This document shows, one piece after another, positions 1-64,000 of a stretch of DNA of 64,000 nt. Each line of letters begins with the position of its first letter. Positions within the stretch are counted from its first letter, which is position 1. A program made the translations under genes and the position numbers. The stretch is from Candidatus Latescibacterota bacterium (lineage in GTDB: Bacteria > Latescibacterota > UBA2968). The stretch lies in the NCBI GenBank assembly GCA_965207885.1, contig OZ242311.1, positions 1,984,001 to 2,048,000 of the forward strand, given 5' to 3'. Under the pieces are notes generated by a model. The model did no database searches, was not told where the DNA came from, and worked only from the letters and a program-made list of their open reading frames with translations.

Positions 1-2
1 AG

Positions 3-362
3 TTTGGTCTGATGGAGATGACCCGCCAGCGGGTGCGTCCCAGTTTGATGTCCACTTATTCTGCGCCCTGCCCGCAATGCCATGGCACGGGACATATTCC
101 GAGCCAGGAAACCGTGCTGTCGCGCATCGAACGCTGGCTCAAACGCTCTCGCGCAGCCGCGCTCGAAAGACGGCTCACTGTGCAGGTTCACCCCACACTC
201 GGATTTTATTTGCTCGAAAATCGCAGGGAGCGCCTCAGAGCTATTCGCAAATCCACCCGGGTTTGGCTTGATGTCGAATCGGCTCCGGATTTGAGCGAAG
301 AAGATTATCGCATTTTTTCCAGAAAGCGGAAGGTTGATGTGACAAATGAAGTTCAAACTTGA
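3..362 (+). CDS. Rne/Rng family ribonuclease, C-terminal part (5' truncated by window)
   Basis: FGLMEMTRQRVRPS and CPQCHGTG Zn-link motif of RNase E/G; typical position upstream of rplU-rpmA. Confidence 0.9.
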   Translation, partial: FGLMEMTRQRVRPSLMSTYSAPCPQCHGTGHIPSQETVLSRIERWLKRSRAAALERRLTVQVHPTLGFYLLENRRERLRAIRKSTRVWLDVESAPDLSEEDYRIFSRKRKVDVTNEVQT

Positions 363-502
363 CATAAAGTACGACTTCGGATAAATTTAGCTCTCTTTGG
401 ATTTTCCGAATCCACACCGGGTCGGGAAGTTTGTTTGTAAATAAAAAGTGGGGGCTGGGAACTGGTGGTTGGGGACTGGAACAGTTTCTGGAGGTTTTGA
501 GT

Positions 503-820
503 ATGTATGCAGTGGTCGATATCGCTGGTAGCCAATACAAGGTGCAAGAGGGCGATCATATCCGCGTGGCCCGGCTCGATGCCGAGGAGGGGGATTCACT
601 TACTTTTCCCCAGGTGTTGCTCGTAGGTGACAGCGATGAAATTAAGGTGGGTACGCCTCAAGTTGAAGGGGCTACCGTTGAAGTGAGTGTTAAAGGACAT
701 GGTCTCGCAGACAAAGTCATGATTTTTAAGATGAAGCGCCGCAAGAATTACCGGCGCAAGAGAGGGCATCGGCAATCTTATACCGATCTTCAGGTTGAAA
801 AAATTGTAGCGGAAAGCTAA
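503..820 (+). CDS. rplU: 50S ribosomal protein L21
   Basis: [14 protein letters not shown]...[14 protein letters not shown]; start moved to ATG 503 behind GGAGG. Confidence 0.97.
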
Positions 821-837
821 AATCGAGGAGGCTTTTC

Positions 838-2033
<1,196 letters not shown>

Positions 2034-2048
2034 AATAGAATTATGATT

Positions 2049-2167
2049 GTCATTGCGGCATGGTTTTAGCCGCAATCCAGTGGTTTTGAGCCGTCACACG
2101 CGTGTAGCGGTTCCTAAGTCAGCCCGTTCAATCTCCCCAATAGAAGGGTAGTTGGACGGGCTTTTAT
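2049..2167 (+). terminator. Three consecutive hairpins: a REP-like GTCATTGCGGC..GCCGCAATCCAG, a middle stem, and a final GC stem plus T-run (likely mdh terminator)
   Basis: attgcggc/gccgcaat, gagccg/cggttc, agcccgttcaa/ttggacgggct followed by tttt. Confidence 0.5.
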
Positions 2168-2197
2168 CTTATGTGCAAAAAATGAGAGGACGATCAA

Positions 2198-4333
2198 ATG
2201 CAAGATAGCCAGGTTAGTCGCATTCCCAACTTTATCTGGGGCATTGCCGACGATGTGTTGCGCGACCTGTACGTGCGGGGCAAGTACCGCGATATTATTC
2301 TGCCGATGACGGTGATTCGACGGCTGGACGCGGCGCTCGAGCCGACCAAGCAGGCTGTTCTCGCTATGCGAACCAGACTGGACGAGGATGGCGTTATTGA
2401 GCAGGAAGCCGCTCTGAAACAGGCTGCCGGGCACGCTTTTTACAACGCATCGCCATTCACGTTGCGCGATCTTCGCTCCCGCGCCAACCGGCAGCAACTT
2501 CGCGCTGACTTTGAGGCGTACCTGGAAGGATTTTCGTCCAATGTGCAGGATATTTTGAAGAATTTTGAGTTTCGCAATCAGATTCCGCGTTTGTCCGATG
2601 CCGATGCTCTCAGCGCGCTGATTGAGAAATTTCTGTCGCCGGATATCAATCTGAGTCCCTATCCGGTGGAGAATGGCGATGGCTCTGTGCGGTTTTCCGG
2701 TCTGGACAACCACGCGATGGGGACAATTTTCGAGGAATTGGTGCGGCGGTTTAACGAGGAGAATAACGAGGAGGCGGGCGAACACTGGACGCCGCGCGAT
2801 GCTGTCAAGCTGATGGCGAATCTCATTTTTCTCCCGGTGGCCGACGAGATTGAGTCGAGTACCTATTTGCTCTACGATGGTGCTTGCGGTACGGGTGGTA
2901 TGCTGACTGTCGCAGAGGAGACGCTTCGAGATCTCGCCCAGGAGCGCGATAAGCAGGTTTCCACGCATCTTTACGGACAGGAGATCAATGCCGAGACCTA
3001 TGCCATTTGCAAGGCGGATCTGTTGCTGAAGGGCGAAGGTAGTGCGGCGGATAATATTATTGGTGGACCGGAGTATTCGACGCTTTCCAATGATGCTTTC
3101 CCCTCCCACAAGTTTGATTTTATGCTCAGCAATCCGCCTTATGGCAAGAGTTGGAAGAATGATCTGGCTCGCCTGGGGGGCAAGAGTGGCTTATCTGATC
3201 CGCGATTTCTGATCGCTCATGACGGCGATGCGGAGTATTCTCTACTCACCCGCTCCAGCGATGGGCAGATGCTGTTTCTCGCCAATCTGCTTTCCAAAAT
3301 GAAGCGCGATACCACGCTGGGTAGCCGCATTGCCGAGGTTCACAATGGGAGTTCCCTGTTCACAGGTGACGCCGGGCAAGGTGAGAGCAATATTCGCCGC
3401 TGGATTATCGAGAATGACTATCTGGAGGCGATTGTCGCGCTGCCGCTCAATATGTTCTACAATACGGGTATTGCCACGTACATCTGGGTGCTTACCAATC
3501 GCAAGCCAGCGCGTCGGCGTGGCAAGGTGCAACTCATTGATGCTACTGAGTGGTATAGCCCTCTGCGTAAGAATTTGGGCGCCAAGAACTGCGAGTTGTC
3601 CAATGGCGACATTCGCCGCATTTGTGACGCTTTTCTGGCGTTTGAGGAGACCGAGCAGTCGAAGATTTTTCCCAATAAAGCATTCGGCTACTATAAGGTA
3701 ACGGTTGAACGACCACTGCGCCTCGCTGTGGATTTGTCGCGTGAACACCGCGGTCGGTTTCGGGATGCGTGCTGCGAAGCAGATGAAGAACCGCTCGCCG
3801 ATGTGGTTGATCGGGTGGCAGAGAATATTGGTAATGGTCCCCATCTCAATTTCAATTGTTTTACGGATGCGGTTGACGCAGAGGCGTCTGAGCAGGGTGT
3901 CAAGCTGATCGCTAAACGGAAAAAGCTGTTGCAAACGTCGCTGGCATTCCGAGATGAAACCGCCGAGCCAGTGATTAAGAGGGTTCACAAATTGGGCAAT
4001 AGAGAGCCAGATCCGATTCGCGGTCTGGTAGAGGCGACTGTGAATGACCAGTGCGTTGTCGTTGAATATGAACCCGATAGCGAGTTGCGCGATACCGAAC
4101 AGGTGCCCCTGCTCGATGAGGGTGGTATTGAGGGCTTCTTGCACCGCGAGGTGCTGCCTTATGCTCCGGATGCATGGTACGTTCCGACGAGTGTTAAAAT
4201 TGGCTATGAGATCAGCTTTACCCGTCACTTCTACAAGCCACAGCCCATGCGTTCACGAGAAGAAATCCGTGCTGATATTTTGAATTTGGGGCGGGAGAGT
4301 GAAGGGGTGTTGGCAGAGATTATGGGGGAGTAA
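2198..4333 (+). CDS. hsdM: Type I R-M methyltransferase subunit M
   Basis: NFIWGIADDVLRD, GEHWTPR, YDGACGTGGML, YGQE, NPPY. Confidence 0.96.
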   Translation: MQDSQVSRIPNFIWGIADDVLRDLYVRGKYRDIILPMTVIRRLDAALEPTKQAVLAMRTRLDEDGVIEQEAALKQAAGHAFYNASPFTLRDLRSRANRQQLRADFEAYLEGFSSNVQDILKNFEFRNQIPRLSDADALSALIEKFLSPDINLSPYPVENGDGSVRFSGLDNHAMGTIFEELVRRFNEENNEEAGEHWTPRDAVKLMANLIFLPVADEIESSTYLLYDGACGTGGMLTVAEETLRDLAQERDKQVSTHLYGQEINAETYAICKADLLLKGEGSAADNIIGGPEYSTLSNDAFPSHKFDFMLSNPPYGKSWKNDLARLGGKSGLSDPRFLIAHDGDAEYSLLTRSSDGQMLFLANLLSKMKRDTTLGSRIAEVHNGSSLFTGDAGQGESNIRRWIIENDYLEAIVALPLNMFYNTGIATYIWVLTNRKPARRRGKVQLIDATEWYSPLRKNLGAKNCELSNGDIRRICDAFLAFEETEQSKIFPNKAFGYYKVTVERPLRLAVDLSREHRGRFRDACCEADEEPLADVVDRVAENIGNGPHLNFNCFTDAVDAEASEQGVKLIAKRKKLLQTSLAFRDETAEPVIKRVHKLGNREPDPIRGLVEATVNDQCVVVEYEPDSELRDTEQVPLLDEGGIEGFLHREVLPYAPDAWYVPTSVKIGYEISFTRHFYKPQPMRSREEIRADILNLGRESEGVLAEIMGE

Positions 4334-4489
4334 ATACCATGTCCAATGCAAACCCCTTCTTAAAAACAGGCGGGGATGGGCTTGAATGTGTGGGTAAAGT
4401 TGACTATACTAAATGCAGACTGCTATCACTCTGAATGCAGACCGAAATAAATAAGTGCTTGACCGCTAAAAGAAGGGCGAGGAGACAAA

Positions 4490-5536
4490 ATGCCACAAAA
4501 AAATGACTTAAAGAAAATTTACGCAGTAGATCTTTTTTGCGGTATTGGTGGATTGACAAAAGGTCTCGATTTGTCTGGCATTAGCGTCAAGGCAGGTTTC
4601 GATATTGATCAGTCGTGCCAATACGCATATGAGGCAAATAATCCTCAATCAAAATTTTTCACCGCCGATATTCGTGACATTCAATTCAGCGATATTGCGC
4701 CACATTATAAGGGCGCGGATATTGCGGTGATGGCCGGTTGTGCGCCTTGCCAGCCTTTTTCAGCGCATAATCAAAATAGAAAGACGCAAAATTGCCGAAC
4801 GGATGATTGTTCTTTGGTCGGGGAATTTGCTCGTCTTATTAGAGAGGGCTTGCCCGACTTAGTCACTATGGAAAATGTTCCCGGCCTCGCCAAACATGAA
4901 GCATTCGACGAATTTCTCATAATGCTCAACGACTTGGGTTACAAGTTGGACTATGATGTTTTGTCATGCGCGGATTACGGTGTTCCACAAAACAGAAAAC
5001 GCCTTGTTCTATTAGCATCCATGTTGGATGAAATTTCTTTGCCGCTCCCAATGAAAAACAAAAAGACTGTTGCCGATTTCATTCAACATTTGCCTGCGAT
5101 TAAAGATGGAGAAGTCTCTCCCGATGACCCTGCTCATATTTCGATGGCATTGTCTCCTAAAAATAAATTACGAATTCGCCAATCAAAACCGGGGGGGACA
5201 TGGAAGGATTGGGATGAGGATATTATCAACGATTGTCATCGCAAGGCATACTATTCATCGTCCTACGGTAGAATGAGTTGGGATGCGCCCGGGCCAACTA
5301 TCACTACGCAATTCTGTTATTACAGCACTGGACGATTTGGACATCCTGAGCAGGATCGAGCAGTATCAGTTCGTGAAGCTGCATTGTTACAAACTTTTCC
5401 ACTCGATTACAAATTCGCAGAGCCGGGGCAACCTGTTGTCATAACGAAAACGGCTCGGTACATTGGCAATGCTGTGCCGGTCAAACTGGCTGAAGCCATT
5501 GGGAAATCACTTATAGAGGCGGCAAATGTCCAATAG
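4490..5536 (+). CDS. C5 cytosine DNA methyltransferase (M.HgiDII-like)
   Basis: DLFCGIGG, APCQPFS, ENVP, YGVPQNRKRL, GRFGHPEQDRAVSVREAALLQTFP, IGNAVP. Confidence 0.93.
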   Translation: MPQKNDLKKIYAVDLFCGIGGLTKGLDLSGISVKAGFDIDQSCQYAYEANNPQSKFFTADIRDIQFSDIAPHYKGADIAVMAGCAPCQPFSAHNQNRKTQNCRTDDCSLVGEFARLIREGLPDLVTMENVPGLAKHEAFDEFLIMLNDLGYKLDYDVLSCADYGVPQNRKRLVLLASMLDEISLPLPMKNKKTVADFIQHLPAIKDGEVSPDDPAHISMALSPKNKLRIRQSKPGGTWKDWDEDIINDCHRKAYYSSSYGRMSWDAPGPTITTQFCYYSTGRFGHPEQDRAVSVREAALLQTFPLDYKFAEPGQPVVITKTARYIGNAVPVKLAEAIGKSLIEAANVQ

Positions 5537-7553
5537 CAGATACAAAATGAGCATCAGTTTGAATGTACTCAACCACTTGGGATTGAACCTGTATAGCAAT
5601 ACGCCAGCGGTGCTTGCCGAAGTAATTGCCAACGCTTGGGATGCCGATGCTACCGAGGTAAAAGTTGATTTCGATATTGGACAGAAAACAATCACCGTTA
5701 CTGATAACGGGCACGGAATGGACCTGAGTGATATCAATGATAAGTATCTGCATGTCGGGTATCAAAAGAGGGGGGTTGAATCTGATTATCACACGCTTGG
5801 TGGTAGAAAGCCGATGGGTAGAAAAGGTATTGGGAAGCTGTCTTTGTTCTCCATTGCAAAAAAAATCTTTGTCTATAGCCTCAAAGAAGGTGGTGAGAAC
5901 GAATCCTTTTTAATGGATTCAGACGAGATTAAAAAGGCTATACAAAATGAAGACCCGTCATCGCCGGGAGAATACGAGCCTGAACCAGTGCCGTTTGACG
6001 CTGACATTGAGGAACAGGGGACGGTCATAAAAATTACGGAACTGAAGAAGCTGCGATTGACACAAGCGTCAATCAATGGGCTTAGAAAGAGAATTGCTCG
6101 CAGATTTGGGATCATTGATGATCAGTTAGGCTTTCGTATCGTCGTGAATGGGAAAGAAGTAAGTTTTTCTGACCGAGATTATTTTCATAAAGCTCGTTTT
6201 ATTTTTCAATATGGTGATTATGACTACGCTCAATATTGCCAAAATTTAGACACGGATAGCGACACAGGCGAGAAGATGAGCTTTGAACGCCCCTTCCGTT
6301 TCGATTCGGAGGGCAATGCTACTGAAGAAGGGGAATACAAGATTAGCGGCTGGATTGCCATCGCACGTCACTCTAACGATTTGGATGACCGGGGGCAGGA
6401 CGATAATCTGAACAAAATTACGATTGTTGTACGGGGTAAAGTTGCCCTAGAGGATATTCTACAAGAATATCGCATGGGATCAATGATAAGCAAGTTTATC
6501 TACGGAGAAATCAACGCTGATTTTCTTGATGAAGATGGTAAGGATGACATCGCCACTTCCAGCCGCCAGAGACTTGTTGAGGATGACCCACGGTATATCG
6601 CACTTAGGAAGTTTATTGATAGGGAACTTCGGACTATAAGGACAGAAACCGATAAGCTAAAAAGAAATAAAGGTATAGAAGAGGCGGTTAAGCACAATCC
6701 CCATATCAAAGAGTGGTATGATGAATTGCAGCCGCGTGACTTGCAAGAATCAGCAAAGAAAATTTTTGCAGTTATTGACCAAGCCGGCGTTGATGAGACG
6801 TATAAAAATGATTTATATGCCAATGGCATCTTGGCTTTTGAAAGGCTAAAAATGAACCACGCGCTGGAGAAATTAGAAACCATCGATGCGTCCAATTTAG
6901 ACGAGTTTCTTAGTTATTTGTCTGATGTCGATGCTATAGAGGCGGCACACTACCACGAGATAGTTCAAGAACGACTCAGTATAATCCGCAAATTACGAGA
7001 GCAGGTTGACAAAAATGTTATTGAATCGTTATTACGGGATTACATATTTGATCACTTATGGCTTCTTGATCCTGCATGGGAACGTGCAACCGTGTATAAA
7101 AACATGGAACAAACTCTTCAAAGAATCGTGGATGGAGTCACCCAAAAAAACAGGTTCGTAAGAACAGATATCAGATATCGTAGGGTTTCCGGCGCACATG
7201 TGATTATCGAACTAAAAAGACCTAAAAGGCTTTTGGAAAAGACAGAAATTGAGTCTCAGGTCCGTAAGTATATTGATGCCGTTAGCAACGAATTGAAAAA
7301 GGATCCTAATGAGAGCCATTTCCTTATTGAATCATTTTGCATTGTAGATAGACTGCCTCAGGGATGGGAGGATCGTGAAACCCGAAGAACCGACGAAGAT
7401 TCATTGAAACTTTATCGTATTAGAGTTCTCACTTATACCGAACTAATTAACAATGCTAACTCAGCATACTCGAAGTTTATTCAGGCATCCGAGTCAGTAA
7501 CAGAGTTGCGTACTCTGCTTGATAACATCCGGACATATAAAAAAGTGCCGTAG
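5526..7553 (+). CDS. GHKL/MORC ATPase with C-terminal PD-(D/E)xK nuclease (BbrUII/HgiDII-family restriction enzyme)
   Basis: LNVLNHLGLNLYSN..EVIANAWDADA, DNGHGM, GRKGIGKL; C-terminal HLWLLDPAWE..TDI..IIELKRP; overlaps the MTase stop. Confidence 0.8.
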   Translation: MSNSRYKMSISLNVLNHLGLNLYSNTPAVLAEVIANAWDADATEVKVDFDIGQKTITVTDNGHGMDLSDINDKYLHVGYQKRGVESDYHTLGGRKPMGRKGIGKLSLFSIAKKIFVYSLKEGGENESFLMDSDEIKKAIQNEDPSSPGEYEPEPVPFDADIEEQGTVIKITELKKLRLTQASINGLRKRIARRFGIIDDQLGFRIVVNGKEVSFSDRDYFHKARFIFQYGDYDYAQYCQNLDTDSDTGEKMSFERPFRFDSEGNATEEGEYKISGWIAIARHSNDLDDRGQDDNLNKITIVVRGKVALEDILQEYRMGSMISKFIYGEINADFLDEDGKDDIATSSRQRLVEDDPRYIALRKFIDRELRTIRTETDKLKRNKGIEEAVKHNPHIKEWYDELQPRDLQESAKKIFAVIDQAGVDETYKNDLYANGILAFERLKMNHALEKLETIDASNLDEFLSYLSDVDAIEAAHYHEIVQERLSIIRKLREQVDKNVIESLLRDYIFDHLWLLDPAWERATVYKNMEQTLQRIVDGVTQKNRFVRTDIRYRRVSGAHVIIELKRPKRLLEKTEIESQVRKYIDAVSNELKKDPNESHFLIESFCIVDRLPQGWEDRETRRTDEDSLKLYRIRVLTYTELINNANSAYSKFIQASESVTELRTLLDNIRTYKKVP

Positions 7554-7554
7554 A

Positions 7555-8859
7555 ATGACCGCCCACTTGAAACCCTATCCTTCCTACAAGCCCTCCGGTG
7601 TTGAGTGGCTCGGCGATGTGCCAGCGCATTGGGGAGTAGTAAGAATCTCTGCGACAGCAGGTGGCGGCGTGGACTCTTTCACCGACGGTGACTGGATTGA
7701 ACTACCCTATATCACGGACAATGGAGTCAGGCTCATTCAGACGGGGAACATAGGTATTGGGATGTATCGCGAACAGGGATTTCGCTACATCAGTCAACTA
7801 TCGTTTGACACGCTTCGCTGCACCGAAGTCAACCCTGGTGACGTTTTGATTTGCCGCTTGGCCGACCCTGTCGGTCGAGCTTGTCTGGCACCAGATCTCG
7901 GCGTGCGGATGATCACATCCGTTGATGTGTGCATCCTTAAGCCCTCTGAACAGTTCTCGGCCAAATATCTGGTTTTCCTCTTGAGTTGCAATCATTACCT
8001 CAACTATGTGGCGTCTCTCGTACGGGGCGGTACGCGTGATCGCATCAGTCGGTCAATGTTGGGAGTCATCAAAATTCCTTTTCCACCCCTCTCCGACCAA
8101 ACTGCCATCGTCCGCTATCTCAACCAGGCAGACGAGCGCATCCGCCGCTACGTCAGCAGCAGGGAGCAACTCATCGAACTGCTGGTGGAATATCGGTCGG
8201 CTGTCATCCACCACGCTGTCACGCGCGGCCTTAACCCCGATGTGCGCTTCAAGTCCTCTGGCGTGGAGTGGCTTGGCGATGTGCCGGTGCATTGGGAGGT
8301 GAGGCGGTTACGGTCTCTTGCTAAAATCACAACTGGTGGACAGGATACAATCAATCAACGAGACGATGGCAAGTATCCTTTTTTTGTTCGGTCTCAGACT
8401 GTTGAGAGAATAGATACGTGGTCTTTTGATGGTGAAGCAGTTTTGACAGCCGGGGATGGAGTAGGTGTTGGGAAGGTCTTCCATTATGTCAATGGAAAGT
8501 TCGACTATCATCAACGTGTTTACAAGTTCAGTGATTTTAGTGCCGTTTCGGGAAAGTTTTTTTTCCACTACTTTAGGGCACTACTTCGCTTTGAAGTGTT
8601 GCAGGGAACTGCGAAATCCACGGTAGATTCCTTGAGACTTCCAATGTTGCAGAACTTTCCTGTGGCTCTCCCATCCCTTCCCGAACAAACCGCTATCGTC
8701 GCGTATCTCGATAAGGCCACCGCCGATGTTGATGTCGCCATTGACCGTGCGCGACGAGAAATTGAGTTGCTGGGCGAATACCGCACCCGGTTGATTGCCG
8801 ATGTGGTTACAGGCAAAGTAGATGTGCGCGAGGCAGCGGCTGAGTTGTCTGCTGTTTAA
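7555..8859 (+). CDS. hsdS: Type I R-M specificity subunit S
   Basis: Two K(P/S)SGVEWLGDVPxHW conserved repeats, two TRDs, P(P/S)Lx(D/E)QTAIV spacers, LIADVVTGK end; start ATG 7555. Confidence 0.95.
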   Translation: MTAHLKPYPSYKPSGVEWLGDVPAHWGVVRISATAGGGVDSFTDGDWIELPYITDNGVRLIQTGNIGIGMYREQGFRYISQLSFDTLRCTEVNPGDVLICRLADPVGRACLAPDLGVRMITSVDVCILKPSEQFSAKYLVFLLSCNHYLNYVASLVRGGTRDRISRSMLGVIKIPFPPLSDQTAIVRYLNQADERIRRYVSSREQLIELLVEYRSAVIHHAVTRGLNPDVRFKSSGVEWLGDVPVHWEVRRLRSLAKITTGGQDTINQRDDGKYPFFVRSQTVERIDTWSFDGEAVLTAGDGVGVGKVFHYVNGKFDYHQRVYKFSDFSAVSGKFFFHYFRALLRFEVLQGTAKSTVDSLRLPMLQNFPVALPSLPEQTAIVAYLDKATADVDVAIDRARREIELLGEYRTRLIADVVTGKVDVREAAAELSAV

Positions 8860-9494
8860 TGTACAGAAATAGAGATTATATGGACAATCGCTCAGTTCTC
8901 AAGATGACGCCCGGACGCGCCGCACTGGTCGGGCTGATGAACTGCTATCTTCGCGGCTTACTGGATCCATTTATAACGTTGCTGGAAGTGCATAAGCTCA
9001 TGTATTTTATGCAGGCCGCATTCGAGCCGTTGAAACTGAAATTCGCCAAAGGTACGTATGGACCGTATGCTGAGAACCTTCGGCATGTGTTGAACGCCAT
9101 TGAGGGATATCTGGTGTCTAGCTATGCCGATGGTGGTGCTCCCGATAAGGAATTGGAATTGGTTCCGGGTGCGCTCGACGATGCCCATGCGTTTCTCGAA
9201 AACACACCTGAAACGCAGGCGCGCTTTGAAAGGGTTTCCGCGCTCATTGAAGGGTTCGAGTCGTCGTTTGGCCTGGAATTGCTCTCTACGGTGCATTGGA
9301 TCGCCAGCGAGGAGAAGATATTGGATTTTGACGATATCGTGAATCATACTTATGCCTGGAGCGAAAGAAAGAAGCAGTTTTCACAGCGTCAGATTAAGAT
9401 TGCATTTGATGTTTTGTCGGAGAAGGGCTGGATTGAGCATACCGATGGGCGTGAGACAGCGCATCCGGGAAGGACATCTGAAAAAAATAAGTAA
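8859..9494 (+). CDS. DarG-like antitoxin C-terminal domain only (macrodomain absent)
   Basis: KMTPGRAALVGLMNCYLRGLLDPFITLLEVHKLMYFMQ..YGPYAENLRHVL..FGLELLSTVHW matches the DarG C-terminal region; no macrodomain upstream. Confidence 0.7.
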   Translation: MYRNRDYMDNRSVLKMTPGRAALVGLMNCYLRGLLDPFITLLEVHKLMYFMQAAFEPLKLKFAKGTYGPYAENLRHVLNAIEGYLVSSYADGGAPDKELELVPGALDDAHAFLENTPETQARFERVSALIEGFESSFGLELLSTVHWIASEEKILDFDDIVNHTYAWSERKKQFSQRQIKIAFDVLSEKGWIEHTDGRETAHPGRTSEKNK

Positions 9495-9668
9495 AGGAAA
9501 CGAGTTTGAAAAAGGATATTATAGAAAAGAAACATATATAAATATTTGTTTTGCAAAGACTTGTCCTTTACTAAATTTTAGAATATTTTGAGAGTTTAGT
9601 AAAGGATTTAGCAAAGCCGCGTCGTTTTTCAAGCTCTTAATTGACTGTGGGCATAAATTTTTCAACTT

Positions 9669-9852
9669 TGTTTGACGGTTGTTTGATGGTTGTTTGATGG
9701 TTGTTTGATGGTTGTTTGATGGAAAACCCGAAAAATGACTCGGTGAAGCAGGTGTGATTTTGTAATGCATTGTTATTAAATCACTTACTGTTTTGTAATT
9801 TGTTTGATGGTTGTTTGATGGAAAGCCAAATGACCATTGACACCATCGAGCG
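9669..9852 (+). repeat. ~150-180-bp direct repeat, copy 1: (GTTTGATGGTT)n array, spacer with IHF-like AT tract, second 11-mer pair
   Basis: About five tandem 11-mers at 9669-9722, then gaaaacccgaaaaatgactcgg...cacttactgtttt..tttgtttgatggttgtttgatggaaa. Confidence 0.85.
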
Positions 9853-9870
9853 CGGTGCGGAGGTTTTGAT

Positions 9871-11349
9871 ATGAACGGTCAACGTTCCCCCGAGTACCTG
9901 GAAGGTCTTCTCCGAGAGCTATGTGCTTTGCCGTACGAGACCGAGTGGGTAGAATTTAAGGAAGACAACACTGACCCACAGGAGATCGGCGAGTATCTTT
10001 CTGCCCTTGCCAATTCGGCGGCACTTGCGGGCAAAGCCGCGGCCTATCTGGTGTGGGGTGTGCGCGATCAGGACCACGCAGTCGTGGGGAGCAACTTTGA
10101 TCCCAGGTCCGCCAAGAAGGGAAGTGAGGAACTGGAAAATTGGCTGCTACGTTTGCTCGAACCGAAGATTGATTTTCATTTTTTTTCCTTGAGTACCGAG
10201 AAGGGGGCAGTCATCCTGACGGAAATTAACCGTGCTTCGCGGCATCCGGTACGCTTTGCCGGTCAGGAATATATCCGTGTGGGCAGCTATAAGAAAAAGC
10301 TCAAGGATCATCCCGAAAGAGAACGGGCGCTGTGGCGCATTTTTGACCAGACGCCATTCGAGGAAGGCGTTGCACTTGAACGGGCGACGGGCGACGATGT
10401 TGTTCGTCTGCTGGATTGTCAGGCCTATTTCGATCTGCTGAAACTGCCACAGCCGAGGACCCAGCGCGGCCTCCTTGAGGTGCTGGCGAGCGACGAATTG
10501 ATCCGGCCTTCGGTAGCTGGTGGATGGGACATCACCAATCTCGGAGCGATACTCTTTGCCAAAGATCTCGACGATTTTCGAACCTTGCGTCGAAAGGCCA
10601 TGCGTGTTATTCATTACAAGGGTAGTGGCCGGTTGGAGACCTTGAAGGAACGCGAAGTCCCCAGGGGCTATGCTTCTGGATTTGAAGGGCTGAACGAATA
10701 CATCCACGCGTTATTACCTGAGAACGAGGTTATTGAACAGGCTCTGCGCCGAACAGTAGCGACATTTCCAATCGTAGCCGTGCGCGAACTGGTCGCCAAC
10801 GCACTCATCCATCAGGATTTTTTTGCAACGGGAACCGGGCCAATGGTAGAAATATTCGAAGGCCGAATCGAGATTACCAATCCCGGCGCACCTCTCGTCG
10901 ATATTGACCGATTGGTGGATGCAGCACCGAAATCGCGCAACGATAAACTGGCATCGCTCATGCGGCGCTTCAACTTGTGTGAGGAGCGCGGTAGCGGCAT
11001 CGACAAGGTGGTATTCCAGGTTGAGTTGTTCCAACTTCCCGCGCCGTTGTTCGAGATACCTGGAGATGCCACTCGCGCTACGCTTTTTGCGCCTAAGGCA
11101 CTAAGGGAAATGAATCGGCAGGAACGAATTCGCGCCTGTTATTTTCACGCCTGCCTGAATTATGTGCTGAGCAAACCTGTCACCAACTCCTCAATTCGCA
11201 CGCGATTTGGCATTCCAGATCACAACGCTTCGACTGCCTCACGGCTACTGAATGAAGCTGTCGAAGCAGGTGTTATCGCCGTTGAGATGGCCAATAGCGG
11301 CACCAGAAATCGCCGCTACGTGCCCTTCTGGGCGGCCCAGACGGATTGA
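9871..11349 (+). CDS. AlbA_2 (Schlafen-like) + RecG-C/HATPase_c_4 + winged-helix protein
   Basis: ETEWVEFKE..SALANSA..YLVWGV; RELVANALIHQDF..EITNPG..EERGSGIDK; C-terminal wHTH ending YVPFWA. Confidence 0.85.
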   Translation: MNGQRSPEYLEGLLRELCALPYETEWVEFKEDNTDPQEIGEYLSALANSAALAGKAAAYLVWGVRDQDHAVVGSNFDPRSAKKGSEELENWLLRLLEPKIDFHFFSLSTEKGAVILTEINRASRHPVRFAGQEYIRVGSYKKKLKDHPERERALWRIFDQTPFEEGVALERATGDDVVRLLDCQAYFDLLKLPQPRTQRGLLEVLASDELIRPSVAGGWDITNLGAILFAKDLDDFRTLRRKAMRVIHYKGSGRLETLKEREVPRGYASGFEGLNEYIHALLPENEVIEQALRRTVATFPIVAVRELVANALIHQDFFATGTGPMVEIFEGRIEITNPGAPLVDIDRLVDAAPKSRNDKLASLMRRFNLCEERGSGIDKVVFQVELFQLPAPLFEIPGDATRATLFAPKALREMNRQERIRACYFHACLNYVLSKPVTNSSIRTRFGIPDHNASTASRLLNEAVEAGVIAVEMANSGTRNRRYVPFWAAQTD

Positions 11350-11355
11350 CGGCCA

Positions 11356-11510
11356 TTTGTTTGATGGTTGTTTGATAGAAAACCCGAAAAATGACTCGGC
11401 AGGACAGGTCTGGCTTCATAAACCATTGTTATCCAAACACTTACTGTTTTGAAATTTGTTTGATGGTTGTTTGATGGAAAACCAAATGATCACTGGCACA
11501 ACCGAGCACG
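11356..11510 (+). repeat. Direct repeat copy 2 of the 11-mer/IHF module, downstream of the AlbA_2 gene
   Basis: tttgtttgatggttgtttgatagaaaacccgaaaaatgactcgg...cacttactgtttt..tttgtttgatggttgtttgatggaaa aligns with copy 1. Confidence 0.85.
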
Positions 11511-11678
11511 TTTGACACCTATTGCACAGCATCGCGATATTGGATATACTCTCACAGACTTGAAGAACCATAGTGAGGCCGCGCGAAATAATTTGAGGGT
11601 GGAGGTCTTTGAAGGGGCTATGGAAGAATTGGGTGATGTGACGATTGTAGCAGAGGTTAATGATAGAGGTTGTAACCC

Positions 11679-12851
11679 ATGAGTAGCCGACGTTTGCAAA
11701 TAACATTGCAGCCTGCTGTGTTGCGGTGGGCGCGGGAGCGGGCGCGCATTGATGCCGAGCAACTGGCGGATAAGATGCAGGTGAAGCCGGAGCGCGTGTT
11801 GGCGTGGGAGCGCGATGGCAGGATCAGCATTGCCCAAGCAGACAGACTTGCCCAGCGTACGCATACTGCTCTGGGCTTGCTATACTTGACAGAACCGCCC
11901 AAAGATCTCTTGCCAATACCCGATTTTCGTACCCGAGACGATGATCTGCAGCCGAGTGTCAATCTCCTCGATACTATTTATCTGATGCAGCGTCGTCAAT
12001 CCTGGATGCGCGACGAGTTAATCGGGGAGGGTGCTCGACCGCTGAACTTCATTGGAAGCTATGAGATAGATGGCGATCCCCTGCAAGTCGCCCGTGCAAT
12101 GCGTGATGCACTCCAACTTACTGACGATTGGGCAGCATCTGTATTTACCTGGTCTGATGCCCTTGGGCATTTACGAAATAAAGCTGAAGATGCCGGTGTG
12201 CTGGTAGTTTTCAATGGCGTTGTGGGAAATAATACAAGCCGCAAACTCGATCCAGATGAATTTCAGGGCTTTGCTCTTGTAGATGAGTATGCTCCGTTGG
12301 TCTTTGTGAACAATGCCGACTTCAAAGCAGCGCAGATGTTCACCCTGGCTCACGAACTCGCACATCTTTTTGTTGGAGAGACTGGGGTGTCCAGTTTTGA
12401 ACATCTGAAGTTCGATTCTAATACCACAGAGAGATTTTGTGACCAGATAGCGGCGGAGTTTTTGGTGCCAGCAGAGGAGTTGCGAGCCTTTTGGCCTATA
12501 GCTGAGCAGGCAAGCGATCCTTATCAGCCTGTTGCACGCCAGTTCAAGGTAAGTTCTCTCGTAGCCGCACGTCGAGCGCGCGATCTCGGCTTGATTCAAC
12601 CGATTGCCTTTTTCAAATTCTATGACGAATATATGGAGAGGGAATGGCACAGCAGCCAGCAAAGTCAAGCAAGTGGTGGCAATTTCTGGAATACTCAGAA
12701 ATGGCGCATTGGCACCCGCTTTGGCACGGCAATCTTCCGTGCAGTGAAGGAAGGCCGTCTGCTCTATCGCGAAGCGTACAATCTCACCGGTCTAAAGGGA
12801 GAAACTTTTGAAAATATGCGAGACAAGATGGGAATACTGCCCGGTAATTGA
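11679..12851 (+). CDS. XRE-HTH + ImmA/IrrE Zn metallopeptidase
   Basis: LRWARER..LAWERDG HTH; FTLAHELAH HEXXH; ERFCDQIAAEFL; GGNFW. Confidence 0.9.
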   Translation: MSSRRLQITLQPAVLRWARERARIDAEQLADKMQVKPERVLAWERDGRISIAQADRLAQRTHTALGLLYLTEPPKDLLPIPDFRTRDDDLQPSVNLLDTIYLMQRRQSWMRDELIGEGARPLNFIGSYEIDGDPLQVARAMRDALQLTDDWAASVFTWSDALGHLRNKAEDAGVLVVFNGVVGNNTSRKLDPDEFQGFALVDEYAPLVFVNNADFKAAQMFTLAHELAHLFVGETGVSSFEHLKFDSNTTERFCDQIAAEFLVPAEELRAFWPIAEQASDPYQPVARQFKVSSLVAARRARDLGLIQPIAFFKFYDEYMEREWHSSQQSQASGGNFWNTQKWRIGTRFGTAIFRAVKEGRLLYREAYNLTGLKGETFENMRDKMGILPGN

Positions 12852-13045
12852 CGGGTAATTGATGGGTAATTGACATATAGGGAACCGGGAAACTGTGAAT
12901 TTTACTTAACTTATTTATTTTACTTAATTTATGTAATTGACGGGTAATTGACTGTTACTTGACTGGCGATCCGAGGTGTGAGATCGTATTTCTCATAACT
13001 TATTGAATATACGACGTTTATTTTACTTGACTGTTACTTGACTGA
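12843..13045 (+). repeat. Two further 11-mer array modules with different units (TAATTGACGGG, TACTTGACTGT) separated by AT-rich IHF-like spacers
   Basis: ggtaattgacgggtaattgatgggtaattgac ... taattgacgggtaattgactgttacttgactg ... ttacttgactgttacttgactg. Confidence 0.8.
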
Positions 13046-13104
13046 AACGCATTTGGAATGATATTTTTCCATACCTGAAAAGCAACCCAAAGAGAGAGTA
13101 AGGT

Positions 13105-16100
13105 ATGAGGAGTCCGGATACTGAACCAACGCAATCTCAGAAAGAAGAGTTGGACGCGCTTGCGGCTCTGCCCGATGATCAGATAGATACTTCTGATATC
13201 CCTGAGATTATTGAGGGGTCAAATTATGTACGCGGGCTGTTTCAGAAGTCCGCCAGTGAGCGGAGTAAGGCGATAGGTGAACTCAGAGGCAGACGTTCGT
13301 CGGTTACCGATACTTCTGAACGCGGTTTGGAAGATCGTATTTGTGAGATGTTGGCTGGTAGGGCGGATGAATCGAGTTCGGGTGATGTAGGGGAACGTCC
13401 GGCTGCATATAGCGCGGGTTGGCGGTATGGGGAGCGCGAGGATTACGACCGTGAGTATTGCGTGGATCTGGCGCAGTTGACGGCTTTTCTGATGGCGACG
13501 CAACCGAGGGTTGCTGAGGCGCTGTCTCTGGAGAGCGATAATCCAACGCGACGCCGTTTTCTCGCCCGGCTGAAGAATGAAGTTAGCAGGCGCGGGATTG
13601 TGGATGTGCTTCGCAATGGCGTTAAGCACGGGCCGCACGATATTACGCTTTTTTACGGTGCGCCATCGCCGGGCAACCGACGGGCAGTGGTGCTTTACGA
13701 GCAGAATCGCTTTTCGGTTACGCGCCAGTTGTCGTATAGCAATGCCAATAAGCGGCTCGCGCTTGATCTCGCGCTGTTTATCAATGGCCTGCCGGTGGCG
13801 ACTTTTGAGTTGAAAAATAGTCTTACGAAGCAGACGGTGGCAGATGCGGTTGAGCAATACAAACGCGACCGCGATCCGAGGGAGGAACTTTTCCGCATTG
13901 GTCGTTGTTTGGCTCATTTTGCTGTGGATGAACACGAGGTGATGTTTTGTACGCATTTGAAGGGCAAATCGTCATGGTTTCTGCCTTTCAATAAGGGGTG
14001 GAATGACGGTACTGGCAATCCGACCGATCCCAATGGTCTTAAGACCGATTATCTGTGGCAGGAGGTTCTGACCCGGCAGAGTTTGACGGATATTATCGAG
14101 AATTATGCTCTGCTGGTGGAGTCTGCCGACGTGCAGACCGGGCGTAAGACGCGGAAACAGATCTGGCCGCGCTATCACCAGTTGGATGTGGTGCGGAAGT
14201 TACTGGCCGATGCTGTGGAGAAGGGGGCGGGGCAGCGTTATCTCATTCAGCATTCGGCGGGTAGTGGCAAGTCCAATTCTATCGCCTGGTTGGCACACCG
14301 TCTCATTGGGTTGGAAAAGGGCGGTGAGACAGTTTTTGATTCGATTATTGTTGTGACTGATCGGATTATTTTGGACCGACAAATCAACGATACTATTCGG
14401 CAGTTCGCGCAGGTGGGCGCGACTGTTGGGCACGCCGAAAACTCTGGCGATTTGCGTCGTTTTATCGGTGCGGGAAAGAAAATCATTATCTCTACTGTGC
14501 AGAAGTTCCCGTTTATCCTGGACGAGATTGGCGCAGATCATCGGGGGAGCCGGTTTGCTATCATTATTGACGAGGCGCATTCCAGCCAGGGTGGGCGTAC
14601 GTCTTCGGCAATGGCACAGGCTCTGGGCGACCATGAGGACGGGGATGATGAAGATACGTTTGAAGATAAAATTAACCGGATTATTGAGCAGAAGCGGCTG
14701 TTGACCAATGCGAGCTATTTTGCCTTTACTGCTACGCCGAAGAATAAGACGCTGGAGTTATTTGGTACGCCAGCGCCGCAGCCCGATGGTACGACAAAGC
14801 ATTGGTCCTTCCACGGCTATGCAATAAAACAGGCGATTGAGGAGGGTTTTATTCTGGATGTGCTGGGTAATTATACGCCGGTAACGAGTTATTATCACCT
14901 CGCCAAGACGATAGAAGATGATCCGGAGTTTGATACAATAAAGGCGAAGAAGAAGCTCATCAGCTATGTGGAAACGCACAGCCATGCGATTCGTCTCAAA
15001 GCCGAGATTATGGTTGACCATTTCCACGAGCAGGTGCTGGCACCGCGCAAAATTGGGGGACAGGCGCGGGCGATGGTTGTAACTGGTGGTATTCAGATGG
15101 CGATTGAATACTATCACGCCATCCGCGATTATCTGAAGGAGCGCAATAGCACGCACAAAGCTATTGTCGCTTTTTCTGGCGAGGTGGATTACGGCGGTGA
15201 GAGGGTGAGTGAATCGTCGTTGAACGGTTTTCCATCATCGCAGATTGCCAGTAAGATTCAGGAAGATCCCTATCGGTTGCTGGTCTGTGCGGATAAGTTC
15301 CAGACGGGTTATGATGAGCCTCTGCTACATGTGATGTACGTGGATAAGGTGCTTTCTGGTATTAAGGCCGTGCAGACGCTCTCTCGTCTCAATCGCGCCC
15401 ACCCTGATAAGCGCGATACGTTTGTGCTGGATTTCTACAATGACGCTGATATGATAAAGGATGCTTTTGCTGATTACTACCGTACGACTATTTTGGCGGA
15501 TGAAACCGATCCCAATAAGTTGCACGACCTCAAAGCCTCGCTGGATGTCCGGCAGGTTTATTCAGATGAGCAAGTCCACAATGTGGTGGTGTCGTATTTG
15601 AAGGGCGATGACCGCGGGGCTTTTGATCCAATTTTGGACGAGTGTGTGGCGATCTATCGCAGTGAATTGGATGAGGATGGGCAGGTTGAATTTAAGGGCA
15701 ATGCCAAAGCCTTTGTGCGCGCATACAACTTTTTGTCTCAGGTGCTTCCATACGCGAATGTGGAGTGGGAACAGCTTTCCATTTTTTTGAATTTTCTCGT
15801 TCCCAAGCTGCCGACGCCCGTTACTGAAGATTTGTCGCTAGGGATTGAGGGTGCTATTGATATGGATAGCTATCGCGCCGAGAAACAGGCGACGATGAAA
15901 ATTTTGCTGTCCGATGAGGATGCGGAGATCGAGCCGGTGCCCGCAGGTGGTGGCGGTCATAAGCCAGAGCCGGAAATGGACCGGCTTTCCAATATTCTCC
16001 GGTCGTTTAACGACCTTTTTGGCGATATTCCGTGGACCAATGAAGACCGTATTCGCAGGATGATTACTGAGGATGTTCCGAAGATGGTTGATGCGGATAG

Positions 16101-16284
16101 TGCCTATCGCAATGCGCGGGAACATTCAGATGAGCAGAATACGCGCATTGAACACGATAAGGCGTTGGAGAAAGCGATTATGGCGCTGCTCTCTGATGAT
16201 ACTGAACTTTACAAGCAGTATTCCCAGAATGAAGCGTTTAAACGCTGGCTTGAAAATAGCGTGTTTGAATTGACCAATCGCTAA
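13105..16284 (+). CDS. hsdR: Type I R-M restriction subunit R with N-terminal BrnA-like extension
   Basis: DLALFINGLPVATFELK nuclease, QHSAGSGKS Walker A, IIIDEAH, FTATP, FQTGYD; the usual HsdR start (TDTSE.GLE) lies about 66 aa in. Confidence 0.95.
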   Translation: MRSPDTEPTQSQKEELDALAALPDDQIDTSDIPEIIEGSNYVRGLFQKSASERSKAIGELRGRRSSVTDTSERGLEDRICEMLAGRADESSSGDVGERPAAYSAGWRYGEREDYDREYCVDLAQLTAFLMATQPRVAEALSLESDNPTRRRFLARLKNEVSRRGIVDVLRNGVKHGPHDITLFYGAPSPGNRRAVVLYEQNRFSVTRQLSYSNANKRLALDLALFINGLPVATFELKNSLTKQTVADAVEQYKRDRDPREELFRIGRCLAHFAVDEHEVMFCTHLKGKSSWFLPFNKGWNDGTGNPTDPNGLKTDYLWQEVLTRQSLTDIIENYALLVESADVQTGRKTRKQIWPRYHQLDVVRKLLADAVEKGAGQRYLIQHSAGSGKSNSIAWLAHRLIGLEKGGETVFDSIIVVTDRIILDRQINDTIRQFAQVGATVGHAENSGDLRRFIGAGKKIIISTVQKFPFILDEIGADHRGSRFAIIIDEAHSSQGGRTSSAMAQALGDHEDGDDEDTFEDKINRIIEQKRLLTNASYFAFTATPKNKTLELFGTPAPQPDGTTKHWSFHGYAIKQAIEEGFILDVLGNYTPVTSYYHLAKTIEDDPEFDTIKAKKKLISYVETHSHAIRLKAEIMVDHFHEQVLAPRKIGGQARAMVVTGGIQMAIEYYHAIRDYLKERNSTHKAIVAFSGEVDYGGERVSESSLNGFPSSQIASKIQEDPYRLLVCADKFQTGYDEPLLHVMYVDKVLSGIKAVQTLSRLNRAHPDKRDTFVLDFYNDADMIKDAFADYYRTTILADETDPNKLHDLKASLDVRQVYSDEQVHNVVVSYLKGDDRGAFDPILDECVAIYRSELDEDGQVEFKGNAKAFVRAYNFLSQVLPYANVEWEQLSIFLNFLVPKLPTPVTEDLSLGIEGAIDMDSYRAEKQATMKILLSDEDAEIEPVPAGGGGHKPEPEMDRLSNILRSFNDLFGDIPWTNEDRIRRMITEDVPKMVDADSAYRNAREHSDEQNTRIEHDKALEKAIMALLSDDTELYKQYSQNEAFKRWLENSVFELTNR

Positions 16285-16329
16285 TGTTGGGTACTCCGCG
16301 TATTGGAGAATATAGAGCAAAAGGTGAGT

Positions 16330-16520
16330 AGTTCGGTGCGGATGGGAGGGAGCTCGACACGGATGAGGGGGAGTTCAGTGCGGATGGGAGGGAGTTCGGT
16401 ACAGATACAGGGGAGCTTGGCAACGGATACAGGGGAGTTCGGCTCGGATACAGGGGAGCTTGGCAACGGATACAAGGGAGTTCGGCTCGGATACAGGTAA
16501 GCTTCACTCGGATGCTTAGC
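16330..16520 (+). repeat. Tandem array of about nine 21-22-bp degenerate units (AGTTCGGCTCGGATACAGGGG-like)
   Basis: Units read directly, e.g. agttcggtgcggatgggaggg / agcttggcaacggatacagggg / agttcggctcggatacagggg. Confidence 0.85.
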
Positions 16521-16550
16521 CCGGATACCGGTATGCTCCTGGTTGCTTAA

Positions 16551-16590
16551 CAAAACAGCCCGTCCTGAAAATGGATGGGCTATTTTTTAT
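16551..16590. terminator. Bidirectional intrinsic terminator between convergent genes
   Basis: aaaacagcccgtcc-tgaaaat-ggatgggctattttttat. Confidence 0.65.
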
Positions 16591-16978
16591 TAAATCCGCC
16601 TTCACGCGCCTGGCGGGTCATTTCCTGGATGAGTTTGGGTGCGGGGTCTTCCCAGCCTTCGGGTTTGAGTATCTTGCCGTCTTCTCGGCGAATGACTTTT
16701 CCGTTTACGACTTTTTGCATGTTTGCATTGTGGACGATGTCGAAGAGCGGATCGAGGTTGATGCCGTTTCGGACGGCGAAGTCGCAGATGTAGTAAATTG
16801 CATCGACGAGCGCGTCAGCCTGTTCTGTGACGGTTTGCGCGGCCATTAATTCGTCCATTTCATCGTTGACCATTTGTCGTATAAATGCGATGCCTTCTGT
16901 TGTCATGTTTTGCGGATGCGCTGGCAGGTCGTCGTTACAGGCCATTGTAAATTCGCGCACTTGAGCGGTGTATCCCAT
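16580..16978 (-). CDS. MazG-like/PRA-PH all-alpha NTP pyrophosphohydrolase (DR2231-like)
   Basis: EMDELM..QADALVDAIY..FDIVHNANMQK..RREDGKILKPEGW; start ATG 16978. Confidence 0.8.
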   Translation of the reverse strand: MGYTAQVREFTMACNDDLPAHPQNMTTEGIAFIRQMVNDEMDELMAAQTVTEQADALVDAIYYICDFAVRNGINLDPLFDIVHNANMQKVVNGKVIRREDGKILKPEGWEDPAPKLIQEMTRQAREGGFNKK

Positions 16979-17205
16979 GCGTACTCCAGTTTGAAGTGTG
17001 AAGTTTGAAGTGTGAAAACCCCGCCCAACCAACCCCTATCCTCCAGCCTCTATTATGCGTTAGAAATTACTAAAGTCAAAGATCAAAAACAAATGCAATG
17101 GTTCGTCCATTCGTTTTTGGTCTTTGACTTTTGGGCGTTGCGTCTATATTTTTTGGCGCGATATTTTGTTGACAGGTGACTATGACGCGAAAGGATTTAC
17201 ATTAC

Positions 17206-18432
17206 ATGGCGAGTATTAATGCAAATTATGACAAATTGGCTGCGGGATATTTGTTTCCCGAGATTGCGCGGCGGACGGAGACTTTTCTCGATGCACATCC
17301 AGAGGTGTCGGTGATGCGGTTGGGTATTGGCAATACGACCGAGCCGCTGACGAGGAGCGTGATTGCCGGTTTGCACGATGCGGTGGATCAGATGGCGCGT
17401 GTGGAGACGTATCGCGGCTATGCCGATGGCGGAGAGGGTGAGCCTGAGATGCGGGAGGCTCTGGCGAAACGCTATGCAAAGTACGGGGTGGATCTCGATG
17501 CGTCTGAGGTTTTTGTGAGCGATGGCGCCAAGTCGGATTCGGCGAATATCCAGTCGATTTTTGGTATGGATAATGTGATTGCTGTGCAGGATCCGGCGTA
17601 TCCGGTATATGTCGATAGCAATGTGATTGCCGGACGGACGGGCGAGGCGGTGAACGATCAGTACGAAGGGCTGGTTTATATGCCGTGTACTGAGGAGAAT
17701 GGTTTTATGCCCGAGGTGCCGGATGAAAAGGTGGATTTGATCTATATTTGCAGCCCGAATAATCCTACGGGTGCTGTGGCAACGCGAGCACAGTTGCAGG
17801 CGTTTGTGGATTATGCGAGAGAACACAGGGCGGTGATTATTTACGATGCGGCTTATGCCGGGTACATCTCCGATACGGATTTGCCGCGAACGATTTACGA
17901 GGTTGAAGGGGCAAAGTCCTGTGCGATTGAGATCAATAGTTTTTCTAAAGATACCGGGTTTACGGGTGTGCGTCTGGGGTGGACGATTGTGCCGATGGAT
18001 CTGGTGGTAGAAGACGCAGAGGCGGGCAAGTTGAATACGCTGTGGGGCAGGCGTCAAAATACGTTTTTTAATGGTGCTTCGAATATTGTGCAATTGGGTG
18101 CTTTGTCGGTGTTTACAGAAGAAGGCGAGCGAGAGTGCCAGGAAATGATTGCGTATTATATGGAAAATGCGCGCATTATTCGAGCGGGGCTGAGGCGTAT
18201 TGGGCTGACGGTTTTCGGTGGTGTACACGCGCCTTATTTGTGGCTCAAGACACCGAATGGTATGTCGTCGTGGGACTTTTTTGACAAGTTGTTGTCAGAA
18301 ACCCATGTTGTGGGTACGCCGGGTTCGGGTTTTGGTCCTGCTGGCGAAGGTTATTTTCGCTTGAGTTCTTTTGGGCATCGAGAAGATGTCGAGCGGGCAG
18401 TGGCGAGTATTCAGGCGAATTTGAAGATTTGA
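17206..18432 (+). CDS. dapL: LL-diaminopimelate aminotransferase
   Basis: YLFPEI, LGIGNTTEP, SDGAK, DPAYPVY, CSPNNPTG, SFSKDTGFTGVRLG, TPGSGFG. Confidence 0.95.
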   Translation: MASINANYDKLAAGYLFPEIARRTETFLDAHPEVSVMRLGIGNTTEPLTRSVIAGLHDAVDQMARVETYRGYADGGEGEPEMREALAKRYAKYGVDLDASEVFVSDGAKSDSANIQSIFGMDNVIAVQDPAYPVYVDSNVIAGRTGEAVNDQYEGLVYMPCTEENGFMPEVPDEKVDLIYICSPNNPTGAVATRAQLQAFVDYAREHRAVIIYDAAYAGYISDTDLPRTIYEVEGAKSCAIEINSFSKDTGFTGVRLGWTIVPMDLVVEDAEAGKLNTLWGRRQNTFFNGASNIVQLGALSVFTEEGERECQEMIAYYMENARIIRAGLRRIGLTVFGGVHAPYLWLKTPNGMSSWDFFDKLLSETHVVGTPGSGFGPAGEGYFRLSSFGHREDVERAVASIQANLKI

Positions 18433-18441
18433 GGTGAACAG

Positions 18442-19887
18442 ATGATGCAGTCCAATCCGAATATTGTTTTTATTCTGGCTGATGATATGGGTTATGGAGA
18501 TCTGGCGTGCCAGAATCCAGAGTCTAAAATTCCAACGCCAAATCTGGACAGGTTGGCGTCACAGGGAGTTCGTTTTACCGATGCCCACGCGCCGTCCAGC
18601 GTTTGTACGCCGTCGCGCTATGCGATTCTTACGGGGCGGTATTCGTGGCGCACCCGGTTGCAAGGTGGCGTGTTGTGGCCCTGGGATCCGCCTTTGATTG
18701 ATCCGAAGCGAACGACGGTGGCGAGATTGCTGCGAGATCAGGGGTATCGCACGGCCTGTATTGGGAAGTGGCATCTGGGATGGCACTGGGAGACAAAGGA
18801 TGGGCGTGCGGCTTATGAAGGCGCGGAATACGGGGTGTTGGGTAGAGATCATCGGTATGAATTGGGCAAGAATATCGATTTTAGTAAGCCGGTTACTGGC
18901 GGTCCTGTAGAATGTGGATTTGATTATTATTTTGGCGATGATGTGCCCAATTTTCCGCCTTATACCTGGTTTGAAAACGATCGTTTGGTGGATGCGCCAG
19001 TTGAGGAGAAGCCCGAGGAGATGTTTGGATCGCCCGGGCCAATGGCGCCGGGATGGTCTCTCGAAGCGGTGATGCCCGAGTTGACCCATCGCGCAGTTCA
19101 ATATATTGAGGCAGCGGATGAGCAACCGTTTTTTTTGTATTTTCCGCTGACTGCGCCGCACACGCCGATTGTTCCAATAAATGAGTTTAAGGGTATGAGC
19201 GAGGCGGGTGAGTACGGAGATTTTGTGTGTGAAGTGGATTGGACTGTGGGCGAGGTGATGGCGGCTCTTGATCGAAAAGGGATTGCCGAGAATACGCTGA
19301 TTATTTTTACCAGCGATAATGGGCCCGAAAATTTTGCGTATAGACGGATCCAGGAATACGGGCATTACAGTATGGATGGCTTGCGGGGGTTGAAACGCGA
19401 TGTGTGGGAAGGTGGACACCGGGTTCCGTTTATTGCCAGGTGGCCCGGTCAGATTGAGGGGGACAGGGTTTGCGATGAGGTGATTTGTATGTCCGATTTT
19501 ATGGCTACGGTGGCGGCGATAACCGGCGTGTCTTTGTCGGAAGATATGGGTGAAGATAGTTATAATATATTGCCCGCACTTTTAGGTGAGACTTTTGATA
19601 CGCCTATCCGGGAGGCGACTGTGCATCACAGCATTCGGGGGAAGTTTGCTATTCGGAAGGGGCGCTGGGTATTGATTGATGCACCCAATGGGGATGATAA
19701 TAAAGAACCGGATTGGTTTGTGGAAGAACGCGGGTATGTGCCCCACGATCATCCGGGCGAACTTTTTGATCTCGAACGCGATCGGATTGAGCGATTTAAC
19801 CGTTATGCAGAATATCCCGAGGTCGTTGAAGAACTCAAGACTTTGCTCGAAAAGTATAAGCGAGAGGGTCGAAGTGTTTCGCGCTGA
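18442..19887 (+). CDS. Arylsulfatase (formylglycine-dependent, S1)
   Basis: PNIVFILADDMGYGD, CTPSRYAILTG, GKWHLG, SDNG. Confidence 0.93.
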   Translation: MMQSNPNIVFILADDMGYGDLACQNPESKIPTPNLDRLASQGVRFTDAHAPSSVCTPSRYAILTGRYSWRTRLQGGVLWPWDPPLIDPKRTTVARLLRDQGYRTACIGKWHLGWHWETKDGRAAYEGAEYGVLGRDHRYELGKNIDFSKPVTGGPVECGFDYYFGDDVPNFPPYTWFENDRLVDAPVEEKPEEMFGSPGPMAPGWSLEAVMPELTHRAVQYIEAADEQPFFLYFPLTAPHTPIVPINEFKGMSEAGEYGDFVCEVDWTVGEVMAALDRKGIAENTLIIFTSDNGPENFAYRRIQEYGHYSMDGLRGLKRDVWEGGHRVPFIARWPGQIEGDRVCDEVICMSDFMATVAAITGVSLSEDMGEDSYNILPALLGETFDTPIREATVHHSIRGKFAIRKGRWVLIDAPNGDDNKEPDWFVEERGYVPHDHPGELFDLERDRIERFNRYAEYPEVVEELKTLLEKYKREGRSVSR

Positions 19888-19898
19888 ACGGTAGAGGA

Positions 19899-20855
19899 AT
19901 GAATTTTATGAGACGTATTTTTTGTATCCTGATTGTATTTGTATGGATTGGTACGGTTGGGGCAGAGGTGCAGGTCGCATTTCGCTTTGAGGCTGTTTTT
20001 GGCGAAGTAGGGGGTGGCGATGGGCAGTTTCTCAATCCCGAGGGGTTGACTCTGGATACGTCGGGCAATGTGTTTGTGGCCGATACGGGAAATGACCGCG
20101 TCCAAAAATTGTCCCCAACAGGCACTTTTTTGAGGGCGGTGGGTGGACCGGGCTGGGAAGATGGGCAATTTAACAAACCGGGTGGTATTGCCGCGAGCAA
20201 GGGGTTGGATATTTATGTGGCGGATGGCCGAAATCGCCGCATTCAGGTGTTTAATCTAAATTTGCGTCTTCTGGCGGTGATTGGGGGTGCGGATGCTGGT
20301 GGTTCTGTGGATCTGGGTACGCTCAGTGGTATTGCCGTGTCGGATGCAGATGAGATTTTGGTGAGCGATATCGATGCCGATCAACTGGTGCAGATCGATA
20401 CGTATAGCCGCGTTGATCGCAGTTTTGGCGGTTTTGGATATGGGGCTGGCAATTTGCGGCGTCCTTTGGGGGTTGCAATAGAAGGTCGCAAGGCAGTTTA
20501 TGTTTGCGATAGCGAGAATGATCGGATTGCGGTATTCGACAGGTTTGGCAATTTTCAAAAGACGATGGGCGAAGATGTTTTATTGCAGCCCTCGGCGCTG
20601 TGTGTAGGGCCTGATCGGACGTTGATTGTAGCGGATACGGGCCACCATCGCATTGTGGTGTTTGACCTCGATTCTGGCGGGGTTGCAGGGTTGTTGGGCG
20701 GTCCCGGTCCGGGAAAGGGCGCGATGGCTTTTCAGTTTCCCCGGGGTGTCGCACTTGGACGCGCTGGCAGGTTGTTCGTTCTGGATTCGGGGAACGGGCG
20801 TATTCAGAAATTGCAATTGCAAGTTTCGAGGATCCGCAGAAAAAAACGCGAATAA
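19899..20855 (+). CDS. Secreted NHL-repeat beta-propeller protein
   Basis: Signal peptide; repeated GQFxxPxG..VADTGNxRVQ motifs. Confidence 0.88.
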   Translation: MNFMRRIFCILIVFVWIGTVGAEVQVAFRFEAVFGEVGGGDGQFLNPEGLTLDTSGNVFVADTGNDRVQKLSPTGTFLRAVGGPGWEDGQFNKPGGIAASKGLDIYVADGRNRRIQVFNLNLRLLAVIGGADAGGSVDLGTLSGIAVSDADEILVSDIDADQLVQIDTYSRVDRSFGGFGYGAGNLRRPLGVAIEGRKAVYVCDSENDRIAVFDRFGNFQKTMGEDVLLQPSALCVGPDRTLIVADTGHHRIVVFDLDSGGVAGLLGGPGPGKGAMAFQFPRGVALGRAGRLFVLDSGNGRIQKLQLQVSRIRRKKRE

Positions 20856-20924
20856 TTTGAGCGTTTTTCGCAGATGGGCGCAGATGAAAAGAGGGTCTGT
20901 GAATTGGGAAGGATGAAGTGAGAC

Positions 20925-20983
20925 GTAGGGGCGAAAATTTTTTCGCCCGTCCATAATGTAGGGGCAACCCTCGTGGTTGCCCG
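20925..20983 (+). repeat. Two GTAG-type REP-like palindromes
   Basis: gtaggggcgaaaatttttttcgccc and gtaggggcaaccctcgtggttgccc. Confidence 0.6.
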
Positions 20984-21072
20984 TGTTCATGGGCAGACCG
21001 CATTAACACAACAGGCCGGGATGTTCCGCGGGGGCGGGATGTCCTGTTTTTTTTACATACGAGACATGAGAG

Positions 21073-24000
21073 ATGAGTTTTGGCACCCTTTATATCGTTC
21101 AGGGTATTTTATTTTTTTTAGCCTGTGTTGTGACGGCACACGCACAGGTTCCCGTGCCGGAGAAGTTTACGTTGTTCGATGGGGAACGGGTGTTTCAATC
21201 GGATGGGAGCCGCGGGCCTTTTTCGATTTCCGACCGCGCCATTGAGGCGGCGAGTGAACGGGTTTGGGTGGATGGGGTGTTGCTCGTTCGGGATCGGGAT
21301 TATGTAGTGGATGCCGATCGCGCGTTGCTGACGCTTTTGCGGGATGTTGTGCGGGGTGTGGAGATTGTGGTGCGTTTTAGACAGCGTCCTCTGGTGACCG
21401 CGCCTGTGGTTCAGCGTCGCCAGTTTCAACCGGGGAAAGGTAGTGGGGATCAACCGATTGTGCGCGTGTTTTCTCCTCCTGTTGTGCGAGATAGGGATGA
21501 GGAGCAGAAGTTGACGATTGGTGGTCATAAGAGTATTTCTGTGACCGCGGGATCTCAACACGCGGTTCATCAAGCTTTGCAGTTGCGTATTTCGGGCGAG
21601 GTTGCCGAGGGGGTCAATTTATTGACCGTGCTGTCCGATCGCAATTTGCCAATAGGCGAGCAGGGGGGATCAAAGCGGTTGCAGGAATTGGATCGCGTGT
21701 TTTTTCAGGTTGACGCCGATCAGGTATCGGCTACGCTCGGCGATCTCGATGTGGCGTTTGACGGGACTGTGTTTGGGCGCTATCGGAGGCAGTTGCAGGG
21801 CGCGCGCGTGTTGGCCCATCGGGAGAAGGGGCAGGTTGCGGTTTTTGGGGCGGTGTCGCGGGGGCGTTGGGAAACGCGACGGCTGGTGACGGTTGAGGGG
21901 TTTCAGGGACCTTATTCTTTGTCGGGTGGCGGGTTGAGAGGACAAATTGTGCCGGAGTCTGAGCGCGTGTATCTCAATGGGCGATTGCTCACCCGCGGGG
22001 ATGGGGCAGATTATACGATTGATTACGAGCGCGGGCATGTGGCGTTTATGCCTGAGATACCAATTGGGGTGGAGAGCCGCGTTACAGTGGAGTATCAGGT
22101 GATTGATGCCGGTATGAGAAGCCGGCTGATGGGTATGGAGTCCCGCGTGTCGCTCGGTGAAGGGATGTCTGTGGGGACAACGCTGATTCGAGAGTCTGAT
22201 CGTTCTGCATTGTCGCCTGGTCCTACTGCGGTGCAGCGGCAGTTGGGAGTGGTGTACGCGACGTACACGCCGTGGTCAAATGCGCGTATTTCTGGAGAGG
22301 TCGCCCTGAGTGATCGGGATTTGGGAAGTGGGCGCGGGGTTCGCATGGATGGTGCGTGGACAGGGCGAAATTTTGAAGTCACAGGGCGGTTTCGCCAGGT
22401 TGGGGCCGATTTTGAAGCATTTGAGCGATTGGACAGAGGGCGGGCGGCTGGACGATGGGGTTGGCAAGCCGATACTGCGCGAACTGCCCAACGCGAGGGC
22501 GAGATGGCTGTGCGTTGGGATTTGGGCAAGGCGCTTTCTGTTACCGGGGAATACGGACAGCATGTGGGTGTTTTGCGAACGGATCGGAAGAGTGTGGGGA
22601 TCCGTTCACCCGTGGGGATGTACCGCTATGAGTCGCTCGGGCGCAATAGCGGTGGGATGCGCCGGCATGAGGGGCAGGTTGAAGTGTCGATGGGGGAGGT
22701 TGTGCCGGGGTTCCGTTTTTCGCTGGAAAATGGGGTGGGCGATGGGGTGGGTAGCAGTTCGCTTTTTTATGCGGCGCGTCCGCGCGTTTTGCCCCAGGGC
22801 ATTGACAAACAGGAGTTGGTGTGGCACCTGGGCATTGGCGAAGGGCGGAATTGGTCGTGGATGTCAGAGTTGAAATACCGGAAGTTCAGGCAGCGAGAAA
22901 CGGTGTGGCAGGATAGTTTGCGCGGGTGGTTGCATACCCACAGGGCACAGGTGACAAATTGGAGGGGCTGGATTTTTTCGGGTTCTTATACGCACGGGGA
23001 AATTCAGATCGGGCGCGAACGTCGGCAGACGACGACGCATCTGGGGCGCGTGCGGTTGGGGCATAGTCGTCCCGGCGCGTCACATCAGATAACGTATCGC
23101 GTTTCGAGTACGCGGGTCAGTCAGCCCATTTTTGTCGAGGTGGCGTCCGGGCTGGGAGAATATATTTGGGAGGATGCCAATGGCGATGGTTTGCGCGATG
23201 TGGAAGAGTTTGTGCCCGATATCGATGGCGATTATGTGCGGGTTTATGATTACGGGCAGTTTGCTCCGGCTCGCGATGGCGCGCTGGGCATGCGCGTGGA
23301 GATTGATTTTCGGCGTTTGATTGGAGATGCGCACATTTTGTCCGCTGTTGCGCTGGATGCATCGCTGCGTACAGAGCGGCAGATTGCGATCGGGACAAGG
23401 CACGCGGCTCCCTGGGATTTGTTTGGTTTTGATGCGGGTGCTGGGATTTTGGGCGCTCGGAGAGACGGATTGGTGCGTCTTTATTTGTTTCGGTATCACA
23501 GACGGGGATCGCTGCGTTTGACTGCGCGCGTGCGCGATCAGGTCAATCGGGCGTTTTACGGAGGTGCTGCCGAATCTTTTGTGCAGGGTGGTGCGTTGGG
23601 AAAATTGAGGCCTGTCGATCGCCTTGAACTGGAGACGGAATTTGATTTGGAGCACAGAGCGCGCGAGGGTGCCGGTGCTTTTGCCTATCGCATTGATGGT
23701 GCGAGTAGTGCGTTGCGCTGTGCGTTCAGGTCTGCGCATAAATGGTATTTGCGTCTGGGCGTTTTGGGTGGGCGAGATTGGGAGCGCATCCGGGTGTTGC
23801 GCGCGTGGCATATCGGCGTTCAGCCAGAGGTGATTTACGCTTTGCCCGGTCGTGGGCGATTGCGCGGGCGGTTGGATTGGACGCGGGTTTGGGCGACGGA
23901 TACAGTGCCCTTATTTTTGGGGTTGGCAAGGGGTAATCGCCAGGGACAGAACTGGGCGTGGCGGTTGGGGATGGATTACCGTTTTGGCAAATATGTATCG

Positions 24001-24084
24001 GCGCGGGTGATGTACGATGGTCGCGTAAGACCTGCTCGTCAGACGATACATCTCGGGCGCGTGGAGATGCGGGCGGTATTTTAA
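21073..24084 (+). CDS. Large secreted/outer-membrane beta-barrel protein of unknown function
   Basis: Signal peptide, two DYx(V/I)D modules, amphipathic beta-strands, DANGDG Ca-loop, C-terminal Phe. Confidence 0.6.
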   Translation: MSFGTLYIVQGILFFLACVVTAHAQVPVPEKFTLFDGERVFQSDGSRGPFSISDRAIEAASERVWVDGVLLVRDRDYVVDADRALLTLLRDVVRGVEIVVRFRQRPLVTAPVVQRRQFQPGKGSGDQPIVRVFSPPVVRDRDEEQKLTIGGHKSISVTAGSQHAVHQALQLRISGEVAEGVNLLTVLSDRNLPIGEQGGSKRLQELDRVFFQVDADQVSATLGDLDVAFDGTVFGRYRRQLQGARVLAHREKGQVAVFGAVSRGRWETRRLVTVEGFQGPYSLSGGGLRGQIVPESERVYLNGRLLTRGDGADYTIDYERGHVAFMPEIPIGVESRVTVEYQVIDAGMRSRLMGMESRVSLGEGMSVGTTLIRESDRSALSPGPTAVQRQLGVVYATYTPWSNARISGEVALSDRDLGSGRGVRMDGAWTGRNFEVTGRFRQVGADFEAFERLDRGRAAGRWGWQADTARTAQREGEMAVRWDLGKALSVTGEYGQHVGVLRTDRKSVGIRSPVGMYRYESLGRNSGGMRRHEGQVEVSMGEVVPGFRFSLENGVGDGVGSSSLFYAARPRVLPQGIDKQELVWHLGIGEGRNWSWMSELKYRKFRQRETVWQDSLRGWLHTHRAQVTNWRGWIFSGSYTHGEIQIGRERRQTTTHLGRVRLGHSRPGASHQITYRVSSTRVSQPIFVEVASGLGEYIWEDANGDGLRDVEEFVPDIDGDYVRVYDYGQFAPARDGALGMRVEIDFRRLIGDAHILSAVALDASLRTERQIAIGTRHAAPWDLFGFDAGAGILGARRDGLVRLYLFRYHRRGSLRLTARVRDQVNRAFYGGAAESFVQGGALGKLRPVDRLELETEFDLEHRAREGAGAFAYRIDGASSALRCAFRSAHKWYLRLGVLGGRDWERIRVLRAWHIGVQPEVIYALPGRGRLRGRLDWTRVWATDTVPLFLGLARGNRQGQNWAWRLGMDYRFGKYVSARVMYDGRVRPARQTIHLGRVEMRAVF

Positions 24085-24094
24085 TAAGTGTGAA

Positions 24095-25777
24095 GTGAGA
24101 AGACAAATGTGTGCGGATAAATACATAAGAGTGTGGCGGTATTTGCTTTTTGCGATTTGGATGGTCTGTGTCGCGTCCAGCGCGGGGGGAGGGGTGCGTG
24201 CGATTGTGAAGCGCGTGCAGGTTGAAGGTGCGCGGTCTGTAAGTGCGCGCGATGTGCGGGGTTGGCTGGTTACGCGGGAGGGTGTTGTGGTGGATTCGAC
24301 GTTGTTGCGAAAGGATGTTTCCCGCATTTTGAAGGGGTATCAGGCGCGTGGATTCTGGCATGTGGCGGTGGCCTTTCCCAGGGTTGCTATGCGCGGGGGC
24401 GACGCGGCGGTGGCTTTTGCGATTGTCGAAGGGGTGCGAACGCGGGTTGCGTCTGTGGATGTGCGCGGTGATTTGATCTTTGATCATTCAGATGTGCATT
24501 TGGCTTTTGGTCTGGCGCAGGGTATGGTGTTGCTTGAGAGCGATTTGAACCAGCGGTTGGATCATTTGTTGCGTTTTTATGAAGACCGGGGCTATCCGTT
24601 TTGCGCGTTGCGTCCAGATGTGCGATTTGACGACGATGGGGCGTGGGTGCAGGTGGTGGTGTCGCCCGGTCCTCTGGTGCATGTCGATACGGTGCGCTTT
24701 GAGGGCAATGAAACGACGCGGGAAGATGTTTTGTTGCGTCATATTTCGTTTGTTGCGGGCGAGGTCTATAACCAGCGTCGCGTGGATGCTTTTGTGAGGC
24801 AGTTGCAGAATTTGCCGTTTATTGACCGGGTTTATGCGCCCGAACTCGTATCTACCGGCGACGAGATGGCGCTTGTGATCGATTTGGAGGAGTCGCGCCA
24901 CACGCGCGTTGAAGGGGTGCTCGGTGTGGGGTCTGGACAGGGTTTGACCGGGGAGATTGCGATCGATGTTCTGAATTTTTCCGGTGGGGGACGAGAGGGG
25001 TACGCGCTGTGGTCGCGGCAGGGGGTGGGTTTGTCGAATTTGCGCGTGTCGTATCGCGAACCCTATGTTTTAAATAGTCCGCTTTCCGGTTGGGGTGCTG
25101 TGGAGATGGTTGCGCGTACGGGGTATGTGACGCATAAGTTTGGGGGAGGCGCTGATATTTCTGTGGGTGAGGGTGCGCGATTTTTCGGCGGGGTTGCACA
25201 CAGGCGCGTTTTGCCCGATTCCTCGGGGTTGGGATTCTTCGAGGCTGAGAGGATGTGGTCTATCGAGTCAGGTGTTCGATTTGATCGGCGAGGGCATGCT
25301 ATGGGCGGTTGGAAAGCGGAGTTCAGGGGAGAGGTCGGCGAGGTTTCTGATGGGATCAGGCGGGTGCAGTGGGGTGTTGATGGACAGGTGTTTTTGCCTG
25401 TGGGTCGGCAGTCTGTTGTTGCGGGTCGAGCGCGCGCTTTTTGGGTGGGACAAAAGGGGGATGTGCCGCAGGCTGCCGGCATCTGGCTGGGGGGCACACA
25501 ATCGCTGCGGGGGTACCGGGAAGAGATGTTCTGGGGAACGAATGCGGGGTGGGTTAATGTGGAATGGCGGTGGTTGCTGGGACCGAAAGCGCGGCTTTTT
25601 GCTTTTGTCGATGTGGGAAGGATCGCGGGGGCAGGAACGCGTTCATGGCCCGTGTCCTATGGCGTGGGTCTTTTGGCAAATGGACGTATGGGCGCAGTTG
25701 GGATAGATTATGGATTGCCTCGGGGCGAGAGTTTGGGACAGGGTATGGTGCATGTGCGGATGGTTAGTGCTTTTTAA
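24095..25777 (+). CDS. BamA/TamA (Omp85) family protein with POTRA domains
   Basis: FYEDRGY, FEGNETTREDVLLR POTRA motifs; LGGTQSLRGY; C-terminal F. Confidence 0.85.
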   Translation: MRRQMCADKYIRVWRYLLFAIWMVCVASSAGGGVRAIVKRVQVEGARSVSARDVRGWLVTREGVVVDSTLLRKDVSRILKGYQARGFWHVAVAFPRVAMRGGDAAVAFAIVEGVRTRVASVDVRGDLIFDHSDVHLAFGLAQGMVLLESDLNQRLDHLLRFYEDRGYPFCALRPDVRFDDDGAWVQVVVSPGPLVHVDTVRFEGNETTREDVLLRHISFVAGEVYNQRRVDAFVRQLQNLPFIDRVYAPELVSTGDEMALVIDLEESRHTRVEGVLGVGSGQGLTGEIAIDVLNFSGGGREGYALWSRQGVGLSNLRVSYREPYVLNSPLSGWGAVEMVARTGYVTHKFGGGADISVGEGARFFGGVAHRRVLPDSSGLGFFEAERMWSIESGVRFDRRGHAMGGWKAEFRGEVGEVSDGIRRVQWGVDGQVFLPVGRQSVVAGRARAFWVGQKGDVPQAAGIWLGGTQSLRGYREEMFWGTNAGWVNVEWRWLLGPKARLFAFVDVGRIAGAGTRSWPVSYGVGLLANGRMGAVGIDYGLPRGESLGQGMVHVRMVSAF

Positions 25778-25853
25778 TTTGTGTGACATTTGCGCGTAGA
25801 GTATATTCTGAGGCGCACGAAATTCGTATGCAATTATTCACAGGGAGGACCTT

Positions 25854-27785
25854 ATGTTGAACAGGATTCGCAGTATCATGCTGGTAACACTTGCCGTGGG
25901 TCTCATGTGGGGCTGTGGCGGTGAGCGCGGGATGGAGTCTTCCGGGGTAGATGAGCAGATTGGACATCCGCTGAGTAAAATGGCTGTAGCGGGTGGTGGT
26001 ATGTCTCAAGCGACGGTGGTGGCGACTGTGTCGCAAGATGATGCGCCTGTGGCAGGTGTGATGGTCGAGTTTGCGCGTTCTGTTGCCGGGCAGGTGCCCG
26101 ATTATCAGTGGTCGGGTATGACCGATGATATGGGGCGCGTTACGGTGGAGATATCCGGTCTGGCGACGGGATATTATCAGGCGCGTGCGTCTCAGGATGG
26201 CTCTGTGATAGGGAGCTGGTCGAGTATTCCGATCAATGGGGGCTATACGTCAACAGTTGCGTTGCCCATTGGTGGGATGGCACAGGTGACGGGTACGTCT
26301 AAACTCATATCAGTTGGCCTGGTCGTGTCCAAAACAGGGCGATTATCCGAGACTGGGCAGGGGTTTATCAATGGCTTTGAAATGGCGCTCGAAGAGGTGA
26401 ACTCACAATTGAGTGATGTGAGTTTGAGGTTTATTGTCGAGGATGATCAGAGTACTATAGAAGGCGCTACTGCGGCGTATAATAAACTTATTCATGAAGA
26501 TGGCGTGCCAGTTATTCTCGGTGTTTATACTTCTACCATGGTGCGTGCGGTTTTTCCCATTGCACAGGAAAATGAAGTCGTGGCGATTAGTCCCACTTCG
26601 GCTGCACGCGGTCTCAGCGCGATTGGCGATTTTGTTTTTCGCGTCGCCCTTACTGTTGATGCGCTGATTCCGTGGAGTGTAAAACTAACTCGGGAAAAAC
26701 TGGGCTATGAGCGCGTGGTTACGATGTATCAAAGCATGGATGTTTTTTCGCAGAGTAGCGATGAGGTGTTGAAAAGTGCCTTTAGTGAGAACGGGGTCGA
26801 GGTTCTGACTACTGAGACTTTTGAAACCGGCGCTATGGATCTTTCCGAGCAATTTTCCAGGATTGTGGCACTGAATCCAGATGCGATTTTTGTTTCGGCT
26901 ATATCAGCAGGGCGGACACAGGCTCTGATTGATGGGGGACAACACGGTATTCCTATCCTGATGCCCCTGCTCACTATGGATGAGGTAGAACGCGCCGGGG
27001 AGGCAGCTGAGGGGGCAATTAGTTTTACGTATTGGAGCAGTACGGGCAATGTGCCGGCCAATCGCGCCTTTGTTGAGAATTATATGACGAAATACGGTGC
27101 CGCGCCGGGCCGATTCGCCGCCGTGTCCTACGCGACGGTTCACATTTTGGCAAAGGCGATTGCAGATGCCCCGTCCTCCGATTCGCGCGCGATTCGGGAC
27201 GCATTGGCTCAAATCGAGAATTTGGATACGATTTTGGGTTCGTTCTCATTTGACGCCAATGGAGATGCGATTTACGATCCGGCTGTTCTGATTGTCAAGG
27301 ATGGGAAATTTGAGGTTTTTGATACAAAAACTGCCATGATTGCGACTGCGACAATCGGCGAGACGAACGAAAGCGGTGTGGCTGGAAAAGCGGTTTTCAC
27401 ACAAACCGGCGATAATATCAAGCTAGTCGTTTCGCTCGCTAATGCGTCCGCAGGCGAACACGCTGTCCATATCCACACAACTGGCGATTGCAGTGCCCCA
27501 GACGGGAAATCGGCTGGCGGGCACTGGAATCCCACTGGCGTTGCACACGGAAAATGGGGAGAAGGTGAATTTCACCTCGGCGACATTGGCAATATGACTG
27601 TCGATGATCAAGGCATGGGGAAGATTGAATTGACGACAAATCTTTGGGAGATGAACACTGGCTCAGACATAGATATTGTTGGAAAAGCGATCATCGTCCA
27701 TGCGGGTGCTGATGATTTTGTCTCACAACCTTCGGGCAATGCTGGCGCACGCATCGGTTGCGGTGTGATTGAGTTAGGACAGTAA
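25854..27785 (+). CDS. Lipoprotein fusion: N-terminal beta-sandwich + LivJ-type ABC substrate-binding domain + Cu/Zn superoxide dismutase
   Basis: Lipobox LMWGC; IVEDDQST..FVFRVAL..FDANGD (Peripla_BP_6); HAVHIH..SAGGHWNP..HLGDIGN..IIVH..GNAGARIGCGVI. Confidence 0.85.
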   Translation: MLNRIRSIMLVTLAVGLMWGCGGERGMESSGVDEQIGHPLSKMAVAGGGMSQATVVATVSQDDAPVAGVMVEFARSVAGQVPDYQWSGMTDDMGRVTVEISGLATGYYQARASQDGSVIGSWSSIPINGGYTSTVALPIGGMAQVTGTSKLISVGLVVSKTGRLSETGQGFINGFEMALEEVNSQLSDVSLRFIVEDDQSTIEGATAAYNKLIHEDGVPVILGVYTSTMVRAVFPIAQENEVVAISPTSAARGLSAIGDFVFRVALTVDALIPWSVKLTREKLGYERVVTMYQSMDVFSQSSDEVLKSAFSENGVEVLTTETFETGAMDLSEQFSRIVALNPDAIFVSAISAGRTQALIDGGQHGIPILMPLLTMDEVERAGEAAEGAISFTYWSSTGNVPANRAFVENYMTKYGAAPGRFAAVSYATVHILAKAIADAPSSDSRAIRDALAQIENLDTILGSFSFDANGDAIYDPAVLIVKDGKFEVFDTKTAMIATATIGETNESGVAGKAVFTQTGDNIKLVVSLANASAGEHAVHIHTTGDCSAPDGKSAGGHWNPTGVAHGKWGEGEFHLGDIGNMTVDDQGMGKIELTTNLWEMNTGSDIDIVGKAIIVHAGADDFVSQPSGNAGARIGCGVIELGQ

Positions 27786-27807
27786 TAGGAGACAGAAAGT
27801 TTTGTTA

Positions 27808-27838
27808 AGCCGTCACATTGTGTGGCGGCTTTTTTATT
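27808..27838 (+). terminator. Intrinsic terminator
   Basis: aagccgtcaca-ttg-tgtggcggctt followed by ttttatt. Confidence 0.7.
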
Positions 27839-30800
27839 AAAGCAGCAAACTGTCACGACCCCAATCTTTCGCCCCATTTCTAAGAGCCACAGGTTTTCCA
27901 CCCACCGGTTTGCCAAATCCCTGTGCAAAAATCAGAAAATCGCTGAATCCCACCATCCCATTGCCATCCATATCGTATTTTGCGTCAAAACCCGCATCAC
28001 CCTCCGACAGACCAAATTTGCTGGTAAAAAGCAAAAAATCCGTGAACCCGATTATACCGTCCCCATCAAAATCCAGATTTACATCACCAATACCTGTTCC
28101 CGATACCAGTTTCACCTCTACGCTCTTGCCATCCTGACAAATAAAAGCCACAACCGTCTGATCCTCGTTCTCCTCTACAATCTCTACCAGATCATAGGAC
28201 TGATCCAAACGCCATTTTCCGCGCACTGTCACCTCTACCTTCCGCGGCTCACTCGGCTGATTGACAATCAACGAGCCGTATTGGTGTGGGTCTTGAATGG
28301 TCCAACTCCACCCAAAATCCGGGTCAGCCACCGAAAGCAATAACCCATCACCTATCTCGCGGGTCATCACCAAACTCGGCAAAGACACAGACACAATAGC
28401 TCCATCCTTCGGCCTCGCATCCGTATCGAACAGCGCATAACCCGTAGCCTTCATCCCGCGATGATACACAATATGTGCCTTGTGGTCTCTCTGCCACACA
28501 TCGTATTCCGGCGCACTCGCAAACGCACGCACTTGACCAGGCGACCTCTGCACCAGCACGGCATAGTGATATGACGCACCTTGAGGCATAGGACCGTGAT
28601 CCAGATACGCCAATTCAAAAGTTCCTGTACCACCCTCTCTGCCAAAATCTCCAGAAGTTTGTACCTGACGCTGCACCCGCAAGTCGCCCCCATCTGGAAC
28701 CACATAGCCATTACCCCGTGAATCCATAAGCCACGCAGTCTGTCCCGTTGCTCCCGAAAATGTATAGGGAATCCCCCGCACACTTTCCCCATTCACCCCC
28801 GTAGGACGATCCTCAGAAATAGCCGCCTGAAACAGAGGCGTCACAGTCGCATGCCCGCCATCATCATTCTCAATACCAGAACCCAGACAAACCAGCACAT
28901 CGTCAAAACAGAACACCGTCTTAACCGCCCGAAAACTCGTATTGAACCTCGTATCGTGCAACTTCAGCGCGAACACGCCATCTTGCCCTTTCAGATTCAC
29001 CCCACCCACAAAAGTCTCATCCGAAAAATTGCGATCGCGTCCCTCGTGTTTGAGCTGCTCATGACTCAAGCGAATCACCGTCGTACCCGGCCACATGCTC
29101 CAATCCCATCCCTCCCGCACAATCCCGCTCGCCTCGCGACCAACCGGATCGCCACTGCCGTAAATCAGCATCGAACCATAGCTCAAATAACGACCGAGTT
29201 GATTTTCACCACCGGCTGACGACTCATAATCCCACACATATTTACTCCACCCCTTCATACTCACCATCCAGTCCCCACGCCTATGGATGGACAACGCACC
29301 ATAAGGCAATGTCCAGTGCCCAGACGGCGGAGCGGCAGGTGCGTGCCCTGCCGCTGCAAAATCCGTCATCATCTGCATCGCACCCGGCGTGTGCAAATAC
29401 ATGATTCGAGCAGCTACCTGTTCAAACAAACGTTCTATCACTAACTGCGATTGAGGTCTCCAAAGCTGCATGAACGCGCCAGACAATTCTGCATCCACCG
29501 AAGGATAGCTCAAAGCCATATACATATACGCTGGCAAAAGACCACCGGTTATCGTTACCGTTGTACTGAGCGGGAAGCGACCATTAATAGCTGTTGAAAT
29601 ATCATACGTATTCGCCATAATCCTGGACGTCAACAGCGCCTGCTTCAAATTATCGCGCTTATCATCCGCAACTGCAAAAGGCGTATCGTGCAACAAATAC
29701 ACCAGCACAGAAGCCACATGAAAAGCCTTCGGCGCATACGCATTGGCATAGATACCCCGATGGTGAAAACCCACAAAATCCGGCTTAATCGTATCCAACC
29801 ACCCAGGTGCAATAGATAGTGCATTATTCAACCATGCAATATAGCGGCGCATATTCGCCACCTTCTCGGGCGAATCGTCCATCATCAAAATGCACAACAA
29901 CCGATACAGCGCTACCGTACGCAAAAAATCTGCATTTGTGCCCGGATCCCAGGTCTGTTCATACAACTCGCCAAACATGCTATACCATTTCAAACTCGCC
30001 AATTCTCGTTCCAACCGATCTGTATCCTCCAGAATATCCCGCATCAAATACACCGCATGGGCATAGCTTGCAATCCGCAAAAACTCGTGATGCAACGCGC
30101 CAACACCACTGCCATCTGCCCATCCCTGATCGTGCAGATAATCGAAAACATCTATCACCCGGTCTCTCGCCTCCTCATTGCCATTCAACCGATAATCCAG
30201 CACCAGACGCAACAAAACACCCTGAAAAACACTCTGAAAAAGAGGCTTATAGGGTGACCGCTCAGCAAAGAGTGGGGTTCCCAAAATGCGGTCGCCCTCG
30301 CGTCGAATCTCGTAATCTGTTAGATTGCTATGCCCTCGCCTTATATAGGCTGTAAGCTCATTAAGCCGAATCCGCACAGGCTCCCGCTGGTCATCCTTCA
30401 CCCTGTTACCGAACACCCAGCTCTCATATCGTGCGGCAATCGTCTCAAAAGCCTGCCTCTCATCATCGGTGATCTGCGAAGGAAGCGGACCCGGCAATGT
30501 GTTCAAACTCCACCGATATTCGCGGCTCCTACCTGCACTATTCGCATTGACAAAGGGAACCTGTGCATCTGGAGATCGTCTGGGGTGAATCCTCTCCACC
30601 AACTCCATCAAATCCAGATAAACAGCTCCGCTATTCGGTGCCCTAATTTCAAATGCAGTCACACGTCCATTTCTCGGACCCGTATAAGAATTATTCCGCG
30701 CATCATCCCGCAAATGGATCCACATCGCCCGCCAGCCCGTAAAATTCAAGCCAAACTGAAATTGGTAACGCGGATTATTTGCCGACAACTCAGACTCTGT

Positions 30801-31127
30801 TCCAAACCCAAACGTCAGCACCTCATCGAGAGCCTCCTCGTTATACACCCACGCCCGAAAACCGTTCAGCGTCCGATTGCGTTGTGTTGCCGGATCCGTG
30901 AACACAAGCCGCCCATTATTCTGCCATGCCCACTTCAGAGATTGTGCTCCTCCCTTGTAACGCCTCGTCGAAAGCGAAACCTGACTGCCTGAATCTGCCC
31001 GATAGGCCGCCGACAGCGTCGTCCCCTCAAAACTGTAGTGCCACGGTGTATTCTGTGCCATCGCAACGTTAACCATCCCAATTACAACGTTTATAAAAAT
31101 AATTATCCATCTCTGCAAGTCCATCAC
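27837..31127 (-). CDS. Chondroitinase ABC-like polysaccharide lyase (PL8) with C-terminal EF-hand/dockerin-like repeat
   Basis: Signal peptide; SLKWAW, LNFTGWRA, DQGWADGS, GFHHRGIYANAYA (His/Tyr catalytic region), GWDWSMWPGTT; two DxDGxGxxGFxDFLxF repeats. Confidence 0.85.
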   Translation of the reverse strand: MMDLQRWIIIFINVVIGMVNVAMAQNTPWHYSFEGTTLSAAYRADSGSQVSLSTRRYKGGAQSLKWAWQNNGRLVFTDPATQRNRTLNGFRAWVYNEEALDEVLTFGFGTESELSANNPRYQFQFGLNFTGWRAMWIHLRDDARNNSYTGPRNGRVTAFEIRAPNSGAVYLDLMELVERIHPRRSPDAQVPFVNANSAGRSREYRWSLNTLPGPLPSQITDDERQAFETIAARYESWVFGNRVKDDQREPVRIRLNELTAYIRRGHSNLTDYEIRREGDRILGTPLFAERSPYKPLFQSVFQGVLLRLVLDYRLNGNEEARDRVIDVFDYLHDQGWADGSGVGALHHEFLRIASYAHAVYLMRDILEDTDRLERELASLKWYSMFGELYEQTWDPGTNADFLRTVALYRLLCILMMDDSPEKVANMRRYIAWLNNALSIAPGWLDTIKPDFVGFHHRGIYANAYAPKAFHVASVLVYLLHDTPFAVADDKRDNLKQALLTSRIMANTYDISTAINGRFPLSTTVTITGGLLPAYMYMALSYPSVDAELSGAFMQLWRPQSQLVIERLFEQVAARIMYLHTPGAMQMMTDFAAAGHAPAAPPSGHWTLPYGALSIHRRGDWMVSMKGWSKYVWDYESSAGGENQLGRYLSYGSMLIYGSGDPVGREASGIVREGWDWSMWPGTTVIRLSHEQLKHEGRDRNFSDETFVGGVNLKGQDGVFALKLHDTRFNTSFRAVKTVFCFDDVLVCLGSGIENDDGGHATVTPLFQAAISEDRPTGVNGESVRGIPYTFSGATGQTAWLMDSRGNGYVVPDGGDLRVQRQVQTSGDFGREGGTGTFELAYLDHGPMPQGASYHYAVLVQRSPGQVRAFASAPEYDVWQRDHKAHIVYHRGMKATGYALFDTDARPKDGAIVSVSLPSLVMTREIGDGLLLSVADPDFGWSWTIQDPHQYGSLIVNQPSEPRKVEVTVRGKWRLDQSYDLVEIVEENEDQTVVAFICQDGKSVEVKLVSGTGIGDVNLDFDGDGIIGFTDFLLFTSKFGLSEGDAGFDAKYDMDGNGMVGFSDFLIFAQGFGKPVGGKPVALRNGAKDWGRDSLLL

Positions 31128-31148
31128 AAGCCCCTTTGCATTTCATAA

Positions 31149-31319
31149 TCAGGCGCGGAACAACTCGCCCATGCGCCTGCCCAAAAATCGCCCGGCCAAA
31201 AACAAACTCACAATCAGCAACACCATACCAAAAACACCCATCGCACTGGCCAAATACGCGCCATCTGCAATGCACTCTATAAGCGCGTAAATCGCTTTTG
31301 TGATGGGATAGTACTCGCC
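31149..31319 (-). pseudogene. 3' remnant of an iron(III)-type ABC transporter permease, truncated at the island edge
   Basis: Frame absent from the ORF track: GEYYPITKAIYALIECIADGAYLASAMGVFGMVLLIVSLFLAGRFLGRRMGELFRA*; in-frame stop just upstream and no plausible start. Confidence 0.6.
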
Positions 31320-31345
31320 CTTGAGCGGTGTTTGTGACGAGTCAT

Positions 31346-31480
31346 CTCCTTAAACAGAGTAGGGTATGGTTTGTTGGACCATTCTCGCTCTGTATGTTGC
31401 GGCAGAAGACCACAGGCTGACTACCAATCCGACAGGGACCTTCTGCCGTTTTCGCTGAGAAATATCACGGCTGATCCTTA
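31346..31480. repeat. Structured leader element copy A
   Basis: ctccttaaacagagtagggtatggtttgttggaccattctcgctctgtatgttgcggcagaagaccacaggctgactaccaatccgacagggaccttctgccgttttcgctgagaaatatcacggctga. Confidence 0.9.
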
Positions 31481-31548
31481 AAATATTTGAGACGATCTAC
31501 CAGGCGGGGCTTTGTTTGGCTGTGTGATTTGGGGGTATGCCATCGCGA

Positions 31549-33939
31549 TTAGTCGTCGTCGTCAATGATTACATTTACACCTACTACTACTGAGTCATAT
31601 CCACCCCCACTGGCCGTGTGCGTCAGCCGCACCCAGTAATCTATACTGTCATCGTCCTGGGCGGCTGTCATTGTCACCGTCTGCGCTGTGTTCCAGTTCT
31701 GATCAGTGAATGTGAGACTTGTGGGATCTGTCGATAGCTTGTCCGAATCAGAACTGCTAATTGTTACGGTGACATCTGCCGAAGGCTGGGTTTTTAAGGC
31801 CACTGTGTAGGTCGCGGTCAGCCCTTCTGTGACCGTGAACGCCGTCGGCGTCAGGACCAGATCTGCTGTGCTTGGAGTACCATCGGCAACCGTAGAATTG
31901 TTCGTGACGTCCTGGTAGGAAAAGAAGGCGAGCGCGTTGCCAACTGTATCGAGGAAGAATCCCGGCGCATTCTGGGCGAAGTGGTTGTTGTAATCTACTT
32001 TGACACTGTCTCCCCGGGTTATGGCGGTCGATAGGGTCAGTGTGATGTTGGATCCGATACTGGCATTACTGGGCTCTACCACCCTGTTATTCACTGTAAT
32101 CCCGGCGACTGCTTTGATGATCCGTCCCAGTTCTACGTTGAGGAATTCACTGAGCCAGGTTACCTGCGGCGACACGTCGATTTCCTCGCTGAAGGATATA
32201 GTGACTGTAAGTCCATCCGTAGATGTCTCAGATCCGGTATATATCGGACGAACACCGTCAACTTTGTGATCAGAATCAGGAGGAACAAATGCCTCACCAG
32301 ATCGATAGTCTATTCGATTGCCTACCAGGTCGTTGATTGTTCCTAGATCACTGGGTTGAACTCCAGGAATATCTACTGACAAAGCGGCGACGGGTAGTTG
32401 AATCCCGTCAGTTGAAAAATCACCTTCTTGAATTGTATATCTGAAAACTGCTTCTGTATCAGAAGACTCAACATAGCTTGCAAGTGCAGCAACTCGATCT
32501 CGCAACGCTAAGATGTACTCAGGAGAACCTGTAATGTCAACAGACTCACTAAATCTGATAGTAACTTCTACCGAGTCTCCGATAGCGTAGCCGTCCGTAT
32601 CAGGAGGAGTAGAAGTCAATTCAGCAGTTGCAACAAAAGGTCGAATGCCGTCAACTTTACGTGATGAATCAGTAGCTACTGCTGTATGAGTCAATTCAGC
32701 AGTATTTTCACTGCGATCCTGAATATACTCATTCTCGCCTACTGGCAAGGATAATGAGTTGGCAATGATAGAGATGCCTAAGCTATCACTAAGACCTTCT
32801 GATACTTGAAATGCGAATTCATGAGTGTTAGAGTAGTTGACTGAGAAACGATGATCAGCAGGTTGATACCTTGCCTCGACAGTATCAGCACCTACAACAA
32901 CAGATAACGTTGGTCCTCCACTGACTCCTACGACTTCGCTGAACTTAACTTTTGCGATGACAACGTCATCAATAGCGAAAGTAAAATCTGAACCTGCACT
33001 GGTAATAAATTCAACCGCAGTGATTGTTGGTGCAATATGATCAAGACGACCATCTACCTTGTGATCCGCCTGGGGCTCGAAACCGGCATAGATCCGATAG
33101 GCCGCTGTACTCGTTCCCACGGCAGTGACGGCAGTGTGATTGATAAAATTATGCCACGTACCGTTACTGTCCTGGTAGCCGCCGTCCATTTTTATGCCGT
33201 CGTCGTCGCGATCAGCCGATTGGACCTCATAGCCGAAGACCAGCTTGTTGGTGCCGGAGCCGCGGAGGTAACCGGCGGATTTCCAGTTGCTGCCGACCCA
33301 GAGGCCAAGTGCCGGATTGCCATCTACATCTACAGCTCTGCTGAAGGTGGCCTCGAACTCAATGGTCTCGCTTTCGCCATAGGTGTCTTCCCTGATAGGA
33401 GATGAGATTATCTCGATGTCCGTGATGTTCGGGTCATTGTCAATGATGGTGATCACGCACTTGTTGTCGCGGGTGGGATCGTCGAGATCAACCACGAGAT
33501 CGGTAGGTGTGAAGCGGGCAGTGAAGGTCTCGTTGCCTTCAATCAGAGTGTCTTCCCTGGTTGCGAAGGTGCGCTTAGCCCGGTTGGCGAGGTGCTCTTC
33601 GCGGGTGGACCATATCGACTCTGTGTTCTGATGCACGTAATCATCAGTACCAGCCGTTCCCGCATCGGTGTGCCAGTACGCAGCGAAGGGTAAGATGTGC
33701 TGGTGGTTGGTCACTCGAATCAGGAAGACATCTACTGAGTCGCCTTCCACGACTGTCGTATCCGGGCAGTCGAGGTAGAGTTTGGCCGTGTCAGCAGGAA
33801 CTTTGCTGAGAGAGAATGTGGGCAAGTCTTCCTGGGCAGCAGAAACTGCGGGCGGATCTTGAAGGCCGTTCAGTCCGATGAGGATGGTGATCGCAACGAT
33901 GCATGCCGACCACCCGAGTATGCCGGTTATCTTTTTCAA
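31549..33939 (-). CDS. Secreted acidic surface protein, paralog 1 (Calx-beta-like and repeated Ig-like domains)
   Basis: TTG start after AAGGAGG, signal peptide; EGNETFTARF..ITIIDND; repeated Y.IGD.V...FSE.V...G.P modules; FTDQNWNTAQTVT C-terminal domain. Confidence 0.75.
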   Translation of the reverse strand: MKKITGILGWSACIVAITILIGLNGLQDPPAVSAAQEDLPTFSLSKVPADTAKLYLDCPDTTVVEGDSVDVFLIRVTNHQHILPFAAYWHTDAGTAGTDDYVHQNTESIWSTREEHLANRAKRTFATREDTLIEGNETFTARFTPTDLVVDLDDPTRDNKCVITIIDNDPNITDIEIISSPIREDTYGESETIEFEATFSRAVDVDGNPALGLWVGSNWKSAGYLRGSGTNKLVFGYEVQSADRDDDGIKMDGGYQDSNGTWHNFINHTAVTAVGTSTAAYRIYAGFEPQADHKVDGRLDHIAPTITAVEFITSAGSDFTFAIDDVVIAKVKFSEVVGVSGGPTLSVVVGADTVEARYQPADHRFSVNYSNTHEFAFQVSEGLSDSLGISIIANSLSLPVGENEYIQDRSENTAELTHTAVATDSSRKVDGIRPFVATAELTSTPPDTDGYAIGDSVEVTIRFSESVDITGSPEYILALRDRVAALASYVESSDTEAVFRYTIQEGDFSTDGIQLPVAALSVDIPGVQPSDLGTINDLVGNRIDYRSGEAFVPPDSDHKVDGVRPIYTGSETSTDGLTVTISFSEEIDVSPQVTWLSEFLNVELGRIIKAVAGITVNNRVVEPSNASIGSNITLTLSTAITRGDSVKVDYNNHFAQNAPGFFLDTVGNALAFFSYQDVTNNSTVADGTPSTADLVLTPTAFTVTEGLTATYTVALKTQPSADVTVTISSSDSDKLSTDPTSLTFTDQNWNTAQTVTMTAAQDDDSIDYWVRLTHTASGGGYDSVVVGVNVIIDDDD

Positions 33940-33945
33940 GTCATT

Positions 33946-34078
33946 CCTCCTTAAAAAGAGTGGGTTATGGTTTGCTGGACCATTCACGCTGTGTATGTTG
34001 CGGCAGAGGGCCACTGGCTGACTACCAATCCGACAGGGCCTTCTGCCGTTTCCGCTGAGAAATATCACGGCTGATTCT
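33946..34078. repeat. Structured leader element copy B
   Basis: Near-identical to copies A and C; ends on the minus strand in the AAGGAGG RBS of paralog 1. Confidence 0.9.
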
Positions 34079-34148
34079 TAAAATATTTGAGACGACCTGC
34101 CAGGTGGGACTTTGTTTGGCTGTGTGATTTGGGGGTATGCCATCGCGA

Positions 34149-36470
34149 TTAGTCGTCGTCGTCAATGATTACATTTACACCTACTACTACCGAGTCATAT
34201 CCACCCCCACTGGCCGTGTGCGTCAGCCGCACCCAGTAATCTATACTGTCATCGTCCTGGGCGGCTGTCACTGTCACCGTCTGCGCTGTGTTCCAGTTCT
34301 GATTAGTGAATGTGAGACTTGTGGGATCTGTCGATAGCTTGTCCGAATCAGAACTGCTGATTGTTACGGTGACATCCGCCGAGGGCTGGGTTTTTAAGGC
34401 CACAGTGTAGGTCTCGGTCGCTCCTTCTGTAACCGTGAATCCCGTCGGTGTCAGTACCAGGTCTGCTGTGCTCGTTGTACCATCGGCAACCGTAGAATTG
34501 TTCGTGACGTCCTGATAGGAAAAAAGAGCGAGCGCGTTGCCAGCCGTATCGATGAAGAATCCCGGCGCACTCTGGGCGAAGTAATTGTTGTAATCTACTT
34601 TGACACTGTCTCCCTCGGTTATGGCGGTCGATAGGGTCAGTGTGATATCGGATCCGGAAATACTGGCATTACTGGGTTCTACCACCCTGTTATTTACTGT
34701 AATCCCGGCGACGGCTTTGATGATCCGTCCCAGTTCTACATTGAGGAATGTGCTGAGCCAGGTTACCTGCGACGGCACGGTGATGTCCTCGCTGAAGGTT
34801 ATGGTGACCGTCAGGCCATCCGTGGATGTTGCAGCACTGGAGAAGGTGGGATACACACCATCTACTTTGTGATCGGAATCGAAAGGCATAGCCCGGTGGA
34901 ACAGGTCAGCGGTATTTCCCACGGCGTCCTTTATGGTACCGCCGTTGAGAGTGAGTCCACGCATGGGGAAGCCGATGCCGCGGCTTGCAGAGTCGCTCTC
35001 CTCCACTGTGTAGATAAAGACTGCGCCATCTTCATTCGCGTTAACGTAGCTGGCCTGTTCCACCGCACTATCCTCGAAGGCCAGATCAATCTGCGGCGTG
35101 CCGGTAACGGTGATGTCTTCGCTGAATGTCACTGTCACTACGATGGTATCGCCGATGGCGTAGGTGGCATCATTTTTCGGAGTAGAGGTGAATTCTATGC
35201 TTGAGATGGTAGGAGACACACCATCTACCTTGTGTTCACTGTCAGAGGCCACGGCGTCGTGGGTCAGGTCAGCGTTGTTATCATATTGGTCCTTGATAGA
35301 ACCGCCATTGAGGGTGAGTTTGTTCGCACCGATGGAGATGCCGTTGCTGTCATTGTCACCCTCCACCACCTGGGTGAGGAAGCTCACCAAGAGGGAGTCA
35401 GTAGAGACGGCGGAGTAATCCGCCCTCCTTGACTTCGCACCGATGTCCAGAGACAATAGGGGGGTGCCAGTGATGATTACTCCTTTGCTGAATGTCACTT
35501 CCACGACGATAGAGTCGCCAATGCCGTAAGCACCGTCGTCTCCTGGATCAGAGGTGATATCAATTGATGATATGGTCGGGTCTATAGCCGCCGTGATTGA
35601 GCCATCTACCTTATGACCGGACTGGTTGCCGATGCCAGAATAGATCCGATAGGCCACTGTACTCGTTCCCACGGCAGTGACGGCAGTGTGATTGATAAAA
35701 TTATGCCACGTACCGTTACTGTCCTGGTAGCCGCCGTCCATTTTTATGCCGTCGTCGTCGCGATCAGCCGATTGGACCTCATAGCCGAAGACCAGCTTGT
35801 TGGTGCCGGAGCCGCGGAGGTAACCGGCGGATTTCCAGTTGCTGCCGACCCAGAGGCCAAGTGCCGGATTGCCATCTACATCTACAGCTCTGCTGAAGGT
35901 GGCCTCGAACTCAATGGTCTCGCTTTCGCCATAGGTGTCTTCCCTGATAGGAGATGAGATTATCTCGATGTCCGTGATGTTCGGGTCATTGTCAATGATG
36001 GTGATCACGCACTTGTTGTCGCGTTCCGGATTAGTCATATCTGTGACATTGCCAGTAGTTGTAAATCGTGCAGTAAAAGTCTCGTCGCCCTCGAGCAGGC
36101 TGTCTTGTCTAGTTCGAAAGGTGCGTTTTGCCCGCCCAGCTATGCGTTCAGCATCCGTACTCCAAATCGCACCTGTATTCTGATGAACGTAATCAGTAGA
36201 ATCAGCAGTTCCAGGATCAGTATGCCAAAACGCACCGAAATTTAAACCGTGATCATGATCGGTCACAAGAACGAGAAATACATCGACATTTTCTCCTTCA
36301 ACAACTGTCGTATCCGGGCAGTCGAGGTACCAACTTGCATTGTGAGTAGCGACCTTGCTAGCTTGTTGATCTTGAGCGAATATAGTAGACGGGTTTCGAA
36401 GATTGATAAAACCTGCTGCGAGTAGTACGATGATCGCAGACCATACTAGCCTGTCAAATTTCTTTCTCAA
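34149..36470 (-). CDS. Secreted acidic surface protein, paralog 2
   Basis: Same architecture as 31549-33939; TTG at 36470 after AAGGAGG; shares near-identical blocks with paralog 1. Confidence 0.75.
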   Translation of the reverse strand: MRKKFDRLVWSAIIVLLAAGFINLRNPSTIFAQDQQASKVATHNASWYLDCPDTTVVEGENVDVFLVLVTDHDHGLNFGAFWHTDPGTADSTDYVHQNTGAIWSTDAERIAGRAKRTFRTRQDSLLEGDETFTARFTTTGNVTDMTNPERDNKCVITIIDNDPNITDIEIISSPIREDTYGESETIEFEATFSRAVDVDGNPALGLWVGSNWKSAGYLRGSGTNKLVFGYEVQSADRDDDGIKMDGGYQDSNGTWHNFINHTAVTAVGTSTVAYRIYSGIGNQSGHKVDGSITAAIDPTISSIDITSDPGDDGAYGIGDSIVVEVTFSKGVIITGTPLLSLDIGAKSRRADYSAVSTDSLLVSFLTQVVEGDNDSNGISIGANKLTLNGGSIKDQYDNNADLTHDAVASDSEHKVDGVSPTISSIEFTSTPKNDATYAIGDTIVVTVTFSEDITVTGTPQIDLAFEDSAVEQASYVNANEDGAVFIYTVEESDSASRGIGFPMRGLTLNGGTIKDAVGNTADLFHRAMPFDSDHKVDGVYPTFSSAATSTDGLTVTITFSEDITVPSQVTWLSTFLNVELGRIIKAVAGITVNNRVVEPSNASISGSDITLTLSTAITEGDSVKVDYNNYFAQSAPGFFIDTAGNALALFSYQDVTNNSTVADGTTSTADLVLTPTGFTVTEGATETYTVALKTQPSADVTVTISSSDSDKLSTDPTSLTFTNQNWNTAQTVTVTAAQDDDSIDYWVRLTHTASGGGYDSVVVGVNVIIDDDD

Positions 36471-36584
36471 ACTATACCTCCTTAAACGTAGTAGGTTATG
36501 AAGGTCTTGTAGACAGGTGAGTACGGTAAGCATAACAACAAATGCTTACCATCCAAGTATGCCGATTGTCTTTTCCAAGTCATT

Positions 36585-36718
36585 CCTCCTTAAAAAGAGT
36601 GGGTTATGGTTTGCTGGACCATTCACGCTGTGTATGTTGCGGCAGAGGACCACAGGCTGACTACCAATCCGACTGGGACCTTCTGCTGTTTACGCTGAGA
36701 AATATCACGGCTGATTCT
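36585..36718. repeat. Structured leader element copy C
   Basis: Aligns with copy B over its full length. Confidence 0.9.
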
Positions 36719-36790
36719 CAGCGTAAATTAGCCTCAAAGCGGTTCAACTTTGGGTTACATATTCTCTTATTTGACAATATAATTTTAACT

Positions 36791-36808
36791 ATGCAAAATC
36801 TGTGCCAA
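36791..36808 (-). promoter_or_regulatory. Sigma54 -24/-12 promoter
   Basis: Minus strand TTGGCAC-AGATT-TTGCAT fits the consensus TGGCAC-N5-TTGC. Confidence 0.88.
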
Positions 36809-36819
36809 CGTGAATTTGT

Positions 36820-36955
36820 CACAAGATAATTTATCATAAAGCATTATTTATATTTAAGTAATTAAAAAAGAAATATAAAAATCAGTCTGGAATTTTATAT
36901 TCTCAATTACCATATATCGTGATATTTAGCCATATATGGTGATTGTCGATATTAA
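36820..36955. promoter_or_regulatory. AT-rich IHF-like tract plus putative upstream activator sequence
   Basis: ccatatatcgtgatatttagccatatatggtgattgtcgatattaa about 100-150 bp upstream of the -24 box; conserved at 44440-44576. Confidence 0.6.
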
Positions 36956-37015
36956 GAAAGCCCGTCTGGAGTTGCCCGCTTGAGTGGATAGTGTAGAAGG
37001 TTTCCCACCTTATCT

Positions 37016-40000
37016 TTACCAGCGCAGGGTGCCTCGTGCGAGCACCTCATGGTCTGCGCCGTTTAGCAACGGGCTTTCGCGGCGTTGCACATCAACGCCC
37101 AATTCGAAGTGGGGACGCTCCCGGTTCAAAAGCGCAAGGCCGTACCCTGCTCGGTAGTCCCGGCCATACTCAGAGGTCCCAAATCCGATTCTCGGTGTCC
37201 CAACGAAGCGTCTGCCCACAGGCAGACCGTAGCCTAAATCGGCTTTGAGGCGTCTTTCTGAAGTGTGTCTGTCGGAGACCCTGAACTGCTCCATCGTCTC
37301 TCTGCCCCACAGCATTTCGGCACCACTTACTGCCTGACCGCCCCACGATGGTGAAACCCGCGCTACAAATCCCAGAGGCGTTGACGGCCTCGGATTGTAA
37401 CTGAACGAGATCGCCACACCCTTATCCTGGAACCCTTTCGCCTGGTGTACCAGCAGTGTCCGCACCCGCACGTCGGCCGACAGCCCGGACAAGGGATTTA
37501 ATGCGATCAGGCTACCGGCGAGGTCCACGCCCGCACCCGTTTCGGCGTCGCCGCCGTCGTGCCGCAACCCAACCTCCAGGCGCGGCTGCAACGACATTCC
37601 ATCCCCCAACGCGTAGCTGCGCGAGGCTTCCAGACCCGCACGCAACCGCGTCACCAACGCCCGTGTCGCCGCCAGATTCCCCGCTGGACCAGCTATGTCT
37701 GCGTTCGCCATCGCCACCCCCAGCGCATCCGTCTTGAATGCCAGCCCAAAGCCGCCCACCGACGTAAACTCGCCCCGCAGCCCCGCCGCGGCCATCGCCA
37801 TCGACAGCCCCGTCTCCAGCACCGCACCTGCGCCCGGCGTCAAGCACAACCCACCCTTGCCGTATCCGGTCACACCCCAGAGTGTGATGCGGTCGGTCGC
37901 CCTGTAGCCCAGCCACGGGTAGAGTCCTGTCACCGACGAAGCCAACTGGCCGTTGTCGATGTCTGCATACCTGCCCTGGCCCCGGCTGTGCGCCAGTGTC
38001 AGGCCCGTCACCAGCGGCCCCTTCGCGTAGTCAAAGCCGAACAGCAGCGAGCGCACAGCCCCGTTCAGTGACAGCGTACCTTCACGCCCGCTGAAATCCG
38101 AATGGGAACCGTTGCTCCAAAATGACAGGACGCTCCCGCGACGCATCTCACGGTTAAGCGTGAACGCAGAGCCGGTCAGCACATCGCCTCTACCACCCAC
38201 GGATATCCGGAGAAGTTTAGCGATGTCTAGGTCGCCACCACTTGTCCGGTGTCCGCCTGCTGCCATGCCGCCCAATCGATTGAGGAAACCCTGCGCTATA
38301 TCGCGCTCCAGGCTCCGTCTCAGGTGCCATCCCGCGACCCGACCTTCAAAGCCAGGATCGCGTGGGGCGGCAATGCGTTTCTTCACTTGCTCGACCACAC
38401 GCACTGCCACTGTGCGCCCGAAACGCGCCATATAGGCTTGAGGCATGGGGTCGGAGTTGGCAATCGTACCCGTTGCCTCGGCGCGGGTGATGGTGAGTGT
38501 GCGCAGCGTGTTGCCATTGCCATCCATCAGCCGTGCGTTGCTGATCTTGACCTTCACTGTCTCGCCGTTGTCATTCACCGTGTCGTCAATGATCCGGACG
38601 AATGGTCTTTGATGCACCTCTCTCTTATCCATCCAGTCCGAATACTTGGGGCGAGCCAGATAGTCCGTCCCTTCGATGGCGGTCCCTCCCGAGATGGTCT
38701 CGAAGTCGTACACGATGTAGTAGCGCTGCGAAGGGCGCGAAGCGGTGACGGTGAACCGGAGCCACCCGTCATCCTCATTCGCGGTTGCATCCCTGATCGA
38801 TAGCGTCGGGTACGAAGCGTTGAGGGTGAGCGACGGGGCGTTCAAGAGTAGTCTGCCGTCCGGGTCGCACAGCGCGCCGTCCAGGTTGCAGGCCTGATTG
38901 GCAGTCATCGCGACGATGACCTCGCCGTCATCGGTTTCTGGACGCACCTCCATCCGCCAATGGTTGCTGAAGGTCGCGAACTTCGTGGTGCCGGGAAGAC
39001 GCCTGCGTTTCTTGTGGATGCGCTGTGCCTTAACGATTTCACCGTCCGTCACTGTGAAGACGTAGTCGCGCATGTCCTTGAAGCTCTTGGAGATGGCTGT
39101 CGAGAGCTTCAGGTCAAAGACGTAGTGAAGCCGCCCGCCCGATCCGTCCACCGGGTTCTTCTCCACGAGTCTCGCGGTAAGCCCGGTGCTCGGTGTGCCT
39201 TTGACAATATCCGAGGGGGTGCTATCGCCCGTGTCGTTCGTCGCGATGACGCGGACCATGTACTCCGGGCCGTTGGTCACACCCGTGATCGTGTAGCTCG
39301 TGTCCTCATCGTCCTCCAGGATCGCCTGGCGCCCGTCTGTCTCCGCATCGGCAAAGGTCTCGCCCCCCGACTTCCACTCGACCTTATATCCTCTGGCACC
39401 TATCGGTCTCTCCCAGGTGACCTCGAGTTGTCCGTGCTTCGGGATCACCTGCACGCCAGTTACCTGGTCTGGAGGATTCGTGAACAGCTTTATGAGCACC
39501 ACCTCTCCGAAAGTCCAGTCCAGGTCAAACTGGTCCGGAAGACTGTCTCGCCAGTCCTGGACCTGATCGCCGAAGTGCACGACCACACCCGATCCGGTAA
39601 GGGATAAAATGGCAGTCAGGGCGTTCCAAGGGGGATCGAACCCAAGTGGTAACGACTTATTGATAGGGTCGTACTCCAGCCGGTTCAGGGTGTACGTATT
39701 GCCGAGGATCTCAAACGACCGTGGCACCAGCGCGCCCGTCCCGTTCGTCTTGTTGTACCCCAGGAGGTTCCCGTTGAGGTCAACCGTCAGGTTCGCGGTG
39801 AACGCCGCCATAGGGTCCGCAGTCGGCGCGCCCGCCGCGCGCGCCACCTTGATCGTGTAGGTCGCCGTGGTGTTGTCCTCGGCCGTGACCGTGATCGTGA
39901 CCGTGTTGAGACCCTCGGACAGCGCCAGTGTGGCCGTGCCCGGCGTGGTCGTGTCCGTATCGCCCGCGATCGCCACCGTCGCGCCGTCGTCGTTCTTCGT

Positions 40001-40225
40001 CGCCGTTACCACGATTGAAGTCGTGTCGTTCTGAACAAACACGCGGTAGGCCATCGTGTTCGCGGAGAATGTCGGGCTGAGCGTCAAGCTCGTGCCGCCA
40101 CCTGTCGTCAGCGCCAGCGCGCTCAGTGTGGCGTCGCCGGACTGCGCCATCACAGCGTGCGGAATCGCCAGTAGCGCGGCGAGTGCCAACAGAAGGATAC
40201 GGTGGAAAGTCGTGACTCTGTGCAT
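37016..40225 (-). CDS. Autotransporter-like surface protein: cadherin-like beta-sandwich, FN3, Calx-beta, C-terminal beta-barrel
   Basis: ATG 40225 after AAGGAG; signal peptide; DATLSALAL..SPTFS; LEVTW..YKVEWKSG..YMVRVIATN; ARFGRTVA linker; barrel ending LRW. Confidence 0.75.
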   Translation of the reverse strand: MHRVTTFHRILLLALAALLAIPHAVMAQSGDATLSALALTTGGGTSLTLSPTFSANTMAYRVFVQNDTTSIVVTATKNDDGATVAIAGDTDTTTPGTATLALSEGLNTVTITVTAEDNTTATYTIKVARAAGAPTADPMAAFTANLTVDLNGNLLGYNKTNGTGALVPRSFEILGNTYTLNRLEYDPINKSLPLGFDPPWNALTAILSLTGSGVVVHFGDQVQDWRDSLPDQFDLDWTFGEVVLIKLFTNPPDQVTGVQVIPKHGQLEVTWERPIGARGYKVEWKSGGETFADAETDGRQAILEDDEDTSYTITGVTNGPEYMVRVIATNDTGDSTPSDIVKGTPSTGLTARLVEKNPVDGSGGRLHYVFDLKLSTAISKSFKDMRDYVFTVTDGEIVKAQRIHKKRRRLPGTTKFATFSNHWRMEVRPETDDGEVIVAMTANQACNLDGALCDPDGRLLLNAPSLTLNASYPTLSIRDATANEDDGWLRFTVTASRPSQRYYIVYDFETISGGTAIEGTDYLARPKYSDWMDKREVHQRPFVRIIDDTVNDNGETVKVKISNARLMDGNGNTLRTLTITRAEATGTIANSDPMPQAYMARFGRTVAVRVVEQVKKRIAAPRDPGFEGRVAGWHLRRSLERDIAQGFLNRLGGMAAGGHRTSGGDLDIAKLLRISVGGRGDVLTGSAFTLNREMRRGSVLSFWSNGSHSDFSGREGTLSLNGAVRSLLFGFDYAKGPLVTGLTLAHSRGQGRYADIDNGQLASSVTGLYPWLGYRATDRITLWGVTGYGKGGLCLTPGAGAVLETGLSMAMAAAGLRGEFTSVGGFGLAFKTDALGVAMANADIAGPAGNLAATRALVTRLRAGLEASRSYALGDGMSLQPRLEVGLRHDGGDAETGAGVDLAGSLIALNPLSGLSADVRVRTLLVHQAKGFQDKGVAISFSYNPRPSTPLGFVARVSPSWGGQAVSGAEMLWGRETMEQFRVSDRHTSERRLKADLGYGLPVGRRFVGTPRIGFGTSEYGRDYRAGYGLALLNRERPHFELGVDVQRRESPLLNGADHEVLARGTLRW

Positions 40226-40232
40226 AGTTGGT

Positions 40233-40398
40233 CTCCTTAAACAGAGTGGGTTATGGTTTGTTGGACCATTCTCGCTCTGTATGTTGCGGCAGAAGATCAC
40301 AGGCTGACTACCAATCCGACTGGGACCTTCCGCTGTTTCCGTAAATATCACGACTCATTCTCTGAGCCTCAAAACGATTCAAATTTCGGGTCACATAT
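40233..40398. repeat. Structured leader element copy D with extended upstream homology but no sigma54 box
   Basis: Aligns with A/C/E; homology stops at tcacatat, about 12 bp from the activator stop codon. Confidence 0.9.
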
Positions 40399-40410
40399 CC
40401 GATACACCAT

Positions 40411-43400
40411 TTAAGGACGTTTGATCCCCAGTTTTTTCATTTTGCCATACAGGGTAGAAGGCGGTAATCTTAGCAGTGCCGCTGCGCCCCTATTCCCGCT
40501 TATCTGATAGTTGGCGATTTTGAGCACTTCGAGAATATAGTGTCGCTCATATTCATCCAAAGGCACGACTTCGCGGTCCTGAGAAACTGTCACGGTGCGC
40601 CTTTTAGGATCAAGATCCGGACCTGTGATTCGGAAACCATACAGTCCTAGATCACCCACTTCGATTTGAGAACCGCGACACACGATGACGGCTCGCTGTA
40701 TCGTATGTTCCAGTTCCCGCACATTGCCAGGCCAATCGCAGGCTTGCAACACCTCGATAACCTCTGGCGTCAAAGGGGCTATTTGCTTGCCCAAATGTGT
40801 GGCCATGCGATTTTTGAAAAACTCAGCGAGGTGCGGGATATCCTCCTTGCGCTCGCGCAAGGGAGGGAGATAGATTGGAAAAACCTGGAAACGATAATAC
40901 AGATCCTCGCGGAATGCTCCTGAACTGACCAGTTCCTCAAGATTGCGATTCGTCGCTGCCACAATGCGCGCCTGCACCGACAGCGTCTCGCTACCTCCAA
41001 CGCGCTCAAATGTACCCTCTTCCAGTAATCGCAACATCCTGACCTGTGTTTGCGGAGCCATATCGCTGACCTCGTCCAAAAAGAGCGTACCGCCCTTAGC
41101 CAGTTCTACCTTGCCCAATCTGCGAGACACTGCACTGGTAAACGCTCCCTTTTCGTGACCAAAAAGCTCACTGTCGATCAGCGTTGCTGGCAATGCTCCG
41201 CAGTTGACCTGTATAAAAGGTCCATCGCTATTGGGACTCTGCGCGTGTAACACCCGCGCAGCCAATCCCTTGCCTACACCCGTCTCGCCTATAAACAGCA
41301 CGGACAGATCAGTGGGTACTACCTTTCTAAGTTGGAATTGAAACTGTTGCAAAACCTCGCTCTGACCGATAAACTCGTTACTCCCCTGGTTATTGAGTGT
41401 CGCAGTCAGGCCCTCAATACGCGGATCTGGCTCTACAGAGAGTTGAATTTGCGCGATCTCTGAGTAATTGAGGTCGCGATCTATCGCTCTGACCTGAAAC
41501 GTGTACTCGCCCGGTGGCAAGTTCTGATAATGTGCCCTCATTTCTCGGGTCGCAGGCTGCCAGTTGGGGTCGTATCCCTTCAGGCGATAGATATAGAGCA
41601 TGTCGCGGGGATGGGTAGAAAAACTCAGGCTCTTGTATTCAAAAATTACATCTTGATCCATCGTAGAGACGATGTCTTCCTTCGGGTTCTCATAGACCTG
41701 ACCAGCGACAACTTGAATCAGGCGAATCATGGGCGGCGTCTTTCGCAGGCGGTAGCGCACCAGCGTGTTTTGGGCTGTACCGAAATAGAAGGCGCCATCG
41801 CGGTCTTCGAGTATTTTAAGCACCGGTCCTATGTGCGGTGATTTGATGGTCTGGAAAAGCTGGCCATCGTAGTGAACTACGCCGCCGTCTGTGCCGAGCC
41901 AGAGGCGACCTTGAGAGTCCTCAAGCAAGCAATGGATGCGGTTGTTCGGCAAACCGTCTTCAGTCGTGAAGGTCTGGAAGGTGCTACCATTAAAACAGGC
42001 AAGACCGCCCTGGGTCGCCACCCACAGGTTGCCATGGCGGTCTAATAGCAGGTCACTGACCCTGTCATTGATCAGCCCGTCTTCAACCCCGTAAAATTTG
42101 AGGTCATCTTTGGGATGCCAGCGTGCGAAGCCCTTGTCGATGTCAGAGAAATGTTGATGAGCGAGATAAAAATAGACCTCGCCATTGCGCCCGGTAATCA
42201 CAGTACCGATGTAGCTGAAAGGATCCTTATTTTTATCTTTTACAATAATGGTTTGGAACTGCTCACCCCGCTGACAAGTGAGTCTCAAAGGACTGGCAAA
42301 AAGTGCTCTTTTTTCTTTGTCTTTTTTATTTTCCCAATGACCGAAAAGAAATTGCCCTTCCCGATCCTGGGCAATTGCACAAACACTGCTTGAACCTGCG
42401 GTTGTTTGCATTTTTTTTATCTTCTGCCCATCGTAGCGGAATAAGCCATTGATGCCGCCAAACCACAGATACCCGTCGTGGTCTTCGTAGATGGCAAAAC
42501 AGTTATTGATATCAAAATCATCCTCAGGGCCTATCAGGTCAATGGCCTCCCCATCAAAGCGAAAGACGCTATTGCTTTGATATGTAAAAACAGGAGACAC
42601 AGACCCCACCCATATATCACCGCGACTGTCTTGCACGATCTGCGAGACCTCACTCACGCTTTCAGAAGCCCTTGCACTGAAGTCGAAAACGCTGATACTA
42701 TGCGCATCGTAAAGACCGACACCACCCCACGTAGCAAACCAATACTGATGTTCGCGATCCTGGAACACGGCTTTGACTGCGGGATGGGGCAACCCATCGG
42801 GAGGCGTAAACTTGCTGAACCCATCACCGTCCTGATAGAGCACGCCTTCTGAGGTGCAAAACCACATCCGACCTTCTCGATCGCATTGAATTTTGCGCAG
42901 TGGACTACCCAAATCTACCTGAACAGGCTGGAAATTGCCATCGGCATAGCACCAGAGTTCGTTCTGATGTCCACGTTGACCAAACCACACCTTACCGGTA
43001 TCGTCCTGCCCCACCGCATAGCTTATATCGACTGTGGGAACCCCCTCTTTCTCTTCATAGCGATGGAAGGAAGTGCCATCAAAGCGAATGAGGTGGTTAA
43101 AGCCAAACCACAGGTGGCCTTTCGGGTCCTGGGCAATGCCCCGACACTGTTTACGACGAAGTAGCGGCTCGTAGTGCTTAAGATAGAGCGGCATCAGGTC
43201 GTGGAACACAGTCCCGTCGTAATATCCCAGGGTCCTGTGACCGCCACACCATATACGCCCCTCACGATCTTCGTAGATGAACTGCACAGCGCGGCCTGCG
43301 ATCCCCTCATCTTCCAAATGATGGAAATTTGTCCCATCGTACCAGCAGACCCCATTTCGTGTACCAAACCACAACCGATCACGTCTGTCCTTTTGAACAA

Positions 43401-43605
43401 AATAAATACTATCATTAATAAGACCGTCCTGTTGCGTAAAATTTCGAAACTCGTCTCCATCAAAGCGACTAACGCCGTTATCACAGGTGGCGAACCAGAG
43501 ATAGCCCGCGCTGTCTTCGGCAATGTGTTCAATGCGCATCCCGGCCAGACCATCGGCTATAGAATAAGTCCGCCAGGTGCCTTTGCGGTTAAGTGATTGG
43601 ATCAT
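40411..43605 (-). CDS. Sigma54-dependent activator 1: Reg_prop beta-propellers + Y_Y_Y + AAA+ + Fis-type HTH
   Basis: Repeated DGL..V..I.ED..G.LWF; [24 protein letters not shown]; [37 protein letters not shown]; [10 protein letters not shown]. Confidence 0.92.
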
Positions 43606-43839
43606 AAAAATCCCCATGATACAGGTAAAAATTTAGTTCATAGTGGGGCTCCTTTCTAACTACTGAGAAGGTAACCGCCAAAACGATGCTGTTGCCGAAT
43701 TAGTCAAGAGGGAGTCTGCGGTTGGAAAAATGGCTATTTGTGGCCTGAATGCAGGCTCTGTAAGCCCTATGTTTAGTTGTATTGAGATAGAATTCGGAAT
43801 TCGGCAACAGCATCCAAAACGGGTCAAGTCCACTAACAC

Positions 43840-44163
43840 TTACAAGTCCTCGACTCTTTCGTACTCATTACGGGCACGACGTAATAATCCCGTCTTCTTA
43901 GTATCAACGACAGGACGAGTTTCCACATTATTCGTAACGGACATTGCCAAAGCCACAACCCATCCAATAAACGTCCATCCAAGAAATAAATTGATTACCA
44001 GGATGGAGGCTCGGTTTCTATGGTATCGAAAAAACGCAGTAATTGCCGGAGCGAAGTAAAGTGCCAGTAAGAGCACCAAAATAAACTGACCCATCCCGGT
44101 ATTTAACAAAGTGTCCCTGAGATCTGACAAGGCTAAATACAACATTAATAAGTCATAATACAT
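43840..44163 (-). CDS. Superinfection immunity protein (T4 Imm-like)
   Basis: LYFAPAI.AFFR.HRNRASILVINLFLGWTFIGWVVAL signature. Confidence 0.8.
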   Translation of the reverse strand: MYYDLLMLYLALSDLRDTLLNTGMGQFILVLLLALYFAPAITAFFRYHRNRASILVINLFLGWTFIGWVVALAMSVTNNVETRPVVDTKKTGLLRRARNEYERVEDL

Positions 44164-44220
44164 ATCTAATTTCTCATCGTGTAGTTTGATAAGAAATAAA
44201 CCGACAAGCCTTTAACATCA

Positions 44221-44383
44221 AAAAGAGTGGGTTATGGTTTGCTGGACCATTCCTGCTCTATATGTTGCGGCAGAAGGCCACAGGCTGACTACCAATCCGA
44301 CTGGGACCTTTTGACGTTTTTGCTGAGAAATATCACGGCTGATTCTCTGAGCATCAAAACAGTTCAAATTTTGGGTCACATAT
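44221..44383. repeat. Structured leader element copy E (no adjacent AAGGAGG)
   Basis: aaaagagtgggttatggtttgctggaccattcctgctctatatgttgcggcagaaggccacaggctgactaccaatccgactgggacc. Confidence 0.9.
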
Positions 44384-44409
44384 TCTTCTTTGCGAAATAA
44401 CTCTAAACT

Positions 44410-44427
44410 ATGCAATATCCGTGCCAA
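44410..44427 (-). promoter_or_regulatory. Sigma54 -24/-12 promoter
   Basis: Minus strand TTGGCAC-GGATA-TTGCAT. Confidence 0.88.
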
Positions 44428-44439
44428 AGTGATTTTTCA

Positions 44440-44576
44440 CAAGATAATTTTAATCATAACGTGTTATTTATGTTGAATTAATTAAAAGAGGAGATATATA
44501 AATCAGTCTGAAATTTTATATTCTCAATCACCATATATCGCGATATTTAACCATATATGATGATTGCCGATATTAA
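44440..44576. promoter_or_regulatory. IHF-like tract plus putative UAS directly after the activator 2 stop codon
   Basis: Palindrome atatcgcgatat and two ccatatat repeats; homologous to 36820-36955. Confidence 0.6.
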
Positions 44577-44582
44577 CAGAAC

Positions 44583-47500
44583 TTAAGAGAATTTGATTCC
44601 CAGTTTTCTCATTTTGCCATACAGGGTAGAAGGCGGTAGTCCCAGCAGTACCGCTGCTCCCCTATCCCCACTTATCTGATAGTTGGTGATTTTGAGTACT
44701 TCGAGAATATAGTGTCGCTCATATTCGTCCAAAGGCACGACTTCGCGGTCTTGAGAAACTGTCACGGTGCTCCTCTTAAGATCAGGAGTCGGGCCTTCGA
44801 TTCGCAAACCATGCAGTCCGAGATCCCGCACTTCGATTTGCGAACCGTGACACACGATTACGGCTCGCTGTATCGTATGCTCCAGTTCACGCACATTGCC
44901 AGGCCAATCGTAACTTTGCAATACCTTTATAACTTCTGGCTCGAGGGGAGCTATTTGTTTACCCAGGTGTGTAGCCATGCGATGCTTGAAAAACTCAGAT
45001 AGGTCCGGTATATCTTCCTTGCGCTCGCGCAGTGGAGGTAGAAGAATTGGAAAAACCTGGAAACGATAATACAGATCCTCGCGGAAAATACCTGTGCTAA
45101 CCATATCCTCCAAATTGCGATTCGTCGCAGCCACAATGCGCGCCTGTATCGATAGTGTCTCGCTACCTCCAACGCGCTCATAAGTGCCCTCTTCCAGCAA
45201 GCGCAACATCCTGGCCTGTGTTCCCACAGCCATATCGCTGACCTCGTCTAAAAAGAGCGTGCCGCCCTTAGCCAGTTCTACTTTGCCCAGCCTGAGAGAC
45301 TCTGCGCCGGTAAACGCTCCTCGTTCGTGACCAAACAGTTCACTATCGATCAGCGTTTCAGACAGTGCACCGCAGTTGACCTGTATAAAAGGTCCATTAC
45401 AATAGTGACTCTGTGCGTGTAACACCCGCGCAGCCAATCCCTTGCCTACACCCGTCTCGCCTATAATTAGCACCGTTATATCAGTGGGTGCTACCTTTCT
45501 GAGCCGGATCTGAAATTGTTGCAAAACCTCGCTCTGACCGATAAACTCGTTATCCCCCTGATTATTGAGTGTCGCAGTCAGGCCCTCAATACGCGGATCT
45601 GGCTCTACCGAGAGTTGAATCTGCGCCATCTCTGAGTAATTGAGATCACGGTCTATCGCTCTGACCTGAAAGGTGTAGTCTCCCGGTGGCAAGTTCCGGT
45701 AGTAGGCCCGCGTCTTTCGTGTCGCAGGCTGCCAGTCGGGGTCGTATCCTTCAAGACGATAGACATAGAGCATGTCGCTGGGATGGGTGGAAAAACTCAT
45801 CCCCTTATACTCAAAAGTCACCTGTTGGTCTGTCGTAGAGCCGATGCCTTCTTTCGGGTTCTCATAGACCTGATCGGCGACAACTTGAAGCAGACGCACC
45901 CTGGGCGAGGTCTGTCGCAGGCGATAGCGCACCACCGTGTTTTGTGCTGTGCCAAACCAGAAAGATCCATAGCGATCTTCGAGTATTTTGAGCACCGGTC
46001 CTATGTGCGATGACTTGATGGTCTGGAAAAGCTGGCCATCGTAGTGAACCACGCCGCCGTCTGTGCCAAGCCAAAGGTGGCCTTGCGAATCTTCGAACAA
46101 ACAACGGATGGCATTGCTCGGCAGACCATCTTTAGTCGTAAAGTTGTGGAAGGTACTGCCATCAAAGCAACTGAGACCTCTTTGAGTAGCGACCCACAGG
46201 GTGCCATTGCGGTCTTCTATAAGATCGGTGACTCTGTCATCTATCAGTCCGTCTTCAACCTCGTAAAATTTGAGGCCATCTTCGGGATGCCAGCGTGCGA
46301 AGCCCTTGTTCGTGTCGGAGAAATTTTGGTGGATGAGATGAAAATAAACCTCGCCATTGCGCCCGGTAATCACAGTGCCAATGCGGCTGTAAGGATCTTT
46401 ATCTTTTTCCTCTGAAAAAATGGTTTGGAACTGCTCACCTTGCTGACAAATGAGTCTCAATGGGTGGACAAAAAGGTATCTTCTTCTCTTTTTATTTTCG
46501 TTTTCCCAATGACCAAAAAGGAATCTCCCTTGCGAATCCTGATCAATTGCACAAATACTGCCTGAACCTGCGGGTGTTTGCATTTTTTCGAGCTTCTGCC
46601 CTTCGTAGCGAAACAAGCCATTGACGCCGCCAAACCACAGGCATCCATCACGGTCCTCGTAGATGGCAAAACAGTTGTCTATATCGCCATCTTCAGTGCC
46701 TACAAAGTCAAAGTGTTCGCCATCAAAGCGAAAAACGCTTTTCTCCAGACGGTTGAGAAAAGGAGCGGCATATCCGATCCATATATCTCCTCGCCGATCT
46801 TGTACGAGTTGTGAGATTTCACTTACTTCTCTGGATAATTTCGCACTGAGGTCGAAAACGCTGATACTCTGTGCATCGTAGAGCCCAATACCTCCCCAGG
46901 TGGCAAACCAATACTGATATTCGCGATCATGGAATACAGCTTTGACCGCGGGATGGGGCAGGCCATTGTCAGAGGTAAACCTGTTGAACCCATCACCATC
47001 CTGAAAGAACACGCCTTGTGACGTGGAAAACCACATTCGACCTTCACTATCACACTGAATTTTGCGCAGTGTGCCCTCCAAATCTACCTGAACAGACTGA
47101 AAGGAGCCATCTGCATAGCACCAGAGTTTATTTTCGTATTCGCGATAGCCGATCCACACCTTACCGGTATGGTCCTGCCCCACAGCATAGCTCGTCAGAA
47201 TGCGTGGCGGAAACCCCTCTTCCTCTTCATAGCGATGGAAGGATTGACCGTCAAAGCGGATGAGGTAGTTAAAACCAAACCACAGGTGGCCTTTCGGATC
47301 CTGGGCAATTCCCCGGCACTGGTTGGACCACTGTGGTGAAGGAGGTTTCTCGTAGTGCTGAAGATAGAGTGGGATCAGGTCGTGAAACACAGTGCCGTCG
47401 TAATATCCCAGAGTGCGATGACCACCACACCATATACGCCCCTCACGGTCTTCGTAGATGGACTGCACGGCACGGCCTGCAATCCCGTCATCCTCCAGAT

Positions 47501-47786
47501 AGTGGAAATCTGCTCCGTCATACCAGCAGACCCCATTTAGTGTACCAAACCACAACCGATCACGATTGTCCTGTAAAACAAAATGAACGCAGTCATCCAC
47601 AAGACCATCCTGTCGCGTAAAATTCTGAAACTCATCTCCGTCGAAGCGACTGACGCCGTTGTCCCAGGTAGCGAACCAGAGATAGCCTTCGCTATCCTCG
47701 GCGATGTGTTCAATGCGCATCCCGGCCAGGCCATCGGCTATAGAATAAGTCCGCCAGGTGCCCGTGCGATCAAGTGATTTGAGCAT
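44583..47786 (-). CDS. Sigma54-dependent activator 2: Reg_prop propellers + Y_Y_Y + AAA+ + HTH
   Basis: Paralog of 40411-43605 with canonical GAFTGA. Confidence 0.92.
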   Translation of the reverse strand: MLKSLDRTGTWRTYSIADGLAGMRIEHIAEDSEGYLWFATWDNGVSRFDGDEFQNFTRQDGLVDDCVHFVLQDNRDRLWFGTLNGVCWYDGADFHYLEDDGIAGRAVQSIYEDREGRIWCGGHRTLGYYDGTVFHDLIPLYLQHYEKPPSPQWSNQCRGIAQDPKGHLWFGFNYLIRFDGQSFHRYEEEEGFPPRILTSYAVGQDHTGKVWIGYREYENKLWCYADGSFQSVQVDLEGTLRKIQCDSEGRMWFSTSQGVFFQDGDGFNRFTSDNGLPHPAVKAVFHDREYQYWFATWGGIGLYDAQSISVFDLSAKLSREVSEISQLVQDRRGDIWIGYAAPFLNRLEKSVFRFDGEHFDFVGTEDGDIDNCFAIYEDRDGCLWFGGVNGLFRYEGQKLEKMQTPAGSGSICAIDQDSQGRFLFGHWENENKKRRRYLFVHPLRLICQQGEQFQTIFSEEKDKDPYSRIGTVITGRNGEVYFHLIHQNFSDTNKGFARWHPEDGLKFYEVEDGLIDDRVTDLIEDRNGTLWVATQRGLSCFDGSTFHNFTTKDGLPSNAIRCLFEDSQGHLWLGTDGGVVHYDGQLFQTIKSSHIGPVLKILEDRYGSFWFGTAQNTVVRYRLRQTSPRVRLLQVVADQVYENPKEGIGSTTDQQVTFEYKGMSFSTHPSDMLYVYRLEGYDPDWQPATRKTRAYYRNLPPGDYTFQVRAIDRDLNYSEMAQIQLSVEPDPRIEGLTATLNNQGDNEFIGQSEVLQQFQIRLRKVAPTDITVLIIGETGVGKGLAARVLHAQSHYCNGPFIQVNCGALSETLIDSELFGHERGAFTGAESLRLGKVELAKGGTLFLDEVSDMAVGTQARMLRLLEEGTYERVGGSETLSIQARIVAATNRNLEDMVSTGIFREDLYYRFQVFPILLPPLRERKEDIPDLSEFFKHRMATHLGKQIAPLEPEVIKVLQSYDWPGNVRELEHTIQRAVIVCHGSQIEVRDLGLHGLRIEGPTPDLKRSTVTVSQDREVVPLDEYERHYILEVLKITNYQISGDRGAAVLLGLPPSTLYGKMRKLGIKFS

Positions 47787-48002
47787 AATAAAACCTTATG
47801 ATACAGGTGAAAATTTTAGTTCACATCGGATAACACATCACGACTATAAACCCTTCTTAATCTATGTATTTTCATAACCAAATTTTAAGGAAAATGTTGC
47901 GATTTACGAATCTCTTTCCCTGAAGAGTTGAACTGAAACAATCTGGTTTTTCATCATATTATTACCTCTTGATTTTTGAATTTTAAAACTATACATTTAA
48001 AA

Positions 48003-48101
48003 ATAGAGTGGGTTATGGTTTGTTGGACCATTCCTGCTCTGTATGTTGCGGCAGGGGGCCACAGGCTGACTACCAATCCGACATGGCCTTCTGCCGTTTT
48101 T
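48003..48101 (+). ncRNA. Element copy F: candidate ~100-nt two-hairpin sRNA with its own promoter and U-tract
   Basis: TTGATT-N17-TACATT at 47969-47997 just before stem 1; cggcagggggcca/tggccttctgccg pairs fully with G-U, followed by ttttt; homology with the other copies ends right after. Confidence 0.5.
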
Positions 48102-48199
48102 GCTGCAATGAAAAAATAAAATAAATTTGTGTTTTTTTAATCTGATACTAAATAAAGTAAAAGTCAAGATTTTCTATATTGTTACCCGTTTTTTATGAG

Positions 48200-48232
48200 A
48201 AAAGGGCGCGTTCAAAACGCGCCCTTATTTTT
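48200..48232. terminator. Intrinsic terminator downstream of the PIG-L gene
   Basis: aagggcgcg-ttcaaaa-cgcgccctt flanked by A and T runs. Confidence 0.65.
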
Positions 48233-48242
48233 GTCCGTGGAT

Positions 48243-49061
48243 TTAAAAAAAGGGGAAAAGTTTTGGGATGTTGTCATTTGTGAGCGCGCTGCCGTATTCA
48301 CAGCCTTCAAATGCTTCGGCATATTGGACTTTTGAGCCGCGTTCTTGTCCGTAGTATTTGATCAATAGATCGCGATAGCGATCCGCTACGGTGTGAAATT
48401 GATTGAGGCGATGCCGCAACCATTCGCGGCGGTTTTGTGGGGATTCGGGTACCTGATTGAGGTGGCCCGCGTTAAAGGGCAACCATTCGTACATTTGCGA
48501 TGTGTGGCAGTGTAGCATGTCGAGTTTTTTGTCGATGACATCGTCTATGGCTATGACGACATCGGGAGAGAAAGGTTGCGGTTTTTGGAAGTTGTCGCTC
48601 AGGTACGCGATGACGGGGTTGTACGACAGGGCGGGGGTGTCTGTGCAGATGTTGGGCACGGTGACCATGTATGCCGAGTCCTGGACGAGGATGGATGTGT
48701 AGCGGTGATCGGGATGGTAGTCGTTGGGGCGATGGGTCAGGAGGAGGTCCGGCGTATAGTTGCGAATCAGGCGGATAATTTTTTTGCGATTTTCAAGGGT
48801 GGGTTCAAGTTCGCCGTCGTGGTTGTCGATTACGTGGTATTCAATGCCAGCGACTGCACCTGCTGCCTGGGTTTCGGCGCGGCGGCGACGGGCGAGTTCA
48901 ACGCCGCCAATTTCGTGATGGCCCGCGTCGCCGTTGGTGACAGAGACAAATTTTACCTCGTGCCCGAGGTTTGCGTATTTGATGGCGATGCCGCCCGCTT
49001 TGATATCGCAATCGTCGGGGTGGGCGCCAAAGACGATGATTTTCAGGGAGTGATTGTTCAT
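48243..49061 (-). CDS. PIG-L family deacetylase
   Basis: GAHPDD, TNGDAG, DYHPDH, HTSQ. Confidence 0.92.
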   Translation of the reverse strand: MNNHSLKIIVFGAHPDDCDIKAGGIAIKYANLGHEVKFVSVTNGDAGHHEIGGVELARRRRAETQAAGAVAGIEYHVIDNHDGELEPTLENRKKIIRLIRNYTPDLLLTHRPNDYHPDHRYTSILVQDSAYMVTVPNICTDTPALSYNPVIAYLSDNFQKPQPFSPDVVIAIDDVIDKKLDMLHCHTSQMYEWLPFNAGHLNQVPESPQNRREWLRHRLNQFHTVADRYRDLLIKYYGQERGSKVQYAEAFEGCEYGSALTNDNIPKLFPFF

Positions 49062-49070
49062 GGTAGTTCC

Positions 49071-50255
49071 TCAATTCGAAGGGTTTTCATTTTTTCCATG
49101 CAGGCGATAGAGGCCCACACCGCAGGCGAGTGCGCCGAGACAAAATAAGACGGAGATGCCAAAGGGCCAGATGGGTCCTCCGTCGATGAGTTTGCCGCCG
49201 CCGAGGCTGCCGGAGAGCATGCCCAGGCTCCAGGCGAGGTGGGCAGCGCCCACGACGCGGCCTTTTTCGTCTTCGCGGGCGATCAATTGTATGAGGCCCG
49301 GCATGGTGGTTGAGAGAGACCAGGCTGAGGCGGTTGCGAGAATGCCAAAGACGTAGATGCCAGTAAGGGTGTGCGCGGTCAGGGCGAGGCCGAGGGCACT
49401 GATGGCGACGAGTGACGCGGAGACGAGGATGGGACGCCAGCGCCCAATGCGGTCGCAAAGCCGACCGGTAAGTACCTGAAAACAAGCTGCGATGATCAGG
49501 CTGATGGCACTGTAATTCGTGGCTGCGGTGCTGGTGCCCGCAATGCGAAAGATGAGCAGGGGCAAGAGCAGGGTGACGGCACCCCAATAGCTGGTGGGCA
49601 GGTAGCGGATGCCCAACAGGAGGCACACGTCGAGACGGCGGAATAGTTGAATGAGTGCGGACAGGTTGCGACCATTGTCGGCAGATTTTGGCGAGGGTAT
49701 CGCAGGGAGGATCAGGATGCTCATCAGGACGAGTACTACCCCTGCGAGTGTGATGCAAAAACCGAGGGTTTGAAATCCGAATGCATCGGCGATGGGACCA
49801 GAGAGAAAATTTCCCGAAGCAGAGCCGAGGGTGTTGCCGAGGAAATAACCGGCTGATGCGATGCCGATGACAGAGGATGGGGCTGCGCTGATGAGATAGC
49901 TTTGTCCTCCGGCGCTGTTAAATCCAGAGGATATGCCGATGCCGGTACACAGAGCAGTCAGGAGGAGGGGATCGCCGCTGTAAAAAATAACGCCGGCGAG
50001 AATAGGTCCCAAGGTGCCGAGGACGTAAACGGGTTTGACGCCCCAGGTATCGGCAAGGCGGCCCGCAGGCACGGCAAAGACACCGCCTAAAATGAGAAAT
50101 GCTGCGCGCAATCCCCCGGAAAAGAGGGGCGTGCCGAGCAGGTCTGCTTCGACATATACGGGGAGGAGTGTGTTGAGCGGGGCAGAGACAAAGCTGCTGA
50201 AAAAAGAGACTATGAGCAGGGCGATGAAACGGCGATTGAGGAGTTCGGAGTACAT
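49071..50255 (-). CDS. MFS transporter
   Basis: About 12 TM segments; GRLADTWG and GRLCDRIGR motif A. Confidence 0.9.
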   Translation of the reverse strand: MYSELLNRRFIALLIVSFFSSFVSAPLNTLLPVYVEADLLGTPLFSGGLRAAFLILGGVFAVPAGRLADTWGVKPVYVLGTLGPILAGVIFYSGDPLLLTALCTGIGISSGFNSAGGQSYLISAAPSSVIGIASAGYFLGNTLGSASGNFLSGPIADAFGFQTLGFCITLAGVVLVLMSILILPAIPSPKSADNGRNLSALIQLFRRLDVCLLLGIRYLPTSYWGAVTLLLPLLIFRIAGTSTAATNYSAISLIIAACFQVLTGRLCDRIGRWRPILVSASLVAISALGLALTAHTLTGIYVFGILATASAWSLSTTMPGLIQLIAREDEKGRVVGAAHLAWSLGMLSGSLGGGKLIDGGPIWPFGISVLFCLGALACGVGLYRLHGKNENPSN

Positions 50256-50280
50256 TTTTTAAGTTTTTTTATTTTCGCCC

Positions 50281-50311
50281 TTGACTCTCCAGTTACTGGA
50301 AGGTGTATATT
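50281..50311 (+). promoter_or_regulatory. MerR-type promoter with 19-bp spacer and dyad operator
   Basis: TTGACT-ctccagttactggaaggtg-TATATT; dyad tccagt/actgga. Confidence 0.8.
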
Positions 50312-50355
50312 GTCCTTTGAAGGCCTTCTACACCCGTATCACATGGAGAGAATCC

Positions 50356-51159
50356 ATGCTCAAGATTGGAGAATTTGCCAGGCTTGTCGATGTGCCTGTC
50401 AAGACGTTGCGCTACTACGACGAGATTGGTTTGTTCAAATCCGATTACATCGATGAACAAACCGGCTACCGCTTTTACTCATTCGAGCAACTCCCACGGC
50501 TCAATCGCCTGCTGGCTCTCAAAGACCTGGGTCTGTCGTTGAGCCAGATTGATCAAATGCTGAAAGAAGACCTTTCGGCCGATCAACTTCGCGATATGCT
50601 TTTGCAGAAACAGGTCGAACTCGAAGATCTTGCCAGAGATATCCGGGAACGCGTTGCCCGCGTGGGAGCCAGACTGAGTCTTATTGAAATGGAGGATAAA
50701 ATGCCAGATTATGAAGTTGTCATCAAAACAGTTGATCCGGTTCTGGTCGCTTCTAAACAGGAGGCTATTCCACACTTTGCTGCCATCGGTTCTGTGATGG
50801 ACCGCCTGTACAATGGGGTTGTCGCCCATGTTGTGAAACACAAGGGACAGTTTGCGGGACCGGGCATTACGGTATGGCATGAAAATTTTAAACCCGAAGC
50901 AAACATACCGATCAAAAAAACCATACCAGAAGGTGATGATGTCAAGGTCCACGAGTTGCCGGGTGATCAAATGGCGTGTCTGGTACATCACGGAGGCTTT
51001 GAAGGTTTTCCTCTGGCCTATCAAGCGGGCGTTCAGTGGATTGAGACCAATGGCTATGAGATCACCGGACCGAGCCGAGAAGTGTATTTGCAATTTAGAC
51101 CCGATGGCGATCCAAAGGATTTTGTGACGGAAATACAGTTCCCCATTGCAAAAGTATAA
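50356..51159 (+). CDS. MerR family regulator with GyrI-like effector domain
   Basis: MLKIGEFARL..TLRYYDEIGL..TGYRFY; C-terminal REVYL..TEIQFPI. Confidence 0.92.
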   Translation: MLKIGEFARLVDVPVKTLRYYDEIGLFKSDYIDEQTGYRFYSFEQLPRLNRLLALKDLGLSLSQIDQMLKEDLSADQLRDMLLQKQVELEDLARDIRERVARVGARLSLIEMEDKMPDYEVVIKTVDPVLVASKQEAIPHFAAIGSVMDRLYNGVVAHVVKHKGQFAGPGITVWHENFKPEANIPIKKTIPEGDDVKVHELPGDQMACLVHHGGFEGFPLAYQAGVQWIETNGYEITGPSREVYLQFRPDGDPKDFVTEIQFPIAKV

Positions 51160-51188
51160 GCAGGGGCGGGTTTAAAACCCGCCCGTAC
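51160..51188. repeat. REP-like palindrome
   Basis: gcaggggcgggtttaaaacccgcccgtac. Confidence 0.5.
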
Positions 51189-51242
51189 ATCAGCGTCCGA
51201 CAAGAGAAATACCGGGATAGTTTTGTGTCCCGGTATTTTTTA

Positions 51243-51968
51243 CTATATGAAGTCCGATTTGAATTTTTCGATGCAGTCGTGTCGGGTGCCTTCAAAGAGG
51301 TAGATTTTGCCGCGGATAGTCGCGGTTTCTTCAGGCACGAGGGCACCTGCGCGAATGGATTGGTGCATGCAGCGCCAGGGGTTGTGACCCTGAACGGATA
51401 GAAAGTCCGCCCAGGCTATGCCCGCCACCCATGTACGATCTGTAGATTCGCGCATCAGAATGCCGCCTGTGGCATTGGTGGGCGATGTGGGCCATTTGTC
51501 AGACCAGACGGTTTCAGTATCTATTGCGCTGCGAAATGTGTGGTTGTAGTGAATGTCGCGGCGGATGAGGGGGACCAGACCTTCTTCGGCGAGAAACCAG
51601 GTGCGCTCGTGGTCGTCGTCAAAAAATGCTCGGGTTTCGGCAACTTCGGGCTGTTTGCCGGGGTTAAAGCATGGGATGATCGCGGCAATTTCGGGCCAGA
51701 TGCGGTCGGTTTTGTTGGTGATAGAGAGCAGCAGGTCAGCCCCGTTTTCACTGCCTGTGACGTTGAGACGCAGGCCGAGGTCGGGGTGTTCGAGGACGCC
51801 CGCATTGTCGTTTAGTGTTTTTTGCGGTACATGATCCCCGCCCGTGTGCTGGCCCGGGTGTACGGCTTCAAACATGTTCCATTCGTAGAACCAGAGGTAC
51901 ATGGTCAGATCATCTCGCCCATCGGGTGTGAATGAAAATCCGCGTCGCCATTTATTCAATGTGATCAT
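51243..51968 (-). CDS. Hypothetical protein
   Basis: 241-aa ORF colinear with the Nudix gene; no motif recognised. Confidence 0.6.
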   Translation of the reverse strand: MITLNKWRRGFSFTPDGRDDLTMYLWFYEWNMFEAVHPGQHTGGDHVPQKTLNDNAGVLEHPDLGLRLNVTGSENGADLLLSITNKTDRIWPEIAAIIPCFNPGKQPEVAETRAFFDDDHERTWFLAEEGLVPLIRRDIHYNHTFRSAIDTETVWSDKWPTSPTNATGGILMRESTDRTWVAGIAWADFLSVQGHNPWRCMHQSIRAGALVPEETATIRGKIYLFEGTRHDCIEKFKSDFI

Positions 51969-51984
51969 TTACGATCATCCCAAT

Positions 51985-52752
51985 TCAGATATTTTTTGCC
52001 ATGCCATTGGGCATGAAAATTTCGTGGCGCTCGGGGTCGGAGTAGCCTTCGATTTCCATGTGGGTGACGCCGGGGCTTTCGATAGCGGCTTTGACTATGT
52101 GTTTGTTAAATGTGCTGACAATTTCGCTGGAGAGATACTCCGGGACGGACAACCAGAGGCATTCTTCGATTTCTTCGGCCTGGATAGAAATGTCTTCGCT
52201 CAAGGGCGAGAGGCGGCAGACAAAGTAGATGTCCGATTTGTCGTAGCGGTAGCCGTGCCAGTGCCGGAAGCAGACCAGTTTTTCAAATTTTGTACGCACG
52301 CCGGTTTCTTCAAAGACTTCGCGCTGGACGCAGTCGGCAATGTGCTCGCCCGGGTGCAGAGCGCCCCCGGGAAGTTTGTAGTAGGGTCTTGTGGAGCTTC
52401 GGTGTAATTCGCTGACGACCAGGAGTTCTTCGCGCTCGTTGATGACGACCCCGCCAGCGCCTATGTAATGCGTGGCGTATTCGGGTATGAAGGCATTGGG
52501 ATCGAGGGGTTTGGTGAGCAAAAGATAGTCTATTCCTGAGTGGTGAAATGTAAATCCCGCTTGTGTTGCCACTGGAATGAGTGCTGCCCGTTCAATGGGG
52601 ATGTTGATCCAGACGAGCTTGAATGCCTCGCGTTTCCACTCCTGGAGGGATGCTGAAAGGCGCGTGCGAAATTCCTCGGGATTGTGCGGCAGTGCTGCTG
52701 GATCTAATTCAATGCCTTGAAAGCGATTTGGCGTGGCTTCGAGTATTTGCAT
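51985..52752 (-). CDS. Nudix hydrolase with pre-Nudix domain (plant NUDT2/7-like)
   Basis: GFTFHH, GAGGVV, LPGG..GE..REVFEETGV, KSDIYFVC. Confidence 0.9.
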   Translation of the reverse strand: MQILEATPNRFQGIELDPAALPHNPEEFRTRLSASLQEWKREAFKLVWINIPIERAALIPVATQAGFTFHHSGIDYLLLTKPLDPNAFIPEYATHYIGAGGVVINEREELLVVSELHRSSTRPYYKLPGGALHPGEHIADCVQREVFEETGVRTKFEKLVCFRHWHGYRYDKSDIYFVCRLSPLSEDISIQAEEIEECLWLSVPEYLSSEIVSTFNKHIVKAAIESPGVTHMEIEGYSDPERHEIFMPNGMAKNI

Positions 52753-52945
52753 AGATTACCTCGTTCATAGGATGGTTGTGAACCGGCACATGGTAAGGAA
52801 CATCACAAAATCGGGCAAGGGGTTTGCGGTGGGCAGTTCTACTTGACAGCGGTCATGAGGACAATCATATTGAATGAAATAAAAAATGATGCGCGAGGTT
52901 GAAACAGTTGATGGGTTGGAGGCGTTAAATTGAGGGAGGGATAAC

Positions 52946-54142
52946 ATGGTGTCTATTTTTGAACAGTTGGGCGTGCGCACGATTATCAATGCTGCTGGTC
53001 CGGTTACGCGTTTGAGCGGGGCGCGCATGGATGAGGATGTGATTGATGCCATGCGCGAGGCATCGCAGGTGTGTGTGGATATAGCAGAGCTACAGGCAGG
53101 GGCAGGAAAGTTGATTGCCGAGGTGACAGGTGCCGAAGCCGGATATGTGACATCGGGTGCTGCGGCGGGTCTGGTGCTCGCAACGGCGGCATGTGTTACG
53201 GGTATGGATCCGGGAAAGATGAACCGGTTGCCCGATACTTCGGGGATGAAAAATGAGGTGATTATGCCCCGGTCGCATCGCAATTTTTACGATCACGCGG
53301 TGCGTTCAGTGGGTGTGAAGCTCATCGAGGTGGGCATTCCCGATCGGTTTAGTGGCGCGGGCGTGCGCGATACAGAGGCCTGGGAAATTGCGGATGCGAT
53401 GACCGATCAGACTGCGGCGATTGTTTATGTGGCGCAGTCTTTTGCGCAGCCGCCTTTGCCACAGGTGACGGCTGTGGCGCGCAAACACGGCGTGCCCGTC
53501 ATTGTCGATGCTGCAGGACAGTTGCCGCCTGCGGCAAATTTGAAGCGGTTTATCAGCGAAGGTGCCGATGCGGTTTGTTTTAGCGGCGGGAAAACTATTG
53601 GCGGGCCTCAAGGTGCGGGCATTTTGTGCGGGCGTCGGGATCTGATTTCCTCGGCGGCATTGCAGCATCTGGATCTGGATGTATATTATGATTTGTGGGA
53701 TCCTCCGCCTGAATTGATCGATAAATCCGCGCTGCCGGGGGCGCCGCAGCATGGGATTGGGCGACCGTGCAAGGTGGGAAAGGAGCAGATTGCGGGGGTG
53801 ATGGTTGCACTGCAAAAGTTTGTCGCAGAAAGCGACGAGGCGCGACAGGCCCGCTGGTCGCAGTGCCTTCAGAATTTGGCAGATGAGATAAGTGATTTGC
53901 CGGGGTGCGATATGAGTATGGATGCCTACCGCACAATACCCATTTTGCGGCTCGAGCTTTCTCCGGCGGAAAGAGGCGTGGCGGTGGCGCGGCAATTAAT
54001 GGAAGGTGATCCGAGTATTCATATTAGTACATCGGGCGTTTACGATGGCGTGTTGATTTTTAATCCCATGTGTTTATCAGAAGATATGATCAAACCGATT
54101 GCCGATCGGTTAAAAGTGTTAATCACGAGTTGCGATTCGTGA
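52946..54142 (+). CDS. SelA/DgaE-like PLP-dependent enzyme
   Basis: IINAAG..TRLSG, VTSGAAAG, VDAA, FSGGK..GGPQ..G. Confidence 0.85.
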   Translation: MVSIFEQLGVRTIINAAGPVTRLSGARMDEDVIDAMREASQVCVDIAELQAGAGKLIAEVTGAEAGYVTSGAAAGLVLATAACVTGMDPGKMNRLPDTSGMKNEVIMPRSHRNFYDHAVRSVGVKLIEVGIPDRFSGAGVRDTEAWEIADAMTDQTAAIVYVAQSFAQPPLPQVTAVARKHGVPVIVDAAGQLPPAANLKRFISEGADAVCFSGGKTIGGPQGAGILCGRRDLISSAALQHLDLDVYYDLWDPPPELIDKSALPGAPQHGIGRPCKVGKEQIAGVMVALQKFVAESDEARQARWSQCLQNLADEISDLPGCDMSMDAYRTIPILRLELSPAERGVAVARQLMEGDPSIHISTSGVYDGVLIFNPMCLSEDMIKPIADRLKVLITSCDS

Positions 54143-54210
54143 GTTTCCCAACCATTGTACGCAGGCTTTGCCTGAGCACTAATTCCCCCATTTTACAAAG
54201 GAGGCGTGCC

Positions 54211-54891
54211 ATGGGTGTTATCACTATTTCAAGGGAATACGGAAGTGATGGACGTACTGTTGCCCGGAAGGTTGCCGAGACACTGTCTTATCACAATATA
54301 GATAAAGATTTGCTCGTTGAGGTGGCACAAAAAGCCCAGGTGCCCGTGTCAGAAGTCGAACGCTATGACGAGCTACCCGAACATCCCGCTCTGAGAATTT
54401 TGCGAAAATTTCTCACGCCTGGATACGCAGATACCTTGACGGGTTTGTCGGAATACGAATGGTGGGCTGCGGCGACCGTGCCCGAGTTGTCCGACCACCG
54501 AGATCAGGCACTGATAACCATGGATGAAGAGGTGTACGCGAAGTTGACCGCAGAAGTGGAGATGCAGATGGCCGATCAGGGCGATGTGGTTATATTGGGG
54601 AGAGGTGGGCAAGCCGTCTTGAAGGGCCGCGAAGATACGTTGCATGTGCGCGTGGTGGCGACGCAAGACTTTAAGCTGGATGTGGTGAAAGACCGCGATC
54701 AATTGACCAATGACGAGGATGCAATAAGGCGAATGAGAGGCGTGGATGAGCGCCGCAGGACGTATATCAAACGCCATTATAAGGTGGCCTGGGATAATCC
54801 ACATCTATACTCTGTCATAGTGAATACCGGCTTTTTGGGCGTTGATGGAGCCGTAGATGCGATTGTTTGCGCTGCTCATAAGGTGTTGTGA
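54211..54891 (+). CDS. Cytidylate kinase-like family protein
   Basis: VITISREYGSDG, VILGRGG, Y..IVNT; start ATG 54211 after AGGAGG. Confidence 0.85.
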   Translation: MGVITISREYGSDGRTVARKVAETLSYHNIDKDLLVEVAQKAQVPVSEVERYDELPEHPALRILRKFLTPGYADTLTGLSEYEWWAAATVPELSDHRDQALITMDEEVYAKLTAEVEMQMADQGDVVILGRGGQAVLKGREDTLHVRVVATQDFKLDVVKDRDQLTNDEDAIRRMRGVDERRRTYIKRHYKVAWDNPHLYSVIVNTGFLGVDGAVDAIVCAAHKVL

Positions 54892-54896
54892 AGCTA

Positions 54897-56309
54897 TCAA
54901 AGCCCCATTTCTATATACGCCCGTGCGATTTTTTCTATGGCGATGACAAAAGCAGCTGTGCGTAAATCCGGCACGTTGTCGCGAGATTTGTGGATTTCAC
55001 TCATGGTTTGATAGGCAGTGCTCATGGTGTCTTCGAGGCCAGAGCGCACGAGGTCCAGTTCATCTGATCCGTAAGAGAGTCTTGCTTTGAGGTGGTCGGG
55101 AACGGGTTTGCCAACCATTTCTTCCAGGGCGGTGATGATTTGCGCACCGCGATGTGCTTCGTGGCGTCTGTCGAGGCGCCCGAACCGGATGTGCGAGAGG
55201 TTCTTGATCCATTCAAAATAAGAAACTGTGACGCCGCCCGCATTGAGGTAGGCGTCGGGGATGATGGTTTTTCCCGCTTTGCGCAATACGTTGTCTGCCA
55301 TGTAAGTGACGGGACCGTTGGCCGCTTCTGCAATTACTGGCGCTTTGATGCGTCTGGCATTTTCAAGTGTGATCTGGCCTTCAATAGCGGCTGGTATGAG
55401 CATGTCGCATTCTGCTTCGAGCAGGCTTTTGCCATTTGCAATATAGGTGGCTCCCGGAAAGTGTTTTAATGAACCGCGTTCCGCGCGGTAAGCAGCGACT
55501 TCTTCAATTGAGAATCCCTCCTCTGATAGGATTGCTCCTTCGCGTTCAATAATGCCGATGATGCGCGCGCCACCTTCTTCTTCGAGATATTTGGTCGCGT
55601 GAAAGCCCACATTACCCAATCCTTGCACGATTATGCGTTTGCCTTCCAAATTGCCTTTCAGGCCCGCGTTTTTGACGTCTTCTGAGTTGTTAAAAAATTC
55701 CTTGATGCCGTAAAATACACCCCGTCCGGTTGCTTCGACGCGCCCCTGAATGCCGCCCTGGGAAAAGGGTTTGCCCGTTGTGCAGGCAATGGCGTTGATG
55801 TCTTCCGGGTGCAGGCTGCGATACGTGTCTGCGATCCAGGCCATTTCCCGTTCTCCTGTTCCCATGTCGGGTGCCGGGACGTTGAGAGCTGGATTGATAT
55901 ATCCCTTTTTGATCAATTCCTGTGCAAAACGTCGGGTAATGAGTTCGAGTTCATACTCGTTGTATTCGCGGGGATCAATGCATAGCCCACCTTTGGCACC
56001 GCCAAAGGGCACATCGACGATCGCGCATTTGTACGTCATGAGTGCGGCGAGTGCTTCCACGTCATCCTGACTGACAGTGGGGGCGTAACGGATGCCTCCT
56101 TTGACGGGCAGGCGATGTTCACTGTGAACAGAGCGCCATCCCGTGAAGATGCGATAGCTGTCGCGGAGTTTGACAAAGAAGCGCACCAGGTAAATGTTGT
56201 TGTTGATTTTGATCTGGTCAGCCAGCCCTGGAGGCAAATCGAGCGTTGCCACTGCGCGGTCAAACATGAGGTCAACGCTTTCTTTGAACCTGGGTTCATG
56301 TGAGGCCAT
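54897..56309 (-). CDS. gdhA: Glutamate dehydrogenase (Glu/Leu/Phe/Val family)
   Basis: KGGIRY, MTYKCA, PFGGAKGG, PAPDMGT, QGLGNVG, EAANGP, NAGGVTVSYFEW. Confidence 0.92.
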   Translation of the reverse strand: MASHEPRFKESVDLMFDRAVATLDLPPGLADQIKINNNIYLVRFFVKLRDSYRIFTGWRSVHSEHRLPVKGGIRYAPTVSQDDVEALAALMTYKCAIVDVPFGGAKGGLCIDPREYNEYELELITRRFAQELIKKGYINPALNVPAPDMGTGEREMAWIADTYRSLHPEDINAIACTTGKPFSQGGIQGRVEATGRGVFYGIKEFFNNSEDVKNAGLKGNLEGKRIIVQGLGNVGFHATKYLEEEGGARIIGIIEREGAILSEEGFSIEEVAAYRAERGSLKHFPGATYIANGKSLLEAECDMLIPAAIEGQITLENARRIKAPVIAEAANGPVTYMADNVLRKAGKTIIPDAYLNAGGVTVSYFEWIKNLSHIRFGRLDRRHEAHRGAQIITALEEMVGKPVPDHLKARLSYGSDELDLVRSGLEDTMSTAYQTMSEIHKSRDNVPDLRTAAFVIAIEKIARAYIEMGL

Positions 56310-56351
56310 AAGTATTTCTCCGGAAATGGTGGGGCATGGGATGAAGTGTTC

Positions 56352-57242
56352 TTATAAAAGATGATGCAGAGCAGGCTCAAGGTGGGGATGGGCAAAGGAA
56401 AAGCTGGTGTTTTCGAGGCGTGAAGGGATAACGCGGGTGCTTGCGAGTAATAGGGCATCGGCCATTTCGCCCAGTGCGAGTTTGGCGGCAAAGGCGGGTA
56501 GCGGAAAAATTGTCGGGCGAGATAAGACGCGTCCGAGGGTTTTGGTAAATTCGCGATTGGTAACAGGTGTTGGGGATACGGCGTTGATGGCACCGCTGAT
56601 AGATTCATGGTCTATTGCAAAGAGGAATAGAGAGATCAGGTCGTCGAGGGTGATCCAGCTCATGTACTGATTGCCCGATCCGATGATGCCGCCCAATCCC
56701 AATTTGAAGGGCAAGAGCATTTTGCCGAGCGCCCCGCCTGTGGGGGATAGAACAATGCCAATGCGCGGGTGAACGGTTCGTATGCCGGCTTCTGTAGCGG
56801 GTTTGGCGGCGTTTTCCCAGGCGACGGATACGTTCGGGAGAAAGCCTTCTCCTGGCTGGCTGTCTTCGGTGAGGATTTCGTCGTCGCGGTTGCCGTAATA
56901 ACCGATGGCAGAAGCGGAGAGAAAGACTTTTGGCGGCGGAGATATAGACGCGAGTGTTTGGGCGAGCAGTGTGGTGCCCTGTACGCGACTGTCGCGGATG
57001 CGCGCCTTTTGCGCTGCGGTCCAGCGTCGGGAGGCGATGTTTTCTCCGGCGAGGTGTATGATGCCATCTATATTGGTGAGGCGCGAGGGATCAAGGGTAT
57101 CAGAAGATGGGTCCCAGGTGATTTCATCGGTGTTGTGGGTATTGCGTCGAGTGAGAGACAAGACGCGGTCACCTCGCGCGCTCAGTGCGGTTTTGAGTGC
57201 CGAGCCAATGAGGCCAGAGGCACCGGATATCAGAATTTTCAT
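56352..57242 (-). CDS. TIGR01777 family NAD-dependent epimerase/oxidoreductase
   Basis: ISGASGLIG, HLAGENI..RW, SASAIGYYG, GLGG.IGSG.Q.MSWI. Confidence 0.92.
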   Translation of the reverse strand: MKILISGASGLIGSALKTALSARGDRVLSLTRRNTHNTDEITWDPSSDTLDPSRLTNIDGIIHLAGENIASRRWTAAQKARIRDSRVQGTTLLAQTLASISPPPKVFLSASAIGYYGNRDDEILTEDSQPGEGFLPNVSVAWENAAKPATEAGIRTVHPRIGIVLSPTGGALGKMLLPFKLGLGGIIGSGNQYMSWITLDDLISLFLFAIDHESISGAINAVSPTPVTNREFTKTLGRVLSRPTIFPLPAFAAKLALGEMADALLLASTRVIPSRLENTSFSFAHPHLEPALHHLL

Positions 57243-57255
57243 AATTTTCAACTTT

Positions 57256-57325
57256 CGGGACGGCACAGGGGCCGTCCCCTAAGGTGATATTGTGGTTTGT
57301 AGGGGCGACCCCCTGTGGTCGCCCG
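57256..57325. repeat. Inverted pair of GTAG-type REP-like palindromes
   Basis: cgggacggcacaggggccgtcccctaa and gtaggggcgaccccctgtggtcgcccg. Confidence 0.55.
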
Positions 57326-57329
57326 CTGA

Positions 57330-57743
57330 TTACTGTTGATAGAGCATGAGATAGATGATGACGCCGGTAATTGAGACAAATATCCAACTGGGCCAAACCC
57401 ATCGCGCCAGGCGGCGGTGGCGATCAAATTCGCCTTTGTAGGCTCGCCAGACCAGCGTGATGATGAAGGGTACATTGACGGCAGCGAGGATGATGTGCGG
57501 AATGAGTATGGCAAAGTAGATCGGGCGCGTCCAATCGCGGTGTGGATAAGGCACAGAGCCGACCTGACTGTGATAGATGAGGTATGAGGTCAGAAACAGA
57601 GCCGATAAGATCAACGCTGTGACCATGCATTTTTGATGCGTTTTGATGTCGCCGCGTTTGATATAGATGAATCCCAACACAAGAAAGATGGTGCAAAGTC
57701 CGTTGAGAAAGGCGTTTGCCGCGGGCAAGTCTGTGATGGACAT
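57330..57743 (-). CDS. DUF420 membrane protein
   Basis: LPAANAFLN, HQKCM, FLTSYLIYH, HRRLAR..W..VSITGV. Confidence 0.88.
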   Translation of the reverse strand: MSITDLPAANAFLNGLCTIFLVLGFIYIKRGDIKTHQKCMVTALILSALFLTSYLIYHSQVGSVPYPHRDWTRPIYFAILIPHIILAAVNVPFIITLVWRAYKGEFDRHRRLARWVWPSWIFVSITGVIIYLMLYQQ

Positions 57744-57746
57744 AGT

Positions 57747-60326
57747 CTAACGTTTATCCAGTGCTTGTTCAATTAAGTGGAGGATATAGCCGGTGTGAGC
57801 TTCGGTGCTTGCATCGATTGTTTTTTTGTTTTTGAGCATGCTTTGTATGGCTTTGAGATTGTGCAGGGCGATGGCGCGAGAAGCATAGATCCGCTTGCTT
57901 TCGGGGTCGATGATGTCGATGAGTCGATTGACGTATTCAGCCTGCAAGTTCTGGCGGAAAGAATTGACTGTGCCTTCGGCATCTGCCTCAAAGACGGCAT
58001 TGGTCAAATCGGTCATCATATCGGATAGTGCGTATTCGTTGCCATAAAGCGCGGTGTCGAGCAGGCGGCCTTGCACTGTGGAGTGTAAGAGATGGCTGAA
58101 GACGCGCTGTTGAATGCCGATTACGCGGTCGTGAATTTTAGGATCTTCTGGGGCGCGGGAGAAGCCGAATCCGCGTCGCTGTTCCTGCAAATGGTTATAG
58201 AGCCTGGGCGGCATATCAAATGCATTGGGCGATAGGACGTATTTGGCGATTGCGTCCATCGCGCGTTTCTGGTCGGCGAGAGCTACTGGCGTGAATGGCC
58301 GGGTTGCGCCGGTTTGACCGATGACTGCGCGGTCAACGTAAATGCCGCCGATATAACGGGAGAGTACGATTGCGGCATTGCGGTGCTGCGCAGTGAGAAT
58401 GAGGTAGGCCGTTTTCAGTTCGTGATAGGTGTTGCCTGGCGTGTTGTACTTTGCGAGGATTTTGTTTTTGACGTCGTTTACCAGTTCAATCCGACCCGTG
58501 GCGTGGACGATGGCATCGCTGCTGAGGTCGTAGATCATCACGCGCGGGTCAATGCCGCGATTCGACGAGCGCATGTCGTCGGCGTCATTGCCAAACATGA
58601 GTTCGGGTTCTGTGGAGCGTGCGAGAATTTTTTCGAGGCGTTTTTGTTCGTCTTTGATATTGTCCCACCCGGGAGAATATCCAAATTCAATAGCCCAAAT
58701 ATCGTAGGGACCAGGACGCGTGGTATAGTAATGCCCCTGTTTTTGCCCGGGCAATGCGAGGTTGACACTTGGATAGTCCATTACCGAACCCGTGAGGCCC
58801 ATTTTGCCGGTTCGGCTTTTGTCGTGCAGTTGTGCTGGGGTGTGAAGTTGACTGGATTTCATGTTGTGGTTGAGACCGAGCGTGTGGCCGATTTCGTGCA
58901 GGATGAGAAAGTAGATGCTTTCTTTGAGCAGTGCGTCAACTTCAATTTTGGACGCGCCAGAAACGCGCAGGGCCTGTGTGCCAAAGAGGTTGGATGCGTG
59001 TAACTCGTGGCCCAGGGAACAGTATTGAGGCATGTCCGAATCGGCATTGCGTGTCGCATTGTCAAAGAGCTTGTCATAGCGCAGGCTGCTCGTGAGAAAT
59101 GCAAATTCGAGCATGATGTCGGCACCCAATATTTGCCCGGTTCGCGGGTTGACAAAGCTCGGCCCATATCCGCCAAATGGCGGATTGGGCGACGAGGTCC
59201 AGCGCAGGACATTGTATCGGATATCGCCGGCTTCCCAATCGGCATCATCGGGCTGTTCTTTGACATGTACGGCGTTTTTGAAGCCAGCGGCTTCAAAGGC
59301 GATATTCCAGGCAAGAGCTGCTTTTTTGATGGTTGGACGCAATTCGTGCGGGGTGGTGTTTTCGATCCAATAGGTGATTGGCACGACTGGTGCAGAGCGT
59401 TTGGCTTTGGGATCCCTTTTTTTCAGATGCCAGCGGTGAATTAAATCGCGATAAGGTGTCGCGCTTTTGGAGGTTAGATCAGTCACTTGTGTGCTGAAGT
59501 AGCCGACGCGCGGGTCGTCAAATCGCGGTTGATAATCATTTTTGGGCATTTCGATCAGGGTGTGTTGCAGGGCAATCGTCACATTGCGGGCATCGGTTAT
59601 GCCGTCGCCACCGCCTTTGGGATTGGGATTTTCATAGGTGTAGGCGATGATGAAATCCGTGTTTTTGGGATAATTTGTGATGGATAGACATTTGGTTTTG
59701 GTTTTGCTGAGTCTGCCCAGGGAGAAATTGTTGCGGTTCTGCGTTCGGTTGACGCGATGGAGTGCTTCTGTGAGGAAAATACCATCGGCTTTGATGAGGA
59801 TATTGCCCGTGGAGTCATTGCGTGCCGCGATTTTTTCCGATACGAGAATAGAAGGGCTGATGTTGGCTTTGGCTGCGCGGCTCAGGGCGTTTTTGGGATC
59901 GAAATAATACGCGGTGTTTTCAGAGATGATTTCGATTTTGTCAAAGTGCTTTTGAATGGAAAGCACGCGGCTACCGCGATAATTGCCCCTGTATGTTCCC
60001 GCTGATACGGGGGCGTTGACAGTGTGGGTGAAGTAGATGTATTCTTTGCCGATTTGCGATTCGCGGATTTGCAATTGCAACGCGCCTGTGGTCGTGTCTT
60101 CATAAACGGTGAAGAGACCGGGGTACTTGCGGCTGGATTTGGTGAGGTCGGCTATGGTTTTCTTTGGTGTGTCTTTTTTGGGTGTTCCCTTTTTTTGAGT
60201 TTTTGCGGAGTCTCGTTTGGCGACCTTTGTCGAATCCGCAGGTTGTTTTTCCTGCGCTTGAACGGAGAATGCGATTCCAAAGACGAGAGCGACTGCAATT
60301 AATAGGCGTTGAGAATTCACGGTCAT
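57747..60326 (-). CDS. Secreted Zn-dependent metalloprotease (DUF5117/DUF4953 type)
   Basis: Signal peptide; PRFDDPRVGYF, WNIAFEAAGF, HEIGHTLGLNHNM, SVMDY Met-turn. Confidence 0.88.
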   Translation of the reverse strand: MTVNSQRLLIAVALVFGIAFSVQAQEKQPADSTKVAKRDSAKTQKKGTPKKDTPKKTIADLTKSSRKYPGLFTVYEDTTTGALQLQIRESQIGKEYIYFTHTVNAPVSAGTYRGNYRGSRVLSIQKHFDKIEIISENTAYYFDPKNALSRAAKANISPSILVSEKIAARNDSTGNILIKADGIFLTEALHRVNRTQNRNNFSLGRLSKTKTKCLSITNYPKNTDFIIAYTYENPNPKGGGDGITDARNVTIALQHTLIEMPKNDYQPRFDDPRVGYFSTQVTDLTSKSATPYRDLIHRWHLKKRDPKAKRSAPVVPITYWIENTTPHELRPTIKKAALAWNIAFEAAGFKNAVHVKEQPDDADWEAGDIRYNVLRWTSSPNPPFGGYGPSFVNPRTGQILGADIMLEFAFLTSSLRYDKLFDNATRNADSDMPQYCSLGHELHASNLFGTQALRVSGASKIEVDALLKESIYFLILHEIGHTLGLNHNMKSSQLHTPAQLHDKSRTGKMGLTGSVMDYPSVNLALPGQKQGHYYTTRPGPYDIWAIEFGYSPGWDNIKDEQKRLEKILARSTEPELMFGNDADDMRSSNRGIDPRVMIYDLSSDAIVHATGRIELVNDVKNKILAKYNTPGNTYHELKTAYLILTAQHRNAAIVLSRYIGGIYVDRAVIGQTGATRPFTPVALADQKRAMDAIAKYVLSPNAFDMPPRLYNHLQEQRRGFGFSRAPEDPKIHDRVIGIQQRVFSHLLHSTVQGRLLDTALYGNEYALSDMMTDLTNAVFEADAEGTVNSFRQNLQAEYVNRLIDIIDPESKRIYASRAIALHNLKAIQSMLKNKKTIDASTEAHTGYILHLIEQALDKR

Positions 60327-60506
60327 ATCTCCTTTCTTCTGGTCATTATGGATATCTTCGCTACGCAAAATTACCCAATTATTTTAAAATTTTCAAGTGT
60401 GTATTGTATATCGGCTATATGCGCTATCAATTGACTTTATGTTTTTTTTCCGTATCTTTTCCGTTCAATTTTTTGAAAGGTTAGATCATTAGCACGAGGT
60501 ATAACA

Positions 60507-60701
60507 ATGGCAGAGGCGGGAAGCGCGTGGTTGACGCCTAAGGAGATCGCGGATCGGTTGAGTAGTCGAAAAGCGAGAGAAGTACAGGAAGATTTGCTTT
60601 ATGGGCGCCGAACTCGTCGGGAGATATTGGATCTGGTGATGGAAGCTGTGGGCTGCAATGAATATTCTGCGGAAGATTTTTTGCGTGAAATTGTGAAGTG
60701 A
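60507..60701 (+). CDS. Small hypothetical protein
   Basis: 64 aa with GAGGT RBS, upstream of nadB. Confidence 0.55.
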   Translation: MAEAGSAWLTPKEIADRLSSRKAREVQEDLLYGRRTRREILDLVMEAVGCNEYSAEDFLREIVK

Positions 60702-60787
60702 GTAAAAACTGACCGCTATTTATGTTTGCCGCGTATCGAATCGTCAATACGCGGCTCGATATTTTTTGACCTGTAGGGTACAACGCC

Positions 60788-62458
60788 ATGTCTGAGGTTT
60801 CTAAATCTGATTATCTGGTCATTGGCAGTGGTATTGCTGGCCTCTCGTTTGCGCTTAAAGCGGCAGAGACGGGGTCTGTTACTCTGATTACTAAAAAAGA
60901 GTTTCAGGAATCCAATACCAATTACGCACAGGGCGGTATTGCTTCTGTTTTGCACCCAGACGATTCGTTTGAGCTTCATAGGGAGGATACGATTCAGGCT
61001 GGCGCGGGTTTGTGCCGCGAAGATGTGGTGGATATGGTGGTGCGGGCAGGTCCCGATATGGTTAAGGCGCTCATTGCATGGGGGGCAGAGTTTACGCGAG
61101 GAAGCGAGGAGGGTGTGAAGGCGAGTGAACAGCGTACAACTCAAAATCTCGCGCTTGGGCGCGAGGGCGGACATTCAAAGAATCGCATTGTGTATGCCGC
61201 CGATCTGACCGGGCGAGAGATTGAGCGGGCGTTGTCTGAAGCGGCGATAGCACATCCCAATATCGCGTTGTACGAGCATCACATGGCGATTGATTTGATC
61301 ACGGAACACCATGTGTATGGTTCGAAAATTTCAACGCCGGGAAAGATTCAGTGTTGGGGTGTTTACGCACTGGATGCCGTGCATGGAGAGGTGAAGACTT
61401 TTTTAGCAAAATTTACGCTGTTGTGTAGCGGCGGGTGTGGTCAGATTTATTTGCATTCGACCAATCCTGCCATTGCAACGGGTGATGGTATTGCCATGGC
61501 GTATCGCGCGGGTGCAAGTGTGGGCAATTTGGAGTTTATGCAGTTTCATCCCACGACGCTTTACCATCGGGATGCCGATTCATTTTTGATTTCTGAAGCG
61601 GTGCGCGGGCATGGCGGGATTCTGGTGGATCGGGCGGGGCGGTCGTTTATGGCTGATTATCACGAGATGGGGCCGCTTGCACCTCGAGATGTGGTTGCGC
61701 GGGCGATTGATAGCGAGTTAAAAAAGAGCGGTGATCCCTGTGTGTTTCTCGATATTACGCATTGTCCGAACGCAGAGCTTCAGGCGCGTTTTCCCACGAT
61801 TTATGAGCGGTGTTTGAAATTTGGCATTGATATAACGCAGGAGCCCATTCCGGTTGTGCCCGCGGCGCATTATATGTGTGGTGGGGTGTTCACAGATACG
61901 CAGGGGCGCACGGATATCGAAAGGCTTTACGCTTCGGGTGAGGTCGCTTGTACGGGGTTACACGGTGCGAATCGCCTGGCGAGCAATTCGCTGTTAGAAG
62001 CTCTGGTTTTTTCCGATCGCGCGTTTTCCGATATCCGACAGCACATAGATGCGCGGCTCGATTTTCCCGATGTGCCGGCCTGGCAAGACGATGATGTGTT
62101 TAATACAGAAGAATGGGTGTTGCTATCACACGACCGGCAAGAAGTACAGCGTTTGATGTGGGATTATGTGGGGATTGTGCGGTCGGATTTTCGATTGAAG
62201 CGCGCAGCCCGTCGCATTGGCGTGATTGTGCAGGAGGTCGAAGAATTTTATAAGCGCACACAAGTTACCGAGGCATTGCTGGAGTTGCGCAATATGATGA
62301 CTGTTGCCGCGCTGACTGTGCGCTGCGCATTGTCTCGCCGCGAAAGTCGGGGTTTGCATTATACGCTCGATTGTCCTGCACCATTCAAATCTGTAGATGA
62401 TACGGTGGTATCTGCCTGGGAAACGTGGGGTGCGGGGCTGCCGGTTATTGAAGTGTGA
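60788..62458 (+). CDS. nadB: L-aspartate oxidase
   Basis: GSGIAGL, TNYAQGGIA, REGGHS, QFHPT, PAAHYMCGG, GLHGANRLASNSLLE, ESRGLH. Confidence 0.96.
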   Translation: MSEVSKSDYLVIGSGIAGLSFALKAAETGSVTLITKKEFQESNTNYAQGGIASVLHPDDSFELHREDTIQAGAGLCREDVVDMVVRAGPDMVKALIAWGAEFTRGSEEGVKASEQRTTQNLALGREGGHSKNRIVYAADLTGREIERALSEAAIAHPNIALYEHHMAIDLITEHHVYGSKISTPGKIQCWGVYALDAVHGEVKTFLAKFTLLCSGGCGQIYLHSTNPAIATGDGIAMAYRAGASVGNLEFMQFHPTTLYHRDADSFLISEAVRGHGGILVDRAGRSFMADYHEMGPLAPRDVVARAIDSELKKSGDPCVFLDITHCPNAELQARFPTIYERCLKFGIDITQEPIPVVPAAHYMCGGVFTDTQGRTDIERLYASGEVACTGLHGANRLASNSLLEALVFSDRAFSDIRQHIDARLDFPDVPAWQDDDVFNTEEWVLLSHDRQEVQRLMWDYVGIVRSDFRLKRAARRIGVIVQEVEEFYKRTQVTEALLELRNMMTVAALTVRCALSRRESRGLHYTLDCPAPFKSVDDTVVSAWETWGAGLPVIEV

Positions 62459-62476
62459 AGTATAAAGGGAGTTTTT

Positions 62477-64000
62477 ATGCGCGACGGCATTGCCGTGATT
62501 GATTTTGGCGGGCAATATGCCCATTTGATTGCCAATCGGATTCGCAGGTTGCGGGTTTATTCCGAGATTTTTCCTCCGGATGTTGATCCTGCGGCATTGC
62601 AGGGTGCGTCGGGCATGATTTTTTCGGGTGGTCCATCCAGTGTATATGATCCCGATCCGCCTGCGTTTAATCCCGGATTGCTCAGTACCAATTTGCCCGT
62701 GCTCGGGCTGTGTTATGGGCATCAGTTGTTGTGCATGCATTTGGGAGGCGAGGTTGTTGCTGGTGAGGTGCGAGAATACGGTTCTGCCAGGTTGAATATT
62801 GCAGGTGGGTCGGATTTGTTTGCTGGGCTTGGCGATTCCCAGGTGGTTTGGATGAGCCATGGTGATGTGGTCGCAACGCTGCCAGAGGGTTTTGAAATTT
62901 TGGGGGCGACCGAGGATTGTCCTTCGGCAGCGGTTGGCGATGTCAAGCGCAGGATTTATGGCTTGCAATTTCATCCCGAGGTGGCACATACGCCGCGTGG
63001 ATTGGATATTCTCGATAATTTTTTAACGATATGCGATGCGCCTCGAACCTGGACTATGGGCAATTATGCCGAGGTGGTTATGGAGGAGATGCGGGAGAAG
63101 GTGGGGGAGCGCAATGTGTTTTTGCTGGTGTCGGGTGGGGTCGATTCTTCGGTGGCTTTTGTGCTGTTTAACAGGGCGTTGGGCGCAGACCGGGTGTTGG
63201 GGTTGCATATTGACAATGGTTTTATGCGAAAGGGCGAGACGGCTGCGGTGGAGGTTTTTCTGAAGGAAGAGGGGTTTGACAATCTGATTGTCGAGGATGC
63301 CAGTGACGATTTTTTGTTGGGTGTGGAGGGTATGGTCGATCCAGAAGCAAAGCGCGAGGCGATTGGACAAATATTTTTAGAGGTGAAGGACGAGGTGATG
63401 GCGCACTTGCATTTGGATGCAGATCAATGGGTTTTGGGGCAAGGTACGCTTTATCCCGATACCATAGAATCGGGAGGGACAGAGCACGCTGCGTTGATTA
63501 AGACACACCACAATCGCATTGATTTGATTGATGAGTTGATTGCACAGGGCAAGGTTGTCGAGCCTTTGGCACAGTTGTACAAGGATGAGGTGCGCGAGTT
63601 GGGGAGCGAGTTGGGGTTGCCCGATCATCTGGTGTGGCGACATCCGTTTCCCGGTCCCGGTCTGGCTGTGCGCTGTTTGTGCTCAGATGGTGCGGTGGAT
63701 GGGGTTGATATTGCAGCAGCAGAGCGAGCCGCTGCTGAGATCGCTTCTGAGGCGGGTTTGCAATTGCAGATTTTGCCCGTTAAGAGTGTGGGGGTTCAGG
63801 GGGATTTTCGCACGTATTCGCATCCCGCGATTGTTTCGGGTTTCACAGCCGAAAGTAATGGCGATTGGCGCGTACTCGAAGATCTGTCAACGCGGATTAC
63901 CAATAGCGTGTCGGGTATTAATCGCGTGGTTTGTCTTGTCGCGCCAGATGTGTTGCCCAGGGTGCGTCTCAAACGCGCATTTTTGACCTATCAGAGGCTC
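62477..64000 (+). CDS. guaA: GMP synthase (glutamine-hydrolysing), 3' truncated by window; not in the ORF track
   Basis: MRDGIAVIDFGGQYAHLIA, GGPSSV, GLCYGHQ, QFHPEV, SGGVDS, QGTLYPD, IKTHHN, HPFPGPGL. Confidence 0.95.
   Translation, partial: MRDGIAVIDFGGQYAHLIANRIRRLRVYSEIFPPDVDPAALQGASGMIFSGGPSSVYDPDPPAFNPGLLSTNLPVLGLCYGHQLLCMHLGGEVVAGEVREYGSARLNIAGGSDLFAGLGDSQVVWMSHGDVVATLPEGFEILGATEDCPSAAVGDVKRRIYGLQFHPEVAHTPRGLDILDNFLTICDAPRTWTMGNYAEVVMEEMREKVGERNVFLLVSGGVDSSVAFVLFNRALGADRVLGLHIDNGFMRKGETAAVEVFLKEEGFDNLIVEDASDDFLLGVEGMVDPEAKREAIGQIFLEVKDEVMAHLHLDADQWVLGQGTLYPDTIESGGTEHAALIKTHHNRIDLIDELIAQGKVVEPLAQLYKDEVRELGSELGLPDHLVWRHPFPGPGLAVRCLCSDGAVDGVDIAAAERAAAEIASEAGLQLQILPVKSVGVQGDFRTYSHPAIVSGFTAESNGDWRVLEDLSTRITNSVSGINRVVCLVAPDVLPRVRLKRAFLTYQRL

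Follow-up and report, generated by a model that had tools for sequence, protein, structure and literature searches.

The repeated structured element in a 64,000-nt stretch of DNA (hereafter the window) from a sponge-associated Latescibacterota bacterium is best explained as a genus-specific small RNA (sRNA) module. In the reading we favour, which we put at a probability of roughly 0.5, the element represents an antisense sRNA together with duplicated copies of its target in mRNA leaders, the two partners pairing by loop-loop kissing. The six copies in the window, A to F, are apparently not equivalent, F resembling a complete sRNA gene and A-E promoter-less derivatives of one. In silico, we observed a family with a covarying structure, strand asymmetry, promoter and terminator motifs, a characteristic orientation to the adjacent gene, complementarity between copies, and a fixed loop alongside drifting stems. 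If this reading is true, one sRNA could pair with the messages of surface-protein and polysaccharide-lyase genes.

A repeat search of the window yielded a single family of six copies of 133 nt, 68-100% identical to the reference copy and starting on the + strand at 31346, 33947, 36586, 40233, 44214 and 47995; the element itself is ~97-133 nt long across the six. The 19-mer GGCTGACTACCAATCCGAC occurs six times in the window, on the + strand only and with 0 mismatches, against a chance expectation of 0 (no match in 100 shuffles of the window), and each of the six copies is 5' of a minus-strand ORF. The original prediction of six copies in one orientation, 5' of minus-strand genes and with an invariant core, is borne out by these results. 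A seventh copy (L001) lies elsewhere in the same genome, at G000:C1:1257358. The window copies, with bit scores from R1, a covariance model of the element family, are:

31355..31451, + strand: copy A, class II, 104.7 bits
33956..34051, + strand: copy B, class II, intercistronic, 105.7 bits
36595..36691, + strand: copy C, class II, in a 5' UTR behind a sigma54 promoter, 95.4 bits
40242..40338, + strand: copy D, class II, intercistronic, 105.1 bits
44223..44319, + strand: copy E, class II, in a 5' UTR behind a sigma54 promoter, 101.9 bits
48004..48105, + strand: copy F, class I, predicted intact sRNA gene (R1, fold, and promoter and terminator motifs)

With 114.9 bits (48004-48099), copy F scores highest with R1 among the window copies; it contains, in order, a 5' hairpin A, a linker, a hairpin B whose apical loop measures 24 nt, and a T-run as terminator. 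Its + strand folds at -45.0 kcal/mol (z -4.37; 0 of 200 shuffles equal), compared with -33.4 kcal/mol (z -2.68) for the minus strand, and a terminator scan placed a terminator-like site with the tail TTTTGCTGCA at 48083-48097 on the + strand. The following features surround it:

47969..47997, + strand: predicted F promoter, TTGATT-17 nt-TACATT, hexamers at the family-wide position
47904..47957, - strand: conserved 17-codon uORF between copy F and bEBP2, also present at F-type loci of five further genomes
44583..47786, - strand: activator gene bEBP2, with Reg_prop repeats, Y_Y_Y, a sigma54 AAA+ domain and HTH_8
48139..48167, - strand: candidate mRNA promoter (TTGACT...), a weak motif match

The predicted F promoter ends 6 nt upstream of the element and is absent from a generic promoter scan because only 8 of 12 consensus positions match. 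Its -35 box is overlapped by the SD of the uORF (AAGAGG). The same scan did not list the candidate promoter at 48139-48167; other genomes conserve its TTGACT box downstream of their F-type copies. An mRNA starting at this promoter would cross F in the antisense direction and then run through the uORF and bEBP2. The two predicted promoters converge on F from ~170 nt apart, and since they face each other, both transcriptional interference and antisense pairing could occur.

Searching with R1, we found 60 copies in 16 of the 21 genomes of one Latescibacterota genus, at 1-8 copies per genome, and 0 copies in 131 genomes from 45 other genera of the phylum. The pattern TTGnnn-N16/17-TAnnnT, ending 5-6 nt before the element, is present in 38 of 59 copies, F included. 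Among these promoter-bearing copies, 30 have TTGATT, 31 have TACATT, and 35 of 38 keep the 17-nt spacing. The hexamers carry 1.77 and 1.80 bits of information versus 1.14 for the spacer, the hexamer values being partly forced by the search pattern. A hairpin with a T-run was detected in at least 27 of the 38. Additionally, of 53 scorable copies, 50 have their promoter-side gene on the opposite strand; terminator-side genes occur on either strand. We read the promoter-bearing copies as stand-alone sRNA genes of ~100-135 nt. The family is mostly made up of such genes, located beside eukaryotic-like and surface-protein genes, and is not specific to the sigma54 island. Homology between genomes ends at the element boundary, with the same leader joined to unrelated cargo, as expected from the earlier description of a module common to non-homologous cargo.

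The two stems and the T-run proposed for the + strand are real. Both sides have changed in 18 of 26 base pairs, values that 0 of 500 shuffles reach, and 91.1% of cells are paired versus 36-60% with the partners slid, although cell counts overstate independent events since the copies are related by descent, and the alignment (A3) was fitted to the model. RNAalifold gave -17.6 on the + strand versus -8.4 on the mRNA strand. Promoter-bearing (class I) copies have 92 G-U cells on the + strand versus 42 A-C cells, the latter being would-be G-U pairs on the mRNA strand; promoter-less copies have 33 versus 24. Together with the fold of F, these data support the proposal that the + strand, which is antisense to the genes, folds better. 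The bias of stem changes toward the + strand, predicted to have some exceptions, is indeed uneven: in A-E, hairpin A favours the + strand and two hairpin-B pairs favour the mRNA strand, and the folds are moderate, their z-scores without consistent strand preference. This mixed preference fits decay as well as function. Across a set of 20 long-loop copies (7 genomes), 31 of 52 stem columns are variable, against just 7 of 31 in the loop and linker, and the 19-mer is unchanged in 19 of the 20. An Rfam search matched the element to no family, riboswitch and leader families included, in agreement with its original description as belonging to no recognised family.

Copies A-E have no sRNA promoter and are located in predicted mRNA leaders, C and E after perfect sigma54 promoters, and A, B and D between cistrons. 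A-E and L001 match F in 84-88 of 96-97 nt and share uninterrupted identical runs of 20-29 nt with it (87/97 nt and a longest run of 25 nt for A, 88/96 nt for B, a 29-nt run for D). As A-E are read antisense within mRNAs, each of those mRNAs would carry ~96 nt with 87-92% complementarity to the predicted F RNA, ending ~5 nt from the SD. This complementarity and the fixed loop are among the findings in favour of the earlier idea of an antisense RNA and its target, our favoured reading. Elsewhere in the genome, 13-mer matches to F numbered 16 versus 10-27 in shuffles, showing no excess. The array around these copies includes:

27837..31127, - strand: PL8 polysaccharide lyase gene, final cargo in the array
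37016-40225, - strand: cadherin-like/fn3/Calx-beta gene (Pfam), ATG at 40225
40411-43617: bEBP1, a paralogue of bEBP2 (repeats D4-D6 and D11)
31346-51, 33947-52, 36586-91 and 40233-38, - strand: AAGGAG abutting A, B, C and D, respectively
36792..36807, - strand: sigma54-type promoter TGGCACAGATTTTGCA upstream of copy C, 0 mismatches
44411..44426, - strand: sigma54-type promoter TGGCACGGATATTGCA upstream of copy E, 0 mismatches
36864..36955, - strand: upstream region present twice, with half sites of the CCATATATGG type (direct repeat D12)
44485..44576, - strand: second copy of this putative activator-site region, also with half sites (D12)
36696..36759, + strand: IS3-type scar between the sigma54 promoter and copy C, identified by homology with an intact element's end
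31456-31480, 34056-34080, 40343-40395 and 44324-44380: shorter IS3-type scars, by the same homology

Mismatches of the sigma54 promoters were counted against the general sigma54 consensus pattern. In other genomes five class II copies have the same promoter upstream as copy E, and so does L001. No perfect sigma54 promoter precedes any other copy in the window, a point that the original description of a sigma54 array lacks. The two D12 regions are 89% identical and likely represent an activator-binding site. The scar at copy C consists of the final transposase codons and a terminal repeat. Intact IS elements matching the scars are present at L021, L035 and L036, with ORF domains HTH_21, rve and rve_3, and the hairpin module has no homology to them beyond the 25-70 nt scar. 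The element of ~135 bp originally described is a real repeat, part of which is an IS3-type insertion scar.

On the mRNA strand, copy A follows the stop of gene 31549-33939 and precedes the leader of the PL8 lyase, and copy B stops 5 nt short of AAGGAGG and the TTG (33939) that opens gene 31549-33939. Copy D lies between bEBP1 and the cadherin-like/fn3/Calx-beta gene, and copy E upstream of an Imm_superinfect gene and bEBP1. Motif location confirmed that A-D run into AAGGAG(G) and that E and F lack it. In A-D, this SD, on the opposite strand, occupies the former position of the -10 box.

On the favoured reading, the sigma70-type promoter at 47969-47997 would start an F RNA of ~100 nt at ~48004, predicted to fold into two hairpins, A and B, joined by a conserved single-stranded linker; hairpin B together with a U-tract would end the transcript. 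Transcription of F would run against the leader of bEBP2, the sigma54 activator gene, and its 17-codon uORF. Like the seventh copy, A-E would be duplicates of the sRNA gene minus its promoter, read in the opposite sense inside mRNAs. The hairpin-B loop of the sRNA could then kiss its exact complement, the loop of the mirror hairpin in the mRNA, and the duplex would spread from the kissing loops toward the SD, blocking translation and/or making RNase III sites at which the polycistronic mRNA would be cut between genes. We infer the transcription of F, its pairing with the leaders and the sign of regulation. Pairing of F RNA with the array leaders would allow one sRNA to set a threshold for the entire activator-controlled array, comprising the lyase, the adhesin-like genes and the activators.

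Alternatively, and with a chance that we consider modest, only F and its class I relatives function, A-E being inert relics of the sRNA gene carried along by block duplication and recombination, and similar through recent origin and gene conversion instead of selection. A, B and C lie in a tandem block with periods of 2601 and 2639 nt, and D and E each follow paralogous activator genes, so segmental duplication could by itself explain the copy number. The structure of C has decayed (z -0.47 on the + strand and -0.42 on the minus strand), hairpin B contains tandem mismatches, and the IS-scarred copies all plainly derive from one ancestor. The SD also serves a long ORF at normal spacing only at B and D; at C it precedes a 10-codon remnant ORF, and at A an ATG directly abuts it. 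Promoter-less copies are restricted to the long-loop lineage, and an F-type gene is present in 6 of the 7 genomes with that lineage, both of which speak for the antisense reading; the exception, G014 (a genome in 50 contigs, 98% complete), keeps a long-loop copy lacking the promoter and has no F-type gene, which relics would explain. In G003, the F-type copy has one loop change without a counterpart in its leader copy. Against inert relics stand the fixed loop and linker among drifting stems, the persistence of copies at orthologous sites in several species with different cargo, and an SD junction that is retained whether or not a copy carries the IS scar.

It is rather doubtful that A-E act in cis as an mRNA-strand leader element independent of F RNA, whether by binding a protein through a hairpin, by stabilising the processed 5' end, or by attenuation (hairpin A with U5 just before the SD). 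Such a role would account for the distance from element to AAGGAG, fixed at 5 nt in A-D and in copies of other genomes, for the occurrence of the element after promoters and between cistrons alike, and for the hairpins that most copies are predicted to form on the mRNA strand, where two hairpin-B pairs are G-U or U-G on that strand only in 7-8 of 14 class II copies. However, hairpin A on the mRNA strand has A-C where the + strand has G-U (11/14 and 5/14 at two pairs), the U-run after hairpin A is absent from the short-loop lineage, and no riboswitch or leader family matches. Moreover, an independent function would not require a loop kept exactly complementary to the F-type loop.

A DNA-level site, be it an attC-type ssDNA recombination site as once suggested, a mobile repeat of the MITE/REP type or an invertible cassette with a promoter that shuffles cargo, is very improbable: same-orientation repeats between unrelated genes, the stop of inter-genome homology at the element edge, the IS scar on many copies, the strong class I promoter directed away from the adjacent gene and a CRISPR spacer matching the element in a relative would suit it, but a range of ~280 kb contains no tyrosine recombinase (the nearest is ~284 kb from the window), the element forms two independent hairpins instead of one from its ends, the four loci examined have no conserved flanking inverted repeats, the hairpin module is unrelated to the intact IS outside the scar, copy number is low, and the conserved promoter and terminator would be left unexplained.

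The element resembles integron attC sites and the Vibrio VCR in being a ~100-130-nt structured repeat, in one orientation among unrelated genes, with one strand folding better. Unlike them, it has no integrase nearby, two hairpins in place of one end-to-end hairpin, and promoter and terminator motifs of its own, and it is dispersed over the genome. The apparent facing promoters at F, ~170 nt apart, recall prgQ/prgX of pCF10, a convergent-promoter sense/antisense switch, although the candidate mRNA-side promoter at F is a weak motif match. Related antisense RNAs that are repeated and overlap the 5' region of an opposite-strand gene are also found in Sib/Ibs and SymR/SymE, where every copy comes with an sRNA and a small toxin gene of its own. 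In contrast, most window copies have no sRNA promoter, and large, unrelated genes (for a lyase, adhesin-like proteins and activators) form the cargo, with no toxin. CopA/CopT, the antisense control of repA in plasmid R1, likewise features an antisense RNA of ~90-100 nt with two stem-loops directed against an mRNA leader, a loop exactly complementary to that of the target's mirror hairpin, and a target upstream of a short leader ORF, which here would be the 17-codon uORF before bEBP2. It differs in that our element is chromosomal, with the target module copied in trans before at least six other genes, and resides in an uncultured Latescibacterota host, for which kissing, RNase III cleavage and translational coupling are predictions. 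Finally, as in the GcvB sponge, an mRNA-derived sponge of an sRNA (PMC4474525), complementary sequence borne on mRNAs could titrate the sRNA and create cross-talk within the regulon; by contrast, complementarity here is near full-length and would arise from the duplication of the sRNA gene itself.

A repeat search of the window recovered one family of six 133-nt copies (A to F, at 31346, 33947, 36586, 40233, 44214 and 47995) with 68-100% identity to the reference copy, so the six-copy repeat of the original prediction is real; the same 6.2-Mb genome holds a seventh copy, at C1:1257358. The 19-mer at the core of the loop, which had been described as invariant, occurs six times, always on the + strand and with 0 mismatches, compared with 0 occurrences in 100 shuffles. 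The genes flanking the six copies all lie on the minus strand:

27837-31127, minus strand: PL8 polysaccharide lyase gene (domain annotation)
31549-33939 and 34149-36533, minus strand: two paralogous genes without Pfam domains
37016-40225, minus strand: gene for a cadherin-like/fn3/Calx-beta protein (Pfam)
40411-43617 and 44583-47786, minus strand: bEBP1 and bEBP2, a pair of sigma54 activator paralogues whose sensor parts are Reg_prop and Y_Y_Y
minus strand: gene for a small Imm_superinfect protein

An AAGGAG Shine-Dalgarno (SD) motif abuts copies A-D and is absent from E and F, just as first noted. Copies A, B and D directly follow the stop codon of the upstream gene and are thus intercistronic. 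The N-terminal Reg_prop and Y_Y_Y sensor of the two activators is of the type familiar from Bacteroides hybrid two-component systems, and activators of this kind are much expanded in relatives (36 loci, L038-L070, several per genome). The sequencing runs that contain this stretch are DNA, mostly labelled as sponge metagenome, with no RNA run on record among the 23 listed.

We built a covariance model, R1, from 27 copies gathered in relatives. With R1 we found 60 copies, distributed over 16 of the 21 genus genomes at 1-8 per genome; 131 genomes from 45 other genera of the phylum yielded no match. For the 59 copies re-found in fetched loci, on which the statistics rest, both partners have changed at 18 of 26 pairs, and 91.1% of cells pair compared with 36-60% when the partners are slid, values equalled by 0 of 500 shuffles; because the fitting of this alignment to the model favours the structure, and the copies are kin, these numbers indicate a conserved fold and are not a tally of independent events. 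The covariation called for by the original prediction is present, and its failure to recognise a family agrees with Rfam 15, which gave no match at or above the gathering score anywhere in the window and none in six promoter-bearing loci of relatives. With E values up to 10, copy A drew just SNORD65 (E 5.5) and DUF805b (E 8.4), neither of them anywhere near the gathering score. A scan of metagenome contigs with an 18-mer returned 23 loci, none of which fits R1, and we dismissed these as chance hits that do not widen the distribution. Exact scans of viral contigs found neither the 18-mer core nor a CRISPR protospacer-like 29-mer, and carriage of the element by phage or plasmid was set aside. 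Taken together, the copies form a genuine structured RNA family that is specific to the genus and not filed in Rfam.

The family divides into copies with their own predicted + strand sRNA promoter (class I) and copies without one (class II). The motif TTGnnn-N16/17-TAnnnT ends 5-6 nt before the element on the + strand in 38 of the 59 copies, F included; TTGATT is found in 30 of these, TACATT in 31 and a 17-nt spacing in 35. Three positions of each hexamer are forced by the search pattern, and the free positions are more conserved than the spacer. A GC-rich hairpin followed by a T-run is present on the + strand of at least 27 of the 38, a lower bound set by a crude detector. RNAalifold yielded -17.6 on the + strand versus -8.4 on the mRNA strand, and the promoter-bearing copies hold 92 cells with G-U pairs on the + strand versus 42 of G-U type on the mRNA strand, consistent with the proposal that the antisense (+) strand is the folded one. 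In A-E the G-U/A-C pattern is mixed (33 versus 24), and two hairpin-B pairs favour the mRNA strand. Given the promoter and terminator motifs, the fold and the G-U bias of the + strand, we read class I copies as putative stand-alone sRNA genes of ~100-135 nt. The features around copy F are as follows:

47904-47957, minus strand: 17-codon upstream ORF (uORF) between F and bEBP2, with a strong SD overlapping the -35 box of the predicted F promoter
47969-47997, plus strand: predicted promoter of F, a motif conserved across copies
48083-48097, plus strand: terminator-like site of F, hairpin B then TTTTT (generic scan)
48139-48167, minus strand: candidate mRNA-side promoter facing F (motif match only)

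The + strand of F folds at -45.0 kcal/mol with a z-score of -4.37 and 0 of 200 shuffles as good; the opposite strand gives a z-score of -2.68. A generic promoter scan did not list the F promoter, which agrees with the consensus at 8 of 12 positions; support for it comes from conservation across the family copies. The uORF recurs, with its nucleotide sequence conserved, at the F-type loci of five other genomes.

Two further structures are found around class I copies. An 11-bp GC-rich hairpin (48202-48226) with T-runs on each strand separates the PIG-L/MFS operon from the F locus and is likely a bidirectional terminator insulating the latter. In most class I copies of the short-loop lineage of the element, a palindrome GTTGCAT-N15-ATGCAAC sits just upstream of the -35 box (L085:~2430-2470, L082:~8110-8150) and is followed by GAGAAAGGAGG on the other strand; it is absent from the window and may serve either as an operator through which a regulator acts on the sRNA promoter or as a leader hairpin of the neighbouring gene.

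In 50 of 53 scorable copies the promoter-side gene is encoded on the opposite strand, while the terminator-side gene takes either strand, so the sRNA gene points away from an opposite-strand gene and is located just upstream of it. No conserved mRNA-strand promoter upstream of class I copies was found by eye. We scanned 20 neighbouring proteins for domains; encoded immediately downstream on the mRNA strand are, among others, WD40/CARDB, ankyrin, Calx-beta, LapA-like and LDL-receptor-B/DUF5050 proteins, a P450-GPP34 fusion and several domain-less proteins. These neighbours are the eukaryotic-like proteins that one report describes, along with CRISPR, in sponge Latescibacterota (PMC12993501). 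In one relative (G010, L079:2663-4627, + strand), a class II leader copy and a sigma54 promoter precede a gene fusing GPP34 (Golgi phosphoprotein 3) to cytochrome P450; GPP34 is reported to be linked to sponge symbiosis (PMC11706023).

A second structured RNA, which we call RNA X, has a ~135-nt core closed by a long helix and occurs upstream of numerous class I copies, on the mRNA strand (for example L083:3666-3894, minus strand; 15 distinct copies in loci L074-L113). It has a TTGCAA-N17-TAYTRT-like promoter of its own as well as two terminators of the hairpin/T-run type, folds at -39.4 versus -21.5 for the reverse strand by RNAalifold, has no match in Rfam, and is represented in the window's own genome by a partial hit alone (C1:354716-354780). 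RNA X could be a riboswitch-like leader of eukaryotic-like protein genes.

The array had also been described as sigma54-controlled. Using the consensus with GG and GC elements at fixed spacing (TGGCAC-N5-TTGCW), we found perfect sites upstream of C (36792-36807) and E (44411-44426), ~105-115 nt away, and at no other copy in the window; a repeated region with CCATATATGG half sites lies ~100 nt upstream of each. Sites with up to two mismatches number 22 in the window, fewer than the 36.6 expected by chance. The element itself contains no such site and is thus not a sigma54-dependent promoter. Upstream of class I copies there are just two strict sites, both from a single genome, and a recurrent loose match there turned out to be a piece of another structured RNA.

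Of the 135-bp element first delineated, the hairpin module stands, and the promoter-proximal part is an insertion-sequence scar:

31456-31480: IS3-type scar
34056-34080: IS3-type scar
36696-36759: IS3-type scar
40343-40395: IS3-type scar
44324-44380: IS3-type scar
L021:~1460-2810: intact IS3-type element in a relative

In three relatives, the 25-70 nt of the scar belong to an intact element of ~1.35 kb, as the last codons of its transposase gene plus its terminal repeat; the ORF of this intact element has HTH_21, rve and rve_3 domains, and no counterpart of the hairpin module is present in it. The element as a whole is therefore not a MITE of this IS3-type element, the shared part being the terminal 25-70 nt alone. 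Exact 25-nt scar matches occur in many genomes of the genus solely because those genomes carry the intact element. The scar, comprising the last 8 transposase codons and the terminal repeat, has a fixed place, with the sigma54 promoter on one side and the hairpins on the other, and has been duplicated together with the leader.

Class II comprises A-E, the seventh copy and eight copies from six other genomes, and is confined to the long-loop lineage, the one holding the 19-mer. In A-D, the opposite-strand AAGGAG occupies the exact place of the -10 box of F. An F-type gene is present once in each of six of the seven long-loop-lineage genomes; G014 has none. F shares 84-88 of 96-97 positions with A-E and the seventh copy, including exact runs of 20-29 nt, which makes the leader mRNAs 87-92% complementary to F RNA up to ~5 nt from the SD. 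Elsewhere in the genome, F has 16 exact 13-mer matches, within the 10-27 seen in shuffles, and we discarded further trans targets. Variation across 20 long-loop copies touches 31 of 52 columns in the stems and 7 of 31 in the loop and linker. The 19-mer is identical in F and A-E while the stems vary, and the mRNA strand of the copies is predicted to form a mirror hairpin B; the earlier idea of an antisense RNA/target pair is kept as our reading. Between genomes, homology ends at the element edge, one leader being joined to differing cargo and one cargo to differing upstream DNA, in line with the claim of non-homologous cargo.

From these data, the window is best described as one intact predicted sRNA gene and five putative sense-embedded antisense copies in a sigma54-controlled array, an unusual arrangement. 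F RNA would meet the leaders through exactly complementary apical loops, those of hairpin B and its mirror image; loop contact would then zip into a long duplex beside the SD, which would prevent translation or open the RNA to double-strand cleavage between cistrons. In addition, F would act in cis on the uORF-bEBP2 leader of its own locus, possibly with interference between the facing promoters. Everything beyond sequence complementarity and loop conservation we infer, and our confidence that F controls the leader copies is moderate, as judged from sequence. More broadly, we tentatively propose, with a probability of roughly 0.3, a regulon built by copying the regulator. One trans antisense sRNA would govern host-interaction genes (a glycosaminoglycan-type lyase, cadherin/fn3/Calx and other eukaryotic-like surface proteins, and their sigma54 activators) through portable ~100-nt 'anti-sRNA' leader cassettes derived from the sRNA gene and placed before or between unrelated genes. 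New cargo would join the regulon by recombining behind the cassette, and sister sRNA subfamilies with different loops would form separate, non-cross-talking symbiosis regulons throughout the genus.

That A-E are instead inert relics is doubtful, with several observations in its favour: A-E fold less well than F and have no consistent strand preference by z-score, their G-U/A-C pattern is the mixed one, A, B and C lie inside a tandem duplication and D and E after paralogous activator genes, and the SD at A and C does not serve a long ORF. Behind C (36535-36594, minus strand), an SD leads into a 10-codon N-terminus remnant of the paralogous gene (compare copy B), followed by a hairpin and a second SD, a visible trace of tandem duplication of an element-plus-gene unit. 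It is unlikely that A-E act alone, on the mRNA strand. With regard to a riboswitch or transcription attenuator on that strand, hairpin A followed by U5 before the SD is found in the long-loop lineage and not in short-loop copies, and the folds are weak (z -0.4 to -2.7).

A DNA-level recombination or mobile site, including the ssDNA recombination site once suggested, is very improbable, there being two hairpins, no flanking inverted repeats and no recombinase within ~284 kb. An attC site is a single imperfect hairpin formed from both site ends, with R''/L''-L'/R' boxes. A genome-wide search for tyrosine recombinases of the integron integrase type (PF00589) gave four matches, the nearest at 1700380-1700895, ~284 kb from the window, and the element has two separate hairpins and repeat ends that are not mutually inverted, so we rejected an attC identity. 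At the four loci examined, the flanks have no conserved inverted repeats, which also led us to reject an invertible promoter and, given the 1-8 copies per genome and a one-sided IS3-type scar only, a MITE/REP-type mobile repeat.

A CRISPR array of a relative in the genus (L020, G017:C1:3447159-3450187) has a spacer, number 22, that matches element hairpin A at 28 of 29 positions, the first 5 spacer nt being unmatched; the other 23 spacers do not match the window's genome. The G017 genome is 98% complete and has 0 R1 matches, that is, no element copy, which suggests that a variant of the element may travel on DNA foreign to this strain.

To our knowledge, Latescibacterota has no cultured member. 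Our literature search found no paper on a small RNA of the phylum, and the terms 'small RNA' and 'sigma' occur 0 times in the passages of PMC12993501 covered here. The present family is a structured, covarying RNA tied by position and orientation to putative sponge-life genes (ankyrin, WD40, cadherin/fn3/Calx-beta, GPP34-type and PL8 lyase). Should the antisense reading be true, it would provide a concrete, testable layer of post-transcriptional control over symbiosis factors and an unusual regulon wiring, in which target sites arise by sRNA gene duplication. R1 is ready to annotate these genomes and to mine sponge metatranscriptomes. Antisense sRNA control is itself of a known kind; what is unusual here is the arrangement of one predicted sRNA gene plus derived leader copies. 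In the proposed mechanism, antisense and target would pair much as in the CopA/CopT system of plasmid R1, with the target module here copied in trans.

Follow-up and report, generated by a model that had tools for sequence, protein, structure and literature searches.

A putative antisense small-RNA gene and complementary modules in sigma54-dependent polysaccharide-degradation operons of a Latescibacterota bacterium

The locus and its repeated element

We analysed a 64-kb stretch of the genome of an uncultured marine Latescibacterota bacterium, referred to below as the window, which contains six same-orientation copies of an element of ~105 nucleotides (copies A to F). The neighboring genes, as assigned with Pfam, are all on the minus strand and encode a PL8 lyase, two large proteins without an assigned family, a protein with cadherin-like, fn3 and Calx-beta domains, two sigma54 enhancer-binding proteins with Reg_prop and Y_Y_Y repeats, a PIG-L deacetylase and an MFS transporter. 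A seventh copy of the element is found elsewhere in the same genome (G000:C1:1257335-1257439), behind a sigma54 promoter of its own.

Copy E (44214-44328, minus strand) is part of a 5' leader and lies ~85 nucleotides downstream of a sigma54-type promoter, TGGCACGGATATTGC (44412-44426, minus strand), which matches the pattern TGGCAC-N5-TTGC. It has no immediate Shine-Dalgarno sequence and is followed by ~600 nucleotides with two small ORFs and then by the gene for the first of the two enhancer-binding proteins (activator 1, 40411-43617). Copy D (40233-40347, minus strand) comes right after the stop codon of activator 1 and is succeeded by AAGGAG and the ATG-initiated gene for the 1111-aa cadherin-like/fn3/Calx-beta protein. 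Copy C (36586-36700, minus strand) is again a 5' leader, situated behind a second promoter of the same pattern, TGGCACAGATTTTGC (36793-36807, minus strand), and leads into AAGGAGG and a TTG-initiated gene for a 794-aa protein. Copy B (33947-34061, minus strand) is found between the stop of the gene following C and an AAGGAGG with the TTG start of an 839-aa protein, while copy A (31346-31460, minus strand) is followed by AAGGAG and a short ORF with an ATG start (MTRHKHR...), beyond which lies the PL8 polysaccharide lyase gene (27837-31127). Thus, A and B, which follow the stops of upstream genes, and D, which follows the stop of activator 1, are intercistronic. In A to D the 3' end of the element is placed 2-5 nucleotides before AAGGAG(G) and the start codon on the minus strand. 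The copies are thereby distributed over two sigma54 operons, the first comprising the E-leader, the small ORFs, activator 1, the D-module and the cadherin-like protein, and the second the C-leader, a gene, the B-module, a further gene, the A-module, the short ORF and the PL8 lyase. A preliminary description of this DNA had taken all of A to E for 5' leaders of a sigma54-induced array, which is correct for C and E with their sigma54 promoters but not for the intercistronic A, B and D. These two promoters are the matches to TGGCAC-N5-TTGC in the window, where 0.02 would be expected; the whole genome has seven promoters of this subtype, four of which have no element behind them.

The remaining copy, F, is located 218 nucleotides upstream of the gene for the second enhancer-binding protein (activator 2, 44583-47786, minus strand), which according to Pfam combines Reg_prop and Y_Y_Y sensor repeats with an AAA+ domain and HTH_8, and which is divergent from the candidate promoter of F described below. 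F does not possess the upstream box that is common to the leader copies, and no Shine-Dalgarno sequence adjoins it.

Promoter, fold and relatives of copy F

Reading of the sequence identified a candidate sigma70-type promoter of F on the plus strand, with a -35 box TTGATT (47969-47974), a 17-nucleotide spacer (47975-47991) and a -10 box TACATT (47992-47997), which would place the start of transcription at about 48003-48005, 6-8 nucleotides beyond the -10 box. From there runs a predicted small RNA of ~98 nucleotides (48003-48101, plus strand), made up of stem-loop 1 (48003-48042), the linker GUAUGUUG, stem-loop 2 (48048-48097) and a U-run extending to 48101. As a bare consensus match the promoter is modest, agreeing with the sigma70 consensus at 8 of 12 positions, with an AT-rich spacer, and a generic sigma70 scan omits it because the threshold of that scan is nine matches. 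The pattern TTGAYT-N17-TACATT occurs nine times across the 6.2-Mb genome and a single time in the window on either strand, namely at the F site (0.01 expected from shuffles). On the plus strand, 48003-48102 is predicted to fold with -46.5 kcal/mol (z = -4.23), and the opposite strand of F with -33.4 kcal/mol (z = -3.25). Stem 2 has 14 pairs including three G-U pairs, or 13 pairs if the closing G-U is left aside, and is followed by UUUUG; its 3' part together with TTTTG was recognized as terminator-like on the plus strand by a motif scan. Further downstream lies a GC-rich hairpin between an A-run and a T-run (48202-48226), recorded by the scan on the plus strand with 11 pairs and a subsequent ATTTTTG, which is likely to act both as the terminator of the minus-strand PIG-L gene and as a back-stop for read-through of the plus-strand small RNA. 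Similarity between F and the other copies stops at about 48105. The preliminary description had noted the TTGATT-N17-TACATT promoter with a start at stem 1, a second stem of 13 bp with G-U pairs before a T-run, and an end of the similarity just after that run, and all three readings are borne out by this analysis.

A search of the whole window with Rfam 15 at gathering thresholds returned no matches, and in the interval 47850-48250, with E-values up to 10, nothing over F came near the threshold of its family. The sole short ORF next to F, MMKNQIVSVQLFRERDS, was considered as a leader peptide or a type I toxin and rejected: it is not hydrophobic, and its start and length vary in relatives.

Among 20 other genomes of the genus, a BLAST-type search recovered the element in 12 and a covariance model, R1, in 15, with a patchy distribution and up to 11 R1 hits per genome; ten genomes from the other five genera of the family yielded no R1 hit. 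In its own genome F is the top match to R1, with 96.3 bits, the model having been built with F itself included. We further scanned genome contigs with an 18-nucleotide motif and obtained 30 loci, 18 of which were confirmed by the element profile at E <= 1e-10, 16 of them in Latescibacterota/Latescibacteria MAGs and two in one 'uncultured bacterium' MAG. The other 12 were dismissed as chance occurrences, 11 being without a profile hit and one marginal (E 5.4e-4). Phage and plasmid collections contained no match to the element, and the single locus picked up by the motif scan in viral contigs was not corroborated by the element profile. A relative lacking the element carries a CRISPR spacer that matches it. 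Judged by these sequence searches, this is an RNA family absent from Rfam and found in one Latescibacterota genus only.

We collected and read 56 copies, 41 of them gene-like and 15 leader-type; they were sorted by eye from their context, with the promoter itself among the cues, prior to counting, a procedure that is partly circular with respect to the promoter though not with respect to the terminators or the structure, and since copies within the genus are related the counts given below are not independent. Each of the 15 leader-type copies lies in sense orientation to the gene downstream, with TGGCAC-N5-TTGC within 120 nucleotides upstream in 10 cases. A script looking for TT[GC]NNN-N16-18-TANNNT found it 0-12 nucleotides before stem 1 in 37 of the 41 gene-like copies, one of the four misses being cut by a contig end, and in none of the 15 leader-type copies. 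An alignment of 17 copies of the F and S classes shows T20 and T21 of the -35 box to be invariant and G22 to be conserved in at least 90%, as well as invariant T43, A44, A46 and T48 in the -10 box, at a 17-nucleotide spacing. The boxes are thus retained amidst a variable spacer and variable flanks, which is the signature of a promoter, and more diverged members carry the same boxes. Likewise, of the 35 non-F gene-like copies, ~22 possess a same-strand GC hairpin of the CGCAG...CTGCG type with a T-rich tail beyond stem 2 (a hand tally of script output, less a few flagged hairpins of other kinds), and the stems of these terminators display G-C to A-T double changes in homologues. The gene-like copies adjoin unrelated genes, encoding ankyrin-repeat, LRR, CARDB and Calx-beta proteins and proteins without a family, which implies that the conserved unit is the RNA gene itself. 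The loci read in five genomes of the genus that bear the small-RNA gene (G002, G004, G015, G019 and G020) included no leader-type copies; hence, the family must have another target or role there.

The secondary structure is conserved with compensatory changes. When the 41 gene-like copies are aligned to R1, a fit that itself favors pairing, 95.3% of the 1021 cells form pairs, and both partners have changed in 11 of the 25 pairs. None of 500 shuffles reaches the observed percentage of paired cells, the number of double-changed pairs, the number of double-changed cells or the covariation score, and slid controls, with the partners shifted by 1-3 columns, have 45.7-62.5% of their cells paired. 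The cells divide into 858 Watson-Crick pairs, 115 G-U, 25 A-C and 23 other mismatches, with G-U exceeding A-C in 35 of the 41 sequences, equaling it in three and falling below it in three. Because a G-U pair becomes A-C on the other strand, this excess points to the promoter-bearing plus strand as the functional RNA. In the six F-class copies it is complete, with 138 Watson-Crick and 30 G-U cells and no mismatches on the plus strand. The 362 cells of the leader-type copies comprise 272 Watson-Crick, 33 G-U, 26 A-C and 31 other mismatches, meaning that pairing is confined to the mRNA strand in 26 cells and to the opposite strand in 33, and that 31 cells pair on neither. The leader copies conserve sequence and not fold, with no preferred strand and with more decay. 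A further candidate function, that A to E are cis-acting leader RNAs or riboswitches, was rejected, since the structure of the mRNA strand is not conserved.

These comparisons bear directly on two explanations that would dispense with a small RNA altogether. Under the first, F would merely be the 5' UTR of activator 2 on the minus strand, as A to E are for their genes, without any plus-strand RNA, its features being chance occurrences in AT-rich DNA. This would agree with the uniform orientation of all seven copies relative to the downstream genes, with the promoter match of just 8/12 and with a candidate minus-strand promoter upstream. However, the 30 G-U and zero A-C cells of the F-class copies would turn into 30 mismatches on the minus strand, the promoter boxes and plus-strand terminators are kept beside unrelated genes in homologues down to 38 bits, and F is devoid of the upstream box and adjacent Shine-Dalgarno sequence of the leader copies; we therefore consider this explanation highly improbable. 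The second explanation, a dispersed selfish repeat reminiscent of miniature transposable elements, devoid of RNA function and conserved simply through recent spread, draws on the multiple copies (up to 11 hits per genome), the patchy occurrence in 15 of 20 genomes and the CRISPR spacer match in a relative without a copy. Yet it is confronted with the compensatory changes in 11 of 25 pairs, the strand-specificity of the G-U excess, the fixed placement relative to promoters, terminators and Shine-Dalgarno sequences, the non-random orientation of the leader-type copies (15/15 sense to the next gene) and the lack of matches in the phage, plasmid and viral collections, against which it appears extremely improbable.

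A search for sequencing runs covering 40000-49900 listed none of RNA, and four runs of unspecified kind that contain the locus proved, over 31000-49500, to be contigs (longest record 118 kb) with even depth across the genes. The case for F is made by four independent kinds of evidence, all of them comparative: the conserved promoter, the terminators on the same strand, the compensatory changes and the excess of G-U over A-C. On these grounds F is very probably a plus-strand small-RNA gene, and the comparisons demonstrate its gene-like nature, its strand and its predicted structure. The same promoter, terminator, covariation and G-U evidence supports the proposal of the preliminary description that F is a gene for a plus-strand RNA of ~100 nucleotides antisense to the other copies.

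Complementarity to the modules and the flank of activator 2

F is 88-91% identical to the other copies over ~100-105 nucleotides, and on account of this identity and the shared orientation a plus-strand F RNA would be nearly fully complementary to the minus-strand transcripts of A to E. Across A to E and the seventh copy, F forms 80-85 Watson-Crick and 3-6 G-U pairs, with 4-6 mismatches and 0-1 gaps per copy. For A to E alone, the corresponding 81-85 Watson-Crick and 3-6 G-U positions (A: 82 and 6, with 4 mismatches and 1 gap; B: 85 and 3, with 4 mismatches and 0 gaps; C: 82 and 5, with 5 mismatches and 1 gap; D: 81 and 6, with 5 mismatches and 1 gap; E: 83 and 5, with 4 mismatches and 1 gap) uphold the near-full complementarity that had been put forward for them. 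The predicted duplexes between F and the modules have energies of -167 to -186 kcal/mol (-181.5 kcal/mol for E), whereas shuffled F sequences average -56 to -61. In A to D these duplexes are predicted to stop 2-5 nucleotides short of AAGGAG; accordingly, the earlier statement that the complementarity reaches the edge of the Shine-Dalgarno sequence is valid for these four copies but not for E, which is separated from activator 1 by ~600 nucleotides with the two small ORFs. Sequence comparison thus clearly establishes the complementarity and the placement of the predicted targets.

The differences between F and its targets are unevenly distributed, with 48 in the 56 stem columns versus 17 in the 38 unpaired columns, and the loops and linker are nearly identical, as antisense pairing initiated at loops would require. 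The genome also has a second, diverged small-RNA paralogue with a full promoter and terminator (G000:C1:4180883-4180983), which is far less complementary to the leaders (-71 to -89 kcal/mol). A comparison of small-RNA-leader complementarity within and across genomes revealed no systematic excess for the own genome, a clear preference for it being seen in two of seven genomes (G005, and for one copy in G014), and hence we do not claim co-evolution of the small RNAs with the leaders. Genes for RNase III and RpoN are present, and a search for Hfq (PF17209) gave no match in this 97%-complete genome. F thereby departs from Hfq-dependent short-seed small RNAs both in the lack of an Hfq match and in the ~100 nucleotides of predicted pairing. 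Taken as a whole, the sequence evidence makes it fairly probable that the F RNA regulates the leader copies by pairing.

With regard to the direction of this regulation, we put repression as the net effect on the targets at slightly under even odds. It could also be that the small RNA pairs and activates, with cleavage by RNase III separating or stabilizing downstream cistrons or removing an inhibitory leader. Three of the five modules in the window are intercistronic, where processing would give rise to discoordinate expression, RNase III is present, and the predicted leader folds disagreed as to the state of the Shine-Dalgarno sequence. Activation nevertheless seems quite unlikely, as a duplex ending 2-5 nucleotides from the Shine-Dalgarno sequence is more simply inhibitory and the known long antisense RNAs that act at ribosome-binding sites are mostly repressors.

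The region between F and activator 2 introduces a further possibility. In an alignment of the six F-class loci the 218-nucleotide stretch from F to the start codon of the activator is highly conserved, and in all four relatives tested the F-class gene adjoins the orthologous Reg_prop sigma54 activator, whereas the other flank varies. On the far side of F, a block conserved among the six F-class loci as an island between variable flanks, TAGAAAATCTTGACTTTTAC, contains a TTGACT box that forms part of a candidate opposite-strand promoter, TTGACT (48167-48162)-N17-CAGATT (48144-48139), at 48139-48167 on the minus strand. Its agreement with the consensus is weak, and the generic promoter scan does not list it. 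This promoter-like box could send the activator 2 transcript through F and, being conserved, suggests that the minus strand of F may be transcribed as well. F may therefore not be the purely stand-alone gene of the preliminary description, since a transcript of activator 2 from the opposite-strand box could run across it.

If this box is a real promoter, F would also be cis-antisense to the leader of activator 2, lending appeal to a model in which the modules act as a sponge. The main role of F would then be that of a cis-antisense RNA to an activator 2 leader begun at TTGACT-N17-CAGATT, and the modules would be decoys, with the five or six modules of induced operons soaking up the small RNA and de-repressing activator 2, so as to produce a feed-forward switch. 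The conserved minus-strand island amid variable flanks, the high conservation of the 218-nucleotide region and the linkage of F to the activator in 4/4 relatives are in line with such a model, and so is the conservation of sequence rather than structure in the leader copies. Furthermore, visual inspection of several S-class loci (L016, L031) revealed, past the small-RNA terminator, strong sigma70-like boxes on the gene strand. On the other hand, the minus-strand box is weak in its CAGATT half and unlisted by the promoter scan, and the modules of A to D abut the Shine-Dalgarno sequence, which is what a translational target needs and a decoy does not. Given this, we regard the sponge model as unlikely.

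A possible antisense regulon and its relationship to known systems

Based on these observations we propose, with a probability of roughly 0.6, that F is a small-RNA gene, that modules complementary to it were copied into sigma54 operons and that its RNA exerts antisense control over them. In this proposal the sigma70-type promoter would start an RNA of ~98 nucleotides with two stem-loops at about 48003-48005, and this RNA would end at the U-run after stem 2 or, upon read-through, at the hairpin at 48202-48226. The reverse complement of the RNA would have been copied into sigma54-dependent polysaccharide-degradation operons of this genome and its closest relatives, giving rise in this genome to six target modules on the mRNA strand, five in the window and a sixth (the seventh copy overall) outside it. 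The small RNA would contact the modules through its loops and linker and then zip up into a duplex of ~100 bp abutting the ribosome-binding site, and this duplex would block initiation, provide a substrate for RNase III, or both, without the involvement of Hfq. The complementarity and placement of the modules suggest that one F RNA could control several genes of the neighboring sugar-polymer-degrading operons. Since activator 1 is encoded in a target operon and activator 2 is linked to F, the RNA would also impose a threshold on a positive-feedback circuit based on sigma54.

A more tentative extension of this proposal is that of a regulon wired by a copy-and-paste RNA 'operator', in which one constitutive antisense RNA of ~100 nucleotides would act on many cistrons. 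The reverse complement of the whole small RNA would here be a portable module placed directly before ribosome-binding sites, including those within operons, and would furnish an RNA threshold, or a titration switch, for a polysaccharide-sensing sigma54 positive-feedback circuit. Such a system would amount to a chromosomal, multi-target version of the countertranscript control of plasmids.

The classical representatives of that type of control are CopA/CopT of plasmid R1 and RNA-OUT/RNA-IN of IS10, whose antisense members are structured RNAs of ~70-100 nucleotides with a constitutive-type promoter of their own, fully complementary to a leader beside the ribosome-binding site and able to reach all copies of the target in trans. 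They are independent of Hfq, nucleate pairing at loops and expose the duplex to RNase III; their own target is encoded by the same DNA from which they are transcribed, and the process under their control is the replication or transposition of a mobile element. F resembles them in its extended, near-perfect complementarity to leaders next to the ribosome-binding site, and its loop 1 holds UUUG, which we take to fit the YUNR turn motif. It differs from them in that its targets A to E are chromosomal catabolic genes without an antisense promoter of their own (0/15 leader-type copies), and it would be cis-antisense in the manner of CopA only for the leader of activator 2, by way of the candidate minus-strand promoter.

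The closest functional analogue of F, judged by analogy, is the DonS family of Bacteroides, antisense RNAs of 78-128 nucleotides which, according to PMC7366714 (citing Cao et al. 2016), are reported to repress polysaccharide utilization loci and are cis-encoded, one per locus, opposite susC homologues. F shares with these RNAs its size class (~80-130 nucleotides), its association with polysaccharide-degradation clusters and its antisense relationship to the 5' region of transcripts. Unlike in the DonS family, a single F gene faces six dispersed modules, five of them in the window and one at another site of the genome. Moreover, a module stands before each cistron, the operons depend on sigma54, and the phylum is Latescibacterota. 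Rfam gave no match for F.

F also invites comparison with regulatory RNAs in sigma54 circuits and with transcribed repeats. The Qrr genes of Vibrio, which belong to the LuxO/sigma54 circuit, are sigma54-dependent, and their RNAs require Hfq and pair through short seeds. Like them, F would represent a small-RNA layer in a circuit of sigma54 enhancer-binding proteins, with the gene beside a regulator, paralogues in multiple copies and a proposed threshold behavior; unlike them, F has a candidate promoter of the sigma70 type, it is the targets that have sigma54 promoters, the genome gave no match to Hfq, and the predicted pairing extends over ~100 nucleotides. The Correia elements of Neisseria and the ERIC sequences of enterobacteria are transcribed repeats that become RNase III substrates through intramolecular hairpins and are not known to have a dedicated trans-acting RNA gene. 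The leader copies are similar to these in being repeats of the ~100-150-nucleotide range, in 5' leaders and between cistrons, with a potential influence on mRNA processing, but their internal pairing is poor, and the complementary strand would come from F, a separate copy with a promoter.

To our knowledge, Latescibacterota have no cultured members and no described small RNAs. A full-text literature search combining Latescibacteria with small RNA retrieved nothing relevant, and neither a search on repeat-derived antisense small RNAs nor a listing of papers on Latescibacterota of sponges yielded anything on the F RNA. From the sequence evidence we regard F and its relatives as a hitherto undescribed RNA family that would exemplify a novel form of antisense control, its regulatory effect being plausible. 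As a well-supported family, with 41 gene-like copies and 11 covarying pairs, it is a candidate addition to RNA databases. Being orthogonal and chaperone-independent, the pair of small RNA and module could be transferred to model hosts. If the proposal is correct, the locus would represent a post-transcriptional regulon unlike the usual short-seed, Hfq-assisted model, in which whole-length modules, duplicated before individual cistrons, answer to one RNA gene linked to a sigma54 activator. It would likewise provide a concrete circuit by which uncultured marine polysaccharide degraders may gate the production of costly secreted enzymes.

Other family members in the same genome

Outside the window, the genome carries a seventh, leader-type copy of the ~105-nt element (locus L007, G000:C1:1257335-1257439, + strand), which lies downstream of the same TGGCACGGATATTGC promoter. 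AAGAAG comes after this copy, together with a short ORF starting MTRHKHR. This ORF start is common to the seventh copy, copy A of the window and the leader copy in locus L009, and a similar one (MIRH...) was found in locus L014. Besides copy F, the same genome encodes another sRNA of this family, which has diverged (locus L076, G000:C1:4180883-4180983, - strand) and scores 38 bits against the covariance model. It possesses a terminator hairpin as well as the complete promoter (AAATGCAACTTGATTT...TACATT); its complementarity to the leader modules is far below that of F. At a further locus (L091, G000:C1:3510264-3510400, + strand) the family promoter precedes a stretch that reads as stem-loop-1-like only, followed on the same strand by AAAGGAG and an ATG-initiated ORF. 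This locus seems to be a truncated family member from which an mRNA derives its 5' end.

Sequences near the sigma54 promoters and activator genes

The first ORF after leader E (43840-44163, - strand) encodes a 107-aa protein matching the superinfection immunity protein family PF14373; it precedes activator 1, with which it apparently shares an operon. A 92-nt direct repeat, whose two units (36864-36955 and 44485-44576) are 89% identical and contain paired CCATATAT...GTGAT motifs, is situated upstream of both sigma54 promoters of the window, at a distance of 57-150 nt in each case, and may be an enhancer to which the Reg_prop activators bind. A 17-codon ORF (MMKNQIVSVQLFRERDS; 47904-47957, - strand), which follows AAGAGG, separates activator 2 from the sRNA promoter. 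Its DNA is conserved, but it is probably non-coding, because neither its start codon nor its length is retained in relatives.

Surroundings of diverged copies in relatives and a CRISPR spacer match

Many of the diverged sRNA genes share GTTGCAT, ~17 nt and ATGCAAC immediately upstream of the -35 box, an imperfect palindrome exemplified by the S-class (diverged, gene-like) loci L079 (530-600), L080 (1520-1586) and L081 (530-600). At such loci a regulator might bind to it, or it might form a hairpin in the divergent gene's leader. Of ten genes examined in relatives that are transcribed divergently from diverged sRNA copies (loci L015-L019, L028-L031 and L036), six encode proteins with a known family, namely ankyrin-repeat, leucine-rich-repeat, CARDB or Calx-beta proteins, and four encode proteins with none.

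In a genome of the same genus (G017), a CRISPR array with 32-nt repeats contains a 34-nt spacer (L020:1497-1530) that matches the linker and stem-loop 1 region of the element at 30 of 34 positions; one stretch of 29 nt within it contains a single mismatch. In the element copies, TTC precedes the matching stretch. This genome itself has no element copy (0 hits to the model). The spacer match hints that element-carrying DNA enters these bacteria from outside.
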